Assembly: GCA_965262915.1 (NCBI GenBank)
Contig: OZ253564.1
Location: 1,088,001 to 1,152,000 of the forward strand
Direction: 5' to 3'
DNA from: Candidatus Spongiisociaceae bacterium
Lineage (GTDB): Bacteria > Actinomycetota > Acidimicrobiia > Spongiisociales > Spongiisociaceae
DNA length: 64,000 nucleotides
This document shows, piece by piece, positions 1 through 64,000 of the stretch. The notes beneath the pieces were generated by a model, which did not search any database, was not told where the DNA came from, and saw nothing but the letters and a program-made list of their open reading frames with translations. Every line of letters begins with the position of its first letter. Position 1 is the first letter of the stretch. Both the position numbers and the translations under genes were made by a program.

Positions 1-2
1 CC

Positions 3-1526
3 GACGACCCGGTTCTTCACCGCGCCTACGAAGAGGGACTGGCCGCCGCCACCGAGCAGATCGGGCAGACCCATCCGCTGCTGATCAACGGTGAGAAACG
101 GTACACCGACGAGACTTACACGGAACGTTCTCCGATCGACTCGGAACTGGTGGTGGGTGTCTATTCGCAGGCTTCCGACGACGATGTGGACGAGGCCGTT
201 GCTACTGCTCGTGCCTTCCAGGCCGAGTGGGAGGCGACCCCATGGCAGGAGAGACTGGCCATCATCCGCCGGGCGGCGGCAATCGTCGAGGAGGAGACCC
301 CCACCCTGGCCGGTTTCCTGAGTCTCGAGATCGGAAAGAACCGGCTCGAGGCGCTGGGAGATGTCTCCGAAGCAGTGGCATTCGCCAACTACTACTGCGA
401 CCGGCTGGAGGAGTCCGGCGGGTTGTCGACCGCCATGGGACAGTACGGGGTCGGGGACACCAACCATTCGGTCTTGCGGCCCTGGGGTGTCTGGGCGGTC
501 ATCTCTCCCTTCAACTTCCCGATGGCGCTGGTTGCAAGCCCCACTTCGGCAGCTCTGCTGACCGGCAACACCGTGGTGCTGAAGCCGTCGAACAGCGGAG
601 CCCTGGGCGCGTTGCTGCTGGCCGACATCTACTTCCGGGCCGGGCTGCCCGCAGGTGCCTTGCAGGTGGTAACCGGCGGCGACGGGGCGGGTGACCGGCT
701 CGCTCATCACGACCATGTGGACGGGATCACCTTCACCGGCTCCCACGACGTCGGAATGTATCTGTACAGGACGGTGGCGAGCGGTCGTCCCAAGCCCGTA
801 GTGTGCGAGATGGGCGGGAAGAACCCGGCGGTGGTGACGGCCACGGCCGATCTCGATCTGGCTGCTGAAGGGGTCATGCGGGCCGCCTTCGGCCTATCGG
901 GACAGAAGTGCTCGGCCAACTCCCGCGTATATGTGGAGCAGCCCGCCTTCCAAGAGTTCCTCGACCTTCTCACCGAGAAGACCAGTGAGGTCCAGGTGGG
1001 AGACCCTCGCCATCGCGAGACCTTCGTGGGGCCGGTCATCGACGATGAAGCGGTCGACCGTTTCCGCTCGGCAGTGGAAGCCGTGAAAGAGGCCGGAGGC
1101 GAGATCCTGTCCGGCGGCGAGGTGGTCACCGAAGGTGATCTGGCGCGGGGCCACTTCGTGCAACCCACGGTGGTGACCGCACCCCAGGAGGCCTGGATCT
1201 GGGAGAAGGAGTTGTTCGTGCCGTTCGTGGCGGTGACCGCGGTGGACTCCCTGGACGAGGGAATCGACAAGGCCAACGACACGGTCTTCGGGCTCACAGC
1301 CGGAGTTTTTGCCGGCACCGACGAGGAAGTGGATCGGTTCTTCCAGCGGATCCAGGCCGGCGTCGTGTATGCCAACCGGCGGGCCGGGTCGACCACCGGG
1401 GCGTGGCCGGACATCCAGCCGTTCGGCGGTTGGAAGGGTTCGGGCACCTCGGGCGCCGGCAGCGGCGGCCCCTGGTACATGCGTTCCTACGTGCGCGAGC
1501 AGGCCCGCACGCTGATCAGGGAGTGA
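3..1526 (+). CDS. Aldehyde dehydrogenase (P5C/glutamate-semialdehyde dehydrogenase-like), 5'-partial
   Basis: SPFNFP, FTGS, EMGGKN, GQKCSA and QPFGG motifs; the frame is open back to the window start. Confidence 0.9.
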   Translation, partial: DDPVLHRAYEEGLAAATEQIGQTHPLLINGEKRYTDETYTERSPIDSELVVGVYSQASDDDVDEAVATARAFQAEWEATPWQERLAIIRRAAAIVEEETPTLAGFLSLEIGKNRLEALGDVSEAVAFANYYCDRLEESGGLSTAMGQYGVGDTNHSVLRPWGVWAVISPFNFPMALVASPTSAALLTGNTVVLKPSNSGALGALLLADIYFRAGLPAGALQVVTGGDGAGDRLAHHDHVDGITFTGSHDVGMYLYRTVASGRPKPVVCEMGGKNPAVVTATADLDLAAEGVMRAAFGLSGQKCSANSRVYVEQPAFQEFLDLLTEKTSEVQVGDPRHRETFVGPVIDDEAVDRFRSAVEAVKEAGGEILSGGEVVTEGDLARGHFVQPTVVTAPQEAWIWEKELFVPFVAVTAVDSLDEGIDKANDTVFGLTAGVFAGTDEEVDRFFQRIQAGVVYANRRAGSTTGAWPDIQPFGGWKGSGTSGAGSGGPWYMRSYVREQARTLIRE

Positions 1527-1539
1527 TCCCCTGATCAGC
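1511..1539 (+). terminator. Perfect 11-bp hairpin over the ALDH stop codon
   Basis: GCTGATCAGGG-N7-CCCTGATCAGC; no U-tract. Confidence 0.35.
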
Positions 1540-1745
1540 TCCGGCGCATCGGACCTCCTCTACGGGCACTTCTGTTCGGCGTGACCAAGAGACCAGCACA
1601 CCGGCTCCCGCCAGAACTCTGATCCCAAGGCTGCTACCTGGATCCGGCCCACCTAGATGGTTAGTTCCTAGCCCTGATTCTTCAGACCCGTCGCGACGCA
1701 TGGCCTGCCTGCGGTCACGATGCCGACGCCGGAAGGAGACCTTCG

Positions 1746-1982
1746 ATGGGCGTCACCCTCTTCTACAACACTGAGTGCCCCGACTGTGCCCGCCGGGCGA
1801 GGCGCACCGCCAGGCTGGACTGGCTGCGCCGGGTGCGGATATTCACCGACGATTCCCCGATGGGCCCCGTGTCCCGCGGCCCTACGGGCTACTGCTCCAC
1901 ATCCCACCCGTCCGGCGGATCGCCGGTCGTGGCAAACAGGGCTGCAATGGTGACGCCTCAAGGTCTGACCTGTGGCTGGTAG
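1746..1982 (+). pseudogene. Truncated DCC1/DUF393 thiol-disulfide oxidoreductase-like gene
   Basis: RBS ggag; LFYNTECPDC...LDW N-terminus; resemblance is lost after about 45 aa. Confidence 0.5.
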
Positions 1983-2020
1983 CCCGTAGCCCGCGACCCG
2001 TTGAATATCAAACCCATCAC

Positions 2021-2072
2021 TAACACCTAATACCTAACACCTAGCACCTAATACCTAACACCTAACACCTAA
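2021..2072. repeat. Heptamer tandem repeat, 7 units of TA(A/G)(C/T)ACC
   Basis: taacacc taatacc taacacc tagcacc taatacc taacacc taacacc taa. Confidence 0.9.
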
Positions 2073-3265
2073 AGGTGGTCCAGGCTCCTCTTCACGAACT
2101 TGCGATCGAGGGATAGGGGCGAATCGTCCAACCGCCCGGTGATCAAGTCGGCCAGGATGCGGCCCCCCGCCGGGGAGCACATGATGCCGTGCCCGGAATA
2201 ACCGGTGTTCACCCACAGTCCGTCGATCGGGGTCCGACCGATCAGGGGACGGTGGTCGGGGGTCATGGTGTACTGCCCGGAGTGAACCATCCACGAGAAC
2301 TCCCCGCCCCTCCAAGCCTGTCCCCAGAAGGGACTGATCCGGGCCGCGGCCTCCGACCGGGAGGGATCCAGCACCCGGAAGGCCATGTCGTGGTCGGGAG
2401 GGACATCCTCCACGGGCTCCCTGCCCGGTCCTCCGGGGGCAGCGTCCAGGACATGGGCCCCCGAAAGGACGGGACGCCAATGCACCCCCGTGTCGTCATC
2501 GATGGTCATCGGGGCGTCGGGTGGCACCCGGGCCAGGTCGGGAACCACCACCTTGTGGCGCGGCTTCACCTCCAGCGGCAGGTCCACCCCTGCGAGAGCG
2601 GCCAGCTTCACGGAGAAGGGTCCGGCGGCGATCACCACCTGCTCGGCCCGGATGAGACCCTGATCGGTGCCGACGTCGAAACCCCCCGAGGGGCGATCCC
2701 TGAGCGACACCACCCGGCATGAGGTGTGGAGAGGGGCTCCCGACGCCCGAAGCAGCCCCAGTGTCAGAGCCCTGGGATCGACGAAGCCGTCGCCCGCCCG
2801 GTAGCGGGCTTGGACCACTTCGGGGCTGAGGTACGGGAACCTGCGGTGGGCCTCGTCGCCGGTGAGGAGCTCGATGTCGGTCTGCCCCCAGGAGTGCTGC
2901 AGAGCCACCAGCCGTCGCTGCGCCTCGGCCCGTTCCTCGGAGGTGGTCGCCCAGATGTATCCCGGCTGCCGTACTCCCAACGGCCCGGAGTCCTGCCCGG
3001 TGATTCCAGAGAAGTCGAGGATGAGATCCACCGACTCCCGCACCAGTTCGGTCTCCTCCAGGTTGTCGAACTGCAGGCGGAACGCGCCGGTGGCGACGGG
3101 GGTGGTGAGTGCGGCCGGGGCGGGCAGAGCTTCCAGAACCACCGGCGACAGCCCGGCCCGGGCCACCCAGAACGCTGTGGATGCGCCCACTATCCCGGCG
3201 CCGATTATCAGCAGTTCAACTCCCGCCGGCAGGCCACCGTCTTCCTTGCACACCATCGCCACCAA
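2069..3265 (-). CDS. FAD-dependent oxidoreductase (DAO/sarcosine oxidase beta family)
   Basis: IIGAGIVG Rossmann motif, TPDHRPLIG, GYSGHG; exact start uncertain. Confidence 0.9.
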   Translation of the reverse strand: MVAMVCKEDGGLPAGVELLIIGAGIVGASTAFWVARAGLSPVVLEALPAPAALTTPVATGAFRLQFDNLEETELVRESVDLILDFSGITGQDSGPLGVRQPGYIWATTSEERAEAQRRLVALQHSWGQTDIELLTGDEAHRRFPYLSPEVVQARYRAGDGFVDPRALTLGLLRASGAPLHTSCRVVSLRDRPSGGFDVGTDQGLIRAEQVVIAAGPFSVKLAALAGVDLPLEVKPRHKVVVPDLARVPPDAPMTIDDDTGVHWRPVLSGAHVLDAAPGGPGREPVEDVPPDHDMAFRVLDPSRSEAAARISPFWGQAWRGGEFSWMVHSGQYTMTPDHRPLIGRTPIDGLWVNTGYSGHGIMCSPAGGRILADLITGRLDDSPLSLDRKFVKRSLDHL

Positions 3266-3586
3266 GCTAGTTGGGGAAATGACAAAGCCGCAAAGAGGGT
3301 GGCCTGCCGGGAGAGTGACGCTAGCCGAGCGGTATCCAACTCGGCTTGAAGCTGGCGGAATCGGCCGTTCCGGCTGGGCCGTTTCCTAAGCCGAAGGCCC
3401 CCTCGTTGAAGGATGATCAGGCAGCTTCTGTACAAGCCTCATCTATTTCTTGGCTTTCCAAAGCTCGGGATCCTGCTCGAGAACCGGGGCGGTCCAATAG
3501 CCCTATAGTTCGGTGCAGCAGGTCAAGGCCAGGCTCAATCCAGGTACGCGACGCTAGCCGCCCAGGGTTGAGGCTAGGAGGAGGGC

Positions 3587-4561
3587 ATGATGGTTCAACA
3601 ACCATCCGATGGTGCACACCCGCCGCGGGAAGAGTCGAGAACGGCTGCCGACCAGTTCTTCTTCAACGCCACCCTTGGCTCGAACCAGTTGTGGCGGTGG
3701 GTTCTGGGCATAGTCGTGATCCTCCTGATGTGGATAGGTATTGGCAGTATCGTTTTGGGTATCGCCGGGTGTGCATTCCTGAGAGCGACCAACGCTTTTG
3801 GGATCTCATGTCCGGAGGGCGTGGGAATCACGGGCGATGGCTCGCTAACGGCACGCCTTATTATTGCGGGTTTGGGATTCGTCGTGGGACTGGTGGGTAT
3901 ATGGGGAGTGGTGCGACTCATTCATAAGAAGCCGTTGAGGCGGGTAGCCACTGGAAGGTCATCCTTCGACTGCAACCGGTACCTGTACGCCATGGTCGTA
4001 GCGCTAATCGTTTCCCTCGTGGTGTTCGCTGTTAATAGGTTCATTCTTCGGTTGGATATGACCTTCCAGGAGCCCGGCTGGGAGTACCTGATCTTCGTCG
4101 TGTTCGCACTCTTGCTCGTTCCTGTCCAGACTGGTGTTGAAGAACTCTTATTCCGTGGGTACATACTGCAGGGCATAATGCTTCTCGTTAAGAAAAAGGT
4201 GGTGCTCGCCTTAGTCTCAGGAGCTATTTTCGCTCTACCGCACCTCACCAATCCAGAGGCGTCAGCCTACGGGTTCGCGCCCTATGTTGTCGCGTTGGTG
4301 TCCTTTGGAGTTTTCTTTGGATTGATGACGCTGCTTGATGGTGGAATCGAATTGGCGGCGGGCTACCACGCGGTTAATAACCTATTCATGGGTCTAGTAG
4401 TGAACACCGACTCAGCGGTGATAGTAACCCCTTCATTGTTTACGATCCAGCGCGATGGATACGATCTGTTTCCGCATGTCTCCATAGACGTCCTCGGTCT
4501 CTTGCTTGCACTAGCAATCCTCAACCACAAGTACAAGTGGGTCAAGCTCTCTCGAAAGTGA
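3587..4561 (+). CDS. CPBP family intramembrane glutamic endopeptidase (CAAX/Abi)
   Basis: EELLFRG, FALPH and HAVNN motifs; multiple TM segments; RBS aggag. Confidence 0.9.
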   Translation: MMVQQPSDGAHPPREESRTAADQFFFNATLGSNQLWRWVLGIVVILLMWIGIGSIVLGIAGCAFLRATNAFGISCPEGVGITGDGSLTARLIIAGLGFVVGLVGIWGVVRLIHKKPLRRVATGRSSFDCNRYLYAMVVALIVSLVVFAVNRFILRLDMTFQEPGWEYLIFVVFALLLVPVQTGVEELLFRGYILQGIMLLVKKKVVLALVSGAIFALPHLTNPEASAYGFAPYVVALVSFGVFFGLMTLLDGGIELAAGYHAVNNLFMGLVVNTDSAVIVTPSLFTIQRDGYDLFPHVSIDVLGLLLALAILNHKYKWVKLSRK

Positions 4562-4712
4562 CGTTCCCTACTTGATACACCCGTCCCCCCGAGGGTGAAG
4601 GGTTCCGGACCAGAGCGGCCACTGGAAGCCGGCGCGAGAACCGTCACCTCTTCGATTACGCAAGAGCTTCGGTGTGGCATGTTCTTCGATGCCGTCCAGG
4701 CTGGATCGGGTC

Positions 4713-5183
4713 TCAGCCCTCGCAGGCGATCAATCCCGCCGGATCGGAGAAGATCCCATTGGCGTACTGCACCTCTCGCACGTAGCACACGATCTTGTCC
4801 ACCTCCTCAGGTGACAAGCCCGGTACAGGGTTCATATCGCCGAATTGCCAATGGTGCTGGGACGATCCTTGGTTCACAGCAAGGTGGAAACTGAAGTCGG
4901 CGTGATGGCCGGGCTCGTAGATAGGGTCTATCAACGGCGGACCCTGCGACGACCCGCCCGCAGTGGCACCATGACACTCCGAGCAGCTGGCGGTGAACAG
5001 TTCGGCGCCCTCACTAGCTACGGCCGACAGGTCGGGTACGGTTATTGCGGCTGTCTGGGAGTCAGGCGTATCGGCAGTCGAGTCTTCACCGTCCTCGGAT
5101 CCTGAACACCCCACCAACAAAACACAGACCAAGACGGGGAGCAGGACCGATCGGTGCCCCCGAGGTAGTCGCCTACCGACCAT
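4713..5183 (-). CDS. c-type cytochrome lipoprotein
   Basis: Lipobox LVGC, heme motif CSECH, distal Met in GDMNP; RBS gggag before ATG 5183. Confidence 0.85.
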   Translation of the reverse strand: MVGRRLPRGHRSVLLPVLVCVLLVGCSGSEDGEDSTADTPDSQTAAITVPDLSAVASEGAELFTASCSECHGATAGGSSQGPPLIDPIYEPGHHADFSFHLAVNQGSSQHHWQFGDMNPVPGLSPEEVDKIVCYVREVQYANGIFSDPAGLIACEG

Positions 5184-5523
5184 CTGTTGATTGCTCCCCG
5201 CGTTGTCGTCTTCCCGATCGGATCGCTGCTTGGGACACTTGATCAGTCCACAGCCAGAGCAGCATGCCCCGGACCCCTGTGGAATCGACGCCCCGCCAGC
5301 TGGCAAACTCCATTTTCGGGCCCTTCCTGATCGGGTGCGATGTTCATCCTAGGAGAATGCCGAGAACGGGTGAATGGTTGCCACGTCAGCGGACGACGGG
5401 CCGTTGCTCCCCACCGTTTTGGACCACCCTCCTAGGCGAGCTGGAAACCCACGCTGCCTGGCCGGGCGGTACCTCCCCGGTTGGGAGGTCGGCTGGGTTC
5501 CATGAGTAGTCAAGATGTCGTTC

Positions 5524-6942
5524 TCAGCGGTTGGGGGTGATCCTTCCCTGATTCTGGGGAAGCCGCAACGACACGGTGACACCCTCTCCGAGGCCGTCGC
5601 TTGTTATGGTGATCGTGCCCCCGTGTGCTTCGACTATGGCTCGGGTGATGGCCAATCCCAGACCTGTGCCGCCTATCCAACGACTTCGAGACTGGTCGGT
5701 ACGGTAGGAGCGGTCGAAGACATGAGGCAGGTCTGCAGGATGGATACCTATCCCGTCATCGATGATCGAGATGGCCAACGTCTCGTTGGCTTCTAACCCC
5801 GCCTTTAGCACGATGGTCCCGCCGGCGTCGGTGTAATGAATGGCGTTGCTCAGGACGTTTCCCAATGCCTGGCTCATGCGTATCCGGTCGAGGTCCATAT
5901 CTGGTAGGTCGGTGGATGCCTGTAGCGACATTGTAACCTGTCGAGTCTGAGCTTGTGGCAGCCAGCGCTCTACCTCGGCGGTGAGTAGTCTGTGAATCGA
6001 TGTTGATTCGCGTGTGAGTCTCGACTCGCCATAGTCGGTCTCCGCAATCCAGTTCAGATCGCTTACGAGACCGTGTAGCCGATCTACCTCCTCGACGATG
6101 TGGTCGGCCGCGTTCTCAGGCGTCTGGAGTCCATCGCGTAGCCCTTCAGCCTCTAGCTGTATAACGCTCAGTGGTGTATTCAGCTCATGAGAGACATCGG
6201 TTATCAGCCGCCTACGCAGATCACGCTGAGCCTCCAAGGTGGCGGTCATCTGGTTGAAAGCCGCGCTCATCTGGCCCAACTCGTCCGAGGATGTGACTGG
6301 TAGCCGGGTCGTATCCCCCTGAGCGATTGCCTGGGTTGCCTCCGATAGAGCCGTAACAGGTGCTGTGATACGTCTGGATAACCAAACGGCGAGCAGAATC
6401 GCAGCCCCACCTGCCAGCGTACCGCCGATGACGCTAAGAGACAGAAGCGTGTTGAGGAATCCATGTGACTCCGTCGATAGGAATTCATGGTTTATGTCTA
6501 CGTAGACATAGCCTACGGGCAGGTTCGTAGTTAGATCGAACACCGTCTCCCGATACCCGTCCAGGTCGGGTGCGGTGGTACCGGCTGTCAGCACAGAGAA
6601 GTTGTCCTTCACCACACGTCCGTCGACATCGGCGATGACGACTCGTATCGGATCTATGTGGAAGGATTCTCTCTCACTCTCTTCAGATCCCTCCCTGTGC
6701 CGCTCCTTCTCGTAGATGTAGCCGGCCTCGGACAGCGGCCTGTCCACGGTCTCCCACCCGCCGGTGGTGGTGTACTCCCGACTCAGATTCTGAGCTAACT
6801 GGCTCGCCTCATCATTACGTATCTCGTCCACGAAGACACCGAGGCGGGACTGCGTCGTGTAATAGCCCACACCAACGCTGATCAAGACGGTAGGAACGAT
6901 CACATAGACGAGCGATCTCAGGATTCGCCAGCGTAGCGACAT
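5524..6942 (-). CDS. Sensor histidine kinase (HAMP-HisKA-HATPase, BaeS-like)
   Basis: Two TM segments, DELG, HELNTP, NAIHY, DDGIGI, GTGLGL. Confidence 0.95.
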   Translation of the reverse strand: MSLRWRILRSLVYVIVPTVLISVGVGYYTTQSRLGVFVDEIRNDEASQLAQNLSREYTTTGGWETVDRPLSEAGYIYEKERHREGSEESERESFHIDPIRVVIADVDGRVVKDNFSVLTAGTTAPDLDGYRETVFDLTTNLPVGYVYVDINHEFLSTESHGFLNTLLSLSVIGGTLAGGAAILLAVWLSRRITAPVTALSEATQAIAQGDTTRLPVTSSDELGQMSAAFNQMTATLEAQRDLRRRLITDVSHELNTPLSVIQLEAEGLRDGLQTPENAADHIVEEVDRLHGLVSDLNWIAETDYGESRLTRESTSIHRLLTAEVERWLPQAQTRQVTMSLQASTDLPDMDLDRIRMSQALGNVLSNAIHYTDAGGTIVLKAGLEANETLAISIIDDGIGIHPADLPHVFDRSYRTDQSRSRWIGGTGLGLAITRAIVEAHGGTITITSDGLGEGVTVSLRLPQNQGRITPNR

Positions 6943-7616
6943 CAGTCGTCATCCACCACGAATTTGTAGCCAGCACCGTAGACAGTCTGAATAGGCTGCC
7001 TACCGTCTCGGCCGATCTGTTTTCGTAGACGAGCGATCCGGCTGTCGATGGCGCGGTCGAACGCATAGAATTCGTTGAACGTCAGCGAGATAAGCTGCTC
7101 ACGGGTGAGCACCTGGTTGGGATGACGCATCAACGTTGACAGAAGAGCAAGTTGAGACTCGCTCAACATCACGGGCTCGTCATCGATCGTCACAGTCCGG
7201 GTGGTCTCATTAAGAGTGATATTGCTGCGTTGCAGAACCTGCTGAACCCGGCCGCCGGCACGACGAAGCACAGCGTCGGCTCGCGCTATGAGTTCCGCAG
7301 GATCGAAGGGCTTGACGACGTAATCATCAGCTCCGCTCTGCAGTCCGATGACTCGCTCGGTGTGGGCTTCTCTGGCCGTAAGCATGATTATCGGAACGTC
7401 TGACTCGCTACGCAGGATCCTGCATAGTTCTACGCCATCGAGACGAGGAAGCATCAGATCGAGGATTATCAGGTCTGGAGTCAGAGCTCGGGCTAGGACC
7501 AGACCGGATTCACCATCATGAGCAACCTCAGTAGAGAATCCGGCCCGGGCGAAATACACCTTGACCCAGTTCGCGATCCTCCGATCGTCTTCGATTATCA
7601 ATACTATGCCGCTCAT
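6942..7616 (-). CDS. OmpR-family response regulator
   Basis: EDD, DLMLP, KPF receiver motifs; winged helix with TVYGAGY; overlaps kinase start. Confidence 0.95.
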   Translation of the reverse strand: MSGIVLIIEDDRRIANWVKVYFARAGFSTEVAHDGESGLVLARALTPDLIILDLMLPRLDGVELCRILRSESDVPIIMLTAREAHTERVIGLQSGADDYVVKPFDPAELIARADAVLRRAGGRVQQVLQRSNITLNETTRTVTIDDEPVMLSESQLALLSTLMRHPNQVLTREQLISLTFNEFYAFDRAIDSRIARLRKQIGRDGRQPIQTVYGAGYKFVVDDD

Positions 7617-7751
7617 TGCCAGTCCTCTGAGGAGCCATCATGAACGCTATGCCTCAACAGGGCACCGTGTCCATGCCGGATACGCCCCATGGTCCGATTC
7701 TCCCATCCGAGGCTTCAACAGCCCCCTCGGTCGACTCCGAGCTCTAGCCGC

Positions 7752-8807
7752 CTACTCGCCATCGCCGCCATGCTCTCCGCCATACTCGCCATCGCCGCCA
7801 TGCTCTCCACCAGACTCGTCTGGGCTACTGCCATGCTCTCCGCCCGACTCTTCGCTCGACTGGCTTCCCTCATCCCCCGTACCAGCTTCGGCATGGGCTA
7901 TCCATCCAGTGAACGATTCCGGCGTCGCGGGCAGGTTGATCGCCATCACCTCGCCCGGCGCCATATCCGTCGGCGTTGTCGGACCGAGCTCCGTTCCGTT
8001 CGAAAGGTGCACTTCGATCCTGACCCGGCCCAAGACGCGGTCGGTCGTGTTCTCCACAGTTCCCCGAAATGAGTTGCTCGGAGCGTCGTAGTTCAGGTTC
8101 AGTCGGGCCCCGCCACGAACTGCGTCAAAGGTCTCATCCAGTCCCAACGTAGCGCCGCTACCTTCTTCGCTCCCAGCTCCAGATTCATGGCCGCTCTCAC
8201 TGCCGTCTCCTTCGGTATCTTCGCCCCCAGCGTGAGGCGCAGGCCCGGGGCCGCTGCAGTCAAACACTTCCATGTGGATGACGTATCCGTCGTAGGCAAC
8301 TCCGGCAAGTCCCGGTTCACTGGCTACTGTCAGACGCGACGTTGCTTCCTGTCCAGGGTTCAGGTCTCCTAGCTTCTCAGGACCGAGCTCTCCTACTGTC
8401 TTCGTTCCCAACTTCAGGTGAGGCTCGGCCTGTACGTAGCAGAGTTTCTGCGAGAGCGTGTTTCGTACCGTCCCGTGGATGGACTCGGTCGCTGCGTCAT
8501 ACTGCATGGAAACAGCTAATCCGCCGAGACCACCGGTCCACGACTCTCCGAGAGGAGTGATGGGGCTCGACATAGCTGCTTCACCGCCCTCTCCGCCGCT
8601 GCCTTCGCCGCCGCTGCCTTCGCTGCCTTCGCCGCCGCTGCCATGCTCACCCCCGGACTCGCCTCCTTCTTGCTCGGCGATGCCCTGATCACGATCCTCT
8701 CCCACTCCGGTATCCACCGTGCAGCCATTGATCACCACCGCAGTCAATGCTGCCCCTAGGACCAACCCAACCCGGACCCTCTGTGTTGCCAGTGTCCTGC
8801 AAATCAC
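7752..8807 (-). CDS. Secreted lipoprotein with two repeated beta-domains and Gly/Glu/His-rich linkers
   Basis: Signal peptide ending INGC; duplicated YDA..GTVxNT..E.HL..ELGP module; GGEHG repeats. Confidence 0.75.
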   Translation of the reverse strand: MICRTLATQRVRVGLVLGAALTAVVINGCTVDTGVGEDRDQGIAEQEGGESGGEHGSGGEGSEGSGGEGSGGEGGEAAMSSPITPLGESWTGGLGGLAVSMQYDAATESIHGTVRNTLSQKLCYVQAEPHLKLGTKTVGELGPEKLGDLNPGQEATSRLTVASEPGLAGVAYDGYVIHMEVFDCSGPGPAPHAGGEDTEGDGSESGHESGAGSEEGSGATLGLDETFDAVRGGARLNLNYDAPSNSFRGTVENTTDRVLGRVRIEVHLSNGTELGPTTPTDMAPGEVMAINLPATPESFTGWIAHAEAGTGDEGSQSSEESGGEHGSSPDESGGEHGGDGEYGGEHGGDGE

Positions 8808-9152
8808 CGTTCGACCCTTTCGTGCAGTATCTCCGTACTCCTCAACGGTGAGGGTGAAATGTCACAGGAATATGTCATCCATATCCAAAAATCTGTCGTC
8901 GGTAGCCGGAACTTGCCAACGAAGGTATCCGACAAGCCCGAGGAGACAACACCGGTAAGGGCCGTGCCACATCAAACCCCGTCACCTCCGGTGTGCCGCC
9001 TGGTGCGCTCCATACGTGCCCATGGGAGGACGGGACGATCACGTGCGGGGGTGAGAGCGATAGTCGTCGTAGTCGATTTCCCATGCCCAGGTCTTCCGAT
9101 CCGGCGGACACATGCGTGCAGCGCGTTCGTTGGGTCCAGCCGTTTGTGGCCA

Positions 9153-9388
9153 CGACGAATTGTCTGCGCCTCATGGACGAGGTGCAGGAGACCGGAACGG
9201 TGATCGTCGTTACCAAGCACCGCCGGCCGGTCGCGAGGGTGAGCCCTTTCCGCGAGGAGCGGCCCAAGCTGGTCGGGTCATGCAAGGGTCAGCTGCGAAT
9301 CATCGCCGACATCGACAGCGAGCCTGCCATTCCGGCCGATGACTGGGACATGCTCACCCCGGGACCCATCCGGGATCAGGGTGACTGA
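9153..9388 (+). pseudogene. Phd/YefM antitoxin, 5'-truncated copy
   Basis: Near-identical to 26365-26584 but lacks the promoter and N-terminus. Confidence 0.8.
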
Positions 9389-9403
9389 CCGTGAGCGCTG
9401 CCG

Positions 9404-9956
9404 GTGAACCTGCTGCTGGACACCAACGTCCTGTTGCGCCTCGCCAATTGACAGCAGGGAGATCAGCGAGTCATTCAAGGAGGAGGTCGAGTCCGGTCTC
9501 GCAGACGGCGACATTGCTGTTTCCACGGTGACGTTCGTCGAGACCACCTGCCTGCATCATCATGGACGCATCGACTTGCGATGTCATCCCGCCGTTTGGC
9601 GTCGCGAGCGGCTGCGATCAGGCCTGCGGGAGATTCCCATCGATGGCGACATCGCCGTCGAGTCGGTATTGCTGATGAACACCGGATTCCACAACGACCC
9701 CGCCGACCAACTGATCGTTGCTACGGCCATGCCGGCAGGGATGCGCCTCGCCACAACGGATCGACAGATCGTCGGCTGGGCACGGCGAACCCGTCTGCTG
9801 CCGCTGGCAGACCCAACCGCCCGAAGGCGGCAAACGGACCGGTCCGCCTGGCAACCCGCGATGGTGCTGATCCGGGCGCTGCCCGACCACAGGCTCCACG
9901 GCCGGGCGCTTGTACACCGTCGGATCCAACCGCGACTTGTCCCGCCTCGTCCGTAA
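9404..9956 (+). pseudogene. VapC/PIN toxin, frameshifted copy
   Basis: LLLDTN start; frameshift near 9445 relative to the 26623 copy; HNDPADQLIVATA. Confidence 0.8.
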
Positions 9957-9989
9957 AAGTGTCAACCGTACGGTCCCGTTCAGTTTCAT

Positions 9990-10104
9990 CCTGAGCGCGG
10001 CCGTCGCTCCGGTGGCTGGAGTCCTCGATGTCTTCAACGGCGCCGCGCTCGTGGTAGCCGCTACCGTTTCGGTCATGCAGGGTCGATCCCTCCTCCTGGA
10101 CTAG
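9990..10104 (+). pseudogene. Possible 3' remnant of an ABC permease
   Basis: DVFNGAALVVAATVSV resembles sugar ABC permease C-termini; lies just upstream of the operon. Confidence 0.35.
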
Positions 10105-10152
10105 CGCGGTCTTGCGTATCGACGCCATGGTGCCAGCTGCCTCGGAGGGCCC

Positions 10153-11772
10153 GTGAGCGACAACATCGCGGCTTGCTACCGGCGCGCCGGATGGTGGACC
10201 GGCCAACAGCTGGTGGATCGCTTCGAGTCCCACGTCGCCGAGTCCCCCAACGATCCGGCCGTGGTGAGCGGCCGCGACACCCTGTCACGGGCCGATCTCT
10301 GGAACGCGGCGGGCGAGGCAGCCGAGAAGATCCGTGCCATTGTCGGCGACGCAAGGCGGGTCGTGGTTGTTCATCTGCCCAACTCGGCCTCCTGGATGGT
10401 GATGTTCCTGGCCGTGCTGCGGGCCGGCCACGTCCCGGCGACACCGCCGGTGACCACCGAGACGGACCACCTGCGTCACATCTTCGAGTTGATCAGGCCC
10501 GCTCTCGCCATATCCGTGGACCGGCACCGGCGGGCGTCGCCGGTCGAGGCCGTCCAGGAGGCCGCTGCTCGGACCACCGGGGTGGCTGTGGGCTTGGCTG
10601 GTCGCACGTCTCTCGACATGTACAGCACCGGTGGCGGCTCGAAGGGGACCGACCATGTTCCCGAGGCCAGCGCCCACCTCATGTTCACTTCGAGCACCAC
10701 CGGACCGCCGAAGGCTGTGAGCCACAGCGAGGACTCCCTGGCGACTCTGAACCGGCAGTTCGCGGAGCGATTCGACCTCAACGGCCGCACGCCAGTCTTC
10801 ATGCCGTCTCCCCTCGGGCACAGCGTCGGCGCCATTCACGGTGCCCGGCTGTCGATGTTCCTGGGCGCGCCGCTAATCCTTCAGGACAGGTGGGATGCCG
10901 TCACCGCTCTCGAGCTGGTGGCGCGTCACCGCGCCGCGTTCACCGCCGCGGCGACGCCGTTCCTTGTGGATCTGGCCAATGCCCGGTGGCATGGCGTCGA
11001 GTCCAAGCTGGCCCCGCTCCGGAGCTTCCTGTGCGGCGGCGCGCAGGTGCCACCGGCGCTGATCCGGCGCTGCCGCAGCGAGTTCCCCAACACCTTCGTG
11101 ACGCCGCTCTGGGGCATGACCGAGGGCGGTCTGACCACCTGCGTGGACAGCTCGACCGACCTACAGGTCGAGACCACCGTCGGCATCGGGCTGCCCGGCC
11201 TGGAGCTACGAACCCTCGACGCCGGGATGCGGATGGCAGATTGCGGCGCCGGCGAGCTGGTCATGCGCGGACCCGGAGTGTTCAACGGCTACTTCGGCCA
11301 GCCCGACCTGTACGCTGAGCATCTCGTCGGCGACGGGTTCTTCCGCACCGGCGACCTGGCCCGCATCGACGCCGACGGGTACGTCTCGATCACCGGACGC
11401 GTCAAGGACCTGATCATCCGCGGAGCGGTCAACATCTCGCCGGTCGACACCGAGAACACCATCGCCGCCCACCCCGACGTGGCCGGCGTGGCCGTGATCG
11501 GCTGGCCGGATGAGCGCCTCGGCGAGCGCATCTGCGCGGTCGTCCAGGCCAACGCTCCCCTGGACTTCCGACAAGTCCTGGCCTTCTGCGCAGACCGGGG
11601 CCTGTCCCGCCGCTACTGGCCCGAGCGCCTGGAAGTGGTTGACCGCTTCCCCCGCACGGCCTCGGGCAAGATCCGAAAGCTGCAGCTGCGAAGCGCGCTG
11701 CTCAGCCGTGCCTCCGGCGCCGAAAGCCAGACCTCCGGGACCCGGTCCCGGATCGGGGAGGCAGATCGATGA
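10153..11772 (+). CDS. AMP-binding acyl-CoA ligase (cyclohexanecarboxylate-CoA ligase-like)
   Basis: FTSSTTGPPK, WGMTE, FRTGD, SGKIRK motifs. Confidence 0.9.
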   Translation: MSDNIAACYRRAGWWTGQQLVDRFESHVAESPNDPAVVSGRDTLSRADLWNAAGEAAEKIRAIVGDARRVVVVHLPNSASWMVMFLAVLRAGHVPATPPVTTETDHLRHIFELIRPALAISVDRHRRASPVEAVQEAAARTTGVAVGLAGRTSLDMYSTGGGSKGTDHVPEASAHLMFTSSTTGPPKAVSHSEDSLATLNRQFAERFDLNGRTPVFMPSPLGHSVGAIHGARLSMFLGAPLILQDRWDAVTALELVARHRAAFTAAATPFLVDLANARWHGVESKLAPLRSFLCGGAQVPPALIRRCRSEFPNTFVTPLWGMTEGGLTTCVDSSTDLQVETTVGIGLPGLELRTLDAGMRMADCGAGELVMRGPGVFNGYFGQPDLYAEHLVGDGFFRTGDLARIDADGYVSITGRVKDLIIRGAVNISPVDTENTIAAHPDVAGVAVIGWPDERLGERICAVVQANAPLDFRQVLAFCADRGLSRRYWPERLEVVDRFPRTASGKIRKLQLRSALLSRASGAESQTSGTRSRIGEADR

Positions 11773-12563
11773 CCGCGGTCGAGTTGAACGGCATCGTGGT
11801 CAACTACAGTCGGCATGGCTCGGGCCCGGCAGTTGTGCTGCTCCACGGGCTGGCCGAGGACCATCGCTCATGGGACGCCGTCGCCGCCCATCTAGGGTCC
11901 TTCACCACCTACGCCGTCGACCTCCGAGGCCACGGCCGGACCACTGCCGGCCAGGGTGCCGGTACGCTGTCGCAGTTGAGCGACGACCTGATCATGTTCC
12001 TGAGCGCCGTCAGCGGCCCCGCAGCGGTCGTCGGGTACTCGCTCGGCGGCACCATCGGTCTGGGGGCCGCCACCGTCGCACCAGCCCTGATCCGGCATCT
12101 CGTCGTGGTTGCCACCTCATCGGTCGTCGGGTCGGCCGCAGCCGGATTCTTCGCGGGCCGCATAGCCCAGCTCGAAGCAGGGGACCGGGACGGCTTTGCC
12201 GCCGGCCTGCGCGACGACACGTCGAAGCAGATCATCGCCGACGCGGATCTCGACTCCCTGGCCGCTCGCCGGATGGTCGCGGTCGGAGACGGCCGCGGCT
12301 ACATCAACGCCGCCAGAGCCATGATCGGGATCCGGGCCGAACCACTCAATCCGCTGCTGTCGCAGATCACGGTGCCCCTGGACATCGTCGGAGCGGACCG
12401 CGATGTCTTCTGTCCCCGGCGGGCGTCGGAGATCATCGCCGATGCGGTGCCCCATAGCCGCTTCCACGAGATCGCCGGCGCCGGTCATCTGCTCTCGGTC
12501 GACCGGCCCGAAGCCTACGGCGAGCTGCTCGCTCGGCTCCTGCACGAAACGGACACCCGATGA
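11769..12563 (+). CDS. Alpha/beta hydrolase (enol-lactone hydrolase-like)
   Basis: LLHG, GYSLGG nucleophile motif, AGH; ATGA overlap. Confidence 0.9.
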   Translation: MTAVELNGIVVNYSRHGSGPAVVLLHGLAEDHRSWDAVAAHLGSFTTYAVDLRGHGRTTAGQGAGTLSQLSDDLIMFLSAVSGPAAVVGYSLGGTIGLGAATVAPALIRHLVVVATSSVVGSAAAGFFAGRIAQLEAGDRDGFAAGLRDDTSKQIIADADLDSLAARRMVAVGDGRGYINAARAMIGIRAEPLNPLLSQITVPLDIVGADRDVFCPRRASEIIADAVPHSRFHEIAGAGHLLSVDRPEAYGELLARLLHETDTR

Positions 12564-13573
12564 CACACAGGTACGGCATCTCGCTGGGGGTGAGCCCCCG
12601 AGAGCCCTTGAGCCGCACGTCCGAGCTGGCCCGGGCCATCGACGAGAGCGGCTTCGATGTCCTGTGGTACATAGACTTCCAGCTCGGAATGAAAGACGTG
12701 TACGCGGCCATGAACCTGGCCGCGCTGTCCACCGAGCGGGTGCTCATCGGAGCGGGCGTCACCAATCTCGTGACCCGGCACCCCACCGTCACCGCCAACG
12801 CCACGGCCGCTCTCGACGAGCTCTCCGGCGGTCGAGCCGTGCTCGGCCTCGGCGCGGGCTGGTCAGCAGTGCTGGGCGCCGGGGGCAAGCCATCGAAGCT
12901 GGGCGACCTGCGCGCCGGGATCGACGGGTTCCGCCAACTGTTCACCGGCGAGGCATGCGAGCTCTACGGCACCCGGGTTCGCCTGGCGACCGCCACCCGC
13001 CAGATACCTATATATCTCGCCGCGTCGCAGCCGGCGATGCTGCGCCTGGCCGGTGAGATCTGCGACGGTGTCGTGCTGATGGGCGCCGCCGACCCCGAGT
13101 TCTGCTCGTGGCAACTCGACTTCATATACGAGGGCCTGGAGGCATCCGGGCGTGATCGGGCGGAGCTGACGGTCGACCTGTTCGTCACCATGTCGGTAGG
13201 TGACGACGAGACAGGAGCCATCGAAGACATCAGGGCCTGGGCCACGAGCCAGGCAGCCACCTTCCACCCTTGGAAACGCATGCCACCGGCATGGGAGAGA
13301 TTCCGCCCCGAGTTCGCGCGGGCTGCCGGCGCCTACCAGCTGGTCGATCACCTCTCACTACAGGCCCGGCACCGCCAGATCGTGTCGGACGACTTCGCCC
13401 GGTCGGTGGCGCTGGCGGGCGACCTGGACACGTGTGTCGATCGACTCCGGCGGCTCTGGCGACTCGATATCGACCGCATCACGTTCGCGCTCCTGTCGGG
13501 CGGGCGGCAGCAGCGTCTCGCTCACCTGTCCGACACCGTGATACCCGCCGTGGAATCAGCCGGGGGGAGCTGA
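12560..13573 (+). CDS. LLM-class (luciferase-like, Mer-like) oxidoreductase
   Basis: [30 protein letters not shown]. Confidence 0.9.
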
Positions 13574-14334
13574 TGGCCAACGACATGCCGGTGGCGCTCG
13601 TCACCGCGGCCGCGGGAGCCGGAATCGGAGCGGCGGTGGTGCGCCGGCTCGCCGCGGACGGCTTCGACGTCGTGGTGACCGACGCCCACGAGCGCCGATG
13701 CCGGGAGTTCGCCCGGGCCCTGTCCGGCAAGCTCGGGCGGGACGTCCTCTACTACCACCTCGACGTGACCGACCACGCGCAGGTGCGTGCCGTGATCGAG
13801 GATGTTGTGACCCGGAGGGCTCGTCTCGATGTGCTGGTGAACAACGCGGGATGGTCGAAGATCGAGCCGGTGGCCGAGATGTCCCTCGAAACCTGGCAGC
13901 GCTGCCTCGATGTGGATCTCACCGGCACGTTCGCATGCATGCGCTACGCGCTCCCCGCCATGATCGCCAGCGGCGGCGGCTCGATCATCAACATCTCGTC
14001 GATCGCGGCGTGGGAGATGTCGACCGATCATGGCGCGGCCTACTCAGCCGCCAAAGCCGGCGTCCTGGCTCTCACCCGGGTCGCCGCGGCCGAGAACGGA
14101 GTCCACGGAGTGCGCGTCAATGCCGTAGCGCCCGGCCTCATCCACAACGACTTCCTCCGCAGGATCTACCCCCAAGAGTTCTTCGACCGCTACCTGTCCG
14201 ACAAAGCGTTCCTGGGCCGGGTAGGCCGACCCGACGATGTCGCGAGCATGGTTTCGTTCCTGGCCTCGGACGAAGCGAGCTACGTGACGGGCGAGGTGTT
14301 CACCGTCTCGGGTGGTGTGTCCGCTCGTGGATGA
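13573..14334 (+). CDS. SDR family oxidoreductase
   Basis: [18 protein letters not shown]. Confidence 0.92.
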
Positions 14335-15706
14335 CGGCCCCCTCTGGTGGCCCGTGCAGCGGCTCCTCGAGGCCTACCGCGACGGCTCGCTCTCACCCGT
14401 CGAGGTCGCGGAACTGGCCCAGGCGCGCATCGCCGAGATCGATCCGATCCTCCACGCATTCGTCCTGGCCACCCCCGAGCTGTCCCGGCGCCAGGCCGTT
14501 GCAGCCGAGGCCGCCTACAGGAACGGCAGCCCGGGCCCTCTCGCCGGCGTCCCGGTCTCGATCAAGGATGCCTTCCACATCGAGGGCCACGTCACCACGC
14601 TCGGTTCGCTGGCCCATGCCAACGATGTGGCCCGCCAAGACTCCGGCGCCGTGCGCCGGCTGCGCAGGGCCGGAGCCGTGATCGTCGGCAAGACCAACGT
14701 CCCGGAGTTCTGCCAATCGGCCACCACCGACAACCTGCTCGGTCCCGACACCGCCAACCCTTTCGACCCCGACCGCACCGCGGGAGGGTCCAGCGGCGGC
14801 GCCGCAGCCTCGGTCGCTGCGGGGGCCTGCACTCTCGGGCTCGGTTCCGACGGGGGAGGCTCGATCCGTATTCCGGCGGCGTTCTGCGGCCTCGTGGGCC
14901 TCAAGCCCACCTACGGCGCCGTGGACGATGCCGCTGGTTTCGAGGCGTTCAGCCCGTTCATCTCCATCGGGCCGCTGGCCCGATCAATTGCCGACGCCCG
15001 CTACATGCATTCCGTGCTTTCCGCAGATGGCATCGCAACCGCAGGTACGCGGGTCGGGACTGGCCCGCTTCGTGTCGCGTGGTGCGCCAACCCGGAGAAT
15101 CGTCCGGTTGACGCCGGTGTCGGTGACGTTGTGGCGTCGGCGGTGCACAAACTCGCCGTCCGCGGGCACCGGGTCAGCAGCGTGGAGCTGGACCTCGGGG
15201 GATGGGAGGAGATATTCGGGCCGATCGTGCTGGCCGAGGAGGGTGAGCGCCGAGGGCACCTGCTCGACGGTCCCCACCGGTTGACAAGATACCAGGAGCG
15301 GTTCCTGAGAGCGGCCGAACAGCTCGATCCGGTGGCCGTCGCCGGGGCCCGCTCGGCCCTCGTGGAGTACCGGGCCCGGGTGGATCGGTACTTCCGCGAC
15401 TACGACGTCCTCGTCACCCCCGCCACCGCCACCACCGCCTTCGAACTCGGACACCGGCCGACGACCATTGCCGGCCGACGGGTTGGGCGGCTCTGGGGGC
15501 CATTCCCGTTCGCGGCTCCCTTCAACGTCTCCGGGCATCCCGCAGTAGTGCTCCCGGCAGGATTCGTGGACGGCCTACCGACCGCCATCCAGCTGGTCGG
15601 ACGGTACGGGGCCGACCTTCACCTGCTGTCGCTCGCGGAGCGACTCGAAGCGGAGCTGAACGTCCGGCCCTTCGCCCGGCTGCCGTCCCGTATCTCACTC
15701 TCATGA
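14312..15706 (+). CDS. Amidase (amidase signature family)
   Basis: [23 protein letters not shown]; true start may be GTG at 14327. Confidence 0.92.
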
Positions 15707-16479
15707 GCGGCGTAACCCGCAGGATCGATGGCTCCACTCTCCTCTTGGAGATCAGCCGGCCGGATCGTGCCAACGCTCTTCGGTGCCGGACGATTCGCGA
15801 ACTCGAAGCCCAACTGGATGCAGCCGAAGCGCCCGAGTCCGGCGCTCGCCTCCCGGGCACCGGTGTCAGCGGAGTGGTCATTACCGGGGGCTCCAGACGT
15901 TTCAGCGCCGGAGCGGACCTCGCCGAGTTCACCGGATCGATCGAGGATCTCAGGTTCGATGACGAGCTCGAACGGCTCTGCCGCCGCATTACCCACAGCC
16001 CGCTGCCTATGGTGGCCGCCGTCGAGGGTGCCTGCTACGGCGCAGCCGTCGACCTGGCGTGGGCCTGCGATGCGGTCGTGGTTTCGGATGAGGCGCGCCT
16101 CGCCTTACCGTCGACCAGATTGGGGATCCTGTACAACCCGGTGTCGGTGGCCCGCCTGCATTCCCGGCTCGGTTCCTCCACCGTGCGCCGTCTCATGGTT
16201 CTGCAGCAGGAGCTGGCGGGTGGGGAGTTGCCGCCCGGCTCCGCCATCGTGGTGCCACCCGGCGCCGCGGTCGGGACCGCAGTGCGCCTCGTGCAAGCAG
16301 TCTCCGCGGACCGCGGTGCCATGATGGCCAGCAAGACCCTGCTCGCGTCCCTGGACAGTGGCGCCGAGTTCGACGCCGCCCAGTGGCAGGCCATGCGAGA
16401 GGCTCGATTGGTCTCACCGGCCCGCCGGGTGGCACTCGAGACCCAGCGGGCCTCGATCACGAGCGAGGAGAGGGCATGA
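15703..16479 (+). CDS. Enoyl-CoA hydratase/isomerase family protein
   Basis: RPDRANAL, FSAGADL, GACYGA. Confidence 0.88.
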   Translation: MSGVTRRIDGSTLLLEISRPDRANALRCRTIRELEAQLDAAEAPESGARLPGTGVSGVVITGGSRRFSAGADLAEFTGSIEDLRFDDELERLCRRITHSPLPMVAAVEGACYGAAVDLAWACDAVVVSDEARLALPSTRLGILYNPVSVARLHSRLGSSTVRRLMVLQQELAGGELPPGSAIVVPPGAAVGTAVRLVQAVSADRGAMMASKTLLASLDSGAEFDAAQWQAMREARLVSPARRVALETQRASITSEERA

Positions 16480-17261
16480 AGCTGAAGGATCTGGCCGGCT
16501 ACGACCTAGGCACGCGCACCGTCGAGTTCTCAGCCGACGATGCCATCCTCTACGCACTCGCCGTAGGTGCCTCCGCCTCGCAACTCGACCTGGTCTACGA
16601 GCGATACCTGCGGGTCCTACCGACCTATGCCTGCGCGCTGGGCCTATGGGCGGTGGAGGCGGCCGGCAAGCTGGATGCTTACGATCCCACCCGGTCGCTT
16701 CATGTCGGCCAGAGCCTGAGTGTCCACGAGCCCCTGCAGCCCGGACCGACCCCGATAAGCGGCCGTGTCCGCTCCGTCCACGACAAGCTCCACCTCACGA
16801 TCGTCCACATCGACGTGGTGGCCTCCAGTTTCGACGCCGGTTATACGATCCTGCTGCCCGGGGTGGGAGGCTGGGGCGGCGATCCGCCTCCGCCGACCGG
16901 GACGGTCCCTGGACTGGCGCCGACCTGGACCGGATCGGCCCACGTAGGGCCTGAGGCAGCGGTGCTCTACCGGCTCACCGGCGACAAGCATCCCGTTCAC
17001 GTCGACCCATCCGTGGCGGCCGCTATGGGGCTGGACCGGCCGATCCTGCACGGGTTGGCCACGATGGGTATCACAGCCAGAGTCGCGGCCGAGTCCGTGA
17101 GCGCCCATCCAGCGGACCTCTCCGCAGCCACGGTGCGCTTCTCCAAACCCGTCTACCCCGGATGCCGGCTGCGGATCGACGCCGAGACCCACCAGGCGAC
17201 CGCCTGTGTCGAGGCCTCGGTCGACGGAACTACGACCATGACGGGCACATTCACCTACTGA
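16476..17261 (+). CDS. MaoC-type double hot-dog dehydratase
   Basis: LYRLTGDKHPVHVDP, PILHGL; ATGA overlap. Confidence 0.9.
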   Translation: MKLKDLAGYDLGTRTVEFSADDAILYALAVGASASQLDLVYERYLRVLPTYACALGLWAVEAAGKLDAYDPTRSLHVGQSLSVHEPLQPGPTPISGRVRSVHDKLHLTIVHIDVVASSFDAGYTILLPGVGGWGGDPPPPTGTVPGLAPTWTGSAHVGPEAAVLYRLTGDKHPVHVDPSVAAAMGLDRPILHGLATMGITARVAAESVSAHPADLSAATVRFSKPVYPGCRLRIDAETHQATACVEASVDGTTTMTGTFTY

Positions 17262-17280
17262 TCGACGCCGCCAAGCATGC

Positions 17281-17420
17281 TCACGCTACACGTGCAAAGT
17301 CAAGGCTCTCCCTGACGGATCGACGCAGCCATTCGTGGTCGTCGTCGCCGATCACCTCTAGCATGCTACGTCCCCCGTATTCCTCAGCGGGGCGCCGCGC
17401 CACGACTGCGGGCATGCCTT
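17281..17420 (-). pseudogene. Possible C-terminal remnant of an Xre/MbcA-like antitoxin
   Basis: [21 protein letters not shown] motif only. Confidence 0.3.
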
Positions 17421-17654
17421 CGCCAGGTGGCCTATGCGGGGATTGGCTTCGTTCCGCATCCACTCGCCGTACGCCTTTACGTCGGCGGCCAAGCCCTGGG
17501 CACCGGACCAGGTCATGCGATCGCGATCGTTGTCGGGATGTAGGGCGGACGGCGCGAGGAGCGGGTTGGGATCTCCAGCGTGGCCCTCTGGATCAGTTCC
17601 GCTACCGGGTTCAGGTCCCCTGACAGAGCCTTCAATCCGGAGGCGCCGGGCTTA

Positions 17655-18012
17655 CAACGGGCAGTCGCTGTCGACACTATCGGGAGGAGAGGCGCAGCGG
17701 CTGAAACTAGCCGCCGAACTCACCAAAACCGGCAACACCTATCTCATGGACGAACCAAGCACAGGGCTCCACCGGCTCGACATCGATTGGCTGCTCGACA
17801 TCATTGACCGCCTAATCAACATCGGCAATACCGTCATCATCGTCGAGCACAACCTCGACATCATCTCCGCCGCCGACTGGATCATCGACATCGGCCCCGA
17901 AGGCGGCAAGAACGGCGGCACCATCATCGCCACAGGCACCCCAGAGACAATCGCCACCCACCACCAAAGCTACACCGGGCAGTACCTCAAGACCCGGCTC
18001 GACACCGCATAG
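17655..18012 (+). pseudogene. UvrA-like ABC ATPase, C-terminal fragment
   Basis: [33 protein letters not shown]. Confidence 0.88.
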
Positions 18013-18127
18013 CATCGACAGCACCTCACCCCCAGCGGAGGACTACTCCCAACGCTGCCCCGCATCCCTCAACGGCCAAAACGAGCGGTTCCACCGGGTC
18101 GACTGTTTAGAGCTGCGGCGACGGCGC

Positions 18128-18470
18128 CCTAGTCCCAGGTCAGCGACTTTCGGAGCTGTTTTGGGTAGCGTCGTGATCGACAACGCTATAGCGTCGCGTA
18201 CGGCTTGGGCACCATGGCCGGCGAGAGCGGGACCGTTTTTGACCCGGTGCTGTTCGCCGTGGCCTTGCATGGGTGGGAGGTGCAACAGCAACGTGAACCG
18301 GGTGGTCTGCTCAACAAGCGTTCCGATCGCGGAACTGTGACGTCCGAGGATCAAGTCACCTTCCCAGTGGCCTGGCACTCCCCGGTCGTCGGCCTCGGCC
18401 GGTCGTTCGCTGATCATGATCTCGGGGCTGACGAACTTGTTGGCCCGCCGCCGGGTCCGGGCCCTCGGGA
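18128..18470 (-). mobile_element. IS30 family transposase fragment
   Basis: [24 protein letters not shown]; frameshifted KSLTWD. Confidence 0.85.
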
Positions 18471-19182
18471 CTCCCAGCGCTCGCCTCACCTCGGGTGTCA
18501 ACCTCGGGGCCCACGAGCGCCCCGAGCCGGGAGTTCGCAGCACCGACACGACCGATTGCGCGGCATGCACCTTGCCCCACTACAGCGCCGTAGATGCGGT
18601 AGGGGAGATGTGAGCAGGGGGAACTGGATCGAGGGGGCAACCTGGAAGGGGGACGGGGGAGGATTGGAGTGGGGGGAGGTGTAGAAAGGGTGGGGGCGGG
18701 GGTGGTGTTGGTAGTGCCGGAGTTCGGAAGGAAAGATGGTTCGAGGGGTGGGTGGTCGGAGGTTGGGTGAGGAGGTGTGGGGTGATCCGGGAGGTTGGGT
18801 ATGAATGATCGAAGCGCTCTGGCTGGAAGCCCTGGGGGTGTTTGAACTTATCGCGGTCCATGGGGAGCGTCCTTCACCAGGCCGGTCCTGTCGAGTTCGG
18901 GCACTCGGTCTCTGAGGGAGATGTTGCGGCCAGGTGCGAGCGGGCTGTGGGGTGGACCGTTCGGCTTGCGTTAAGGGGTGCCAGAGGATGTCTGGAGTTC
19001 CTCGGCCATCGGGGGGAACTCCAACACCACCCTCCCTCGCAGTTGGCTGACCCTGGTTTCGATCATTTCGCGAGAGAGCGTCGGTAGCCGATTACGCCTT
19101 GATGTGTGACGCCATCGAGATCAGGTCTGCATTGATTCCGACTCGTAGGGGGCCTCTGCGCTCGCAGAGGTAGAGTCATGGC

Positions 19183-20532
19183 ATGGCGATGCCACTTCCG
19201 CTTGCGGTGCCATGGCGCTTTCCGGAATTCTGGGCCGGTATTCGAGCCGAGGTGTGGTCGGCTCTCGGGCTGCCTCCCACTGTGTACGCGGACGAAGCGT
19301 TGTTCGCTGATGAGCAAAGCAGACTCTTCGGCCGCTCGTGGACCGGTGTGGCACTGGCTGCCGAACTATCCCTGCCGGGCCGGCTTCTCGTACGGTCGGT
19401 GGGCGGGAAGTCCGTGTTGTTGACCCGGTCCGGAGAGCAGTTGCGGGGATTCATGAACTCATGCCGTCACCGGGGGACGGAGCTGGCCGAAGCCGACTGC
19501 GATATAGCGGGCACCATTCGGTGTCCGTACCATCGCTGGAGCTACTCGACCGATGGTCGGTTGCTCGCGGCGCCGCTGTTCGCAGCGTCGCCGCCATCGG
19601 ATTTCGACCCCGCAGACTGGCGTCTTGTCCCCGTGCGCGTGGACACTTGGGGTCCCATCGTGTTCGTCTGCTTTGATGAGCAGACACCGCCGCTGGACGT
19701 ATGGCTCGGTGATCTGCCCGAGCGTTTAGCCGGCTACCGCTTGGACGAGTGGCAGCCCGCCCACCTTGACGGGGCGGCATGCACGTTCGATGTCGCGGCC
19801 AACTGGAAACTCATAGTTGAGAATTTCGCCGAGTACTACCACCTGCCGTGGGTGCATCCGAAGCTGGCCAAGGTGTCACGGGTCAAGGACCACTACCGCT
19901 ATCAGGGTCCGGGGATGTATTGCGGGCAGACCACGACGCCGGTTTCGGGGGATAAACACGACGACTGGCTGGTATTGCCCCCCGTGGGTGGTTTGGACGC
20001 CTCGGATGCTGCTAGCGGAAGGTTCATCGCTTTGTTCCCCAACGTTTTGCTTGCTGTGCTGCCGAACCATGTGTTCCTCATGCTGCTCGAGCCGCTGAGC
20101 GTCGGTCGGACCCTTGAGCACTGCACCTTCCTGTTTCCGCCGGGTACGGTGCCGGCGACCGATGACGAGCAGGGGCGGCAGCGGTTTGCCGAAGGGTTCG
20201 AGACCACTCAGCGCTTCTGGATCGAAGTGAACGATGAGGACATCGACATATGCGGACGAGTTCAGCGAGGTATCGCCCGGGCCGGCGCGCCGCCAGGTCC
20301 CATGGCTCCGCGTTTCGAAGAACCGTTGAACCGCCTCCACAAGATGACGGCCGATCTCATGACGCTCGAGTCGGTTGCCGACCTCGCGGTTCCGGCAGGA
20401 GACCGGCCGGGCGACGTTGACCTCTTCGGTACCAAGCCGAACCCCATGCCGCCGCTCATCGAGGCCAACGCCACACTACGGGGAGCGGAGGCCAACGGTC
20501 CTACCTCACCCGACAACAGAGTGCGCGGGTAG
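19183..20532 (+). CDS. Rieske non-heme iron oxygenase alpha subunit (choline monooxygenase-like)
   Basis: CRH...CPYH Rieske motif; ENFAEYYH...H; EDIDIC; start uncertain. Confidence 0.9.
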   Translation: MAMPLPLAVPWRFPEFWAGIRAEVWSALGLPPTVYADEALFADEQSRLFGRSWTGVALAAELSLPGRLLVRSVGGKSVLLTRSGEQLRGFMNSCRHRGTELAEADCDIAGTIRCPYHRWSYSTDGRLLAAPLFAASPPSDFDPADWRLVPVRVDTWGPIVFVCFDEQTPPLDVWLGDLPERLAGYRLDEWQPAHLDGAACTFDVAANWKLIVENFAEYYHLPWVHPKLAKVSRVKDHYRYQGPGMYCGQTTTPVSGDKHDDWLVLPPVGGLDASDAASGRFIALFPNVLLAVLPNHVFLMLLEPLSVGRTLEHCTFLFPPGTVPATDDEQGRQRFAEGFETTQRFWIEVNDEDIDICGRVQRGIARAGAPPGPMAPRFEEPLNRLHKMTADLMTLESVADLAVPAGDRPGDVDLFGTKPNPMPPLIEANATLRGAEANGPTSPDNRVRG

Positions 20533-20702
20533 GCAGACCTCCGACCGCCCCCACCAATAGACCCAACCCGCTTCCGGCCAAAATCCCTGGTCCTCGAAGT
20601 AGACGCATCAGCCACCGGAGTCGGTGTTCCCCCAGGTGAGCACCTACCCGCGCACCCTGCCAACCCCATCACCAAGAAGCGACCAACCACCACGGTGACC
20701 GA

Positions 20703-20730
20703 GTACCCGGGATGGGATTCGAACCCACAC
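20703..20730 (-). pseudogene. tRNA 3'-end fragment (Leu-like T-arm plus acceptor strand)
   Basis: Minus strand GTGTGGGTTCGAATCCCATCCCGGGTAC; no recognisable D or anticodon arm. Confidence 0.6.
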
Positions 20731-20767
20731 CACTCAGGGGAGGAGTTGGCCACTGTAAAACTCTAAG

Positions 20768-22583
20768 CCTGAATCCACCGGTAGATATTCTGTGGTTGGG
20801 GGTGGATAGACGCGGAAAGTGCCTCTGATCTGGGACAATAGCCATACGAAACATGGTGATTGGCTCGGAGTCTGGAGGCACTTCCTGTGAGTGGAGTATT
20901 GCAGAATATCGACCGGTATGAGGCGGTTTTCGATGATGAGGGGCTGGTGGCCGACGCTGGGTTGTTGGCGGCCGGGACGTTGATGGACCGTTTGGGTTTG
21001 GAAGGTTTGGTGGATCGGACGGTGCGGTTGGGCGGCCGGGTGGGTGGCGCGCATCCGGGTCGTAAGGTATGCACGTTGGTAGCTGCGATGCTGGTGGGCG
21101 CCTCCCATATTGACCATGTGGATCGGCTCCGGGCCGGTTCCACCGACCGGGTGCTGCCCCATGCGGTGATGGCCCCGTCCACTGTGGGAACCTTCCTGCG
21201 TTCGTTCACCTGGGGTCATGTACGCCAGTTGGAGAAGGTGGTGACCGTAGCGCTGGGCCGTGCGTGGGGGGCGGGCGCCGGTCCCGGCAAGGGAGCGGTG
21301 ACCCTCGATGTGGACTCGACGATCTGTGAGGTGTCTGCCAAGACCAAACAAGGGGCCGCCTATGGCTACACCAAGGAGTTGGGTTATCACCCTCTGTTGG
21401 CGTTCCGAGCCGATACGGGGGAGGTGGTCGGTGCCCGTCTGCGGGAAGGAGCATCGCAGAGGGGTGTGGTCCATTTCGTTGGGGAGACAGTGCGGCGTGT
21501 GCGACGGGCCGGGGCCAGGGGCCTGGTGAGCGTGCGGGCCGATTCGGGGTTCTGGTCCTATACCCTCTTGGCCGCCCTCGACCGCCTCGGGGTGGGCTGG
21601 TCGATCACCTGCCCGCTGAATGCCAAGATTAGGACACTGATCAGCAATATCGACGAAGACGCGTGGACCCCCATTGCCTATCCCGAAGGCGGGCTGGCAC
21701 AAGTGGGGGAAACAGTCCTGGAGATGGCCAACCCCAAGAAACGGTCGCAGAAACGCCGGGTTCGCCTGGTAGTGCGCCGCACCCGCCTGCTCGGTTCCCA
21801 AGCCGAGCTGTGGCCCGACTGGCGATACCACGCGTTCGTCACCAACCTGGACCTGCCCGCGGCAGAAGCCGACCGGCGCCACCAACCCGGGGCCGGACAA
21901 GACGACACCGGCCACCAACCCCGCCGCGGAGAACAAGACACCGAAGTGGCCGAACTGCCGGTGGTAGAGATCGGTGACAACCCTGGGGAAGCGCACAGCC
22001 CGCTGCCCGCGGTCGAAATCGACCGGTACCACCGCCGCCACGCCACATGCGAACTCGCCATCCGCGACCTCAAAGACTCCGGGGGTCTCGCCCACCTACC
22101 CTCCGGCGTCTTCGCAGCTAACGCCGCCTGGCTGATCTGCGCCGCCCTAGCCCATAACCTCTACCGGCAGATAGCCCTCCTCGGGGGTACGCAGCCGCCC
22201 GGGCGGCTGGTCTGTGGACGTACCATCCGTACCCGACTGTTCGGACTCCCTGGACGCCTCGTCAACCACGGCGGACGCCGCCTCCTGCGTCTACCCGCCC
22301 GATGGCCCTGGGCCGGCGCCTACCTAACCACCCTCACTAACCTCCGGGCGCTGCCACAGCTCTGCTGACCCGGCCCGACGGACCCGCCGCAACCATAACC
22401 AACCACCCAAACCCCGACCACACACGCCCGAAACCATCCCAACCAGCCTCCAACACTACCTAACCCACCAAACCACACCCACCACACCCCCGAAACCCCC
22501 CGAATCCAACCAGCCCCAACCCCTCAACCCCCCACCAACCGCACCCCGGACCACCCCCCGGGGAGGCCGTCGGTGGATTCAGG
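20768..22583 (+). mobile_element. Complete IS1380 family element
   Basis: TIR CCTGAATCCACCG / CGGTGGATTCAGG; 5-bp target duplication CTAAG at 20763-20767 and 22584-22588. Confidence 0.93.
20860..22368 (+). CDS. IS1380 family DDE transposase
   Basis: LDVDST, GYHPL, VRADSGF, CELAIRDLK, FAANAAW; start may be GTG 20887. Confidence 0.92.
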   Translation: MARSLEALPVSGVLQNIDRYEAVFDDEGLVADAGLLAAGTLMDRLGLEGLVDRTVRLGGRVGGAHPGRKVCTLVAAMLVGASHIDHVDRLRAGSTDRVLPHAVMAPSTVGTFLRSFTWGHVRQLEKVVTVALGRAWGAGAGPGKGAVTLDVDSTICEVSAKTKQGAAYGYTKELGYHPLLAFRADTGEVVGARLREGASQRGVVHFVGETVRRVRRAGARGLVSVRADSGFWSYTLLAALDRLGVGWSITCPLNAKIRTLISNIDEDAWTPIAYPEGGLAQVGETVLEMANPKKRSQKRRVRLVVRRTRLLGSQAELWPDWRYHAFVTNLDLPAAEADRRHQPGAGQDDTGHQPRRGEQDTEVAELPVVEIGDNPGEAHSPLPAVEIDRYHRRHATCELAIRDLKDSGGLAHLPSGVFAANAAWLICAALAHNLYRQIALLGGTQPPGRLVCGRTIRTRLFGLPGRLVNHGGRRLLRLPARWPWAGAYLTTLTNLRALPQLC

Positions 22584-22934
22584 CTAAGCGGGCAGGTGGG
22601 CGGCTGCCGTTACGTCCCCTTTACCTTGTTGGGTAGCTCTGATGTGTGAGTATCGGGGCTGGTTGCTCGCCGCGGCGGGCAGGGCTCTGTCCCCCTGTCA
22701 CAGAGATGGCCTGGGCGGGATGTCATCCGCCGTGGTTGGGTGCCTGCGATCTCTGACAGGGACATGCACCGAAGTGGGGCTGGTACAAGCCATCCACGCC
22801 TACGCGATCCACGGACATCCCCTTGCTTGGCTACACGGCATTGCACGGTGAGTCTTCGCTCGGACAACAGAGTCTGGCAGCGGTCGAGTACCTCGAATCC
22901 AGGACGCTTAGGCCGGAAAGAAGTGCACGGACTC

Positions 22935-24969
22935 TCAGGCAGCAGGTGTCGATTCGGGCATGAGGTCGAGAGCCCGGACCAGGAAGGTAGCCATCTGCGC
23001 TCTGGTAACCGCCTTGTCCGGGCAGTAACGCAGCGGATCGGTCTCGCAACCCGTAGTCACACCAACCGCAGCCAGGGCATCAATGTTGGCTTCATGGGTA
23101 TCGCCCCCGGTATCGGCGAAGCCAGCCGGCGGAGCAGCGTCCAGATCGAATGCCCGGACCAGGAAGGTGGCCATCTGCGCTCTGGTAACCGCCTCGTGCG
23201 GGCAGTAACGCAGCGGATCGGTCTTGCAACCCTCGGTCACGCCAAGATCGGCGAGACGCTCCACGTAGCTCGCCCACCAAGCGTCAGGATCCACGTCGGC
23301 GAACCGCGTCCGGGCATCGGAAGACTCGGGAGCTTGATCCAGTGCCCTGGTGATCCACACTGCCATGACCCAACGTAGGAGAGGTTCATCAGGGCAGATG
23401 CGCCGCTCGCCACACTCGGTACCTTCCAGAACACCCGCCGCCGCGAGCCGGTTGATCGACGGTTCGTGAACACCGCCGTCGTCGTCGAAGCTGTCCGGAT
23501 CGGCGGGTTCTTCAGGTTTCTCCCCGTCGTTGCCGTTGCCCGGGATGGGGTTCTCCGAGTCATCGCCCGGCGGGGGGGCCACGCCATCGATCGCGGTGAT
23601 GTTGGAGGACCTGAGACCCAGGCCGGTCCGTAACCCGACGCCGGCGACCGTGACCGACGCGGGCTCGCCATCGCGGACACCGCGGAACATGACCTCCGCA
23701 GGTGAGGACACGGACTCTCTCGTTACGAGGATCGCCTCGGTGACCTCCTCCCAGCCCAGCCAACGTGCGATGGCCGAGGCGCTCACCCGTTCCTCCCAGG
23801 AGACGTACGGGTTGCCCACCGCCGGGTCGAGGTCCCAAGGATCCGCGACCGGAGCCAGGTAGGGCCACATGCGTGACGTCGGCGCCTTGCCGTTCCGCCC
23901 CGTGTAGAACCCGTAGATGTTGCTGCGGGTGAAGCCACCGGACGAGGCGGAGAAGAACGCCTGCACGATCCCCGCCTTCGTGAACTTCTCCCACTCGTCG
24001 CCGAAGTAGGTGAGGACCCGATCCCTGGTAGTTTCCACTCCCTCGAGCCAGGGCTGGCTACGCGATCGGGACTCCTTGGCCCAGCCGATGTAGTTGATGT
24101 CCCTCCAGCTGTCGTAGAGATGGCACCAGCACCCGTCCTTGCGGGCGGCGCTTATACCCGGATCGTCGTCGGGATCAGCAGGGCGCGGCCCGGTTTCCGA
24201 CTGGAAGAAATTGAAGGCCGCGTACGTGCGGGCCGCAACGGCCTGGGCCTCGTTGACTCCCGGCGCTTCCCAGTCGTCCGGAATTTCGGCGATACCTTTG
24301 ACGTAGTCCTCGAGCCCCACCGCCAGGACCACATGGAACCCCACCTCGGACGGGTCGTCCCGTATCTTCAGCTCCCCGTGACGGTATTCGCACTCCTCGC
24401 TTGCCCGAACTGAGCAGATCTTGTTCCTTTCCTCACCGTGACGGAGCCGGACGCCCTGCGCCTCGGGCCAGGAAATAGCCGCCCGGCAGACACCCGCTGT
24501 TCCCTGGAGCTCTCCTTCGTGGAAGAAGCCGCACTCGTTGCGGGCGATCCGCCGGAGCTGCCACCTCTCGCCTTCCTGAGGCTGCTCCGGCTTCGGGCAG
24601 GCCCCTTCCCCGTCGTTGGAGAGGCACAGATCGAGCGGGCCCCCGACGGCTACGAACTCCAGCAGGGTGACCTGCCTTCCCAGATTGACCCAGATCGGGT
24701 TGTCCAGCGTCTGGAGCAGACCGTTGGGGAGGGACAGATCGCCCAGGGACGCCGGTTCCGAACCCGGGAAGTAGTAGGCCGCTATATCCTCACCCGGCTT
24801 GGCCGGATCGGCGAGCGCCTGCCCATAGGCCCCCCACTGGCCCATACCGACACGGTGGCCCGCTCCCGCGCCCTCGAAATCAAATCCGGGCGTATCGTGC
24901 GCGTCGGCGGCAACAGCCGGGATCAGGCCCACCAGGACCGCCACGAGCATCAATCTCCGGAGCACCCGA
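22935..24969 (-). CDS. SpoIID/LytB domain protein with C-terminal SLH repeats
   Basis: Signal peptide, GAGHRVGMGQWGA, YVKGIAE, AQAVAARTYA, repeated VTRAQMATFLVRA; start approximate. Confidence 0.88.
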
Positions 24970-25153
24970 GAAGTGTAGGGGCGATCCGGCAGCGAACTGA
25001 ACACGATGGCCGTGGTCGACGAACCCGAACTTCCGACACCCCGACCACCCAACATGCCATTCCGGCGGGAAGCCTCTGATGGTCACCCGGTTGAATGGAG
25101 TCGCTCGATGGTAACGAATGGGATGTACCCGGGGAGGGGGGCGTGTCGGTCGG

Positions 25154-25647
25154 CTACCGGACCTGTGGGAGACCGCTTGTATCAGACCCGAGGGACGATG
25201 CGCGGTTGCGGCGGAGGGCTTCCATGTCGGCCAGGTCTTGGAAACGGCCGGCAGCCAGCTTGTTGCGTTCCAGGTCTTCTAAGCCGATGAAGGGAACCGC
25301 CAGCGAGTCCAGCAGGACCTCGGTTCGCCGCCCCCAGCATTCGTCGAAGTCGACTCCGGCGATGCTGGTCAATATGCCGATCCGGTTGGGCGGATATCCC
25401 AGTTGGACCATTTGGCCCTCGACGGCGAAATCCTCCGCCGACAGTCCGAGTGATTCGAATCCGGACTCGTCCAACACTGCGGCCAGTCTCTTGGCGTTCT
25501 GAGGTTGACCCAAACCCAGATGTCCAGATCTTTGGTAAGGCGGGGATGACCGTGGGCGGCCACCGCGTGTCCACCGACTACCAAGAAGCGCACCCCGTGT
25601 TCAACACACAACAAGACGAAGTCGTGCAATTCCTTTCCCAGCCGCAT
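25154..25647 (-). pseudogene. Nucleotidyltransferase (GGxA..HG.PR.T.DLD type), frameshifted copy
   Basis: Paralog of 60548-61033; frameshift near 25500; upstream part replaced by an ISL3 fragment. Confidence 0.85.
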
Positions 25648-25677
25648 CCGCCCCCCGTGGTCGCTGTTCGGAGTCGT

Positions 25678-26173
25678 GCGCTGGTTCACCCAAGGCCTCA
25701 CCCTGGTACGCCGGGAGATACAACGTCACGAACCCCAGCGGCGGCTCCCAACGTTCGAGCCGGAGGTGTTCCGAGCCCGATTTACCCCCCTTATGGGGGT
25801 CGACCATCTCAGCGAAGCCCACCAGGCGCACCTCGACCGGCTGTTCGACACCCATCCCCGTCTCCGAACCGCGTGGGACGCTCTCCAAGAACTCGACCAG
25901 GCCGACGACTGGGACCAGGCCAACCAGGCGCTGGGACGGTTCGCCGATCTCTACGCCACCGGCCAGATCCCCGCATACCACCAAGTTGTGGACACCATCA
26001 TCGCATGGCGAGAAGAGATCTTGGCCTACCACACCAACAACCTCCACCCTGGTCCTACGCCGCGTCGCTCACGGGTTCACCAACCCCGACAACTACGCCG
26101 CCCGAGCAATCCTCGTCACATGACCCCCACACCGACAGCGGCAACACCCGATCCCACGAAATCGCACAGGGCC
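25678..26173 (+). mobile_element. ISL3 family 3' remnant with right end
   Basis: W...I.AYH and RVAHGFTNPDNYAARA C-terminus; terminus ...CCCACGAAATCGCACAGGGCC. Confidence 0.75.
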
Positions 26174-26308
26174 AACAAGAAGGAAAGTCCTATGTTCGGA
26201 AACACGAAGGATGGTCGCAACCTCTCCGATCGACAAAGCAGAGTGAGTCGGACCGCGGCACTGGCCTTCGGTCGATTGTTGGTCAGGAGACATGACCATA
26301 ATTGCGGC

Positions 26309-26584
26309 ATGACGTCCCCGAGCATCAGCCCGGCGGAACGCGTGGTGCCCGCCGGGGAGTTCAAGACGAATTGCCTGCGCCTGATGGACGAGGTGCAGGA
26401 GACCGGAACGGTGATCGTCGTTACCAAGCACCGCCGTCCGGTCGTGAGGGTGAGCCCGTTCCGCGAGGAGCCACCCAGACTGGTCGGGTCGTGCGAGGGC
26501 CAGTTGCGGATCATCGGAGACATCGATAGCGAGCCGGCCATTCCCGCCGACGACTGGGACATGCTCGCCCACCCTCGGGCCTAG
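26309..26584 (+). CDS. Phd/YefM family antitoxin
   Basis: AGEFKTNCLRLMDEV, VTKHRRPV; CATAAT 6 nt before ATG. Confidence 0.9.
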   Translation: MTSPSISPAERVVPAGEFKTNCLRLMDEVQETGTVIVVTKHRRPVVRVSPFREEPPRLVGSCEGQLRIIGDIDSEPAIPADDWDMLAHPRA

Positions 26585-26622
26585 CTGGCCAAGATCACGG
26601 TGCGTGACCGGGACCCCCGCCG

Positions 26623-27108
26623 GTGAGCCTTCTGATGGACACCAACGTCCTGTTGCGTCTCGTAGTCGACAGCAGTGACATCAGCGAAACCTTCAAGGAG
26701 GAGGTCGACTCCGGTCTCGCCGGTGGCGGCATTGCGGTTTCCACGCTCACGTTCGTGGAGACCACCCGCCTGCACCATCACGGACGCATCGACCTGGGAT
26801 GCGACCCGGCCGTCTGGCGCCGCGAGCGGCTGCGATCAGGTCTGCGGGAGATCCCCGTCATAGGCGATGTCGCCGTCGAGGCGGTGTTGCTCGGGAACAC
26901 CGGCTTCCATCGCGACCCTGCCGACCAGCTGATCGTCGCCACGGCCATGACGGCAGGGATGCGTCTTGCCACAACGGACGAAAAGATCATCGGCCGGAGT
27001 GTTTCGACGGACGGGTGTACCGCGTCATCGCCGACGCCCCCATGGGCCCGGGGACCGGCGGGCAAGTGGGCCCGAGCACGCCAAGTTGCTTGGCAGACAG
27101 ACCACTAG
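26623..27108 (+). CDS. vapC: VapC/PIN toxin, C-terminus probably replaced
   Basis: LLMDTN, HRDPADQLIVATA, LATTDEKI; diverges from the 9404 copy after about 26995. Confidence 0.8.
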   Translation: MSLLMDTNVLLRLVVDSSDISETFKEEVDSGLAGGGIAVSTLTFVETTRLHHHGRIDLGCDPAVWRRERLRSGLREIPVIGDVAVEAVLLGNTGFHRDPADQLIVATAMTAGMRLATTDEKIIGRSVSTDGCTASSPTPPWARGPAGKWARARQVAWQTDH

Positions 27109-27143
27109 CAGCACCCTGGGATGCGGGCCGCCGGATGGCTGGT

Positions 27144-27467
27144 TCAGAGTTCGATCAAGTCGGCTATGAGCTCTCGAATCTGTTGCAGCGCGACGGGTCC
27201 GATGTTCGTGCCCGTCGTGTCGACGACGCGGTCAACGCTGATGGTCGTTGGCAGGTGGGCCTGGGCGACGCCGAAGCCGATGATGTCAACCTCGCTCAAC
27301 CATCCTCGCCTCGTGGTCGTGCAGGGTACGACCACGATCGCGTGTTGCCGGAACTCGAGCACATCATCGGAAGTGACGACGATGGCCGGTCGCACGAACC
27401 CCGGCTCGCCCCGCGAGGGCGTCCCGAAATCGCAGCGGACTGCATCACCCGCTCGCAGCAGCGACAT
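27144..27467 (-). CDS. PemK/MazF family toxin
   Basis: GD...DFG...G.EPG..RPAIVV, VVPCTT. Confidence 0.88.
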   Translation of the reverse strand: MSLLRAGDAVRCDFGTPSRGEPGFVRPAIVVTSDDVLEFRQHAIVVVPCTTTRRGWLSEVDIIGFGVAQAHLPTTISVDRVVDTTGTNIGPVALQQIRELIADLIEL

Positions 27468-27666
27468 CGCTTGCAGACGCATCGAGCACCGCCTCGTCGT
27501 CAGCATCGAGTGGGGCGCTTGCGAGCTGAGCACCGATGATGCGACGACGCTCCCGTCGCACCAGCTTCGCGATCTGTGCGTCGAAGGTGAGCCCCTCACG
27601 AGCAGCGAGCTCGCGGAGAGCGTCCCGAGTCCGGACTGAGACCTTGATGGTAGTCGATTTGGGCAT
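27445..27666 (-). CDS. RHH-type antitoxin partner
   Basis: STTIKVSVRTRDAL; overlaps toxin start; TGGTATACT 7 nt upstream. Confidence 0.8.
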   Translation of the reverse strand: MPKSTTIKVSVRTRDALRELAAREGLTFDAQIAKLVRRERRRIIGAQLASAPLDADDEAVLDASASDVAAASG

Positions 27667-28311
27667 ACCTAGAAGTATACCATTCGCTGGCCCGTACAAG
27701 CCGATATGTTCGAGCCTCAGGCTTGAACAACACCGCGGCAGTGGCATCACCGCATCGGTCTCGCCGTCTGGTCGCACTAACGGTCAGGTATAGCTCGGAC
27801 ATGACGCACGGTGCAGCATCATCCAGCCCGAGCGAACCGGGGTCTCGGGGGGCAAACCGTGATCATCCTCGCGAACGGCAAGACGAACGGGGGTGCCCAA
27901 CGGACCGACGACCCGGGTGCGCTGTGAGTGCGAATGGACGGACTGCCCACAGCCACCGGTTGGCAGATGAAGCCGCAAGGCGGCGGCCCGGACGAGGTTG
28001 TGCGTGCCGCTGCCGCCGGACAGGCGTGAAGGGTGGATCGCCGATGCCGACGACTGGGGGTGGTTCTGCTACTCGGAGTTCGCGGACATGATCGGCCAGA
28101 GGTACGTGCGTGATGATGACGTGTGGAGCCTCGGCTCCGTGCCGGAGGTCCGTAGAGTCGGGCTGGAGTCCGTGATCGCTCCCGACTTCGAGGTGACCGA
28201 ACGCAACGGCACCGGGCTGAGGCTGTCGGAATGCGGGGCCGTAAGGTGGTGATGTTCACCTGGTCATCGTGGTGAGGGCGCCGGGCCAGCCTGGCGGACT
28301 GGCAGGCCTTG

Positions 28312-28775
28312 TAGCCACGGTCAGTTGGAGGAGATCGGCGATGGTCATGTCGTGGTAGCGGTGTTCGAGGACTTCATTGCGGTAGTGCCTCTCCCGGCAC
28401 ATGGAGCACTCGAGCCGGACATCGTCGATGAAGGAGAGTTCCATCTCGACATGGCCTTCGCCGCCACATTCGGAGCAGGAGCCTCTCGAGTAGCAGTTGA
28501 AGAGGGACGGGCTGACCCCGTTGGCATCAGCGAAGGCTTGGCGGATGGCATCGAAGATACCGATGTAGGTGGCGGGGTTGGAGCGCGAACTGCGTCCAAC
28601 GGGTTTCTGGTCTACAAAGACGACCCTGCTGCCACCGTCCCCGACGTTGTTGATGAACTCGGCGACGAGGCTGCTCTTTCCTGAACCGGCGACACCGGTG
28701 ACACAGGTCAGCACGCCTCTGGGGATCTCGACCGACACGTTTCGCAGTTTGTTGCGGCTGGCGTTGAGGCGGAGA
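28312..28775 (-). pseudogene. UvrA-like ATPase, internal fragment
   Basis: LRNVSVEIP, GVAGSGKSS, RSNPATY, CSEC...CSMC zinc motif. Confidence 0.88.
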
Positions 28776-28811
28776 TAGCCGACAACCACATGGGCAAGCA
28801 GTCGGAGGCCC

Positions 28812-28985
28812 GAAACCGATCTGGTTGCGCATGAGAGCCAGCAGCGGGGACATCAGCATCGTCGGTCCGGCACGGTCATCGCGCAGCAGCCGGGTAGCGA
28901 TGAAATAGACCGCGCTCTTCCCCCATCCGGTTCGCTGTACCAGCAGTACCCCCCGGGTGGTTCGGAGGCTCTGGTGACGACAGAG
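28812..28985 (-). pseudogene. RecQ helicase N-terminal fragment
   Basis: VQRTGWGKSAVYF, SPLLALMRNQI. Confidence 0.85.
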
Positions 28986-29016
28986 GGTTGGGTGGCCGGT
29001 CGGCTGTACCGGTAGC

Positions 29017-29355
29017 ATGCGTGCGGTGATGAGTTCGTCTGGTTCAGCCCGTCCAACTGCCTGGTACCGGCCGGTAGCCGTTCCCGAAGATGTTGACGCC
29101 CCTTGGGTGGTCAAAGCGAGCGGGCGCATCGAGTTGCCGTCCCATGTTCGCTGGAGCGGTGATCGGGTGTACGACCTCGACGACGTGGCGGACCGCATGT
29201 CCGTGTACAAGCAGGTGCTGTCACATGGCGTTGCCGAGGATGTCTGCCGGTTCATCCGGGTCGAGGAGCTCGCTCGTTTGTGGGGCCAGATGATCTTGCC
29301 CTCGTATGTGAGAGACGTGTGGGGGCCATGGTTACACCAGCGCGGTCTTCTATAG
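29017..29355 (+). CDS. Putative antitoxin-like protein of an AbiEii-type pair
   Basis: LP.H.RWSG..YDL...Y..VL..G; followed by a truncated MLSPLQRRL start at 29365. Confidence 0.55.
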   Translation: MRAVMSSSGSARPTAWYRPVAVPEDVDAPWVVKASGRIELPSHVRWSGDRVYDLDDVADRMSVYKQVLSHGVAEDVCRFIRVEELARLWGQMILPSYVRDVWGPWLHQRGLL

Positions 29356-29632
29356 AGGAACGGTATGCTGTCGCCCTTGCAGCGTCGCCTGCGGCGGACC
29401 ATCCGAAACTGCATCCCGGACAGTTGCTGTACTCGCTGGGCGTATTCCACACTCTGCCCAGAGGCGACTTCGGTCTGAGCGACCTCGAATGGCAGCAGCT
29501 ACGAACACAGATCAACACCTGGTGAAACGAACTGGAGTGGCTCAGCGCCGAAGATGATCGGCCCGACCCGACGAGGTGTCCCGAACTCGGCTGGTGAGAC
29601 CGACCGTGTGGGAGGATCGCACGGTTCCGATC

Positions 29633-29739
29633 CCCGCACGGGCTCCCGCGTAGACAGCTCCGACGCATGCGTAGGCAGCTCCACCGCCCAGCAATCCCAG
29701 AGCCCTCGGCTCACCCTCGACATAGAGATCGTCGACCAT
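29633..29739 (-). pseudogene. Duplicated 5' fragment of the pfkB gene
   Basis: Near-identical to 45581-45687. Confidence 0.85.
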
Positions 29740-29827
29740 GTGGTCGGAGAAGATGTCTCCCCACCAAGCGACGCTGCGGTTGCCGGTCGGGATGATGGGG
29801 CCTTTCTGGTATCGGTGGGAGATGACC
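29737..29827 (-). mobile_element. IS21 IstB helper ATPase remnant
   Basis: VISHRYQKGPIIPTGNRSVAWWGDIFSDH. Confidence 0.6.
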
Positions 29828-30263
29828 CCCTACCAGCGGGGACGAACGATGGCTTACCGCGAACTTCGCGATGAGTGGCTGCTGATGGTGCTGTGGATCG
29901 CGAGGCGGGACGAGGGCACGTATTGCGAATTGCGATCAGCCGGATCCAGGCGACATACAGCCACCGGCCGGAGTTTCTCGAGGGTTGCGTCGGCGGCCAC
30001 GGTACGGCTTAGCGAGCAGGGAGTTCGAGTTCAACGTATCGGGAGAAGTCCTGTCCTGAATGACGGTCTCCAAAGTGACTGATATCTATTTCAAGACTGA
30101 TTACATCCTTGTCTGGTCGATATCTGAAGGTATCGCTTTCTAGAGTACCTGGCGGACACCTGAGCCAGATCAAGCCGCCGTCCCCCCTCTTGAGGACAAT
30201 GTGCAGGCGGTTGTCAACCATCTTCCGGGGTATATGCAGCCACCAGACTGGCACCGTTTTGTT

Positions 30264-31696
30264 GGCTCATCGGATTTCAGTGGGGAGTGACCGATGGGAG
30301 TAGGTCCCAGTTGGGTTTCCCCGCGTAGAGAAGGGCGCGGATTCGGTAGTTCGCGAAGTTGCGGAACCCGAACGCTGCTCGTTTGATCCGTTTGATGAGG
30401 TTGTTGAGGGCTTCGGTGGGTCCGTTGGTTACCTTCGAGATGTGCCAGTTGGTGATCTGGGGGGTCCAGCGGGCGATGGTACGACCCAGCTTGTTGATCT
30501 CGGGTGGGCAGGATTCGTGTTGGAGGTCGTCTGCGAGCTGGAGGGTGTATCGGAGAGCAAGGACCGGACTCTCGATCCCGTAGATGCCTCGTACCGTCTC
30601 TTTCGCGTGCCAGGCTGTGCGCACTTCCCCGTAGGGGTCACCAGCATCGAGGAGACCACGCAGCCGTATTTGACCCCGGTCGCTGATCCTCTCATGCGCA
30701 GCGGTTAGGAGCCGCCGTATCCGATACAGCGGGTCATCCTTGCGGCCTCGATGCCCGAGGGTTTCGTTTTGGACTCTTCGTCGTACCTCGTCGAGACGCT
30801 GGTTGGCGAGGCGGATGACGTGGAACGGGTCCGCTACCTGCAGCGCGTGCGGCAGCACCCTGTCATACGCCTTCCGATACGAACCGGACATGTCCAACAC
30901 CGCCCAGCGGATAGCCTCACACCATTCGGTGGGTTGTGACCGGAACCAGGCTGCGGCGCTTTCTGCTGTTCTACCAGGGACTATGTCGATCAGCTGGTGG
31001 CCGCCAACGTCGACGACAGAGGTGCACCAGACTTTGGTACGCCAACGGCCCCGACGCCAGAACAACGTCTCGTCCACTCCCACAGCTTCGACGGTCCCGA
31101 CCCGATCGGTGTCTGCTTCCAGCAGCGCTTCGCCCCAGCGGCCAACCTCTTTGTTCACCGTATGCCAATCACAACCAAGTTCTGCGGCGACCTCGTCGAC
31201 CGAACGGCCCCGCCCACCCACCTGGATGGTCACCCACCGGGCCGCTCGGGATGTCAACAACGCCCGTTGGGGACCAATCTTGGGGTCTTGTTCGATGAAC
31301 GATCTGAGCGCACAGTCGGGGTTCGGACATGTCCAGCGCCGTTTCCGCCACCGCAGCCGCACAGGCCGGCCGAACGCCGGTAAATCCACCAACACAACCG
31401 TCCGATAGCCCTTCGACCACACCGACCCGCCACAGGACTCACACAACGGCCGGGGCTTGCGGGACCGGATCACCACCTCCAACGGTGCCTCCTCGCCCGG
31501 GTCGTTGATCCCTACCAGATCAACCTCACCTAGGCCTACCAACTTCTCGCACATGCGCGTAGGATCAGCTTCCACAGGGGTCCTCCTGCCTCGGATGTCA
31601 TTACCAACACCCGATTATGGAGGACCCCTCCTCACTTCTGGTGGATTCCAACTCCCCCTGGCAGATCCCCTACTCCCCACTCATTTCCGAAGAGCC
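30264..31696 (-). mobile_element. Complete ISL3 family element
   Basis: TIRs GGCTCATCGGATTTCAGTGGGGAGT / GGCTCTTCGGAAATGAGTGGGGAGT; 8-bp duplication GTTTTGTT. Confidence 0.95.
30277..31575 (-). CDS. ISL3 family transposase
   Basis: Zinc finger, GVDET, LDM, DPFHV, TEALNN.IK, FGFRNF. Confidence 0.95.
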   Translation of the reverse strand: MEADPTRMCEKLVGLGEVDLVGINDPGEEAPLEVVIRSRKPRPLCESCGGSVWSKGYRTVVLVDLPAFGRPVRLRWRKRRWTCPNPDCALRSFIEQDPKIGPQRALLTSRAARWVTIQVGGRGRSVDEVAAELGCDWHTVNKEVGRWGEALLEADTDRVGTVEAVGVDETLFWRRGRWRTKVWCTSVVDVGGHQLIDIVPGRTAESAAAWFRSQPTEWCEAIRWAVLDMSGSYRKAYDRVLPHALQVADPFHVIRLANQRLDEVRRRVQNETLGHRGRKDDPLYRIRRLLTAAHERISDRGQIRLRGLLDAGDPYGEVRTAWHAKETVRGIYGIESPVLALRYTLQLADDLQHESCPPEINKLGRTIARWTPQITNWHISKVTNGPTEALNNLIKRIKRAAFGFRNFANYRIRALLYAGKPNWDLLPSVTPH

Positions 31697-32206
31697 GTTT
31701 TGTTGACGTTAGCGAAACGAGTGTTCCGATGGTTCAGCAACGCGTAGCCGATATGAGCATTGACGCGTGCTATTGCTTCCTGTTTCTCTGACATCGTATA
31801 TCGAAACCTTCCTTGTTCGGTCATAGCTTGTTATCTCAGGGTACTGCTTGGGGGGCGGTCCGTCTCATATCGTCGGGTGCCGAACAGGCGCAGGCGGGGC
31901 CGGGTCGAGTTCGAGACGTTCTTCGATGATCTTCTGGGGAACCACGGCTAATCGCTGTCTCGTCCGGAACACGTGACATGCATGAGCGGTGCTTCCAGCG
32001 ATGGATCTCCAGAAGCCAACGGTGCGTAGACGGTTGCGTGGGTTGAAGTGGAGGGAATCGGCTCCGGACCTTCGTTGTTGCCGCTACATCCCAACCCACG
32101 TTTCGCGGCGGGCCGTGCCCTCTGTTCAGCGCTGGATACGCGAACAATGTAAGCTACATGCCCCTAGATCTTGAACTCGGTACGTGTCGGAACAGGAGAC
32201 CACACC

Positions 32207-33931
32207 ATGGTCTCAGGCCTGGGATCAGTCCCGAAATCACTGGGAGAAGGCACGCCTGAGGAGGACACGCCCTTTCCGCTCGAGGCGGCTCATTGGGAAA
32301 CCGAAGCGAAGTTCCTGATCGAAGACGCCGCGCACGTTGGAGATCTGATTGATTCTCTCGACTCGTATGACGTGCAGTCGGCGTTGGCCACCGATATCGT
32401 GGATGATTACTGGGATTCTCCCGGCTGGCATCTCTTCAGGGCGGGGTGGGCGTATCGATGGCGCGACCACTCAGGCGACAAGAGCATGACGCTGAAGTCC
32501 TACAAGTTACGGGACGGGATTGTGCAGAAGCGTCAGGAGGTCGAACGCCGAGTTCTGGCGTTTCCACAAGACGGCAGTCACCCTCTGGTTGCCGAGCATG
32601 TCGCTGACCGATCCGACGGTCTTCGGTCGAGGGACCTGCGGAAGCTCTTCCGCGTGCAAACGCACCGTCGCCTCTTCGACATCCGGCTGTCCGATGATGC
32701 GTTGGTGCAACTGGGGATCGATCAGACGACCATCACCACCGATGGCCCGGTCAAGAAGTCGGCGCCGGGCCACATGACGTTCGTAGAGCTGGAAATAGAG
32801 CTGAAGAAGGGTCAGGAAGAGTCGCTACGGCAACTGGCCGCGGAAACACAGCAACGATTCGGCTTTCTGACCGCCCGTCTTAGCAAGTTCGAACGAGGAT
32901 TACAGACCGCGGGCCTGTCGCCCCCGCGGGCTTCTCGAACGGTGTTGCCGACGAGCACCCCGTTTGTGCAGGCGTTGCGAGAACAGGAGCCCGCGCCGGC
33001 CGATCCGGCCATTCACCTGGCTTATGGCCGCTTACTCGAGCAATTCGAGGAAATGATCACCCAGGAGCCTAGAGCCTGGGAGGGTCTGGACCCCGAAGGG
33101 GTACACAAGATGCGTGTGGCCACGCGCCGCCTCCGTTCCGCGCTTCGAGCCTTCAAGAAGGTGCTGCCCGCCTCGATCCGTTCGTTCAACCGCGAGTTCA
33201 AGTGGCTCGCGGCCGCTCTTGGTGGTGTGCGCGACCTCGACGTCGCCAGGGGGAATCTCCCACACTTTCTGTCCGAGATTCCCCCGGAGGATGCTGCGCA
33301 CATGAACGACTATCAACAGTTCTTGGCCGATCAGTGGCAGAAGGAGCGAAGACGCTTGTTGGCCTGTCTGACTTCCCCTAGGTACGGGCGTTTGAAGACG
33401 GGCTTTGCCCAATTGGTTGAACGGGGTCCGTCTGTGCGCACCATGGAGACCTTGGGTTCGATCACGATTGGCGACGCCGCCCAGCTGCTCATCGGTAAAC
33501 GCTACCGGGGTGTGCTGCGCCGCGGTCGTGAGATCACATCTGTGTCTAGCGATGAGTCGCTACATGCGCTGAGGATTCAATGCAAGCGGCTGCGTTACCT
33601 CCTCGAGTTCTTCCGTCCAACTTATGGCGAGTTGCTCAAAGCGGAGACCACGCGGCTGAAGAAACTTCAGGATGTGCTGGGCGACTTCCAGGACGCGTGC
33701 GTTGCCGGCCAGCTGCTTCGCCGCTACGCCGAAGGCCTACCTATGCGCAGCAGCAACCGAGGCCAGCTCATCGCATTGGGCCAGCTGATCGGCGGCCAGG
33801 ACCGTCGGGCTGCGATGCGCCGGGCCGACTTCGCTCGGGCGTGGGAGCGGTTTGATTCCACCGGTGGCCGAACGGGAATCCTCATTCGCTTGGCAGAGAG
33901 TCGGGCCTCGGTCACCGGGAAACGCACCTAA
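32207..33931 (+). CDS. CYTH plus CHAD domain protein (polyphosphate-related)
   Basis: ETEAK, ELEIELK, SKFERG; HKMRVATRRLRS, VRDLDV, HALRIQCKRLRY, QDVLGDFQD. Confidence 0.92.
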   Translation: MVSGLGSVPKSLGEGTPEEDTPFPLEAAHWETEAKFLIEDAAHVGDLIDSLDSYDVQSALATDIVDDYWDSPGWHLFRAGWAYRWRDHSGDKSMTLKSYKLRDGIVQKRQEVERRVLAFPQDGSHPLVAEHVADRSDGLRSRDLRKLFRVQTHRRLFDIRLSDDALVQLGIDQTTITTDGPVKKSAPGHMTFVELEIELKKGQEESLRQLAAETQQRFGFLTARLSKFERGLQTAGLSPPRASRTVLPTSTPFVQALREQEPAPADPAIHLAYGRLLEQFEEMITQEPRAWEGLDPEGVHKMRVATRRLRSALRAFKKVLPASIRSFNREFKWLAAALGGVRDLDVARGNLPHFLSEIPPEDAAHMNDYQQFLADQWQKERRRLLACLTSPRYGRLKTGFAQLVERGPSVRTMETLGSITIGDAAQLLIGKRYRGVLRRGREITSVSSDESLHALRIQCKRLRYLLEFFRPTYGELLKAETTRLKKLQDVLGDFQDACVAGQLLRRYAEGLPMRSSNRGQLIALGQLIGGQDRRAAMRRADFARAWERFDSTGGRTGILIRLAESRASVTGKRT

Positions 33932-34223
33932 GGCCCGAGAGAGCATCAGGACGGCGGATCGAGCCAGCCGTGCGAATTCGAAGGACCCTTCCAACCAACC
34001 CCCAGGTTTTGCGCAGACTCTCGTCTACTTGCCTCGAAGGTGACAGCCTCCCGCCGGGGTGTTGTCTACGGGAGGAAACGAGTGCCGCAAGATCTGATCG
34101 TCGATGACGGGCCATCGTCCGTAGCTGCCACTCGTAGCACTCAGGGTCACCCTCAGGCACTGGTCGGCCTCGCAACCTCGCGATGAGGCAGGCTAGGTCA
34201 GGCTTCGGTGGGAGTCCCGGCGT

Positions 34224-34827
34224 TCAGCCGGTGGTGACCGTCTGGCGTAGTCGGGGGTGATGTGGCCGTCGGCTAGGTCGGCCTGGACGGCTTGTGGGTC
34301 CGGTCGAGGGGGTTGCCATAGCCGCCTCCGCCGCCGGTGTGGCAGCGGACGGTGTCTCCTTGGCGGAGGAGCATGCGGGTGGTCTTGAGGCGGCGGACCT
34401 TTCGGGGGGTTGCGGAGTTGATGATGACTTCGGGGGTGCTCCGTCCTGGCCGCCGAAGAGGCCCCAGGCGGGGTTGGCTGAGCGCTCGAACCAGAGGCTC
34501 ATCCTGGTGTCGGTGGTCATCCGGTATTCTCGGATGATGCCGTTGCCTTCTCGCCATCGGCCGGGTCCGGCGGAGTCCTGGCGGTAGTCGTACTCGGTGA
34601 TGTGGGCGGGGAACTTGGATTCGAAGACTTCGATGGGCATGTCGTGGAAGTTGCCGGACAGGGTCCAGATCATGCCGTCCTCGCCGTCGCGGCCTTGTGG
34701 GGCGCCCCATCCGCCTACGTGGGGTCCGTTGCCGAGGAACAGTTCGCCCGTGCGGGGGCTGATGCCGGTGAACTGGAAGATCATGCCGTCGCCGTAGTGG
34801 GCGGCGGGGACGGTGTCGGCGAGGGCT
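34224..34827 (-). pseudogene. Hydantoinase B/oxoprolinase 3' fragment, copy A
   Basis: GGWGA..GRDG, PIEVFE, DSAGPG, TGGGGGYG; frameshifts. Confidence 0.9.
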
Positions 34828-35126
34828 GTTGTCCTCGTTCACATCGGGATGTAGTCGACGATGCTTCCGGCGTCACATCTGCTGCGTCCTTGAGACACTT
34901 CGACGGATCTAGGACCGAGCGGAGTATGGTCAACTCGGTCTGAGGATCTGACCTAACACGTTTAATGTGTTGACGATCGTTGAGGGTGGCAGTGATCGAC
35001 ATAGGCTATTTGCCCTGGGCCAGTTTGATGAGCTCTCGCCACTCAGCCCGCAACCTGCACATAGTCAGAGCGGCCAAAGGTGTCGAGCTTGGTGGCCAGG
35101 TCATGCAGCTGGCCGGCTATTGGCCC

Positions 35127-36440
35127 TCAGAGGCTGAGGCTGTAGCCTCCGGGCGGATCTGCAGTGGGTGGGGGCCTGTCTGGTACTGGTCGGACTGGCC
35201 GTTCACGGAGCGTGCTGCCTTGTGGGGTGGCTAGGGAGCGTTCCAGGGAGGTGAGCAGTTCTATAACGGAGGGGGCTTCGAGGACGCGGTTGCGGGGGCT
35301 GCTGGAGGGTCGGAGCCGCAGGATACCGGCTTGGAGGAGTTGTGTGATAGCAGCTCGGACAGCTACCGGGGAACGTCCTACCAGTTGTGCTGCCTTATCG
35401 GGAGTCAAGAGGGGAACCCCGGGGAGGATTCCTACGAGCAGATCCAGGGCGGAGCCTTTTCGGTAGCGTCCCAGCTTCTGGTTCCACTCGTCGGTCAGTT
35501 GGTTGATCCGGTCGCCGTATTCCACCGCGTCGTCGCATGCCCTTCGGGTAGCGGCTGTGAATGTGCCCAGCCACGGCTGTAGGGCGGCGTCTCGTTGAGA
35601 GCTGCCGGCCGGGCCTTCGTGCCGAAAGTCCGTGAGCCCTTCAACGTAGGAGTCGGACCAGGTAGACAGGACCAGACTGATCGGCGGCACGAACCGGGGC
35701 GCCAGTCCGCGTCTTCGCAGCACGATGTGGATCAGTGCCCGACCGGCACGGCCGTTGCCGTCTCCGAAAGGGTGGACCGTCTCGAATTGGGCGTGAGCGA
35801 CCGCGGCTTGGGTGAGTGGACTGTGATAGTCGGTGTTCACATAGTCGGCGAGATCGCTCATCAACTCGGGCACCCGGTCTGGGGGAGGAGGCACATAGGC
35901 GGCGTTGCAAGGGTTGAAACTTCCTCCCCCAACCCAGCCTTGCTCTTGGCGCAACACTCCTCCCAGCTCCGGGTTGGGGGAGCGGCCCATCAGTAGCTTG
36001 TGGACTTCCAGAAGGCCATCGAGGGTGACCGGCCCTTGCTGAGCGGCCAGGTCTACTGCCTGGCGCATGGCGTCGATGTTGCCGACCACTTCCGTCGCGA
36101 TGCTGTCTGTGGCAGCCAAGCCTTTTGCTATCTGTTCCTCGGCCGCTAGCAGACGCCGGGGACCAACCCTGAGGCCCTCGATGGCCGACGAGCCCACCGA
36201 CTCTGCTCGCAGCAGGAACCGGCCCATACCGGCCAAACCGGGGTGCCGCACGTCGGAACGGTTCAGGTCCCGTACCGCCTCCTCGGCTTGACTGACAGAC
36301 GCTGCCAACGAACCGGGAATCAGCGGATCCCACCCGGCCAGTAGATCAGGCGAGTAAGGGTGATACCAACCGCCCATCCGATCCGACCGGGTAGGACCCT
36401 CAAACCGAGGCGCCCACCACATCCGCAGATACTCCGCCAC
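35127..36440 (-). CDS. Fic family protein
   Basis: HPFGDGNGRAGR; ESVGSSAIEG. Confidence 0.93.
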   Translation of the reverse strand: MAEYLRMWWAPRFEGPTRSDRMGGWYHPYSPDLLAGWDPLIPGSLAASVSQAEEAVRDLNRSDVRHPGLAGMGRFLLRAESVGSSAIEGLRVGPRRLLAAEEQIAKGLAATDSIATEVVGNIDAMRQAVDLAAQQGPVTLDGLLEVHKLLMGRSPNPELGGVLRQEQGWVGGGSFNPCNAAYVPPPPDRVPELMSDLADYVNTDYHSPLTQAAVAHAQFETVHPFGDGNGRAGRALIHIVLRRRGLAPRFVPPISLVLSTWSDSYVEGLTDFRHEGPAGSSQRDAALQPWLGTFTAATRRACDDAVEYGDRINQLTDEWNQKLGRYRKGSALDLLVGILPGVPLLTPDKAAQLVGRSPVAVRAAITQLLQAGILRLRPSSSPRNRVLEAPSVIELLTSLERSLATPQGSTLRERPVRPVPDRPPPTADPPGGYSLSL

Positions 36441-36803
36441 TCGATCACTCCCTGGTTCGGGTAAGGCTAAGCAATAACCCAACCACCGCCACCCTCATAG
36501 CGACAGGATACCACGCAACCTGTTGCTAAGAGTCCCGGCCCGGCCGCCGTCCGGACAGGTAGACCCCAGCCTCGGGCTGCTAATGGGCATTGGTGGACGT
36601 AGCCGCCACCCCCCAGCGGATCATTCAGGTCAGAAACGAGTAAGCGACCGCAGCCCACGTTCGCGTCCCGACCTCTTGCTGCGAGCCGTTTACCTGGCGA
36701 CCACGATAACCGCAGGGGCCTGTCGATACGTAACAACCCGATCCTCCACGACGCTTGGAGCCGCTTTACCGAACCCTGGTCCTCGGTCGCTGAATGATCT
36801 GAG

Positions 36804-37158
36804 GCTGCGAACGCACCGTAGGACGCGTCGCCGGCACCGGTCGTGTCCACCGGTCGATGGACCGTCCGAACTGGGATGTGGGTCACGTCGGTACCTGTGG
36901 CGACAACGCACCCAACGTGGCGGAGCTTCACAGCGGCGAACCAAGCGCCGGCCGCGACGTAGTCCCGGGCCGCTCGCTCATGGTCCGGTCCGGCTAGGTG
37001 TTCGCTCTCCAGGCGCTGGGCACCAAAGCAGTGCAATCGGCTACGAGGTCGATGTAGGTATCCGGGTTGGTGGCAGCGTCGTCTGTGTGCGGGTCGAGGG
37101 TGATCATCGACCGGGCCTCGGCTGTGACTGCGACCCATCCGGCCTGGTATCGCACGGG
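36804..37158 (-). pseudogene. Duplicated central/3' fragment of the pfkB gene
   Basis: Similar to about 44980-45332; VDTTGAGDA. Confidence 0.85.
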
Positions 37159-37231
37159 TGGCCATGTACGCCGGTGGGCGAGCGGAGCAGCCTGCTTCCC
37201 CGGCTAGGTTTAGCCAGGGAGAACATCGATC

Positions 37232-38035
37232 ATGTCCGACAGCAGCATAAGCGAGTCTTACCGGAGGGATGGCTACTACTTCCCGATCCCCGTCCTTTCG
37301 GGCGATGAAGCCCGAGAGTGCCGCCGGCGCTTGGAGGCCTTCGAGGCCGAGCACCAAGGGTTGCCCGACAGATACCGCTTCAAGACTTACCTGGTGTGGA
37401 CCTGGCTCGATAGGCTGATTCGACATCCGCGGATCCTGGATGCTGTCGAAGCAGTCATCGGACCCGACATCTTGTGCTGGTCGACTGACTTCTTCATCAA
37501 GGAAGCACACGATCCGGGGTTCGTGTCATGGCACCAGGACTCGACCTACTGGGGGCTCGAACCTCCGGACGTGGTCACGGCTTGGCTGGGACTCACCGAC
37601 AGCACTGACGAGAACGGGTGTGTCCGCGTCGTGCCGGGCAGCCACCTGCAGGGCCAGGTTACGCATCACGACACTTTTGGAGAAGACAACCTGCTATCTC
37701 GAGGACAGGAAGTGATGGTGAAAGTCGACGAGAGCGAGGGCGTCGATCTCAGGCTGTCTGCCGGGGAAATCTCACTCCACCATGTCCTGGTAGTCCACGG
37801 ATCCCGGCCGAACCCATCATCGGACCGTCGCATCGGAGTCGCATTCCGCTACCTGCCCACCCATGTGCAGCAGACTGAGGGGGTCCGCGAGTCGGCCATG
37901 CTCGTGCGAGGAATCGACGAGTACGGGAACTTCGACCTCGAGCCCCGACCGCGGACCGACTTCGATGAGGCGGCGCTTTCGGCCCATGCCGATGCCATGG
38001 GGCGGTTCGAGAGATTCGGAGAAACATCGCTGTAG
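37232..38035 (+). CDS. Phytanoyl-CoA dioxygenase (PhyH) family Fe/2OG enzyme
   Basis: WHQD, VVPGSH, HGS.PN.S..RR. Confidence 0.92.
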   Translation: MSDSSISESYRRDGYYFPIPVLSGDEARECRRRLEAFEAEHQGLPDRYRFKTYLVWTWLDRLIRHPRILDAVEAVIGPDILCWSTDFFIKEAHDPGFVSWHQDSTYWGLEPPDVVTAWLGLTDSTDENGCVRVVPGSHLQGQVTHHDTFGEDNLLSRGQEVMVKVDESEGVDLRLSAGEISLHHVLVVHGSRPNPSSDRRIGVAFRYLPTHVQQTEGVRESAMLVRGIDEYGNFDLEPRPRTDFDEAALSAHADAMGRFERFGETSL

Positions 38036-38075
38036 GGGGCGAACCCCTTTGCACCGGGTTTCTCAGTACCCTCCC

Positions 38076-38422
38076 AGGAACAGTTCGCCGGTGCGAGGGT
38101 TGATGCCGGTGGGCTGGAAGACCATGCCGTGGCCGTAGAGGGCGGGGGAGAGGGCCGAGCAGATAGGGTCGATCATCGGTCGAGGGGGGTCAAGTGGACC
38201 TGGCAGGCGGCGGGGGAGCGGGCATGGTGGATCGATCCGGGTTTGGTGAGTACTTCCCGGGGGCGGAAGGTGCCTCCGTTGACGGGTTGGCGGGAGTTGA
38301 ACAGGTACTTGAAGGCTAGGCGGCAGGCGGACAGAGTCTTTACGGCGCCGCAGTTGATGGGACCCTGGCCGGGTCCGTCGATCTCGGCGAGGCCGAAGGC
38401 CAGGCGCTCGCCCTCCACCGTG
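38076..38422 (-). pseudogene. Hydantoinase B fragment, copy B (middle region)
   Basis: VEGERL...GPINCG...AFKYLF; similar to 62140-62510. Confidence 0.88.
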
Positions 38423-38485
38423 TTGATAAACCCATGACACTGGGGTCGGCATGGGAGCCACCTACGACATAGTTGGCTGAGTGCT

Positions 38486-40429
38486 CTACAGACTGATGGA
38501 GTAGGTCGCTAATTGTTCTGGGTATTCGGATCGTGAGTATATGACTATTGTGTAGACGCCGCTGGTGGTGATGAACTGTCGGAGGTCGGCTTCGATGGTT
38601 ACGCTTCCATCCGAGTGGACGTCCCAGGTGTGAGCTACAACATCCTCTGGGTCCAGATCCGGATAATATGATCCGGGCGATGGTGGTATAAGTACTCGCA
38701 CGATCGGTTCTATATTCTCACAGTCATCAGTGAAGCCACCACCCACACAGTAGGCTTTGAGTCTGAAGATATCCTCCGGTCGCTTCGGAGTTGGTGGTGG
38801 GTCGTAGTAGATCGCTATCCCGCCTATCTCAATGCTGGCCTCGGGTCGTAGTGAAAGGCGTAGTAGCCCGCCGGTGAGGTCGGGCGCTGTTTCGTGGGTT
38901 AGCCGTGTGTATTCGAAGTGCTGAAAGTACGTAACATGGCTCTCAGTAAACGATATACCGATGTTGACGGTATCGTAGATAGGGTCAATGATCGTATCGC
39001 GATGCCCCCAATTCGCATGAGCATCGTCATACATCATGCCCCACTGAAGTGACTCGATCGCGCTGAGCACATCGATGTCTCCGCATACGACGGTCGGATC
39101 ATCACACCTTTCTGATCCTCTAGCCTGCCCCGCAGCGTTCTCAGCCATTACACCGATGCCACCTGCTTGCGTGTACAACATGTACGGCTTCAATCCATCC
39201 GATGTCCAGTGCCCTGTTAAGTACCCACTACGTACCGAGTCTTCTGCATGGGCCTGTGCAGCCTGGTTCGACCCGAGCCGGACAGGCGGTGAACCGTGTG
39301 ACTGACGATCCCGGTTTATGAGCTCAACGGCAAAGAGGCGAAGCTCCTCGAGCGTGGGGAACTCCGGCTCATCGAAGGATACAAGGCCGGTATCCGGCTG
39401 TAGATCAGCGGTGTCCAGGTTGATGAAGTATCTGCTTGCTGGAAGCTCAGAACCTGTCCAGACCACCACTTCATACACACCGGGTCCTGGGACCAATTCT
39501 GCGATAGACACAGCTATCGAGGTCATATGACTATCACTCGACCAGTATTCGGCCGTGATATCGACGTCCCGGAGAGTCAGCATCTGACTGCTGTCCGGTG
39601 GTCTGTGTATTGAGAGGACCTTGGTACGGGATAAGGTAGCCGTGGGGGAAGAAGGAGCCGGATAATAGTACAGATCGACACTTTCGATCTCGACTCCACT
39701 ATACGGGACCACTTCGAGACTCAGGACTCCACCTGACACCGACGGTTCCTTCAGATATGTCAGCTTCTGGTGCTCTAACTGAAAGACCACCACAAACGTG
39801 AAGTCTGTGTACGCAACTCCCACATGTAGAGTTTCCCAATCAGAGAACAGCGGACTCTCCCGCTCCTCAGGAAACGTCTCCGCCAAACGCGAATCCACAT
39901 ATTCCGACAGGTACGCCTCCGGGTCGGTTCTCGTACAGATCACCAGAGCAGACCGACACTGGGTGAGTTCAGCGGTGTCGAGATAGCCACGGATCGCGCC
40001 TGAGGACAAGATGGCTCCTCGGCCCCCGGTCGCTGTGTACACAACCTCGAGCGGTAGTCCATCCTGGGTGTAATCTGCCAGACGTAAGGCCTCAAGGGCC
40101 TGCTCAGCCACATACTGGGCGGCAACACCATCCCCGATCTCCAACGGGGCACGCCCCCGGTCGATCCGTTGCCGGTTGACACGGTCCACCGCCATAGCTC
40201 GAAGCGACGCGACCTCATCAGACGGAACAGTATCCACTCGGCCCAGTGAACCGTCCGCACCCTGGTCCGTACTCGGAGAGGCCGAGGCCGTGCCACCACG
40301 CGACGTTGACTCCTGGTCCCGAACAGGCTCACTAGGACCGTCGAAGTCGACAACCTGACCATCCTCACCACACGCCAAAACCAAGAAAACAGCCAGCACA
40401 GCACCCAGGCAAACCCGCCTACTAGACAC
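38486..40429 (-). CDS. Lipoprotein with two CAP/SCP-like domains
   Basis: Lipobox VLAC; INRDR...AQAHA, AEN, WGHRDTII...VNIGI; start approximate. Confidence 0.8.
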   Translation of the reverse strand: MSSRRVCLGAVLAVFLVLACGEDGQVVDFDGPSEPVRDQESTSRGGTASASPSTDQGADGSLGRVDTVPSDEVASLRAMAVDRVNRQRIDRGRAPLEIGDGVAAQYVAEQALEALRLADYTQDGLPLEVVYTATGGRGAILSSGAIRGYLDTAELTQCRSALVICTRTDPEAYLSEYVDSRLAETFPEERESPLFSDWETLHVGVAYTDFTFVVVFQLEHQKLTYLKEPSVSGGVLSLEVVPYSGVEIESVDLYYYPAPSSPTATLSRTKVLSIHRPPDSSQMLTLRDVDITAEYWSSDSHMTSIAVSIAELVPGPGVYEVVVWTGSELPASRYFINLDTADLQPDTGLVSFDEPEFPTLEELRLFAVELINRDRQSHGSPPVRLGSNQAAQAHAEDSVRSGYLTGHWTSDGLKPYMLYTQAGGIGVMAENAAGQARGSERCDDPTVVCGDIDVLSAIESLQWGMMYDDAHANWGHRDTIIDPIYDTVNIGISFTESHVTYFQHFEYTRLTHETAPDLTGGLLRLSLRPEASIEIGGIAIYYDPPPTPKRPEDIFRLKAYCVGGGFTDDCENIEPIVRVLIPPSPGSYYPDLDPEDVVAHTWDVHSDGSVTIEADLRQFITTSGVYTIVIYSRSEYPEQLATYSISL

Positions 40430-40664
40430 CCCCAAACACCAATCCCCCGACGTTCTCCGTATCATCGGCCCGGAAGGCGTCGGAGGGCTCGCGTGCCGGT
40501 CCTGGAAGAGGCGTCGCGGGTACCCGCCATGACAGCCTGCACGGTCTTGGGATGTCCTTCGTGGGCCACGCCGCTGGATCGTAGCTAGATTCGGGCTACC
40601 TACCTGCGGGGGCGGGGAGGGTGGGGGCGGGTCAACGACTCCCGCGATTGGTTCCACACATGAA

Positions 40665-40938
40665 CGCCGTAGCAGCCTCCGCCGCCGGTGTAGCAGCGGG
40701 CGGTGTCGCCTTCGCCGGAGGGCGTGCGGTTGGTTTTGAGGCGGCGGGTCTCTGTGGGGTTCCGGGGTTGATGATGACTTCGGGCGGTGCGCCGGCCTGG
40801 CCGCCGAAGAGGTCCCAGGCGGGGTTGCCGGAGCGTTCGAACCAGAGGCTCATCTCGGTGTCGATGCTCATCCGGTAGTTGCGGATGATGTCGTTGCCTC
40901 CACGCCATCGGCCGGGGCCGGCGGAGTCCTGGCGGTAG
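40665..40938 (-). pseudogene. Hydantoinase B fragment, copy C
   Basis: YRQDSAGPG...SLWFERSGNPAW...YTGGGG. Confidence 0.88.
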
Positions 40939-41089
40939 GTGTCTCAGTGACGCGGACCGGGGAACTTGCGTTGATGATTGTCGAAGTCTTGTCTCGATCG
41001 CTGAAACTCACCCCCTATCGCCTGCAGACGATTCCCGGTTTCACGGGGCCGCTCCGAGATGGTGGATGCGCGATGCGGGCCGAGGCCGG

Positions 41090-42034
41090 TCAGAAGAGGG
41101 CGGCCTGTCCGGGGTGCGAACTCTCGTCGGGCTCGGATTGAGGGCTTTCGAGGATGTTCCGGAGTTGGGATGCGTCGGTGAGGGGGATCGCGCCCATGTC
41201 AGCGAGAGCCTCGTTTCCCGGACCTTCGCCAAGGCCTCGCCAGACAGCCACCCGGCAGTAGCGGCCCTTCATCGCCTCCGTCGCCCCTGACCACGTACCG
41301 CCCGAGCCCTTGTCGGCCGCTACCGCCACGGTTACATCCGAGAGGGCGTATATGAGCTTGTTCCGGCCCATCGTCGTGCCGACCGAGAACGGGGAGTCCG
41401 GTGCATATGGTGTACACATGACTGTCCGGCCCTCGTAAACGGCTCGGCGGACACCCGGGGACTTTAGGATGCGGGCGAGCGAGTGGGCCGGGGCGCCGAT
41501 CACGTTTCCTTCCGCCGTGAAAGCCGCGTTCATGGCCAGTTGATCCACCGCTCGGGCCTCACCTGAGATCAGCGGGACGCCGAGTGACGCCGCCTGCTTA
41601 CCGAGATCCGTCGCGACTCGGGCGCCTTCGTTGCTCACGTTGCGGCTTCCCACGACTCCGACGCCTCCTTCGTCGAGGAGTTCCAGTGCTCCGGCGGCGT
41701 GGAGTATCGGCGGTGCCTTGGGCCCGAGGCTCGCGCGAAGCCGCTGCGGATAGTGGTCGTCGAACGGTGTGAGGGTGGCTATCCCGGACTGGTCGAGCCG
41801 TTCCAGTTGGAAGGCCATCGTGGTAGCCCTCGCCAGCAGGGCGACCACCCGGTCCGCCATGTCCGCCATCAGCCCGGTGCCTACTAGATCGTTCTCGGTC
41901 ATCCCGAGAAGACCGCCGGGGTGGCCCATGTCGGTGACCAGCTTCCAGAATTGGCGAGCCGTGAGCGGACTTGTCCCATCGCTCGCTATCCGGCTCACCA
42001 GGAGGATCGTGGCCAGTGCGTCATCGCTCCTCAT
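41090..42034 (-). CDS. dprA: DprA/Smf family DNA-binding protein
   Basis: YP..L, VVGSR, RNKLIYALS, GGTWSG; ISGEAR replaces the usual ISGGA. Confidence 0.85.
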   Translation of the reverse strand: MRSDDALATILLVSRIASDGTSPLTARQFWKLVTDMGHPGGLLGMTENDLVGTGLMADMADRVVALLARATTMAFQLERLDQSGIATLTPFDDHYPQRLRASLGPKAPPILHAAGALELLDEGGVGVVGSRNVSNEGARVATDLGKQAASLGVPLISGEARAVDQLAMNAAFTAEGNVIGAPAHSLARILKSPGVRRAVYEGRTVMCTPYAPDSPFSVGTTMGRNKLIYALSDVTVAVAADKGSGGTWSGATEAMKGRYCRVAVWRGLGEGPGNEALADMGAIPLTDASQLRNILESPQSEPDESSHPGQAALF

Positions 42035-42205
42035 CGCACCGACCTCCCTGCCTTACTGGCCATGACAAGAGGATATCCCGGCTCGTATCCTGCGTCCTGA
42101 CGACCTGATCGTGCGGAGCCTGACCCGACTCCCATGGGTTGGCTGGTTTCGCGCGCCTCTTCCCGGAGGCTCAGAGTGCTCTGGCTGGAGGTTTGCGCCG
42201 GTCGG

Positions 42206-43435
42206 CTACGCCCACAGTGTGGACACGGGCGCCGCGAGTATACGGTCACCCAGTTCGAAGGTGTCCCGGCCCGTGTGCAGCACGACACCGCCCGCGAAGC
42301 GCTCCTGCATCGTCTCGCTTAGCCACGACAGGTGGCGGGCGTCGGAACGTCCGACGCTGGCCGCGGCCTTGATCTCCACGCCGACGACCCGCCCGCCGGC
42401 CAACTCTGCGATCACGTCCACCTCTCGGCGGCCGTCGCGCTCGCGAAGGTGCGAGAGCCGGTAGCGGGTACCCGACACAGCCGATTGGGCCTGCAACTGG
42501 GCTATCACGAAGGTCTCGATCATCGCGCCGAGGAGGTCGCCGCTGGCCATGACGTCGTCGATGCCGACGCGCAGGATACCCCCGAGCAGGCCGGAGTCGA
42601 CCATGCAGCGCCTGGGCGCCCGGCTGAGGCGCTTGAGCCGGTTGGTCGACCAGGCCGGCAGCTCGTTCACGACCATCAGGTCCCGCAGCAGCGCATCGTA
42701 CGACAGGGCGGTCTTGCGGCTGATACCAGCCGCGTCGTAGACCGTCTTGTGCTGGACTACCCGTCCGGAGTTGATTGCGTAAGCCTCCAGGTAGCGCTGC
42801 AGCCGGTAGGCGTCGGGTTCGGCGCCGAGGGTGCGGGCGTCGCGCAGGGCGATCTGGTCCGCATAGCTCTCGAGCCATGCTCGGGCGGCGCGGTCGCTCA
42901 GCTTGAGCGCAGGCTCCGGATACCCGCCTCGCAGAGCAAGCTGCAGATACGAGCGAAGGTCGACCGGCGCTCCCGGGGCGCCTTCCAGCCCATCGCCCTC
43001 CGCAATGCGGTCGACGAGCGGACGCACGGGCCGATGCTGCTGCTCGGCCACAGTCAGGGGGTGCATGCGCAGCATGACGACCCGGCCCGTAAGGGGCCAG
43101 AGCCGGTCGGCCGGGTCGGTGCGGGCTGATCCGGTGATGAGGAAGCGTCCGGGCCGCCGGTCTGCGTCGATGGTCCGCTTGACGGCGCCGAGCACCTCCG
43201 GCACCATCTGCCACTCGTCGAGCAGCACAGGCTCAGCACGGCCGCGCAGCGCCGCATCGGGGCTGACGCGGAATGCGGCGGCGTCGTCGGAGTCCAAGCG
43301 GACCACACTTCTGACGAGACGGATGGCGGTCGTGGTCTTGCCACAGGCGCGCGGCCCCACGACCATGACGGCCGGGATCTCTTCGATGTACTCCTCTAGG
43401 AGCGTGTCAACGAGGCGGGAGACGTAGCCCTCCAT
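42206..43435 (-). CDS. AAA_14 ATPase with DUF4143 domain
   Basis: GPRACGKTT, LDEWQ, TGS, D.GL, EVD...EIK. Confidence 0.92.
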   Translation of the reverse strand: MEGYVSRLVDTLLEEYIEEIPAVMVVGPRACGKTTTAIRLVRSVVRLDSDDAAAFRVSPDAALRGRAEPVLLDEWQMVPEVLGAVKRTIDADRRPGRFLITGSARTDPADRLWPLTGRVVMLRMHPLTVAEQQHRPVRPLVDRIAEGDGLEGAPGAPVDLRSYLQLALRGGYPEPALKLSDRAARAWLESYADQIALRDARTLGAEPDAYRLQRYLEAYAINSGRVVQHKTVYDAAGISRKTALSYDALLRDLMVVNELPAWSTNRLKRLSRAPRRCMVDSGLLGGILRVGIDDVMASGDLLGAMIETFVIAQLQAQSAVSGTRYRLSHLRERDGRREVDVIAELAGGRVVGVEIKAAASVGRSDARHLSWLSETMQERFAGGVVLHTGRDTFELGDRILAAPVSTLWA

Positions 43436-43521
43436 GAGGGGAAATACTAGACCATCGAAACTAGTTCCCGGTTATGCACGCTACCACTTCCCGGTTTCGC
43501 ACATAATCTGATGATGCTGAT

Positions 43522-43707
43522 GCGGGTCTCTGTGGGGGTTCCGGGGTTGATGATGGCTTCGGGCGGTGCTCCGGCTTGATCTCCGAAGAGGCCTCAGGCG
43601 GGGTTACCGGAGCGTTCGCACCACAGGCTCATTGCCGGTGTCGGTCATCTGGTATTCCCCGATGATGCCGTTGACTCCTCACATTGGCCGGCGGCGGAGT
43701 CTTGGCG
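43522..43707 (-). pseudogene. Hydantoinase B fragment, copy D (highly degenerate)
   Basis: Recognisably similar to 53705-53897. Confidence 0.8.
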
Positions 43708-43725
43708 CCCCCCGATGCTGGCTGT

Positions 43726-44820
43726 CTAGGCGACTAGTAGGGGGATCAGTAGCTCATGGGGTGTGATCCCGCCGTGGTGGCCGACGTTGGAGTTGGGGAG
43801 GTATTGGGGAAGGATGATCGTTCCCGGCGGGGCTAGGAGCGCTGCGGTTGGGAACTCGCTGAGGGCCGGATGTGGGGGTCCTCCGCCTAGCCATTGGTGT
43901 AGTTGTTCGGCGCTGACGAACTGGGCGCCGGTCTGCCGAGCGATCCGGTGTACCTGTTCGAGGGGTCCGGAGAACATCAGGACGCGGCCGTCTCCCCACC
44001 ATTGCATACCGTCGGTGAGGTTCTCGTTCAGGTAGATCTTCCCATCGGGGGGGATGTCGCAGTGGCCGTGGTCGGCTGATCCGATGAGGGTGGTGTCGCG
44101 TGGTAGGGAGCGTTTGAAGTGTTCCCATGCTTGACCTGTCTGGGAGAGGGCCGTGCTGTATGCCTGCGATCGTTGCCCGGAGGCGTGAGCAGCAGTGTCT
44201 ACGGGAGTCGTGTACACAACAGCCAAGGTGCGGTTGCCGCCAGCGAACAGGTCCGGTGGGCGGATGTCGAATGGGGAGGAGTAGCCGTGGCGTTCCGCCC
44301 CACGGCAGAGCATGTCGCTCAGAGGGGTGTCCAGGAGTTCGGCGGGTTGGAAGATCACCGTTCTGACGTCGGCGGCCCCGACGCGTTCGCACAGGTTGGG
44401 GCTGGGGTGGAAACCGGCCGGGTCGCAGTCGATGGGCTGTCCCGCTGGCATGTCCACCCACTCCAGCATGTTCACAACCGTGCGGAGGTTGGGTATCCAC
44501 TGGGTGTAGCCGATCACTCCGTGCTGCATTGGTGCCAGGGCCGTGGCCACCGAGGACAGCCCGACTGTGGTGGTGGTGGGGAACGGCGCAACCAGGGCGG
44601 CTCGACGATGCCGGCGCAGGGGAGCTGCGGCGGGGTGGGTGAGTTGCTGATCCCCGAGGCCGTCGATGATCAGCAAGAGGTAGTTCCGCGTGTGGGGGAT
44701 CAACTCAGCCAGCTCGGGGCGCAGACCTCGGGTCGGGGACCGGCCGGTGAGGCGGATCTCCAACTCCGCTGCGAGATTCACCAGGTTGGCGCCGTCGTAG
44801 CAAGGTGTCGGGTTATCCAT
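43726..44820 (-). CDS. Alkaline phosphatase superfamily / nucleotide pyrophosphatase
   Basis: IDGLG, FPTTT, D..AH, SADHG, GHHGG. Confidence 0.88.
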   Translation of the reverse strand: MDNPTPCYDGANLVNLAAELEIRLTGRSPTRGLRPELAELIPHTRNYLLLIIDGLGDQQLTHPAAAPLRRHRRAALVAPFPTTTTVGLSSVATALAPMQHGVIGYTQWIPNLRTVVNMLEWVDMPAGQPIDCDPAGFHPSPNLCERVGAADVRTVIFQPAELLDTPLSDMLCRGAERHGYSSPFDIRPPDLFAGGNRTLAVVYTTPVDTAAHASGQRSQAYSTALSQTGQAWEHFKRSLPRDTTLIGSADHGHCDIPPDGKIYLNENLTDGMQWWGDGRVLMFSGPLEQVHRIARQTGAQFVSAEQLHQWLGGGPPHPALSEFPTAALLAPPGTIILPQYLPNSNVGHHGGITPHELLIPLLVA

Positions 44821-44844
44821 CGTCGACCTGGCTGGTCCAACTCC

Positions 44845-45726
44845 TCAATGTCGTGGCACGGGCTTTGATGGCAGCCCGTCCAGACCCGCGACGGCCCCGG
44901 CATGCTGAACCATGTGTGCTCCGGCTCGCACGGCCACCCGTGCCGCTTCCACAGCGCTTTTGCCCTGAGCGATGGCTGCCGCGAACGCACCGCAGAACGC
45001 GTCGCCGGCACCGGTCGTGTCCACCGGTCGATGGACCGTCCGGGCTGGAACGAAGGTCACGTCGGTGGCGGTGGCAACAACGCACCCTTCGCGACCGAGC
45101 TTGACAGCGGCGATCCGAGCGCCGGCCGCGACGTAGTCCCGGGCCGCTTGCACATGGTCCGGCCCGGCTAGGCGTTCGCTTTCCATTGCGCTGGGCAGAA
45201 AAGCGGTGCAATCAGCTAGGAGGTTGGTGTAGGCATCCGGGTTGGCGGCCGCGTCGTCTGTGTGCGGGTCGAGTGTGATCATTGACCGGGCCTCGGCTGC
45301 GACTGCGACCCATTCGGCCTGGTATGGCACGGGCATAGGTGCGATGTGCACGCATTGGTCCGGTGCGAGACCCGATGTGAAGTCGCTTGGCCTCGGGCAC
45401 GTACCTTCATACGTACCCGAACCGCGTTCCAATTCGAACGCCGTCTCCTGGGCGGCCGAGACGTAGACACGCTCGTGGATGCTCCGGACCGCCACCTCCT
45501 TCACGTCGAGCACCACCCCGCGCCGTTGCAGGTGAGCGAGAGTATCTGTACCTATGCCCCTGCCGGCACGGGTTACAAGTCCCACACGGGCTCCCGCGTA
45601 CATGGCTCCGACGCATGCGTAGGCAGCTCCACCGCCCAGCAATCCCAGAGTCCTCGGCTCACCCTCGACGTAGAGATCGTCGACCATCACCAGCCCGACG
45701 GTCCAGACGTCCGGCCGGGATTTCAC
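44845..45726 (-). CDS. PfkB family carbohydrate kinase
   Basis: GGGAAY, VKLGREG, DTTGAGDAF. Confidence 0.92.
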   Translation of the reverse strand: MKSRPDVWTVGLVMVDDLYVEGEPRTLGLLGGGAAYACVGAMYAGARVGLVTRAGRGIGTDTLAHLQRRGVVLDVKEVAVRSIHERVYVSAAQETAFELERGSGTYEGTCPRPSDFTSGLAPDQCVHIAPMPVPYQAEWVAVAAEARSMITLDPHTDDAAANPDAYTNLLADCTAFLPSAMESERLAGPDHVQAARDYVAAGARIAAVKLGREGCVVATATDVTFVPARTVHRPVDTTGAGDAFCGAFAAAIAQGKSAVEAARVAVRAGAHMVQHAGAVAGLDGLPSKPVPRH

Positions 45727-46226
45727 AAGGTGGTCTCCGGTTCGAGCCGAATCGTCTTCGCTCCGTCCTTGAGTGTTCTCTTGGCGAGCGCCTCGAGTTG
45801 ATCGAGGCTGTCCGGATCGCGTATGTAGGCGAAGGCATTGCTCGACAGGTCACCGACATAGGAGCGAACGATGCACCTTCTCCCGTAGGCGATGATGCAG
45901 GCCTTGTCAGGAGTCAGGACGAAGTCACCCTGCGACAGGTACACGGTGAGGTTCTCGGGTTGAACGAGCGGGGGGCCGTGGACGACGACCCCGTCATCCG
46001 TCACCCCATCGGATCCTGCTCCACCCTGCATCGTGTCGATCGACAACTCATCGTCGATGGGGAAGAAGACCCCTTCACCGGAACACGTGACATGCATGAG
46101 GGGTGCTTCCAGCGGGAGCACATCCCTGATAGCGGATGTGGTCCGGCTCGCGACATCGACTCTCAACACGGCCGTTGCCACGAACTCACCGTCGATGAAC
46201 ACTCGGAATCCGCTGCCAGGTGTCAT
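45723..46226 (-). CDS. DUF3830-like (cyclophilin-like fold) protein
   Basis: LPL...HVTCSGEG, ENLTVY..GD, IAYG; GTGA overlap with pfkB. Confidence 0.7.
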   Translation of the reverse strand: MTPGSGFRVFIDGEFVATAVLRVDVASRTTSAIRDVLPLEAPLMHVTCSGEGVFFPIDDELSIDTMQGGAGSDGVTDDGVVVHGPPLVQPENLTVYLSQGDFVLTPDKACIIAYGRRCIVRSYVGDLSSNAFAYIRDPDSLDQLEALAKRTLKDGAKTIRLEPETTL

Positions 46227-46408
46227 TTGTCCACGCTCTCTGCCAGGGATAGGGCGCACACGAACCGTGGGCTGGCGATCCCGCTGGTGACACGGCCACT
46301 CTCGATGCAACACCCGCTGCCGGGTTGCGACATCAACGCCTCGATGCCTCTATCCACAGCGCTCATGGATCGGTACTCTATGTAGGAATCCCAACGGATG
46401 GAGAGGCA

Positions 46409-46630
46409 ATGGGTTCTGGGGACTGGACTCACCTTGACGAGTCAGACGCTCCGGTCGATCCCGGTTTTGACTTCTCGGTGTATGACGATGCCTTCCTGTC
46501 CGCCGAACGCACGGTGCAGCAGCAGCTCGCAGCCGGGGATCCCCCGCCTACCGGGCTGGCGCCCGACGACTTGCGCGCAATGATCGATGAGATACGCGCT
46601 GAGCCCCGGAAACCGGACATAGCAGCATAG
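46409..46630 (+). CDS. Small acidic protein, putative antitoxin
   Basis: RBS ggagagg; 73 aa; 6 nt upstream of the next ORF. Confidence 0.55.
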   Translation: MGSGDWTHLDESDAPVDPGFDFSVYDDAFLSAERTVQQQLAAGDPPPTGLAPDDLRAMIDEIRAEPRKPDIAA

Positions 46631-46636
46631 GCCCGG

Positions 46637-46891
46637 ATGCCTTGGCAGATCGACAGAGCGGCGCTTGACCGCGTCTTCGACGCATGGTCGGCCAGCAAGA
46701 GTCACGAAGACCGCATCCGCCTGTTATCGGGACTGATAGACATGGCTGACTGTCCCTTGACCGAACTCCCCGGCTTCCGGTTCCCCGAACGATCTCCTAT
46801 GTGGCGGTTCACCAGAATCGGGAGTGCAGTGTTCGTCTTCTTCGTGGCCGAACCCCAGGGAGTACTCATTCCGATCGACATCCGTGAGTGA
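46637..46891 (+). CDS. Small protein, possible RelE/ParE-like toxin
   Basis: 84 aa; strand-helix-helix followed by a beta meander (WRFTRIG, VFVFFV). Confidence 0.5.
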   Translation: MPWQIDRAALDRVFDAWSASKSHEDRIRLLSGLIDMADCPLTELPGFRFPERSPMWRFTRIGSAVFVFFVAEPQGVLIPIDIRE

Positions 46892-47067
46892 GGGAGACGG
46901 GAACCCGACGCTACATCGCTACTGCCGCGGGACAGTGACCGACGTAGCTGCCACCGACCAGGGCCGGTACGCGCACGCTCGCCCTTGCCTGTTCGACCGC
47001 CTCACCCCGCATGCCGCGACAGCCGGTGCTGCCGGGCATGCGGGGAGTCAGCCTATCGCGGCTCCTG

Positions 47068-48441
47068 CTACCCGCAGTATCGGGCCAGGATCGGGTCGAG
47101 TTCGGCCACGGCCCGATCCATGGTTTCCTGCGCGTCGGCACCGAGGGCGATGTCGCTGAGAGCGGTGGTCACGACCTGCTCGTACTGGGTGAACGCCGGG
47201 GTTGGAGGGCGCGGCTGCCCGCTCTGAGCGAGCGAGTCGGCGAAGATGCTTTGCGGGTACTCGTCGAAGAACGTCTGCTGATCCAGGATGGATTGGCGGA
47301 CCGGCAGGGACTTGTAGTTGTCGGAGTACTTCTTGGACTGCTCCGGGTTCGTGGCGAACATCACGAACGCAGCAGCCTCGTCGGGATACTTCGTCTTCGC
47401 GCTGACGCCGACCGTGACGCTTCCCGTATGTGTGAAAGGCGTATTGAAGTAGGGCAGAGGCGCGATGCCCCACTCGAAGTCAGCGTTGGCTTCCAGGACT
47501 CCCGCCACGAAGGGCGGCTCCAGACCGAACGCCGCGGTTCCATCGAGAAGGGCATTCGGAATCCCGACCTTCGGAGTGATCTCCCACTCGTCGAACATTT
47601 GGGCGTAGAACTCCAGTCCCTCGATCGCCTCCGGCGTGTTCAGGTACCCGTCCACTGTGCATCCGTCTTCGGATATGGACCAGTAGGTTCTATACGCGGA
47701 CGAGTCCATGGGAGCATCCGGATCACCCATCGATCTCGCCATGATGAGGTCCCGGTACGCAAAGCCTGGCGTGCCGTCGCCGAAGGCTGACGGAGCCAGG
47801 CCCCACTCCGCGATTCCCTCGTCCTGGATCTTTCTGAAAGCCTCGACGGCTTCCTCCCATGTCCAAGCCTCCGAAAGCTCTTGCGGCGGGTCTATACCTG
47901 CAGCGTCGGTCATGTCCTTGTTGTAGAAGAGAGCCATCGCCGACTGCTCCAACCCGGGCGAGTACAACCTGCCCTGGTAGCTGTGTTCGGATCGGGTTGC
48001 GATGAGGATGTCGTTGAGGTGCTCCTCGGTGATGTAGTCATCGAGAGGCAACAGCATCCCAGCCTCCGCGTAGGACTGGGTGAACGGCCCGTCGTACAGG
48101 AGCAGATCGGGCGGATCATCCGATGTCGCGACGATGCTGATCTTCTCGTACAACTGGCCGAACGGCACCTCCTCAACCGCGATCTCCACGCAGGGTTCCA
48201 CCGCCTTGTAGTCCGCGATCGCGATGTCAAGCGTATCTCCCTGCCATCGGAGCATCCGAAGCGTTGTGACCTCGTCACACTCATCCGCGTCCGTAGCGAC
48301 GTCGGTTGCCGCGACCGTGGTCACCGCGGCTTCTTCAGGTGCCTCTGGAGCGGTCTCCTCCTCTGCTGCACACGCTGACATGACCAGCGCTAGCGTCAAC
48401 GCCCCAAACGTGGCGGCTCTCAATTTGCTCTTGCTCCCCAT
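47068..48441 (-). CDS. Sugar ABC transporter substrate-binding lipoprotein
   Basis: Lipobox MSAC, PDL, LFYNKDM, WTWEE; RBS aggagg. Confidence 0.92.
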   Translation of the reverse strand: MGSKSKLRAATFGALTLALVMSACAAEEETAPEAPEEAAVTTVAATDVATDADECDEVTTLRMLRWQGDTLDIAIADYKAVEPCVEIAVEEVPFGQLYEKISIVATSDDPPDLLLYDGPFTQSYAEAGMLLPLDDYITEEHLNDILIATRSEHSYQGRLYSPGLEQSAMALFYNKDMTDAAGIDPPQELSEAWTWEEAVEAFRKIQDEGIAEWGLAPSAFGDGTPGFAYRDLIMARSMGDPDAPMDSSAYRTYWSISEDGCTVDGYLNTPEAIEGLEFYAQMFDEWEITPKVGIPNALLDGTAAFGLEPPFVAGVLEANADFEWGIAPLPYFNTPFTHTGSVTVGVSAKTKYPDEAAAFVMFATNPEQSKKYSDNYKSLPVRQSILDQQTFFDEYPQSIFADSLAQSGQPRPPTPAFTQYEQVVTTALSDIALGADAQETMDRAVAELDPILARYCG

Positions 48442-48862
48442 GGCCCTGGACCTCCTCTTGATTCGTGCCCTGTCCACCTCACGCGGACCGTCATTGCCTG
48501 GCAATACCTCCTGTCGAGCGTGATAGCGGATCGAGGAGCCCGACGAGAGCGTTGCGATCGGCGTCCGGAGCGATCCCGCGTGGGAGTACTCAGGGAACGC
48601 AGCAACCTGTCGGATCGGCTGGGATGCCTGCCATCATCTCTCGATCAAGGATGGGGTCAACCCTAACCATGGCCCGAGATCGGTGTCCAGTGGTTTTCTT
48701 AGCAACCCGATATGCTCGGCGCAGCATTCCAGGGTGCACTGATGAGGTTACGTGGAGTAATCGAGACCGTTACTCGACCGAGCACCAGAGTCCGGCTCCT
48801 AGCACTTTCTTGCCTCGGAAGTGATAGCCTCTCGGAGAGACGTTGTCTGGTGGAGGGGGCGA

Positions 48863-49816
48863 GTGTCGGAAGATCTGATCATCGATTGCGATACGGGTTC
48901 TGACGATGCGATAGCGCTGCTCGTCGGCGCACTCCATCAAGACCTGAACCTGATCGCGGTTACCACAGTCGCCGGGAACTGTCCCGTTGATGTGACCACG
49001 CTGAACACCCTCAAGGTCCTCGAGAGTGCCGCGATTTCCGGAGTTCCCGTGTACCGGGGAGCCGACGGTCCTCTCGTCGGTCCGCCCATCGACCGCAGTG
49101 CGGGATGGCCCCAGGCTCTGGATCTGCCGGAGCCGTCGATCGCAGCCGAGCCGGTGCACGCGGTCGATTTCCTCGTCGAAACGTTGACGAGAGCGAAAAC
49201 TCCCATCACCCTTGCCGCGGTTGGCCCGCTGACCAACCTTGCCCTCGCGTTCGGTCTGCGTCCCGGAATCGTCTCGAATATCGAGCGGATCGCGATAATG
49301 GGGGGAGGTATCGGCGTCACCAACATCTCAGCCAGCGCCGAGGCCAACATCTTCTGGGATCCCGAAGCCGCCGATGTGGTGTTCCGGTCGGGTGCGCCGA
49401 TAGATTTGTTTCCGTTGGACGCCACCCACATGGCACCCGTCACCACTCGCGATGTGGCCCGCTGGGCCGAGGCCGGGACTCCGGCCGCGCTGACCGCCGC
49501 AGCGTTCCTGCCGGAACGGATCCACATGTACGAGTCCAGGATGCCCGTCGAGGCAGGCGGCGCTCCCGTGCACGATGCACTGGCTGTCGGTGCGCTGGTC
49601 GATCCGGGTCTCGTGAGGTTCGAACGGGCGAACGTCGAGATCGAGCTGCACGGGACCCTCACTCGAGGCCGTACGGTCGTCGATCTGCGACCACACACCT
49701 TCCTCGCGTCGCAACCGAAGAACGCCCGGGTGGCGGTCTGGGCGGATCGCGAGCGTTTCATCGACTTCCTCTCCCGGATATTCCATTCACAGGAGTCCGG
49801 GGACGACGACGGATGA
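48863..49816 (+). CDS. Nucleoside hydrolase (IU-NH family)
   Basis: DCDTGSDD, GPLTNLA, AEANIFWDPEAA, VHDA. Confidence 0.93.
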   Translation: MSEDLIIDCDTGSDDAIALLVGALHQDLNLIAVTTVAGNCPVDVTTLNTLKVLESAAISGVPVYRGADGPLVGPPIDRSAGWPQALDLPEPSIAAEPVHAVDFLVETLTRAKTPITLAAVGPLTNLALAFGLRPGIVSNIERIAIMGGGIGVTNISASAEANIFWDPEAADVVFRSGAPIDLFPLDATHMAPVTTRDVARWAEAGTPAALTAAAFLPERIHMYESRMPVEAGGAPVHDALAVGALVDPGLVRFERANVEIELHGTLTRGRTVVDLRPHTFLASQPKNARVAVWADRERFIDFLSRIFHSQESGDDDG

Positions 49817-49863
49817 GGTAGGCGCAGCACACAGCCACACATCCACGCCCCACTGGAGCCGAC

Positions 49864-50754
49864 ATGTCCAAGGCAAAAACGAAGGCCCGGTATTCCCGCT
49901 TCACCACCGTCGCCGGCTTCCTCGGGCCGTTCATGGTGTTGCTGGTGGTCTTCCGCCTGGTACCGATCGCCGAGGTTGCCCTGACGAGCCTGCAGCAGTT
50001 CAATCTGCTCCGCCCCGACGAGCGCCTCTTCATCGGTGTGGACAACTTCGTCAGGCTCGCGTCCGATCGCAGGTTCCTGAAGTCGATGCAGGTCAGCACC
50101 ACTTTCGTTGTCGGCATGATCGTCCTTCAGATCCCGCTGGCGTTGGCGCTGGCGCTCGCCCTGCGCGGATCGCAGCGCGGGATCCGCCGCATCCGCACGA
50201 TCGTGTTCTCTCCTGTCACGATGTCGATCGTGGTCGTGACGGCGATCTGGCGGCTGCTACTGGATCCGGCAAACGGCATATTCAACGGGGTGCTGGAACG
50301 TTTCGGTTTCGACGGTCTCGACTTCATTACCAGCACATCGCAGGCACTTCCATCACTGATGTTGATGATCATCTGGTACCAGGTGGGCTTCACGATGATC
50401 CTGTTCGTTGCCGGCCTGCAGGCCATACCCAAGGTCTATTCCGAGGCTGCCGCGGTGGACGGCGCGGGGCCGTGGCAGCGATTCCGGTTCGTAACACTTC
50501 CGCTTCTGTCGAGAACCACCGTGTTCGTGGTCGTCATAATCACGATCTTCAGCTTTCAGCAGTTCGCCCCCGCGTACGTCATGACCCGCGGCGGGCCGAG
50601 TGACAGCACGTTGTTCGTCGTGTACTACCTCTACCAGCAGGCGTTCAGCTTCTTGGATCCGGGCTACGCATCGGCGATAGCCGTCGCCTTCCTCGCCACG
50701 GTCCTGGTGGTATCCCTTCTCCAGCGACGGGTGCTCTCGAGGGGGGAGGCCTGA
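49864..50754 (+). CDS. Carbohydrate ABC permease (MalF-like)
   Basis: EAAAVDGA loop, MTRGGP. Confidence 0.93.
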   Translation: MSKAKTKARYSRFTTVAGFLGPFMVLLVVFRLVPIAEVALTSLQQFNLLRPDERLFIGVDNFVRLASDRRFLKSMQVSTTFVVGMIVLQIPLALALALALRGSQRGIRRIRTIVFSPVTMSIVVVTAIWRLLLDPANGIFNGVLERFGFDGLDFITSTSQALPSLMLMIIWYQVGFTMILFVAGLQAIPKVYSEAAAVDGAGPWQRFRFVTLPLLSRTTVFVVVIITIFSFQQFAPAYVMTRGGPSDSTLFVVYYLYQQAFSFLDPGYASAIAVAFLATVLVVSLLQRRVLSRGEA

Positions 50755-50755
50755 G

Positions 50756-51649
50756 ATGGCCGCGGTGAAGCCGGTCCGTCGACGGGAAGCGGAGCAGCCA
50801 ACGATGCGGCTGAGCGCTCCGCTACCCGGATACCTCCGTGTAGCGCTCGGTATCGCCGTTGCGCTGGTGTTCATTGCTCCGGTGTGGTGGGTGGTGGCGG
50901 CGTCGTTCAAGCCACAGTTCGCCATCTTCCGTGACGCTTCGCCGGTCACCGCCGCCACGTTCCTGCCGTTCGACGCGACCCTCGACAACTACCGGGAGGT
51001 GTTCGGCAGGCTTGGACTCGGTCGTGCTCTGATCAACTCCACTATCGTTGCCGTGTCGCAGGTGTTTCTGACGCTTGTTCTCTGCTCGACGGGGGCGTAC
51101 GCGTTCTCCCGTCTGCGATTCCCGGGGCGGCGAGTGCTGTTCGTCATCATCCTGGGAACGCTTTTGGTGCCTTTCGAGTCGATCCTCATTCCGATGTACC
51201 TGATGGCCAGCCGTCTCGGGCTTGGGGATATGTTGCCGGCGGTTTTCTTGCCGGAGATCGCAAGTGCGTTCGGTCTGTTCCTGTTGAGGCAGGCGTTCGA
51301 CGACGTCCCGCGTGACCTCGACGATGCTGCGTTCGTTGACGGAGCGTCTCACGTGCGGGTCTTCTTTGATGTCCTGCTTCCGAACATCAAGCCGGCCTTG
51401 GCGACCCTGTCGGTGATTACCTTCCTGTGGTCTTGGAACGGTTTCCTATGGCCTCTCGTGATCATCCAGCGTCCGGACCTGCAGTTGATCCAGGTGGCTT
51501 TGGCCCAGACGGTGGTTCCGGGTGAGCTGCCGAATTGGGGGGCGATCCTTGCTGGGGCAACGATCGCCACGGTCCCGGTCCTGATCCTGTTTCTTGTGCT
51601 TCAGCGATACATCGTCCAGGGATTCGCCGAGAGCGCCATGAAAGGATGA
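50756..51649 (+). CDS. Carbohydrate ABC permease (MalG-like)
   Basis: DAAFVDGA, WNGFLWPL. Confidence 0.93.
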   Translation: MAAVKPVRRREAEQPTMRLSAPLPGYLRVALGIAVALVFIAPVWWVVAASFKPQFAIFRDASPVTAATFLPFDATLDNYREVFGRLGLGRALINSTIVAVSQVFLTLVLCSTGAYAFSRLRFPGRRVLFVIILGTLLVPFESILIPMYLMASRLGLGDMLPAVFLPEIASAFGLFLLRQAFDDVPRDLDDAAFVDGASHVRVFFDVLLPNIKPALATLSVITFLWSWNGFLWPLVIIQRPDLQLIQVALAQTVVPGELPNWGAILAGATIATVPVLILFLVLQRYIVQGFAESAMKG

Positions 51650-51652
51650 CTG

Positions 51653-52048
51653 ATGAGTCGGACAGCTGTTGACGTTCCGCTCTATCCCGGGTTCGAGGGC
51701 CCGTACTCCCAGGGAGCTGCCGGCGGTGGCATCCTGTTCACCTCCGGCCAGCTTCCGTTCGACACGGAAACCGGGAGGATCGTAGGCGACTCGGTAGAGG
51801 CACAGGTGAGGACCTGCTTGGAGAATATCGAACGCATCGTCGTAGCCGGAGGTTCGGATATGGACTCGGTCATACGTTGCTGCGTGTTCGCGCGTCGCTA
51901 CAGCGACTTCCAAGGTGTGAGCCGGGCCTATGCCGATGCGTTCAACGAGCCTTACCCGGCACGAACGTTCATCACGGTGGCGGATCTGCCGGAAGGGGTC
52001 GACGTGATCATCGAAGCCGTCGCGTTCGTGCCGGAGTCGTCCGGCTGA
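51653..52048 (+). CDS. RidA/Rid family enamine deaminase
   Basis: GPYSQG, SGQLP, PART, LP.G. Confidence 0.9.
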   Translation: MSRTAVDVPLYPGFEGPYSQGAAGGGILFTSGQLPFDTETGRIVGDSVEAQVRTCLENIERIVVAGGSDMDSVIRCCVFARRYSDFQGVSRAYADAFNEPYPARTFITVADLPEGVDVIIEAVAFVPESSG

Positions 52049-52130
52049 TGCGCGGCGGTCTCGAGCACAGCGCATCTTGAGCCCGCCCTGAACCAACCCG
52101 ACCCGAGCCGATGTCTCTACCCACCCGAGG

Positions 52131-53282
52131 ATGAATGAGAGGATGCAAGTGGCTGCCGCAGACCGGACGACGAAGACCAACCACACAGAACTGCACATGT
52201 GGCGCGAGATCCACAGCCAACCCGAGGTGGCGGCACTGAATCTCGGCAACGAGGGTGGACGCTTCGAACGAGCGGCAACGTGGATCGCTGAGCAGGGCCC
52301 GCAGCGGCTCCACTTCGTGGGATGCGGCGATTCGCGGTTCACCGGGATGGTGGGTCGCTACGCGATGTCCCGGTGGGCAGGAATACCGTCGGTCACACAT
52401 CAATCGTTCGACGCTCTCGCCTATCTGCTGGACGAGATGAGCGGAGGGATCCTCCTGTCGTATTCCAACTCCGGAGAGTCGCAGACGACCGTGGACTGTG
52501 CCGAAGCGGCCGCCACCCGCGGTATCCCGGTCCTCGCGGTCGCCGGCCAGGAAGGATCGCGGCTGGCGCGACTGGCGGATCACGTCCTGTTCACCACCCT
52601 GCCCGCAGCACCGGTCGCGGCGTCACATACCACGAGTCACACCGCCATGATCGCATCGACCCTGGGGCTCGCTGCCCGCGTCGCCGCGATCCGATCCAAG
52701 GACACCACCTCGATCGACCGGGCGATCGCGAGTGCGCCTGCTGCGATGCGTGACACCATAGAGATGACGGGACCGAGAGCTCAGGACACAGCAGCGCGGC
52801 ACAGGTCCGAGGATCGCTGGGTACTGCTCGGTGCCGGTCCGCATCATTCAACCGCTCTCGCGGGCGCTGCGAAACTTTACGAGACAGGCTACGTACCGGC
52901 GATCTGCGAGGAACTCGAGGAGTACGCACACGAGCAGATGTTCGTGCTCGAACCAGGGGACCCGGTTCTGGTAGTGACATCGCGAGGGGCATCGCACCGA
53001 AGGGCAGTGGAGATCGCAGATGGTGTCTCCGACCTGGCGGGCGACCCGGTCATCGTGTCGGAACTCGAGGCCTCGGACGTCGGTGGTCATCAAGTACTTC
53101 CGGTCGCACCGCTAGCAGAACCCGTCGAGGAGGTAGCCGCGTTGACCCATCTCATGCCCCTACAGCTTTACGCGCTCCACCTGGCGCTTGCTAGGGGACA
53201 GGATCCAGACCGAGTCAGGTATTTCGCTGTGAACATGCGCCTGATCGGCCAGGGCAAGACGACCCAGGACGCTGATCGGTAG
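52131..53282 (+). CDS. Double SIS domain sugar-phosphate isomerase/deaminase/deglycase
   Basis: EIHSQP, GCGDS, SNSGES, KLYE, EEYAH; start uncertain. Confidence 0.88.
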   Translation: MNERMQVAAADRTTKTNHTELHMWREIHSQPEVAALNLGNEGGRFERAATWIAEQGPQRLHFVGCGDSRFTGMVGRYAMSRWAGIPSVTHQSFDALAYLLDEMSGGILLSYSNSGESQTTVDCAEAAATRGIPVLAVAGQEGSRLARLADHVLFTTLPAAPVAASHTTSHTAMIASTLGLAARVAAIRSKDTTSIDRAIASAPAAMRDTIEMTGPRAQDTAARHRSEDRWVLLGAGPHHSTALAGAAKLYETGYVPAICEELEEYAHEQMFVLEPGDPVLVVTSRGASHRRAVEIADGVSDLAGDPVIVSELEASDVGGHQVLPVAPLAEPVEEVAALTHLMPLQLYALHLALARGQDPDRVRYFAVNMRLIGQGKTTQDADR

Positions 53283-53510
53283 GTGTGTTCGGAAGACCCG
53301 TTTTAGACAATCAAGCTGGTCGTACGAGATTTCGTGGGATCGGGCGCCGGTTTTTTTGCGCAGTTGCAGAAGGTTTCGGGTGGCGACTGCCTGGAAGGTT
53401 TCGTCTCACACGTACCGTACCGGGACCTCGCATGACCACAGACGGAGAACACCGAGTTTCCTAGTAGATCCTTGCGTCTAACCAAGGAGGGTTCTTCGTC
53501 AAGCACCCGG

Positions 53511-54442
53511 TCAGTCGTTGATGGGATCTTCGGCGTTCAATCGGTGGTGGCGTCTGGCGTAATCCGGGGAGATGTGGCCGTCCGCCAGGTCGGCTAGGAC
53601 TGCTTGGGGGTCGCGATCTAGGGGATCGCCGTATCCGCCGCCGCCGCCCGTGTAGCAGCGGACGGTGTCTCCATTGCGGAGGGGCATGCGGTTGGTCTTG
53701 AGGCGACGGATCTCGTCGGGGGTTCCGGGGTTGATGATGACTTCGGGGGGTGCTCCGCCCTTGCCGCCGAAGAGCCCCCAGGCGGGGTTGCCGGAGCGTT
53801 CGAACCAGAGGCTCATCTCGGTGTCGGTGGTCATCTGGTATTCGCGGATGATTCCGTTGCCTCCTCGCCATTGGCCGGGTCCGGCGGAGTCCTGGCGGTA
53901 GCTGTAGTCGGTGGTCCGGGCGGGGAATTTGGATTCGAACACTTCGATGGGCATGTTCTGGAAGTTGCCGGACCAGGGTCCAGATCATGCCGTCTTCGCC
54001 GTCGCAGCCTTGTGAGGAACCCTATCCGCCTACGTGGGACTCGTTGTCGAGGAAGAGTTCATCGGTGCGGGGGTTGATCCGGTGAACTGGAACACCATGC
54101 CGTCGCCGTAGTGGGCGGCGGGGACGGTGTCGGGCAGGGAGGGGGAGAGGGCCGAGCAGATCAGGTCGATCATCAGACCGAGTGGGGTGAAGTAGAACTG
54201 GCAGGTTGCAGGGGAACGGGCTGCCAGTATCGACCCGGGTCGGGTTCGCACCTCCAGGGGCCGGAAGGCGCCTCCGTTGACGGGTTGGTGTGAGCTGAAG
54301 AGGTATTTGAAGGCCAGGCGGCAGGCCGACAGTGTCTGGACGGCTCCACAGTTGATGGGACCCTGGCCCGGGCCGTCGGTGTCGCTGAGGTCGAAGATCA
54401 GGCGTTCGCCTTCCACGGTGATCTTCACGCGAATCCGACGGG
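53511..54442 (-). pseudogene. Hydantoinase B 3' half, copy E
   Basis: RIRVKITVEGE through the stop codon (..EDPIND*); frameshifts near 53955-54075. Confidence 0.9.
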
Positions 54443-54640
54443 CTCCTGCGGCGCTTGGCCGGGCACCCCCGTAGGTCACGAAACCGTGGGCGACAAGTCC
54501 CGGGGGCTAAGACTCAGAGGTAGTCGTGACTTGAGAGGGCTGCGCTCTCAAGCGCAAGAATTTGCACACTACTGACGTATTACGAACCTTCTTGACCCAA
54601 GATGGATCGAAACCGCTCCTATACGGCTCGGAGGCCTCCT

Positions 54641-55912
54641 ATGCTGCTCGGGTTCCAGGTCACGAACCACCGCTCGTTCCTCGGACAAACGGACTTCTCG
54701 ATGATGGCCGTGGATAAGGATCGGTCGGCGACACGCTGCTTCGAGCGTCTCTCGGAACCGGTGCTGACCGTTTCTGGGATCTACGGCCCCAACGCTTCGG
54801 GGAAGTCTAATTTTCTATATGCCATTACATGGTTATCGAACGCTGTCAGGAGATCTCTTCGAGGCTGGGACGAGTTCATCCCCCGGGATCCCCACTTGAT
54901 AGGCGAGGGTCCGGCTAGGCCGTCGGTCTTCGATATGGCGATCGTTGTCGACGGGGTTGAGTATGAGTACCGGCTCGTGGTTGACGACTCAGCGGTGCTG
55001 TACGAAAGCCTTCATGGCTATCCCGAGCGGAGGAGACGAAGGTTGTTCGAGCGAGACAAGGACGAAATCGAGTTTCGACGCGGCTTGGGTGGTGCTCGTG
55101 GAGTAGACAGTGTCCTTACGTCGACCACGTTGGCGCTGTCCGCTGCCATGCGCTTCCGGATGCCCGATGTTGGCAGCGTAGGACGCGCTATCGCAGGAAT
55201 CCGTGCCGTCGGGATTAGATGGCCTGTGGCGGGTTTCAACCCCTACTTGGACTCGACACAGCGCCTGTTCGCTGGGGAAAGCGAAGGCCGTCAGTTGACC
55301 CTTGTCGACATGCCCACAGACCGAGACGTAGCCTTGGACTTGCTGCGCTGGGCCGATCCCGCAATCTCGGATGTGGAGTTTATCGAACGGGGCGAGAACG
55401 AGGACCAACCGGCTCGGGGTTCCGCCCGTCCGTCGCGTCGTCAGTTGCAGTTCGTTCGCCGAGTTGCCGATGCGGAGTACTCTCTGGGCTTCCGTGAGGA
55501 ATCTGCAGGGACGAAGACTTGGTTCCGACTATTGGGACCAGCTCTCGGAGCCCTTGGGAGAGGTCAGGTTCTGTTGTTTGACGAAATCGACGCAAGCCTC
55601 CATCCCCGGCTCTCTAGTCAGTTGATCCAGCTCTTCCAAGACCCCGCGTCCAATCCTCGCAATGCTCAACTGGTCTTCACGACTCACGATACGTCACTGC
55701 TCAACGTTTTGAATCGCGACGAGGTTTGGCTGACAGAGAAGAGATCCGACGGGTCATCGGAACTCGTCGCGCTTGCAGAGTATGGATCTGAGAAGATACG
55801 GAAGTCGTTGAATCTTGAGAGGGCCTATCTACAGGGTCGGTTCGGAGCTATTCCCGAACCCGACCAAATCGTGATCCGCCACGCCCTCGGGCTCGCTCTT
55901 GGAGAAAGGTGA
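54641..55912 (+). CDS. RloA-like AAA_21 ATPase
   Basis: NHRSF, GPNASGKSN, ESAGT, DEIDASLHP, TTHD, YLQGRFGAIP. Confidence 0.9.
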   Translation: MLLGFQVTNHRSFLGQTDFSMMAVDKDRSATRCFERLSEPVLTVSGIYGPNASGKSNFLYAITWLSNAVRRSLRGWDEFIPRDPHLIGEGPARPSVFDMAIVVDGVEYEYRLVVDDSAVLYESLHGYPERRRRRLFERDKDEIEFRRGLGGARGVDSVLTSTTLALSAAMRFRMPDVGSVGRAIAGIRAVGIRWPVAGFNPYLDSTQRLFAGESEGRQLTLVDMPTDRDVALDLLRWADPAISDVEFIERGENEDQPARGSARPSRRQLQFVRRVADAEYSLGFREESAGTKTWFRLLGPALGALGRGQVLLFDEIDASLHPRLSSQLIQLFQDPASNPRNAQLVFTTHDTSLLNVLNRDEVWLTEKRSDGSSELVALAEYGSEKIRKSLNLERAYLQGRFGAIPEPDQIVIRHALGLALGER

Positions 55913-56310
55913 TGGCGAGATCTCGACAACGGGTACACAGGAGACGAAGACCTCGTAAAGTCGGCGTTCGTGTTCCACGAAAGACTTACCTCGTGTTCTG
56001 CGAGGGTGCGAGAACGGAGCCCGAATATATCAAAGCGCTCAAGCAAGAACCTGAGGTTCGTGCGCGTGCCTCCGTCCGGATCGGCAAGGACACAATCGGT
56101 ATCGCGCCTCCCTTGACCCTGGTTAGAGCGGCAGTCAAAGCCATCGATCGTGCCGAGGAGGAAAAGGCCGAAATCGATGAGGTTTGGTGCTTGTTCGATG
56201 TTGAGTGGCCCCACAATCACCCCAAACTGGCTCATCGCGTTTCAGTGGGGAGTGACGGTCGCGAGTAGGCCCCAGTTGGGTTTCCCGGCTCTTCGATGCT
56301 CCTATGGTTG

Positions 56311-57540
56311 TCAAATCGATGATGGGGCGGTTTGGTGGGTGTGCAGCCAGTTCTGGTATCGGGTGGCGAGGTGGTGGTTGTGGTCTCGGCCGTGTTCGAG
56401 TGCTGAGATGCGATTGGGGTGGGTTCCGACGGCTTGGGCGGTCTGGGTGAGGGTGATGCCGCGTTGTTGGCGTCGGGTGCGTAGGCGGGCGCAGTTCGGG
56501 GTTGGGTGCGGGTTGGTGAGGAGCCGGTAGATTTCTCGGGCGATGTGCCGCTTGAGGCAGCGGATGATCTCCTTTTTCTTCTTGCCCTCGGCCTTGCGTC
56601 GTGCCACGTAGGCTTTGGTGGCGGCGTCGGTGCGCATCCGGGTGGTAGCGATCCGCCATAGCGCGTTGTTGGCTTGGCGGTTGCCGCCCCGGTTGAGACG
56701 ATGCCGAAGGGTTCGTCCTGATGACGCCTGGACGGGGCTGGCGCCGCACAGCGCCGCGAAAGACCGTTCCGATTTCATTCGCTTGGGGTTGTCGCCGGCG
56801 GCGACCAACAACGCGGCGGCTGTGTCAGGACCGACACCTTCTGTGGCCAGCAGGGCCGGGTTGGCCTGGGCGCAGAGACGCCGGATCTCGGCTTCGAGTT
56901 GGGCGATCTCTACGTCGAGGGCCTGATACCGGCGGGCCAAATGCTGTAGGGCACGCTTCGCATACGCGGTGGTGGTGTGGTCTGTGCCGGGTCGGAACCG
57001 GGCACAGGTTTTGACCCGTGCTTTGAGATTCATGCCCTTTAGCTGGTGTTTTAGCGGCTCGGGAGCTGTTACGACCAGCGCATGTATCTGGTTAGCGGCC
57101 TGGGTGCGGGCCTTGACCGCGGAGCGGCGCACCACCCACAGCATCCGTATGCACTCGACCGGGCCCACACCGGACTTGGGAACCGCGGTTGCTTCGCCCG
57201 AGGCAGCTGCCCGAGCTGCCGCCTCGGCGTCGACGCTGTCGGTCTTGCCGCCCTTCTGGCGGCGTAGTTGGCGGTTGGGGCGGTTGACCTCCACCACCTC
57301 GATGTTCATCTCGGTCAGGTAACGGGCCAGGCCGGCGCCGTAACTACCCGTTCCTTCCACCCCAACCCGAACCAACTGTCCCCGCGACTCGAACCAGGTG
57401 ACCATTCGCCGATAACCGGATTCCTCCACCGCGAAAGACTCCGATCCCAGTACCCGCCCGACGCCATCCACCACCGCTGCTACGTGGACGTCCCGATGGG
57501 TGTCAACCCCACCGTAGATAATCTGGTCTGCTTCTCCCAT
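56311..57540 (-). CDS. IS110 DEDD recombinase with C-terminal HTH_XRE-like extension
   Basis: GVDTH, EGTGSYG, KTDSVDA, SSG, GGNRQAN; tail LRTRRQQRGITLTQTAQAVG...ISALEHG. Confidence 0.93.
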   Translation of the reverse strand: MGEADQIIYGGVDTHRDVHVAAVVDGVGRVLGSESFAVEESGYRRMVTWFESRGQLVRVGVEGTGSYGAGLARYLTEMNIEVVEVNRPNRQLRRQKGGKTDSVDAEAAARAAASGEATAVPKSGVGPVECIRMLWVVRRSAVKARTQAANQIHALVVTAPEPLKHQLKGMNLKARVKTCARFRPGTDHTTTAYAKRALQHLARRYQALDVEIAQLEAEIRRLCAQANPALLATEGVGPDTAAALLVAAGDNPKRMKSERSFAALCGASPVQASSGRTLRHRLNRGGNRQANNALWRIATTRMRTDAATKAYVARRKAEGKKKKEIIRCLKRHIAREIYRLLTNPHPTPNCARLRTRRQQRGITLTQTAQAVGTHPNRISALEHGRDHNHHLATRYQNWLHTHQTAPSSI

Positions 57541-57559
57541 GATGCTCTTCTCCTCTAGG

Positions 57560-57755
57560 GGATAGAATCATTTCCGATCCCCGGACCCGTGTGCGGTTGG
57601 ACAGGCCACTCACGGTGGAGAAGTTGAAGGCTCCTATTAGGTCACATCCGCCCCGGGTCAGGGGGTTACGCCCCAGGCCGGGAACGGGCCGACAGATCGA
57701 TGAAAAGGCACAAGGCCAGATTTCAGTTGGGTCAGACCCGCCCTAGCCCAGGAAC
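57560..57755 (-). ncRNA. Putative IS110 bridge RNA
   Basis: Two loops carrying guide matches to target and donor sequences (see findings); ends approximate. Confidence 0.75.
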
Positions 57756-59565
57756 CCTCCAATTATGAGTGGATTTCAGTGGGGAGTGACCGATGCGAGG
57801 AGGTCCCAGTTGGGTTTCCCGGCGTAGAGAAGGGCGCGGATTCGGTAGTTCGCGAAGTTGGGTAACCCGAACGCTGCTCGTTTGATCCGCTTTATGAGGT
57901 TGTTGAGGGCTTCGGTGGCATCTGTTGGTTACCTTCGAGATGTGCCAGTTGGTGATCTGGGGGGTCCAGCGGGCGATGGTGCGACCCAGCTTGTTGATCT
58001 CGGGTGGGCAGGATTCGTCCTGGAGGTCGTCCGCGAGCCCGACGGTGTACCGGAGAGCAAGGACCGGACTTTCGATCCCGTAGATGCCCCGTACCGTTTC
58101 GGTCGCGTGCCAGGCTGTGCGTACCTCCCCGTGGGGGTCACCGGCGTCCAAAAGACCACGCAGCCGTGTTTGACCGCGGTCGCTGATCCTCTCATGCGCG
58201 GCGGTGAGGAGGCGGCGTATCCGATACAGCGGGTCATCCTTGCGGCCTCTGTGTCCCAGGGTTTCGTTTTGGACTCTTCGTCGTAGGTCGTCGAGACGCT
58301 GGTTGGCGAGGCGGCTGACACCGAACGGGTCCGCTACCCCGGGGGCGTGGGGCAGCACCCTGTCATACGCCTTCCGATACGAACCGGACATGACCCGACA
58401 CCGCCCAGCGGATAGCCTCACACCATTCGGTGGGCTGCGCCCGGAACCAGGCTGCGGCGCTTTCTGCCGTTCTACCACCGACTATGTCGAACCGGCTGGT
58501 GGCCTCCCACGTCGACGACAGAGGTGCACCAGACCTTGGTACGCCACCGGCCTTTCCGCCAGAACAACGCTTCTTGTCGATGCCCACAGCTTGGACCTCG
58601 CCTATCCGGTCGGTGTCGGCCCCCAGGAGGGCTTCGCCCCAGCGGCCGACCTCGTTGTTCACCGTATGCCACCCACAACCAAGCTCTGCGGCGACCTCGT
58701 CGACCGGGCGACCCCGCCCACCCACCCCGATGGTCACCCACCTCGCCGCTCGGGATGTCAACAACGCCCGTTGGGGACCAATCGTGGGGTCTTGCTCGAT
58801 GAACGATCTGAGCGCACAGTCGGTGTTCGGACATGTCCAACGGCGTTTCCGCCACCGCAGCCGAACCGGACGGCCGAACGCCGGTAAATCCACCAACACC
58901 ACCGTCCGCTCACCCTTGGACCACACCGGGCCACCACAGGCCTCACAGGACGGCCGGGGCTTGCGGGACCCGATCACCACCCCAAGCGGTGCACCCTCGC
59001 CCGAGTCGTTGATCCCTACCAGGTCAACGTCGCCTAGGCCTACCAACTTCTCGCACATGCGCGCAGGGATCAGCTTCCACAGGGGTCCTCCTGCCTCGGA
59101 TGTCGCTTATCAACAGCCGATTATGGAGGACCCCTCCTCACTTCTGGTGGATTCCGATCCCCCCTGGCAGATCCCCTACTCCCCACCCATTCGCGAAGAG
59201 CCCCCAAACTCGACCAGACCGTGGCTCTCGCCAAGAGGAAGAATGTACAGATTGCTGTATCGAATCCAAGCTTCGAGTTATGGCTCGCTCTTCATTTTCG
59301 AGACTGTCCAGGATGGCTAGACACCAAAGCCGCGGAGAGGCTACGCAAGAGTCATGACGGCAGTACAGACAAGGGCGTGAATGGGGCAATGTACATGCGG
59401 ATGCGACTGATCGGGCTCTTGGTCTAGCAGAGAAGCACGAGAAACAGGGAACACGGTTTCCACACGACAACCCATCATCAGGTATGTACTTCCTCCTCCA
59501 AGCAGTCGACCCCACCATTACGTGAAACCCTGAGCTTCCCGGAGAGTGGCTTGGTTTGGGCTCGG

Positions 59566-60201
59566 TCAGTCTTCGGCCAGGTCTTGGGAACTCAGTCGGT
59601 GGTGGCGTCTAGCGTAGTTGGGGGAGATGTGGCTGTCGGCTAGGACGGCTTTGGGGTCGCGTTCTAGGGGATTGCCGTATCCGCCGCCGCCGGTGTAGCA
59701 GCGGACGGTGTCTCCTTTGCGGAGGGGCATGCGGTTGGTCTTGAGGCGGCGGATCTCGTTGGGGGTTCCGGGGTTGATGATCACTTCGGGGGGTGCTCCG
59801 CCTTGGCCGGCGAAGAGGCCCCAGGCGGGGTTGGCGGAGCGTTCGAACAGAGGCTCATCTCGCTGTCGGTGGTCATCTGGTATTCGCGGATGATGCCGTT
59901 TCCTCCCCGCCATTGGCCAGGTCCGGCCGGTAGCTGTAGTCGGTGGTCCGGGCGGGGAATTTGGATTCGAACACTTCGATGGGCATGTCGTGGAAATTGC
60001 CGGACAGGGTCCAGATCATGCCGTTCTCCCCGTCGCGGCCTTGTAATGCTCCCCATCCGCCTACGTGGGGCTCGTTGTCGAGGAACAGTTCGTTGGTGCG
60101 GGGGTTGATGCCCGTGAACTGGAAGACCATGCCGTCGCCGTAGTGGGCGGCGGGGACGGTGTCGGGCAGGGCGGGGGAGAGGGCCGAGCAGATCAGGTCG
60201 A
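59566..60201 (-). pseudogene. Hydantoinase B 3' fragment, copy F
   Basis: DLICSALSP through the stop codon (..QDLAED*); small deletions. Confidence 0.9.
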
Positions 60202-60205
60202 ATCA

Positions 60206-60340
60206 TCCAACACACGGAACAATCTCATCAGACGAATCAAACGAGCAGCCTTCGGGTTCCGCAACCTCGCGAATTATCGAATCCGGGCAATCCTCTGCGT
60301 CGGGAACCTCAACAGGGATCTGCTGGCGGCCGTCACTCTC
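60206..60340 (+). mobile_element. ISL3 transposase C-terminal remnant
   Basis: NNLIRRIKRAAFGFRNLANYRIRAIL. Confidence 0.8.
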
Positions 60341-60547
60341 GACGGCGCCGGAACTCACGACATAGTCATCGGCGCTCTGCCGTCCCACCTCGGAGATCCC
60401 CAATGCCCTGTAGGCAAATACCCGGTGTCGGGTATTTGGGTTTGGGCGTGTTCGTCCCTCGAGCAGGTGCATCACGTCAGGTGCTGGTCGCTTCAGGTCC
60501 GGAATGGGGTGTATCTTGGGGGAGGGGGTATCGGTCGGCTACCGGAC

Positions 60548-61189
60548 CTATGGGCGACCGAACGTGTCAAAACCGGGGGATGATTCACGGTTGGCGCGAA
60601 GGGCTTCCACGTCGGCCAGATCTTGCAAGCGGCCAGCAGCCAGCTTGTTGTGTTCCAGGTCTTCCAAGCCGATGAAGGGAACCGCCAGCGAGTCCAGCCG
60701 TATCTCGACTCGCCGCTCCCAGCACCCCTCGAAGTCGACTCCGGCGATGCTGGTCAAGATGTCGATCCGGTTCGGGGGATACCCTAGTTGGACCACATGG
60801 CCCTCGACAGCGAAGTCCTCCGCCGACAGTCCGAGTGATCCGAAGCCGAACTCGTCCAACACCGCGGCTGTCCGGGCGGCGTTCTCGGGATCTACCCAAA
60901 CCCAGATGTCCAGATCCTTGGTTAAGCGGGGATGGCCGTGCGCTGCCACCGCGTATCCACCGACCACTAGGAAACGCACTCCGTGCTCGGCGCACAGCGA
61001 GACGAAATCGTGCATTTCCTTTCCCAGCCGCATCAGCCCCCCGTGGTCGCTGTCCGGACCGTAGTAATACCCTTGTAGCTCCCGAACATGAGCGACCCGC
61101 TCCCCCGGGGGGCGAGACAGCCAGAATCCGGCATCAGGGTCGGGATCGCCCAGCCGGATGGTGGTCGCTACCTTCGCAATCCCAGCCAT
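60548..61189 (-). CDS. Nucleotidyltransferase with in-frame 53-aa N-terminal module
   Basis: GGYAVAAHGHPRLTKDLD, K.AAGR.QDLAD; internal ATG at 61033. Confidence 0.85.
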   Translation of the reverse strand: MAGIAKVATTIRLGDPDPDAGFWLSRPPGERVAHVRELQGYYYGPDSDHGGLMRLGKEMHDFVSLCAEHGVRFLVVGGYAVAAHGHPRLTKDLDIWVWVDPENAARTAAVLDEFGFGSLGLSAEDFAVEGHVVQLGYPPNRIDILTSIAGVDFEGCWERRVEIRLDSLAVPFIGLEDLEHNKLAAGRLQDLADVEALRANRESSPGFDTFGRP

Positions 61190-61375
61190 GCGAACACCGT
61201 TTCCCCGTTCCGAACTCCGCCATGGTACCAGCAGACGGGTATCTCCAAGGGGTGACGGCCGGTTGGCTGCAGGATGGGTACGGCCCAGTCAGGCGGTACG
61301 AGTGGGTGTGCTCGTGTGATCGCCACTTCACCTGATCCGGGGGTCTGCGCATTGCCGATTGGTGATGAGGAGTGT

Positions 61376-61572
61376 GTGACCATAATGGCGGGGTGACGAG
61401 TTCGGCATCTCCTCGACGGAACGCGTGGTGTCGGACGGGGATTTCGGGAGAGAGTGTCTGCGGCTCATTGAGGGGTGGAGGGCTCTGGAACGGTGATAGT
61501 TGTTACCAAGCACCGCCGGCCGGTCGTGAGGGTGGGACCATTCCGCGGGGAGGCGCCCAAGCTGGTCGGATC
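61376..61572 (+). pseudogene. Degenerate third Phd antitoxin copy with its promoter
   Basis: tgaccataat plus a frameshifted match to 26309-26490. Confidence 0.75.
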
Positions 61573-61601
61573 CTCACAGCCCCGCGAGAGGACAGACAGG
61601 G

Positions 61602-62596
61602 TCAGTCTTCGGTGAGGTTTTCGGAGCTCAGTTGATAATGGCGTCTGGCGTAGTCGGGGGAGATGTGGCCGTCGGCGGTCGGCTAGGACGGCCTGGGGGT
61701 CGCGTTCGAAGGGGGTCTCCGTAGCCACCTCCGCCGCCGGTGTAGCAGCGGACGGTGTCTCCTTTGCGGAGGGGCGTGCGGTTGGTCTTTAGGCGGCGGG
61801 TTTCTCTGGGGGTTCCGGGGTTGATGATTACTTCGGGGGGTGCTCCGTCCTTTCCGCCGTAGAGGCCCCAGGCGGGGTTGCCGGAGCGTTCGAATCAGAG
61901 GCTCATCTCGGTGTCGGTGGTCATCTGGTATTCCCTGATGATGCCGTTGCCTCCCCGCCATTGGCCGGGTCCGGCGGAGTCCTGGCGGTAGCTGTAGTCG
62001 GTGATCCGGGCGGGGAACTTGGACTCGAACACTTCGATGGGCATGTCGTGGAAGTTGCCGGACAGGGTCCAGATCATGCCGTCCTCCCCGTCGCGGCCTA
62101 GGGAGGGTCCCCATCCCCCCACGTGGGGTTCGTTGTCGAGGAACAGTCCGTTGGTGCGGGGGTTGATGCCGGTGAACTGGAAGATCATCCCGTCGCCGTA
62201 GTGGGCGGCCGGAACCGTATCGGGCAAGGCCGGGGAGAGAGCTAAACAGATCAGGTCGATCATCAGGCCCAGGGGGGTGAAGTAGAACTGGCAGGCGGCG
62301 GGGGAACGGGCGCCGAGTATCGACCCGGGTCGGGTTCGCACCTCCAGGGGCCGGAAGGTGCCTCCGTTGACGGGATGGTGTGAGTTGAAGAGGTATTTGA
62401 AGGCCAGGCGGCAGGCCGACAGTGTCTGGACGGCTCCACAGTTGATGGAATCCTGGCCCGGGCCGTCGGTGTCGCTGAGGTTGAAGATCAGGCGTTCTCC
62501 TTCAACGGTGATCTTCACGCGTATCCGGACGGGATCGTCTCCTACTCCGTCGGAGTCCAGGAAGCCTTCGGCGGTGTAGACCCCGTCGGGGATTGC
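61602..62596 (-). pseudogene. Hydantoinase B 3' half, copy G (longest)
   Basis: AIPDGVY..E.FLD.DG through the stop codon (..NLTED*); TGG-to-TGA nonsense change at 61895; 5' half absent. Confidence 0.92.
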
Positions 62597-62662
62597 TCAA
62601 GAACGGTCGTGGTGGTTGGCCCTTGGGTACGATAGGTTCGGAGCCCCAGAAGGAGAAGGCCG

Positions 62663-63703
62663 TTGCGTAGAGTCCCTACCACAGCCGCCGCCGGCGCCGA
62701 GTTGGTACCGATGTTCAGAGACCACATGGAGTTGTGCGGGGTCGGTCCCGGACAGACCGTCATGGCCTTCACCAACACCCAGAGCAACCCCGCCTACGTC
62801 ACCGCTCTGATGGGAGCGGTGAGAGTGCTGGGCGCCGACTTCTTCCAGATAGTGGTGGCGGCCGACGACTCCTGGATGAAGTCGCGCACCATTGTCGACG
62901 CCTGGAAAGGATGCGACATGGTGGTGGGCCTCCTGGCCAGCATGGGATCGCACTGGATCTACTCCGACGCCCACAACGAGGCTCTGGCGGCGGGCGTCCG
63001 CTCCCTGATGATCGAAGAACCTGAAGACCACCTGCGCCGCCTCTTTCCCATTCCGGTGATCCGCGAGCGCGGTGAGGCCAGCGTGAAGTACATGGGCATG
63101 TCGGACACGATGCGGGTCTGGTCAGAAGCCGGGACCGACCTGACGGTCCGCTACACGGGCCGGCCGCTCGGATGCCAGTACGGCTACACCGACAAGCCGG
63201 GACGGTGGGATCATTGGCCGTCGGGGCAGTGCGCAGTGGCTCCGCTGGAGGACTCGGCTGAGGGGACCCTGGTGGTGGACGCCGGCGATGCGCTTCTGCC
63301 GATGGGAAAGTACGTGGAACAGCCGATCCGTATGGAACTGCGGGAGGGCAGCATCGTCTCGATCGAGGGGGGTGCCGACTCCCGACTCCTGAAGGACTTC
63401 TTCGAGCTTCCCAAGGACAAGCGGGCCTACGGTCTTTCCCACATCGGATGGGGGTTCGAGCACCGGGCCAACTGGAACGCCCTCGGCCTGCGCTTCTGGG
63501 AAGGCGGGGGAATGATGGATACCGAGAGCTACTACGGCAACATGCTGATCGCTTTCGGCGCCAACTTCTTCCGCAAGCTGGGCGGAGAGAACCGCGCCGA
63601 TTTCCACTTCGATATTCCGACTCGCAGCCACTCCATCTGGATCGGGGATACCCAGATCATCGATCGGGGCAACTTCGTGGTGCCCGGGTTCGAACTGGAA
63701 TAG
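62663..63703 (+). CDS. NicX-like 2,5-dihydroxypyridine dioxygenase / M29 aminopeptidase-fold protein
   Basis: WDHWPSG, SHIGWG, GNMLIAFGAN, HFDIP. Confidence 0.75.
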   Translation: MRRVPTTAAAGAELVPMFRDHMELCGVGPGQTVMAFTNTQSNPAYVTALMGAVRVLGADFFQIVVAADDSWMKSRTIVDAWKGCDMVVGLLASMGSHWIYSDAHNEALAAGVRSLMIEEPEDHLRRLFPIPVIRERGEASVKYMGMSDTMRVWSEAGTDLTVRYTGRPLGCQYGYTDKPGRWDHWPSGQCAVAPLEDSAEGTLVVDAGDALLPMGKYVEQPIRMELREGSIVSIEGGADSRLLKDFFELPKDKRAYGLSHIGWGFEHRANWNALGLRFWEGGGMMDTESYYGNMLIAFGANFFRKLGGENRADFHFDIPTRSHSIWIGDTQIIDRGNFVVPGFELE

Positions 63704-63717
63704 TGGGGCACTCGAGC

Positions 63718-64000
63718 ATGCGACTCAAGGACAAAGTTGCGGTGGTCACCGGCTCCTCCCGCTCCATCGGGAGGGCCATCGCGCTCGGGTACGGGCGAGA
63801 AGGGGCCAAGCTGGTGGTCAACTACCGCAGTGACGAGGGAGCGGCCAACTCGGCCGTGGCCGAGATCGAGGCAATTGGGTCGGAGGCCATCGCGGTACGA
63901 GCCGACACCTCCTCATCCTCGGATGTGAATCGGTTGATGGCCGCCGCCGTCGATCGCTTCGGGCGGATCGACATCCTGGTCAACAACGCCGCGATCCTGA
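63718..64000 (+). CDS. SDR family oxidoreductase, 3'-partial
   Basis: MRLKDKVAVVTGSSRSIG...DILVNNA. Confidence 0.9.
   Translation, partial: MRLKDKVAVVTGSSRSIGRAIALGYGREGAKLVVNYRSDEGAANSAVAEIEAIGSEAIAVRADTSSSSDVNRLMAAAVDRFGRIDILVNNAAIL

Follow-up and report, generated by a model that had tools for sequence, protein, structure and literature searches.

Stacked 3′ fragments of a hydantoinase B gene beside a variable region with defense-type genes in Candidatus Spongiisociaceae

Seven partial hyuB copies in the window

The window analyzed here is a stretch of 64,000 nt from a Candidatus Spongiisociaceae bacterium (genome G000; GCA_965262915.1 OZ253564.1:1088001-1152000). Between positions 34159 and 62596 it carries seven diverged and damaged partial copies of a hydantoinase B gene (hyuB), designated F1 to F7 and all on the minus strand (Table 1); positions within the gene are nucleotides on an intact orthologue (CDS 1-1701). 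A preliminary description of this DNA had listed seven same-strand partial copies, and each was found within a few tens of bases of where it had been placed. PF02538 (Hydantoinase_B) matched 10 of the 150 open reading frames (ORFs) in the 28.5- to 64-kb interval, all on the minus strand and derived from six of the fragments; E values lay between 5e-60 and 2.7e-5, and the profile positions matched, 227 to 519, are collinear with the C-terminal part of the protein. F4, which has no ORF of at least 100 amino acids, was detected as a DNA repeat and by blastx. Since their coverage of hyuB overlaps, the fragments are, as had been proposed, separate copies and not one shattered gene. Likewise, the 5′ half is absent and all seven are damaged: nothing upstream of hyuB nt 706 is present in any fragment, and every one carries 3 to 13 frameshifting indels, with in-frame stops in F4, F5, and F7.

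Pairwise DNA identity among F1 to F7 is 76 to 91%. Full-length hyuB orthologues are present in 15 relatives, with 84 to 90% amino acid identity to F7; F5, F6, and F7 are 89 to 91% identical to one another, slightly above their identity to most orthologues, and F5 and F6 form a sister pair in the tree (bootstrap, 91). A family search across G000 returned 14 intact paralogues elsewhere in the genome and 9 partial matches, all within the array. None of the 14 paralogues was found to be a DNA-level source of the fragments, with protein identities of at most 52% (~42% over the longer fragments).

Table 1. Features of the 64,000-nt window
Feature	Position	Strand	hyuB nt	Details
Aldehyde dehydrogenase	3-1523			Forms conserved far flank together with DAO
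DAO oxidoreductase	2072-3385	-		Conserved far flank of variable region
Paralogue of F6-F7 block	25116-25672 and 26273-26490			
CYTH-CHAD backbone gene	32168-33928			Comes after F1
F1	34159-34826	-	1072-1740	Most distal; keeps ~40-nt post-stop tail
SoFic	35130-36494	-		Pfam and PADLOC; block with PfkB remnant and PhyH, 34827-38075
PfkB remnant	36470-37525	-		
PhyH dioxygenase	37232-38035	+		Pfam
F2	38076-38422	-	792-1163	
Gene X, then F2	within 38076-40657	-		X: 723 aa, secreted or lipoprotein-like; CAP match
F3	40666-40968	-	1281-1584	
PsyrA (DprA-like)	41093-42052	-		Pfam; PADLOC 7.2e-78; block with PDC-S01, 41093-43504
PDC-S01 (DUF4143/AAA_14 ATPase)	42209-43471	-		Pfam; PADLOC 1.1e-108
F4	43522-43707	-	1315-1506	
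Sugar/nucleoside module	43729-53282			Phosphodiesterase, PfkB kinase, DUF3830, solute-binding protein, nucleoside hydrolase, 2 ABC permeases, RidA, SIS
F5	53518-54428	-	784-1694	7 frameshifting indels, 1 stop
AbiLi (RloA-like ATPase)	54596-55909	+		Pfam; PADLOC 1.2e-83
AbiLii (RloB)	55819-56265 and 59038-59424	+		Pfam; PADLOC 4e-12; split by IS composite
IS110+ISL3 composite	56279-59202			2.9 kb; splits AbiLii; at least 12 genomic copies
F6	59579-60218	-	1026-1688	Spread across three reading frames
ISL3 end scrap	60218-60338			121 nt; abuts 5′ end of F6
F7-F6 block	60219-61561			Nucleotidyltransferase-like ORF (weak), 60551-61288, minus strand; Phd-like remnant
F7	61562-62596	-	706-1739	13 frameshifting indels, 1 in-frame stop; Pfam 5e-60

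F7 is the native hyuB gene, of which only the 3′ part is left. Positions 62627 to 64000 match, in synteny, sequence that lies 16 to 18 kb upstream of hyuB in the related genomes G005 and G006; a deletion of ~16 to 18 kb took the 5′ part of F7 together with hyuA, and the junction contains ~30 nt of filler. Fragments F1 to F6 occupy a variable region of ~58 kb between hyuB and the conserved DAO/aldehyde dehydrogenase flank. This flank is found 50 to 59 kb downstream of hyuB in G000, G005, G006, and G022, and the content of the interval is only partly common to the four genomes. Fragments read through the normal hyuB stop codon, with variation limited to the last ~10 codons; the C-terminal tails also differ among intact orthologues.

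Cargo blocks and arrays in relatives

The blocks between the fragments had been described as unrelated cargo. The labels given to the Fic, PhyH, DprA-like, DUF4143 ATPase, sugar/nucleoside, and RloA/RloB genes stood, while the CAP (E value, 0.04) and nucleotidyltransferase (E value, ~1e-3) matches are weak and fall under curated cutoffs. PADLOC matches in the window were SoFic, PsyrA, PDC-S01, AbiLi/AbiLii, and a PsyrT remnant; those in relatives were PsyrT, BrxH-like, and NsnB-like proteins. Judging from the SoFic, PsyrA, PDC-S01, and AbiL matches, the cargo appears to consist largely of defense-type genes. Adjacent units share nothing except hyuB pieces in the arrays of G000, G005, G006, and G021, but the cargo is not unrelated throughout, as PfkB sequence is present three times in the window and a paralogue of the F6-F7 block lies at 25.1 to 26.5 kb. 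G000 is rich in insertion sequence (IS) copies, with ~45 of ISL3 and ~30 of IS110.

Several cargo-fragment junctions are common to different genomes. The 5′ junction of F4 with the phosphodiesterase gene end recurs at fragment f4 of G021, a member of another genus, and the 5′ junction of F3 with the DprA-like gene end resembles that of fragment f5 of G006. A remnant of ~20 nt from hyuB nt ~1452 comes after the PDC-S01 ATPase gene, and this junction could be aligned across five copies. The sugar/nucleoside module is also present in G042 (85 to 88% identity), and its decayed ends are found in G006. Fragment-cargo neighbors of the window also occur as native neighbors of hyuB in other genomes. 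PhyH lies directly downstream of intact hyuB at two loci (L062 and L063), within 0.1 to 0.8 kb at two more (L061 and L087), and also near hyuB in G042b; hyuB is followed by PhyH at 4 of 34 loci and by a DUF4143 ATPase gene at 1 of 34. The Phd module of the proximal unit shared by G001 and G021 is directly downstream of intact hyuB in G013, G041, G043, and G044. Gene X is directly upstream of hyuB in G022 (58% amino acid identity) and G013, and F2 is 84 to 86% identical to most orthologues of the g7 genus versus 81 to 82% to F5 and F7. Gene X and F2 are probably what is left of another hyuB locus of foreign origin. The adjacency of F3 and X is not native and requires a different kind of event from the displacement proposed below.

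A DNA scan of 29 family genomes revealed extra hyuB fragments in at least 8, including G001, G005, G006, G021, G041, and G042. In these relatives (Acidimicrobiia, Ca. Spongiisociaceae), an intact hyuB gene is followed by one to five fragments of the same kind as in G000, and the gene-proximal ones are the longest and the most like hyuB. The anatomy of a displacement array, in which an intact gene precedes same-strand 3′ copies of varying length, was found in G006, G021, G005, and G001; the head gene of G000 is truncated. Identity to the intact or native copy drops with distance in all four arrays examined (G006, rho of -0.89, n = 7; G021, rho of -0.80, n = 4; G005, 100 > 87.7 > 80.9%; G000, rho of -0.66, n = 6, not significant). 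F1, the most distal fragment in G000, is less diverged than F2 and F4, which, for F2, is expected if that fragment is foreign. The first fragment of G021 shares 97% identity with the hyuB gene of that genome, and the first fragment of G006 shares 93% with its own; both group with their own gene in the tree (bootstrap, 87 and 97). Intact hyuB genes are themselves mosaic: two copies in G042 have 0 differences over nt 199 to 1058 and 68 over nt 1059 to 1670, and the comparison of G005 with G006 steps from 2 to 7 to 15 to 16 differences per 100 nt at nt ~1509. The arrays in relatives, the distance gradient, the conserved junctions, and the unshared adjacent cargo fit serial acquisition beside hyuB, as the preliminary description had claimed.

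Proposed origin of the array and alternative explanations

The seven dead gene tails most likely mark repeated uptake of mostly antiphage blocks by ordinary recombination, with no dedicated integrase. The explanation that we favor, and consider somewhat probable, is sequential displacement, anchored by homology, at the edge of a defense hotspot, followed by IS-driven decay in G000. hyuB would be a core gene that borders a defense-rich variable region of ~50 to 58 kb across this family of sponge-associated Acidimicrobiia, with new DNA entering at the gene-proximal end. An incoming piece would consist of a hyuB 3′ segment and the donor's sequence downstream of hyuB; it would pair with the resident hyuB through homologous recombination, and its far end would be resolved by an illegitimate join (homology-facilitated illegitimate recombination) or by a single crossover of a circular intermediate. 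hyuB would thereby be kept whole, while the resident old 3′ end and its old neighbors would be shifted downstream. Repetition would stack units of cargo and hyuB 3′ fragment, so that age and erosion increase with distance from the gene, and the units might later be shuffled or trimmed by recombination between repeats, deletions, and IS insertions. The array anatomy, its occurrence in relatives, the identity-distance gradient, the mosaic hyuB genes, the lack of recombinases, and the lack of paralogous cargo between adjacent units were observed directly, whereas the recombination mechanism itself, and a horizontal rather than within-genome origin for most units, are what we infer.

In G000, IS expansion and the ~17-kb deletion of hyuA and the 5′ part of hyuB would have left the array as a frozen, decaying record. 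The array is a fossil: its anchoring gene lacks the 5′ part and hyuA, and four independent samples show one fixed structure. No excision or deletion joint between hyuB copies was supported in the four public datasets, and no acquisition event in progress was caught in these datasets or in the collections, which hold one genome per species. A broader proposal, possible rather than probable in our view, is that the hyuB 3′ end is a recombinase-free landing pad that builds an ordered, integron-like stack of defense modules. Linear or circular DNA with hyuB 3′ homology would be captured at the gene-proximal end by the general recombination of the host, older units would move outward, and the repeated gene ends would allow units to be excised, shuffled, and transferred between species and genera of sponge symbionts. 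If this proposal is true, flank-gene remnants offer a general timeline of how core defense hotspots without mobility genes assemble.

Under a purely within-genome origin, unequal recombination, illegitimate recombination, or IS-mediated rearrangement would have duplicated the hyuB 3′ end locally several times; independent insertions, deletions, and decay would have followed, with no horizontal DNA anchored at hyuB. The closeness of the youngest fragments to their own gene in G021 and G006 suits this account, as does the mutual identity of F5, F6, and F7; the own-genome grouping fits within-genome duplication as well as it fits a close-relative donor, and part of the identity gradient could stem from distance-dependent gene conversion. 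The ~45 ISL3 and ~30 IS110 copies, the ISL3 scrap at the 5′ end of F6, and the duplication of PfkB and of the nucleotidyltransferase/Phd block inside the window point the same way. However, cargo of adjacent copies is not paralogous in any of the four arrays, and the gene-proximal cargo of G006 is neither duplicated in that genome nor present in any of the other 28 family genomes. The arrangement of X, F2, and PhyH matches arrangements of other genera, to whose orthologues F2 is also nearer, and the mosaic structure of intact hyuB genes argues further against a wholly internal process. G001 carries the proximal unit of G021 without its ISL3 element, which is therefore a later arrival. We therefore regard a purely within-genome origin as unlikely.

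Less likely still is a true attachment site in the hyuB 3′ region, used by a recombinase that has disappeared, has its gene elsewhere, or is a member of an unrecognized family, with each element supplying a replacement gene end as in tandem islands at tRNA genes. All hyuB copies are direct repeats, as an attachment site would leave; the 3′ border ~40 nt past the stop codon is constant in F1, F7, the intact G006 gene, and fragment f1 of G006; and the C-terminal tails of intact orthologues vary. The 5′ ends map to hyuB nt 706, 784, 792, 1026, 1072, 1252, 1269, 1281/1288, 1315 (twice independently), 1353, 1377 to 1379, 1390, 1452, and 1550. Twelve of 20 mapped starts fall within nt 1252 to 1390, and the starts of F5 and F2 are no more than 8 nt apart, a clustering that might indicate a preferred site. 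Mapping of the breakpoints nevertheless gave no common 5′ breakpoint or crossover core, since the ends spread over nt 706 to 1550 across ~17 junctions. The preliminary description had seen no integrase, and HMM searches (PF00589 and PF00239) agree: no tyrosine or serine recombinase is encoded in the hyuB-DAO interval in any of five genomes (G000, G005, G006, G022, and G021), and the nearest is at least 88 kb away. PF00589 has 31 matches in G000 and 0 in the window (1,088,001-1,152,000), and only 3 to 6 tyrosine recombinases occur genome-wide in G005, G006, and G022. Pfam scans of 150, 145, 95, and 51 ORFs found no recombinase domain, and the youngest units examined contain no recombinase-like domain. 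In searches of the window and the islands of three relatives for attC-like repeats, the post-stop tails of F1, F5, F6, and F7 matched only themselves, except that F1 matched fragment f1 of G006. The hyuB segment was absent from all phages and plasmids in the collections searched, and the repeats, at 190 to 1040 nt, are far longer than usual att cores. The suggestion of a long att-like site was thus not sustained.

An assembly artifact, in which variants from different strains were merged into a single chimeric contig, is extremely improbable: the contamination estimate is 5.87% and copies with 76 to 91% identity may confuse assemblers, but the genome was assembled as a single 5.06-Mb contig, contigs from all four public runs, each from a different study, bear out the array by covering all 30 bins of 43400-63300 and bridging the cargo-fragment junctions at F4, F5 (both sides), F6, and F7 with 0 or 1 difference, X10 and X11 contain ~3-kb contigs that reach from F4 to F3, and relatives have the same architecture.

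Comparison with known systems

Tandem accretion of islands at one att site is known from tRNA genes and from SCC elements at rlmH. As in the hyuB array, serial insertions occur beside the 3′ end of one gene, and each leaves a direct repeat. Tandem att-site islands depend on an integrase and on short repeats whose position is fixed; the hyuB array has neither. Integrons likewise hold ordered units in the same orientation with the newest beside the entry point; in contrast, the hyuB array lacks IntI, attI, attC, and promoterless single-ORF cassettes, and its units are multigene blocks of 1 to 10 kb bounded by gene fragments of 190 to 1040 nt. Of the integron-like accretion array initially proposed, serial accretion beside hyuB is supported in part, while an att-like site and an undescribed system are not.

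Closer in anatomy are the rhs C-terminal displacement arrays, for which the cited part of Jackson et al. 2009 (PMC2935791) describes an intact gene and, after it on the same strand, partial 3′ copies that differ in length. Such copies form direct repeats, resemble most closely the gene immediately upstream, are silent, and decay through frameshifts and stops. The displaced rhs pieces are a variable toxin tip and an immunity gene and diversify the protein, whereas the repeated hyuB piece is the ordinary end of a metabolic enzyme that has no variable domain; what varies in the hyuB array is the set of whole, unrelated genes beyond the stop codon, and the host is an actinobacterial sponge symbiont. 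No hyuB unit pairs a variable C-terminal toxin domain with an immunity gene of its own; the cargo is made up of separate genes. Recombination breakpoints of the kind expected for displacement arrays of the rhs and type VI secretion system (T6SS) type lie within hyuB itself (the G042 copies; G005 versus G006). In Vibrio cholerae, T6SS effector-immunity modules undergo sequential displacement, with conserved upstream sequence as the anchor and older modules shifted downstream (Kirchberger et al. 2017, PMC5361080). As here, homology-facilitated illegitimate recombination is proposed in that work, and its authors explicitly draw the integron analogy and, in the part cited, report no integrase. The cargo retained in Vibrio is immunity genes selected for self-protection, whereas that of hyuB is mixed defense, toxin-antitoxin, and metabolic modules, unrelated to the anchor gene.

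The setting resembles the core defense hotspots of Johnson et al. 2023 (PMC10250203), which are intervals between fixed core genes that hold very different defense sets in related genomes; many lack a detectable mobility gene, and exchange via the conserved flanks has been proposed. The array had not been recognized as a described system, but its anatomy matches those of the rhs and Vibrio T6SS arrays and its setting that of core hotspots, insofar as the cited parts of these reports describe them. On this comparison, and with accretion partly supported, the hyuB array appears to resemble known displacement arrays. Stacked partial copies of a flank gene are not described in the cited part of the hotspot report; unlike those hotspots, the hyuB copies give a readable record of acquisition order.

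Seven damaged copies of the hyuB 3′ end

A repeat search found direct-repeat families of 80 to 300 nt at all seven places where the preliminary description had put damaged partial copies of the hydantoinase-B gene hyuB (F1 to F7). Stop-to-stop open reading frames (ORFs) of ≥100 aa between 28.5 and 64 kb of the window were scanned with Pfam, and 10 of the 150, all on the minus strand, matched PF02538 (Hydantoinase_B). These ORFs represent six fragments; F4 is too broken for an ORF of ≥100 aa and is clear at the DNA level and by blastx. The preliminary observation of seven damaged copies is confirmed. Their coverage of the gene overlaps, so they are separate copies and not one shattered gene, as had also been proposed. 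Pairwise identity among them is 76 to 91%. Each carries 3 to 13 frameshifting indels, with in-frame stops as well in F4, F5, and F7, and F5 and F6 are sisters in the tree (bootstrap 91).

Positions of the hyuB fragments and other features. hyuB positions were mapped on an intact orthologue (CDS 1-1701).
Feature	Window position	hyuB gene nt	Remark
F1		1072-1740	
F2		792-1163	
F3		1281-1584	
F4		1315-1506	
F5		784-1694	
F6		1026-1688	
F7		706-1739	
SoFic			PADLOC match 4e-64
PsyrA (DprA-like gene)	41093-42052		PADLOC match 7e-78
PDC-S01 (DUF4143 ATPase)			PADLOC match 1e-108
AbiLi + AbiLii (RloA/RloB pair)			PADLOC match; AbiLii interrupted by IS110+ISL3 composite
PsyrT remnant	28530-29498		
IS110+ISL3 composite	56279-59202		2.9 kb; IS110 transposase 56314-57567
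~360-nt repeat	18122-18485		
~144-nt repeat	20515-20658		
IS4-like element	20760-22588		
DAO oxidoreductase + aldehyde dehydrogenase	1-3385		
DNA beyond the F7 5′ break	62627-64000		

The array in public sequencing data

For a 9.9-kb stretch of the array (window 53400 to 63300), 83 to 87% of sampled words occurred in runs whose organism labels and studies number at least five. Sponge-metagenome runs contained small shares of it and were left out as evidence of habitat. The runs with near-identical sequence come from separate studies dated 2023 to 2025; many samples therefore contain this bacterium or one of its clones. Contigs of four public runs, each from a different study, were compared with window 43400 to 63300. 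Jointly they cover 30 of 30 bins and bridge, with 0 or 1 differences, the junctions phosphodiesterase/F4, SIS/F5, F5/AbiLi, AbiLii remnant/F6, and block/F7, while ~3-kb contigs span F4 to F3 in two of the four runs. No well-supported joint between hyuB copies was found in the contigs of the four runs over this stretch. Candidate joints of that kind (e.g., 61799 to 53718 and 45348 to 59798) had one contig each with short sides and were set aside as probable misplacements of other copies. The array structure is no assembly artefact: it is real, and in these samples it is fixed.

The anchor gene is dead in this genome

The genome carrying the window (G000) is a single contig of 5.06 Mb; most relatives are smaller, mostly 2.3 to 4.4 Mb. 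An intact hyuB orthologue with 84 to 90% amino acid identity to F7 was found in 15 of the 41 genomes searched, from three genera of one family. G000 itself has 14 intact hyuB paralogues elsewhere. These were rejected as the source of the fragments, with protein identities of ≤52% (~42% over the longer fragments) and a single 41-nt hit as the sole DNA match. Because the paralogues are too distant at both levels, G000 holds no intact source copy. DNA beyond the 5′ break of F7 matches sequence 16 to 18 kb upstream of hyuB in two same-genus genomes, and this synteny shows F7 to be the native hyuB. Given what lies beyond the break, a single deletion took hyuA together with the initial ~700 nt of hyuB, and its joint carries ~30 nt of filler. 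With hyuA and the hyuB head deleted, the anchor gene is dead in G000. The seven fragments are fossils trimmed by deletions and, once, by an ISL3 insertion, and the array is a decaying fossil with no likely present function.

G000 is rich in IS elements and carries ~45 ISL3, ~30 IS110, and ~15 IS4-like copies. The IS110+ISL3 composite recurs in at least 12 genomic places at 84 to 98% identity, which suggests either a fixed IS110 target site at the end of ISL3 or joint movement of the two elements. A ~360-nt repeat is present in ~20 copies (81 to 86% identity), with 9 copies in the relative G006 and 2 in G021. It bears neither an ORF nor a Pfam match and is possibly a structured RNA or MITE-like. 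Another repeat, of ~144 nt, has ~16 diverged copies genome-wide (72 to 76% identity) and in the window sits just left of an IS4-like element with ~15 copies. Outside the window, at G000:C1:1661576-1689801 (loci L095 and L096), lies the genome's largest local family of diverged direct repeats. It was rejected as a second array, since it comprises copies and end-pieces of a ~3-kb element: two copies (84% identity) and five left-end copies of 150 to 450 nt over 28 kb. The island is of defence type (SNF2/PLD helicase, Eco57I-like methylase, DUF433, AbiEii), one copy has a weak transposase match (DDE_Tnp_1_6, 7.7e-5), and the family resembles an unclassified mobile element that has solo ends rather than a gene-end stack.

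The locus as a probable defence hotspot

Genes for a DAO oxidoreductase and an aldehyde dehydrogenase, the far flank of the variable region, lie 50 to 59 kb downstream of hyuB in four genomes, including G000. Between the flanks there is a loose backbone (CYTH-CHAD, a MazF region, and an SLH-SpoIID protein); the remainder varies by genome. PADLOC defence models match much of the cargo, and the locus is probably a core defence hotspot as Johnson et al. 2023 (PMC10250203) use that term. The PsyrTA pair is split in the window, where a remnant of PsyrT (a RecQ-like helicase) stands 12 kb from an apparently intact PsyrA; both genes are intact and adjacent in G006. The upstream side of hyuB also gains insertions in four relatives, where hyuA ends 3.2 to 3.7 kb before hyuB. 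The intervening DNA holds gene X, a 723-aa secreted or lipoprotein-like ORF, in G022 and G013 and a paralogue of the DUF4143 ATPase (51 to 54% tblastx identity) in G005 and G006. In G021, hyuA adjoins hyuB.

Arrays in related genomes

Of the 29 family genomes scanned at the DNA level, at least 8 carry additional hyuB 3′ pieces. None of the claims depends on G028, a genome marked unpublished. Identity to the head gene, the intact or native hyuB that starts each array, drops with distance in all four multi-member arrays, and in the tree the first fragments cluster with the gene of their own genome (bootstrap 97 in G006 and 87 in G021).

hyuB copies in arrays and their identity to the head gene with increasing distance.
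Genome	hyuB copies	Identity gradient
G000	F1 to F7	rho -0.66, n = 6, not significant
G006	intact hyuB, five fragments, and a sixth small piece (nt 617-708)	93-96% near the gene to 79-83% far; rho -0.89, n = 7
G021 (another genus)	intact hyuB and four fragments	97, 89, 80, 85%; rho -0.80, n = 4
G005	two fragments	100, 87.7, 80.9%
G001	one fragment	
G042	one fragment and a second full hyuB copy	

Several joints between cargo and fragment are common to genomes and even genera, so parts of the stack are old: phosphodiesterase/nt 1315 occurs in the window and G021, DprA-like/nt 1281-1288 in the window and G006, and PhyH/nt 1252 in G005 and G006. The ATPase/nt 1452 joint retains 225 nt of hyuB in G021, cut to ~20 nt in three other genomes. 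The same units, each made of cargo and a hyuB 3′ fragment, stand in differing order across genomes. G001 is assigned to the genus of the window, but its hyuB and downstream unit are nearest another genus throughout (91 to 97% to G021); this locus could be an inter-genus transfer or a mis-binned contig (contamination estimate for G001, 8%).

Cargo origin and recombination within hyuB

In each of four arrays, neighbouring units have only hyuB pieces in common, apart from IS copies, a scrap of PfkB, and one partial copy of DprA. Tandem amplification was rejected because adjacent units lack common cargo and because the newest cargo of G006 has no second copy in G006 or in 28 other family genomes.

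PhyH follows an intact hyuB in 4 of 34 orthologous loci, matching the order F2 to PhyH in the window, and the DUF4143 ATPase does so in 1 of the 34, matching F4 to ATPase. In two genomes of another genus, the gene immediately upstream of hyuB is gene X, the one that precedes F2 in the window, and F2 is nearer to the orthologues of that genus (84 to 86% to most) than to F5 and F7 (81 to 82%). A ~600-nt Phd-antitoxin module from the newest unit of G001 and G021 directly follows intact hyuB in four other genomes.

The two full hyuB copies of G042 are identical over nt 199-1058 and show 68 differences within nt 1059-1670. Between G005 and G006, hyuB differs at 2 to 7 positions per 100 nt up to ~nt 1500 and at 15 to 16 per 100 nt thereafter. 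Judged from these counts, hyuB itself undergoes recombination, and the intact genes are mosaic. The G042 copies (L046-L048) lie on different contigs, with 860 nt identical and with differing ends and flanks on both sides; either a true duplication or the co-binning of two strains could account for them.

Displacement and its alternatives

A displacement model fits the facts of the hyuB arrays best. Incoming DNA with a hyuB 3′ segment plus the genes downstream of it in the donor would pair with the resident hyuB; hyuB would be rebuilt, and the old hyuB end and its neighbours would be moved outward, through either a circular single crossover or one-ended illegitimate joining. Serial stacking next to hyuB, as the preliminary description had it, is partly supported by the relatives' arrays, the distance gradient, and the hyuB-adjacent cargo; its att- and integron-like machinery is not.

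Some of the youngest copies may instead be duplications within a genome. For G021, an IS-driven origin of the youngest duplication was rejected, since the unit is also present in G001, where it has no ISL3.

A site-specific mechanism would predict a common core. Many 5′ ends bunch at nt 1252-1390, which could point to a preferred site, and some breakpoints nearly coincide (nt 1315 twice; nt 784 and 792; nt 1026-1072 close to nt 1059, where the G042 copies break). Over the whole set, the 5′ ends are scattered from nt 706 to nt 1550 with no common core, and only the 3′ border is constant, lying ~40 nt beyond the stop codon. This post-stop tail was sought as a recurring site and was not found elsewhere, so a recurrent attC-like site was rejected. 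Profile searches of the hyuB-DAO interval found no tyrosine or serine recombinase in five of five genomes, in keeping with the earlier remark that no integrase is visible. The nearest match in G000 is 88 kb beyond the window, and whole genomes of three of the relatives hold only 3 to 6 tyrosine recombinases. Among 441 ORFs of the window and three relatives' arrays, Pfam detected transposases and no integrase. The att-site claim is not supported, with neither core nor recombinase seen, nor is the integron comparison, with neither integrase nor attC-like site.

The phage collection searched gave no match to a carrier of the segment, and the plasmid collection gave no carrier and only two distant paralogues (65 to 70% identity). 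The DUF4143 ATPase, with its sharp borders, was rejected as a single-gene mobile module, as its downstream border is the old hyuB nt ~1452 junction in four genomes, and no terminal repeats were seen. No candidate for a new recombinase emerged among the uncharacterized ORFs that the youngest units contain (463 aa in G006; 532 aa in G001 and G021), for which Pfam, NCBIfam, and PADLOC gave only weak TPR matches.

Comparison with known systems

The phenomenon is best read as a displacement array at the edge of a defence hotspot and does not form a category of its own. How defence hotspots gain and exchange genes without integrases or transposases is an open question raised by Johnson et al. 2023 (PMC10250203). 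Here, the flanking hyuB is a recombination substrate because the intact genes are mosaics, and the leftover hyuB ends would record the order and relative age of acquisitions. The idea of a displacement array would thereby reach beyond polymorphic toxin loci and take in an ordinary enzyme gene that adjoins a defence island in uncultured symbionts of sponges. Partial copies of a flanking gene, stacked in a hotspot, offer a simple search image for other genomes.

In Vibrio, arrays of type VI secretion system (T6SS) effector-immunity genes are attributed to homology-facilitated illegitimate recombination anchored in conserved upstream sequence, according to the portion of Kirchberger et al. 2017 (PMC5361080) that treats them. 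For rhs, the corresponding portion of Jackson et al. 2009 (PMC2935791) proposes displacement through homologous recombination that involves circular intermediates. It also describes partial cores of variable length, direct repeats nearly identical to the gene upstream, that are silent and carry frameshifts and stops, much like the hyuB fragments. The hyuB arrays differ from rhs in that the anchor is an ordinary enzyme gene without a variable toxin tip and the cargo consists of whole multi-gene defence, toxin-antitoxin, and metabolic modules.

Follow-up and report, generated by a model that had tools for sequence, protein, structure and literature searches.

Among described mobile elements, those closest to the one reported here are RNA-guided recombinase elements of the IS110 and IS1111 types. 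The geometry and mechanism of IS621 have been set out by Durrant et al. 2024 (PMC11208160) and Hiraizumi et al. 2024 (PMC11208158); according to the loop rule given in the former account, the 5' guide of a loop reads like the top strand, to which the 3' guide is complementary. The IS1111-type seekRNA elements (IS4321/IS5075-like) are described as DEDD-family elements with RNA-guided target choice, which lie at a fixed position and in a fixed orientation in the terminal repeat of another element, of the Tn3/Tn21 kind; they possess 11–13-bp subterminal inverted repeats, and their non-coding region follows the gene (PMC11187229). ISPpu9, ISPpu10 and other REP-inserting IS110 elements, as described, use a multi-copy, non-essential host intergenic repeat as their landing site. 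In our literature search, ISL3 ends did not appear as a target of any IS110 element or bridge RNA; the target catalogue of Durrant et al. might list such a case.

The window (the whole stretch of 64,000 nucleotides that was analyzed) carries an element which, judging from its sequence, is very probably of the IS110 rather than the IS1111 type, with a DEDD/Ser recombinase and a left-end bridge RNA that directs insertion into an ISL3 terminal repeat (Table 1). It is clearly a natural example of the mechanism described in 2024 and not a new kind of system. As in the published description of IS621, the non-coding RNA lies in the left end upstream of the gene (57541–57770, 230 nt), the target loop precedes the donor loop, the 3' guide is accompanied by core-complementary bases and a handshake-like base, and there are no terminal inverted repeats; a promoter across the putative circle junction is predicted in silico. 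With the IS1111-type elements, as characterized in PMC11187229, it shares the DEDD family, the RNA-guided choice of target and the fixed position and orientation in the terminal repeat of another element; it differs from them in that inverted matches between its outermost 60 nt at either end reach no more than 6 nt, in that the RNA lies upstream of the gene, and in that the target is ISL3. The landing site is a multi-copy, non-essential repeat, as reported for ISPpu9 and ISPpu10, but here it is the functional end of a mobile element, and a natural target of this kind (a repeat of another insertion sequence) also distinguishes our element from IS621 as published.

Table 1. Coordinates of the features discussed, numbered from the first letter of the window
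Feature	Position	Strand	Basis or remark
IS110-family element, family A	56295..57770	-	1476 bp inserted; genome BLAST and junction reading
Recombinase gene, 409 aa	56311..57540	-	DEDD_Tnp_IS110, Transposase_20, C-terminal HTH_31/HTH_3 (Pfam)
Detached ISL3 terminal repeat tip GGCTCTTC	56287..56294	-	sequence reading
Remainder of host ISL3	57771..59202	-	transposase broken into two overlapping ORFs
Extra partial ISL3 end, GGCTCATCGCG type	56229..56289	-	directly upstream of the detached tip
Predicted bridge-RNA scaffold	57593..57744	-	match to covariance model R1, 151.2 bits
Apical GGC/GCC hairpin of the target loop	57707..57718	-	unchanged in 20/20 aligned sequences
Putative left target guide ACUGAAAUC plus U able to wobble-pair	57718..57727	-	equals top strand of ISL3 flank ACTGAAATC(C)
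Putative right target guide UCAUC plus invariant GAU	57696..57703	-	UCAUC is the reverse complement of GATGA
Putative left donor guide AUAGGAGC	57630..57637	-	equals right end positions -11 to -4
Putative right donor guide UGAGUG plus G	57606..57612	-	reverse complement of left end C+ACTCA
-10 hexamer CATAAT, left end	57762..57767	-	sequence reading
-35 hexamer TTGACA, right end	56309..56314	-	14 nt from the end
Empty ISL3 end GGCTCATCGGATTTCAG, candidate target	30264..30280	+	guide match

The recombinase possesses an N-terminal RuvC-like DEDD domain (PF01548, E 1.2e-23) and a C-terminal Tnp domain (PF02371, E 1.7e-19). Its similarity to IS621 is distant (chain 8wt6, E 9.5e-12) and, unlike IS621, it has an additional C-terminal HTH domain. 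The catalytic residues are nevertheless aligned: GVDTH, VEGTG and KTDSVDA correspond to GIDTA, IEATG and KTDTVDA of IS621, which contain the four acidic residues of the DEDD tetrad, and ..ASSGRT is aligned to the catalytic serine segment ..YESGSS. The protein has at least 7999 homologues, many of them 409 aa long and with the same domains.

In the sense orientation the family A element reads ACTCAT...GGAGCATC, and its plus-strand junctions are GGCTCTTC|GATGCTCC... and ...ATGAGT|GGATTTCAGTGGGG. These two readings indicate that the element splits an ISL3 end, 9 bp from the tip of the terminal repeat. The initial annotation had recognized this split, but its extent (56287–57790) took in ISL3 flank and has been corrected in Table 1. 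We assign the G at 57771 to the target, and have set the element boundary at that point, because of the empty sites of the sister family E (see below), from which it may be inferred. The ORFs 57732–58478 and 58363–59058 of the host match DDE_Tnp_ISL3 and Zn_ribbon_ISL3 (Pfam); the longest is 247 aa, compared with about 445 aa in intact copies, and an 8-bp duplication, CCCAAACT, at 56221–56228 and 59203–59210 flanks the entire composite. The split repeat probably disables this ISL3 copy, and it is on such a presumed consequence that the earlier term "parasite of ISL3" bears. The association between occupancy and a broken ISL3 gene may merely mirror the age of the copies.

All guide segments were found, on the minus strand, exactly where the initial annotation had placed them, both stem arms (GGGCGGGTCTGAC / GTCGGCCCGTTC) and the GGC/GCC hairpin are present, and the order of the loops and their strand logic agree with the IS621 layout that it had invoked, as given in PMC11208160. 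The structure is supported by the alignment and not by single-sequence folding, since the minimum free energy fold by itself is unremarkable (z = -1.47). In the alignment, 91.7% of the scaffold cells are paired compared with 86.1% in shuffles (0/500 shuffles as high), and this value falls to 31–50% when the partners are slid; nine pairs are altered on both sides. The basal stems of the target and donor loops are paired in 97% and 82%, respectively, with four pairs changed on both sides in each. These pair counts were taken from an alignment fitted to the covariance model itself, and the donor-loop stem, which RNAalifold alone missed, was named by eye from the alignment and then tested after re-alignment to the model. 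None of the Rfam 15 families matches the non-coding end of the element, even at E up to 10; in 55500–59500 Rfam gave three weak, unrelated matches far under the gathering scores.

The segment at 57719–57727, read on the minus strand, is ACTGAAATC, identical to the ISL3 top strand at the left target flank, as had been noticed. The second segment, TCATCGA (57697–57703), was said to be one mismatch away from the occupied site; this proved to be the case (GAAGA against GATGA), and the match extends to TCATCGAT at 57696–57703. The GAU that follows UCAUC is kept in 20/20 aligned RNAs and complements the donor end A+TC, not the target. Relative to sister families, the register of the left target guide is displaced by one base, or else this guide is 10 nt long and ends in a G.U wobble; two registers among sister families are a further difference from IS621 in its published form. 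The ISL3 end at 30264, which had been put forward as an empty candidate target, has retained that status: among the empty versions of this ISL3 end GGCTCATCGGATTTCAG is the most frequent, the site is identical to sites occupied elsewhere over the guide-matched bases, and its ISL3 has a 445-aa ORF and belongs to a near-identical clade with one occupied member. Ends of the GGCTCATCGCG type, a variant mismatched to the guides, are occupied in 0/8 cases versus 16/35 for GGA-type ends (Fisher p = 0.018, which is overstated due to kin copies).

We dropped the idea that insertion is confined to the rare ISL3 end with a single G, GGCTCATCGATTTCAG, in view of the family E empty sites: these show that the C before ACTCAT is derived from the target, which makes the common GG form the substrate. 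The single copy with the single-G end (genome position 306080) is empty, despite a perfect guide match in the IS621-style 14-nt geometry.

In the second loop, 57630–57637 and 57606–57612 (minus strand) read ATAGGAGC and TGAGTGG. They do match the element's own two ends, as had been proposed, with the qualification that 3 nt are left between the match of the left donor guide and the right end, unlike in IS621 as described. The donor loop covaries with the right end, both having GAAGC in L006 and both GTAGGAGC in family D and L004, so that this covariation rests on two independent changes. At its seventh position the right donor guide carries a G, which pairs with the leading C of the target-side CC. 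Among guide types the base at this position complements the first target-side core base in 8/8 assessable cases (those in which that base is not T), and it never pairs with the donor T, since it is never A. Family F displays a switch at this position, with G accompanying CC in G000 and U accompanying AC in G002 and G001. Donor and target agree in the second core base (C) only: the donor core is TC and target cores are CC, AC or TC, which departs from IS621 as reported, where one core dinucleotide is common to both and pairs with the two guides of each loop. Such a mismatch lessens the likeness to IS621 in detail, although an identical core is not family-defining. A 3-bp core, ATC, was discarded, as there is no ATC at the left junction in families E, C and F. 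When the two ends are abutted in silico, and only then, they yield TTGACA-17-CATAAT, an 11/12 match; a promoter scan of the integrated context found no promoter-like site.

The relation between guides and sites was compared for 13 guide types in 37 elements from five genomes, over 14 guide positions. Sister elements have closely similar ends and about 70–80% nucleotide identity, yet very different insertion sites: families A and B insert into one ISL3 repeat; families E, D and G use another ISL3-family element, at three sites; and the target of family F is an IS3-like repeat. The score of a guide against its own site is 11–14 of 14 in 36/37 elements, whereas against the site of another type it averages 6.24 (156 pairings); nine of these cross-type pairings reach at least 12, two near-identical pairs of types being evident among them. 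These data bear on the idea that the protein alone recognizes the ISL3 repeat, for instance through its C-terminal HTH, and that the RNA matches are incidental. The HTH_31/HTH_3 domain is indeed additional to what IS621 possesses, and the bridge RNA is predicted from sequence alone; but the HTH domain is common to lineages with differing targets, and the differing sites of similar sister elements are predicted, in 36/37 elements, by just two hypervariable RNA segments, while the remaining scaffold is conserved. We therefore regard recognition by the protein alone as very unlikely.

The guide pair ACUGAAAUC / UCAUC occurs in 17 RNA-model matches in the genome. Sixteen of them lie at the same ISL3 end position, with the left flank ..ACTGAAATC|C (in one case the variant ACTGAGATC); a right end could be located for 15 of them, and the flank beyond it is GATGAGCC in 11 copies and GAAGAGCC in the other four. 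The public Acidimicrobiia MAG contig OZ244034.1 has two copies, both with an ISL3-end left flank, and GATGAGCC follows in the one whose right end was found. The suggestion that collected copies should be flanked by ISL3 ends is thus borne out. The same junction in all copies could also have arisen if one ancestral insertion was followed by multiplication of the ISL3::IS110 composite, by ISL3 transposition or segmental duplication, and three occupied ends with extra partial ISL3 ends upstream do point to local rearrangement. The hosts, however, differ from one another much more than their IS110 copies do. In family A the mean pairwise identity is 99.6% for the element and 89.8% for the first 600 nt of the host ISL3, the host being less alike in 28/28 pairs and the two values uncorrelated (r = 0.01); in family B the corresponding means are 94.8% and 89.7%, with the host less alike in 15/15 pairs. 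At a 98.5% threshold 15/16 occupied hosts are singletons, families A and B are each present in several ISL3 subtypes, and a split repeat should hamper ISL3 transposition. The insertions are therefore best explained as independent events, and we find multiplication of a composite extremely improbable.

Many diverged ISL3 copies could, on the other hand, serve as homology arms by which the element spread through homologous recombination or gene conversion, and the body of the window host does look hybrid: it is closest to GGCTCATCGCG-type copies, yet its first 30 nt differ. We nonetheless attach hardly any probability to this route, because on the tip side just 8–9 bp of ISL3 (9 bp to the tip) separate the element from unique DNA; moreover, subtype-specific ISL3 polymorphisms persist inside the 20–30 nt next to the junction, and the same guide rule holds in unrelated targets of sister families. 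The distribution of copies, the covariation of guides and the conserved catalytic residues together favor the RNA-guided reading proposed in the initial annotation, as far as sequence comparison can indicate.

A search of 40 other genomes gave no copy above 90% identity to family A, the homologues being 63–85% identical; the unpublished G028 serves as a basis for none of our claims. A scan of JGI metagenomes for the exact guide pattern gave 0 matches. In four of 24 public runs (X1, X5, X17 and X18), which consist of short repeat-fragment contigs that cannot show absence, there was no joint of 56295 and 57770, such as a circle or an empty site would give. The joints 56251>57801 and 57858>56279 were discarded as IS110 junctions, both falling in ISL3 sequence. 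Run X17 (RNA by guess) includes a 163-nt contig, 57608–57769, that is deeper than the gene contigs, at a depth that cannot rank parts of the gene.

For independent, RNA-guided insertion we propose the following course of events. [quoted passage not shown] The circle junction may rebuild a strong promoter for the RNA. The top strand would dictate the product, the left junction retaining the target CC and the right junction the donor TC, and IS621-like core and handshake positions could be represented by the invariant GAU that follows UCAUC and by base seven of the right donor guide.

The known mechanism is unchanged by these findings, and their value is that of a worked natural example. IS110 recombinases are under development as genome-writing tools, and naturally reprogrammed guides show which variation is tolerated: here, in one genome and its relatives, a conserved scaffold carries 13 guide types, the left target guide shifts its register by one base, target and donor cores differ in their first base, a handshake-like base of the donor loop tracks the target, and there is one likely case of guidance in trans. 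The habit of landing in terminal repeats of other transposons, known for IS1111-type elements at Tn21 ends, is extended to elements of the IS110 type and to ISL3 and IS3-like ends. The findings also suggest that insertion sequences may keep each other in check. One may speculate, tentatively, about a radiating guild, in this genome and its relatives, of bridge-RNA IS110 elements with common donor ends and reprogrammed target loops, hyperparasitic on the termini of insertion sequences; we consider this somewhat doubtful. If it were true, splitting of the repeats may silence the hosts, and GGCTCATCGCG-type ends may be escape alleles. Equally tentatively, the uniform top-strand-type junctions despite core mismatches would constitute natural evidence for a copy-and-paste process that exchanges only the top strand.

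Since the donor ends are common, the RNA of one lineage may mobilize the DNA of another in trans. The initial annotation had named copies at unrelated sites as evidence against its reading, and there is a single such copy, Bx (genome 3663632–3665110), which has the A/B guides and an own-site score of just 6/14. Its site fits the guide of sister family C at 12/14 positions, and guidance in trans is the likely explanation of this pattern of matches.

The IS110 insertion under study, a copy of the element family that we term A, encodes a recombinase whose top match among solved structures is the IS621 transposase (8wt6, E 9.5e-12); in the alignment with 8wt6, the RuvC-like site retains its four acidic residues and the Tnp domain its serine. 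The recombinase family is large and ordinary, with at least 7999 homologues, many of them 409 aa long with the identical domain set. The element splits an ISL3 end, as the initial annotation had described: the cut in the repeat GGCTC(A/T)TCG|GATTTCAGTGGGGAGT lies 9 bp from the tip. In the element sense (minus strand) the left junction reads ...CCCCACTGAAATC C|ACTCATAATTGG... and the right junction ...CCATAGGAGCATC|GAAGAGCC. The exact boundaries can be drawn from a sister lineage, family E, of which three empty sites read GCGCGAAAACGTGGGTT and the occupied sites read ...GCGCGAAAAC|ACTCAT and GGAGCATC|GTGGGTT; thus, the C preceding ACTCAT belongs to the target, and the mobile unit reads ACTCAT...GGAGCATC. 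Applied to family A, this rule removes an apparent one-base discrepancy, and excision of the element in silico yields exactly GGCTCATCGGATTTCAG, the commonest empty ISL3 end. In IS621 terms the donor is ...AGGAGCA-TC-ACTCAT... and the target ACTGAAAT-CC-GATGAGCC, with the CC of the target retained at the left junction and the TC of the donor at the right junction.

Coordinates of the features discussed (window positions unless marked as genome or locus)
Feature	Coordinates	Strand	Remarks
IS110 insertion (family A)	56295-57770, 1476 bp	minus	Sequence reading of 56100-58000
Recombinase gene	56311-57540, 409 aa	minus	Pfam DEDD_Tnp_IS110, Transposase_20, C-terminal HTH_31/HTH_3
Host ISL3-family element	56229-59202		Transposase broken into two overlapping ORFs
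Partial CGCG-type ISL3 end, 58-61 bp	56229-56289		Directly upstream of the detached tip
8-bp duplication CCCAAACT	56221-56228 and 59203-59210		On either side of the host ISL3
AAA_21 ATPase gene (436 aa), then RloB-like gene	54602-56228 and 59211-59427
Other extra partial ISL3 ends	genome 677109-677241 (~133 bp); 660201-660533 (~340 bp)		Upstream of occupied ends
Bx, copy at a site unlike the ISL3 end	genome 3663632-3665110
Pair of inverted family E elements	genome 541942-546194		1323 bp between the two elements
Empty ISL3 end with a single G	genome 306069-306096 (306080)		GGCTCATCGATTTCAG
Reverse, nested insertions	genome 4175386-4176966; 4464053-4466853
L026, sister locus	G021:C1, locus 1296-1500	minus

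The left ends of sister elements from this genome and four related genomes (G001, G002, G007 and G021) fit one conserved scaffold, in which only the nine bases after GUCUGAC-NNN and the five bases before the invariant GAUCUGUC are hypervariable. We compared the 5' segment in the sense of the left flank and the 3' segment as the complement of the first five bases of the right flank, which is the guide strand logic described for IS621 (PMC11208160). In 36 of 37 elements, representing 13 guide types, the 5' segment matches the element's own site at 7-9 of 9 positions (8-9 in 34/37) and the 3' segment at 3-5 of 5 (4-5 in 35/37), for a total of 11-14/14, which supports the interpretation in the initial annotation that this IS110 element is guided by RNA to ISL3 ends. 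Guides paired with the site of another type score on average 6.24 over 156 pairings, nine of which reach at least 12; among the guide types there are at least two pairs that are only one or two bases apart. In every sequence the 3' target guide is followed by GAU, which complements A+TC at the donor right end and not the targets. In IS621, once the top strands have been exchanged, the incoming donor core is paired with the right target guide, and the bases after this guide, termed the handshake guide, pair with the donor positions directly preceding the core (PMC11208158); by analogy, GAU may be the counterpart of these core/handshake bases.

Sequence reading bears out the positions that the initial annotation gave for the four guide segments, the stem arms and the small hairpin. 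RNAalifold recovered the stem at the base of the target loop, which shows compensatory changes, as well as an invariant GGC/GCC hairpin; the donor-loop stem was added by eye from the alignment, and a covariance model of the candidate bridge RNA (R1) was then built. Among 31 matches re-aligned to R1, a procedure that favours the structure because the alignment is fitted to the model, paired cells make up 91.7% overall versus 86.1% in shuffles (0/500 reach the observed value) and 31-50% with slid partners, and 9 pairs are changed on both sides versus 4.8 expected (0/500). The single-sequence fold is unremarkable taken alone (z = -1.47). The second loop also agrees with its earlier description as matching the element's own ends: AUAGGAGC equals positions -11 to -4 of the right end, and UGAGUG complements C+ACTCA at the left end. 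The left donor guide and the right end change jointly in two lineages (GAAGC in L006; GTAGGAGC in family D and L004). The base following UGAGUG is never A and hence does not pair with the donor's T; it complements the first target-side core base in all 8 assessable types where that base is not T, and is U opposite T in the 4 guide types with a TC target core. In family F it is G with a CC target in this genome and U with an AC target in G002 and G001. Such behaviour would be expected of a handshake position. Abutting the element ends brings TTGACA, located 14 nt from the right end, to a spacing of 17 nt from CATAAT, located 3 nt into the left end, and the two match 11/12 promoter positions; in the integrated state the best -35/-10 combination reaches only 8/12, and a promoter scan of the integrated context found no promoter-like site. 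A junction promoter is described as a known trait of these element families (PMC11187229), and integrated IS621 copies are reported to be weakly expressed (PMC13626964).

A search of the 5.06-Mb genome by BLAST and the covariance model identified 36 related RNA genes, 17 of which carry the guide pair ACUGAAAUC / UCAUC. When these copies were collected, as had been proposed in the initial annotation, 16 of the 17 were found to have an ISL3 left flank; the right flank of the 15 with a findable right end is GATGAGCC in 11 and GAAGAGCC in 4, and in the sixteenth the right end was truncated by a later ISL3 insertion. They form two element families: A, with 8 full copies (minimum pairwise identity 99.25%), and B, ~81% identical to A and 92.6-98.6% among its copies. 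Host ISL3 copies of family A have a mean identity of 89.8%, and those of family B 89.7%; the hosts are less alike than their elements in 28/28 family A pairs and 15/15 family B pairs, and at a threshold of 98.5% identity 15 of the 16 occupied hosts remain singletons. Since the hosts are far more diverged than the elements, these are separate insertions into long-separated ISL3 copies and did not arise by multiplication of a single ISL3::IS110 composite; spread of the element by gene conversion between ISL3 copies is unlikely because the tip side holds only 9 bp of ISL3. The exact guide pattern had no match in the JGI metagenome collection and two in a single public genome, OZ244034.1 (titled Acidimicrobiia MAG), both with an ISL3-end left flank and, in the copy whose right end was found, with GATGAGCC as right flank.

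The expectation that all copies lie in ISL3 ends fails for Bx alone, which carries A/B guides at the site AAAGAACCC|ACCGCC, with an own-guide score of 6/14. Its flanks score 12/14 with the guides of family C and 2-7 with the other eleven types. Since the donor-loop targets are common to all families and the site fits the C guide, guidance in trans is reasonable: from this single case, Bx may be read as a B-type circle inserted under a C-type RNA.

Sister lineages also sit in other insertion sequences, and the same target types are found again in related genomes. A second ISL3-family element, distinct from the first (its 408-aa protein matches DDE_Tnp_ISL3, E 4e-59), carries family E in both of its terminal repeats and families D and G at two further sites near its ends; family F lies 12 bp from the tip of a repeat adjoining an HTH_21 + rve (IS3-like) gene, and family C adjoins another IS110-family gene. 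One copy of the second ISL3-family element carries two inverted family E elements, one in each terminal repeat. At L026 the left-end start motif repeats every 51 nt upstream of the element, and the left flank is guide-coding DNA of another copy, a pattern suggestive of insertion, more than once, into the element's own sequence for the left target guide.

At the level of sequence this candidate bridge-RNA element conforms to the IS110 type, and not to the IS1111 type. Unlike in IS621, the donor and target cores share the second base only, and in families A, B, D2 and the F copy of this genome the nine-base guide match stops one base before the invariant C. In these, the RNA base that follows (U; C in L002 and L004) is able to pair with the invariant C, whereas the guide end coincides with that C in families C, D, E, G and H; thus, two registers, or 9- and 10-nt guides, coexist on one scaffold. 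Among the A/B copies inserted in ISL3 ends, 16/16 left junctions and 15/15 of the right junctions that could be found have a core of the top-strand type. Were both strands exchanged across a mismatched core, replication should yield a mixture of outcomes; the uniform junctions fit a product dictated by the top strand, with which the copy-and-paste proposal (10.64898/2026.08.31.748434) is consistent; they also fit an overlap confined to the shared C. IS4321 and IS5075 are established examples of elements that target the terminal repeat of another transposon (reference entry in PMC11187229). Our literature search found no paper on ISL3 ends as the target of an IS110 or bridge-RNA element, and supplementary catalogues of natural targets may contain such cases. 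The mechanism is already known; what is useful here is a natural series of reprogrammed guides, together with the ecology of insertion sequences living on insertion sequences.

With an intact ISL3 transposase defined as a longest ORF of at least 440 aa (our threshold), such an ORF is present in 3/16 occupied versus 14/19 empty copies with the GGA-type end (Fisher p = 0.002, kin treated as independent). Two mismatches adjoin the crossover in the GGCTCATCGCG end variant, which is occupied in 0/8 cases versus 16/35 (p = 0.018, kin again treated as independent). Both patterns fit silencing of ISL3 and escape of the variant, and are explained equally well by copy age and relatedness. Six full GGCTCATCGCG-type copies have longest ORFs of only 234-247 aa (e.g. 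1601861, 1720275 and 3227229, mutually at least 98.5% alike), and may be either non-autonomous or frameshift users. The empty end with a single G is the only perfect in-register 14-nt match to both guides, yet it is unoccupied.

The host ISL3 in the window sits within the RloB-like gene, which is split by the ISL3/IS110 composite; it is possible that the AAA_21/RloB-like pair represents defence-type genes inactivated by this insertion. The duplication encloses the entire composite, including the extra partial ISL3 end. Such partial ends accompany 3 of the 16 occupied ends, in the orientation of the occupied end, and none was seen in a non-systematic look through the listing of empty ISL3 ends; they could have arisen by nested ISL3 insertion followed by recombination. 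Reverse insertions occur at two nested loci: an ISL3 end adjoins position 27 of a family A element, and a family D-like element is interrupted by an ISL3 tip that itself holds a family B element.
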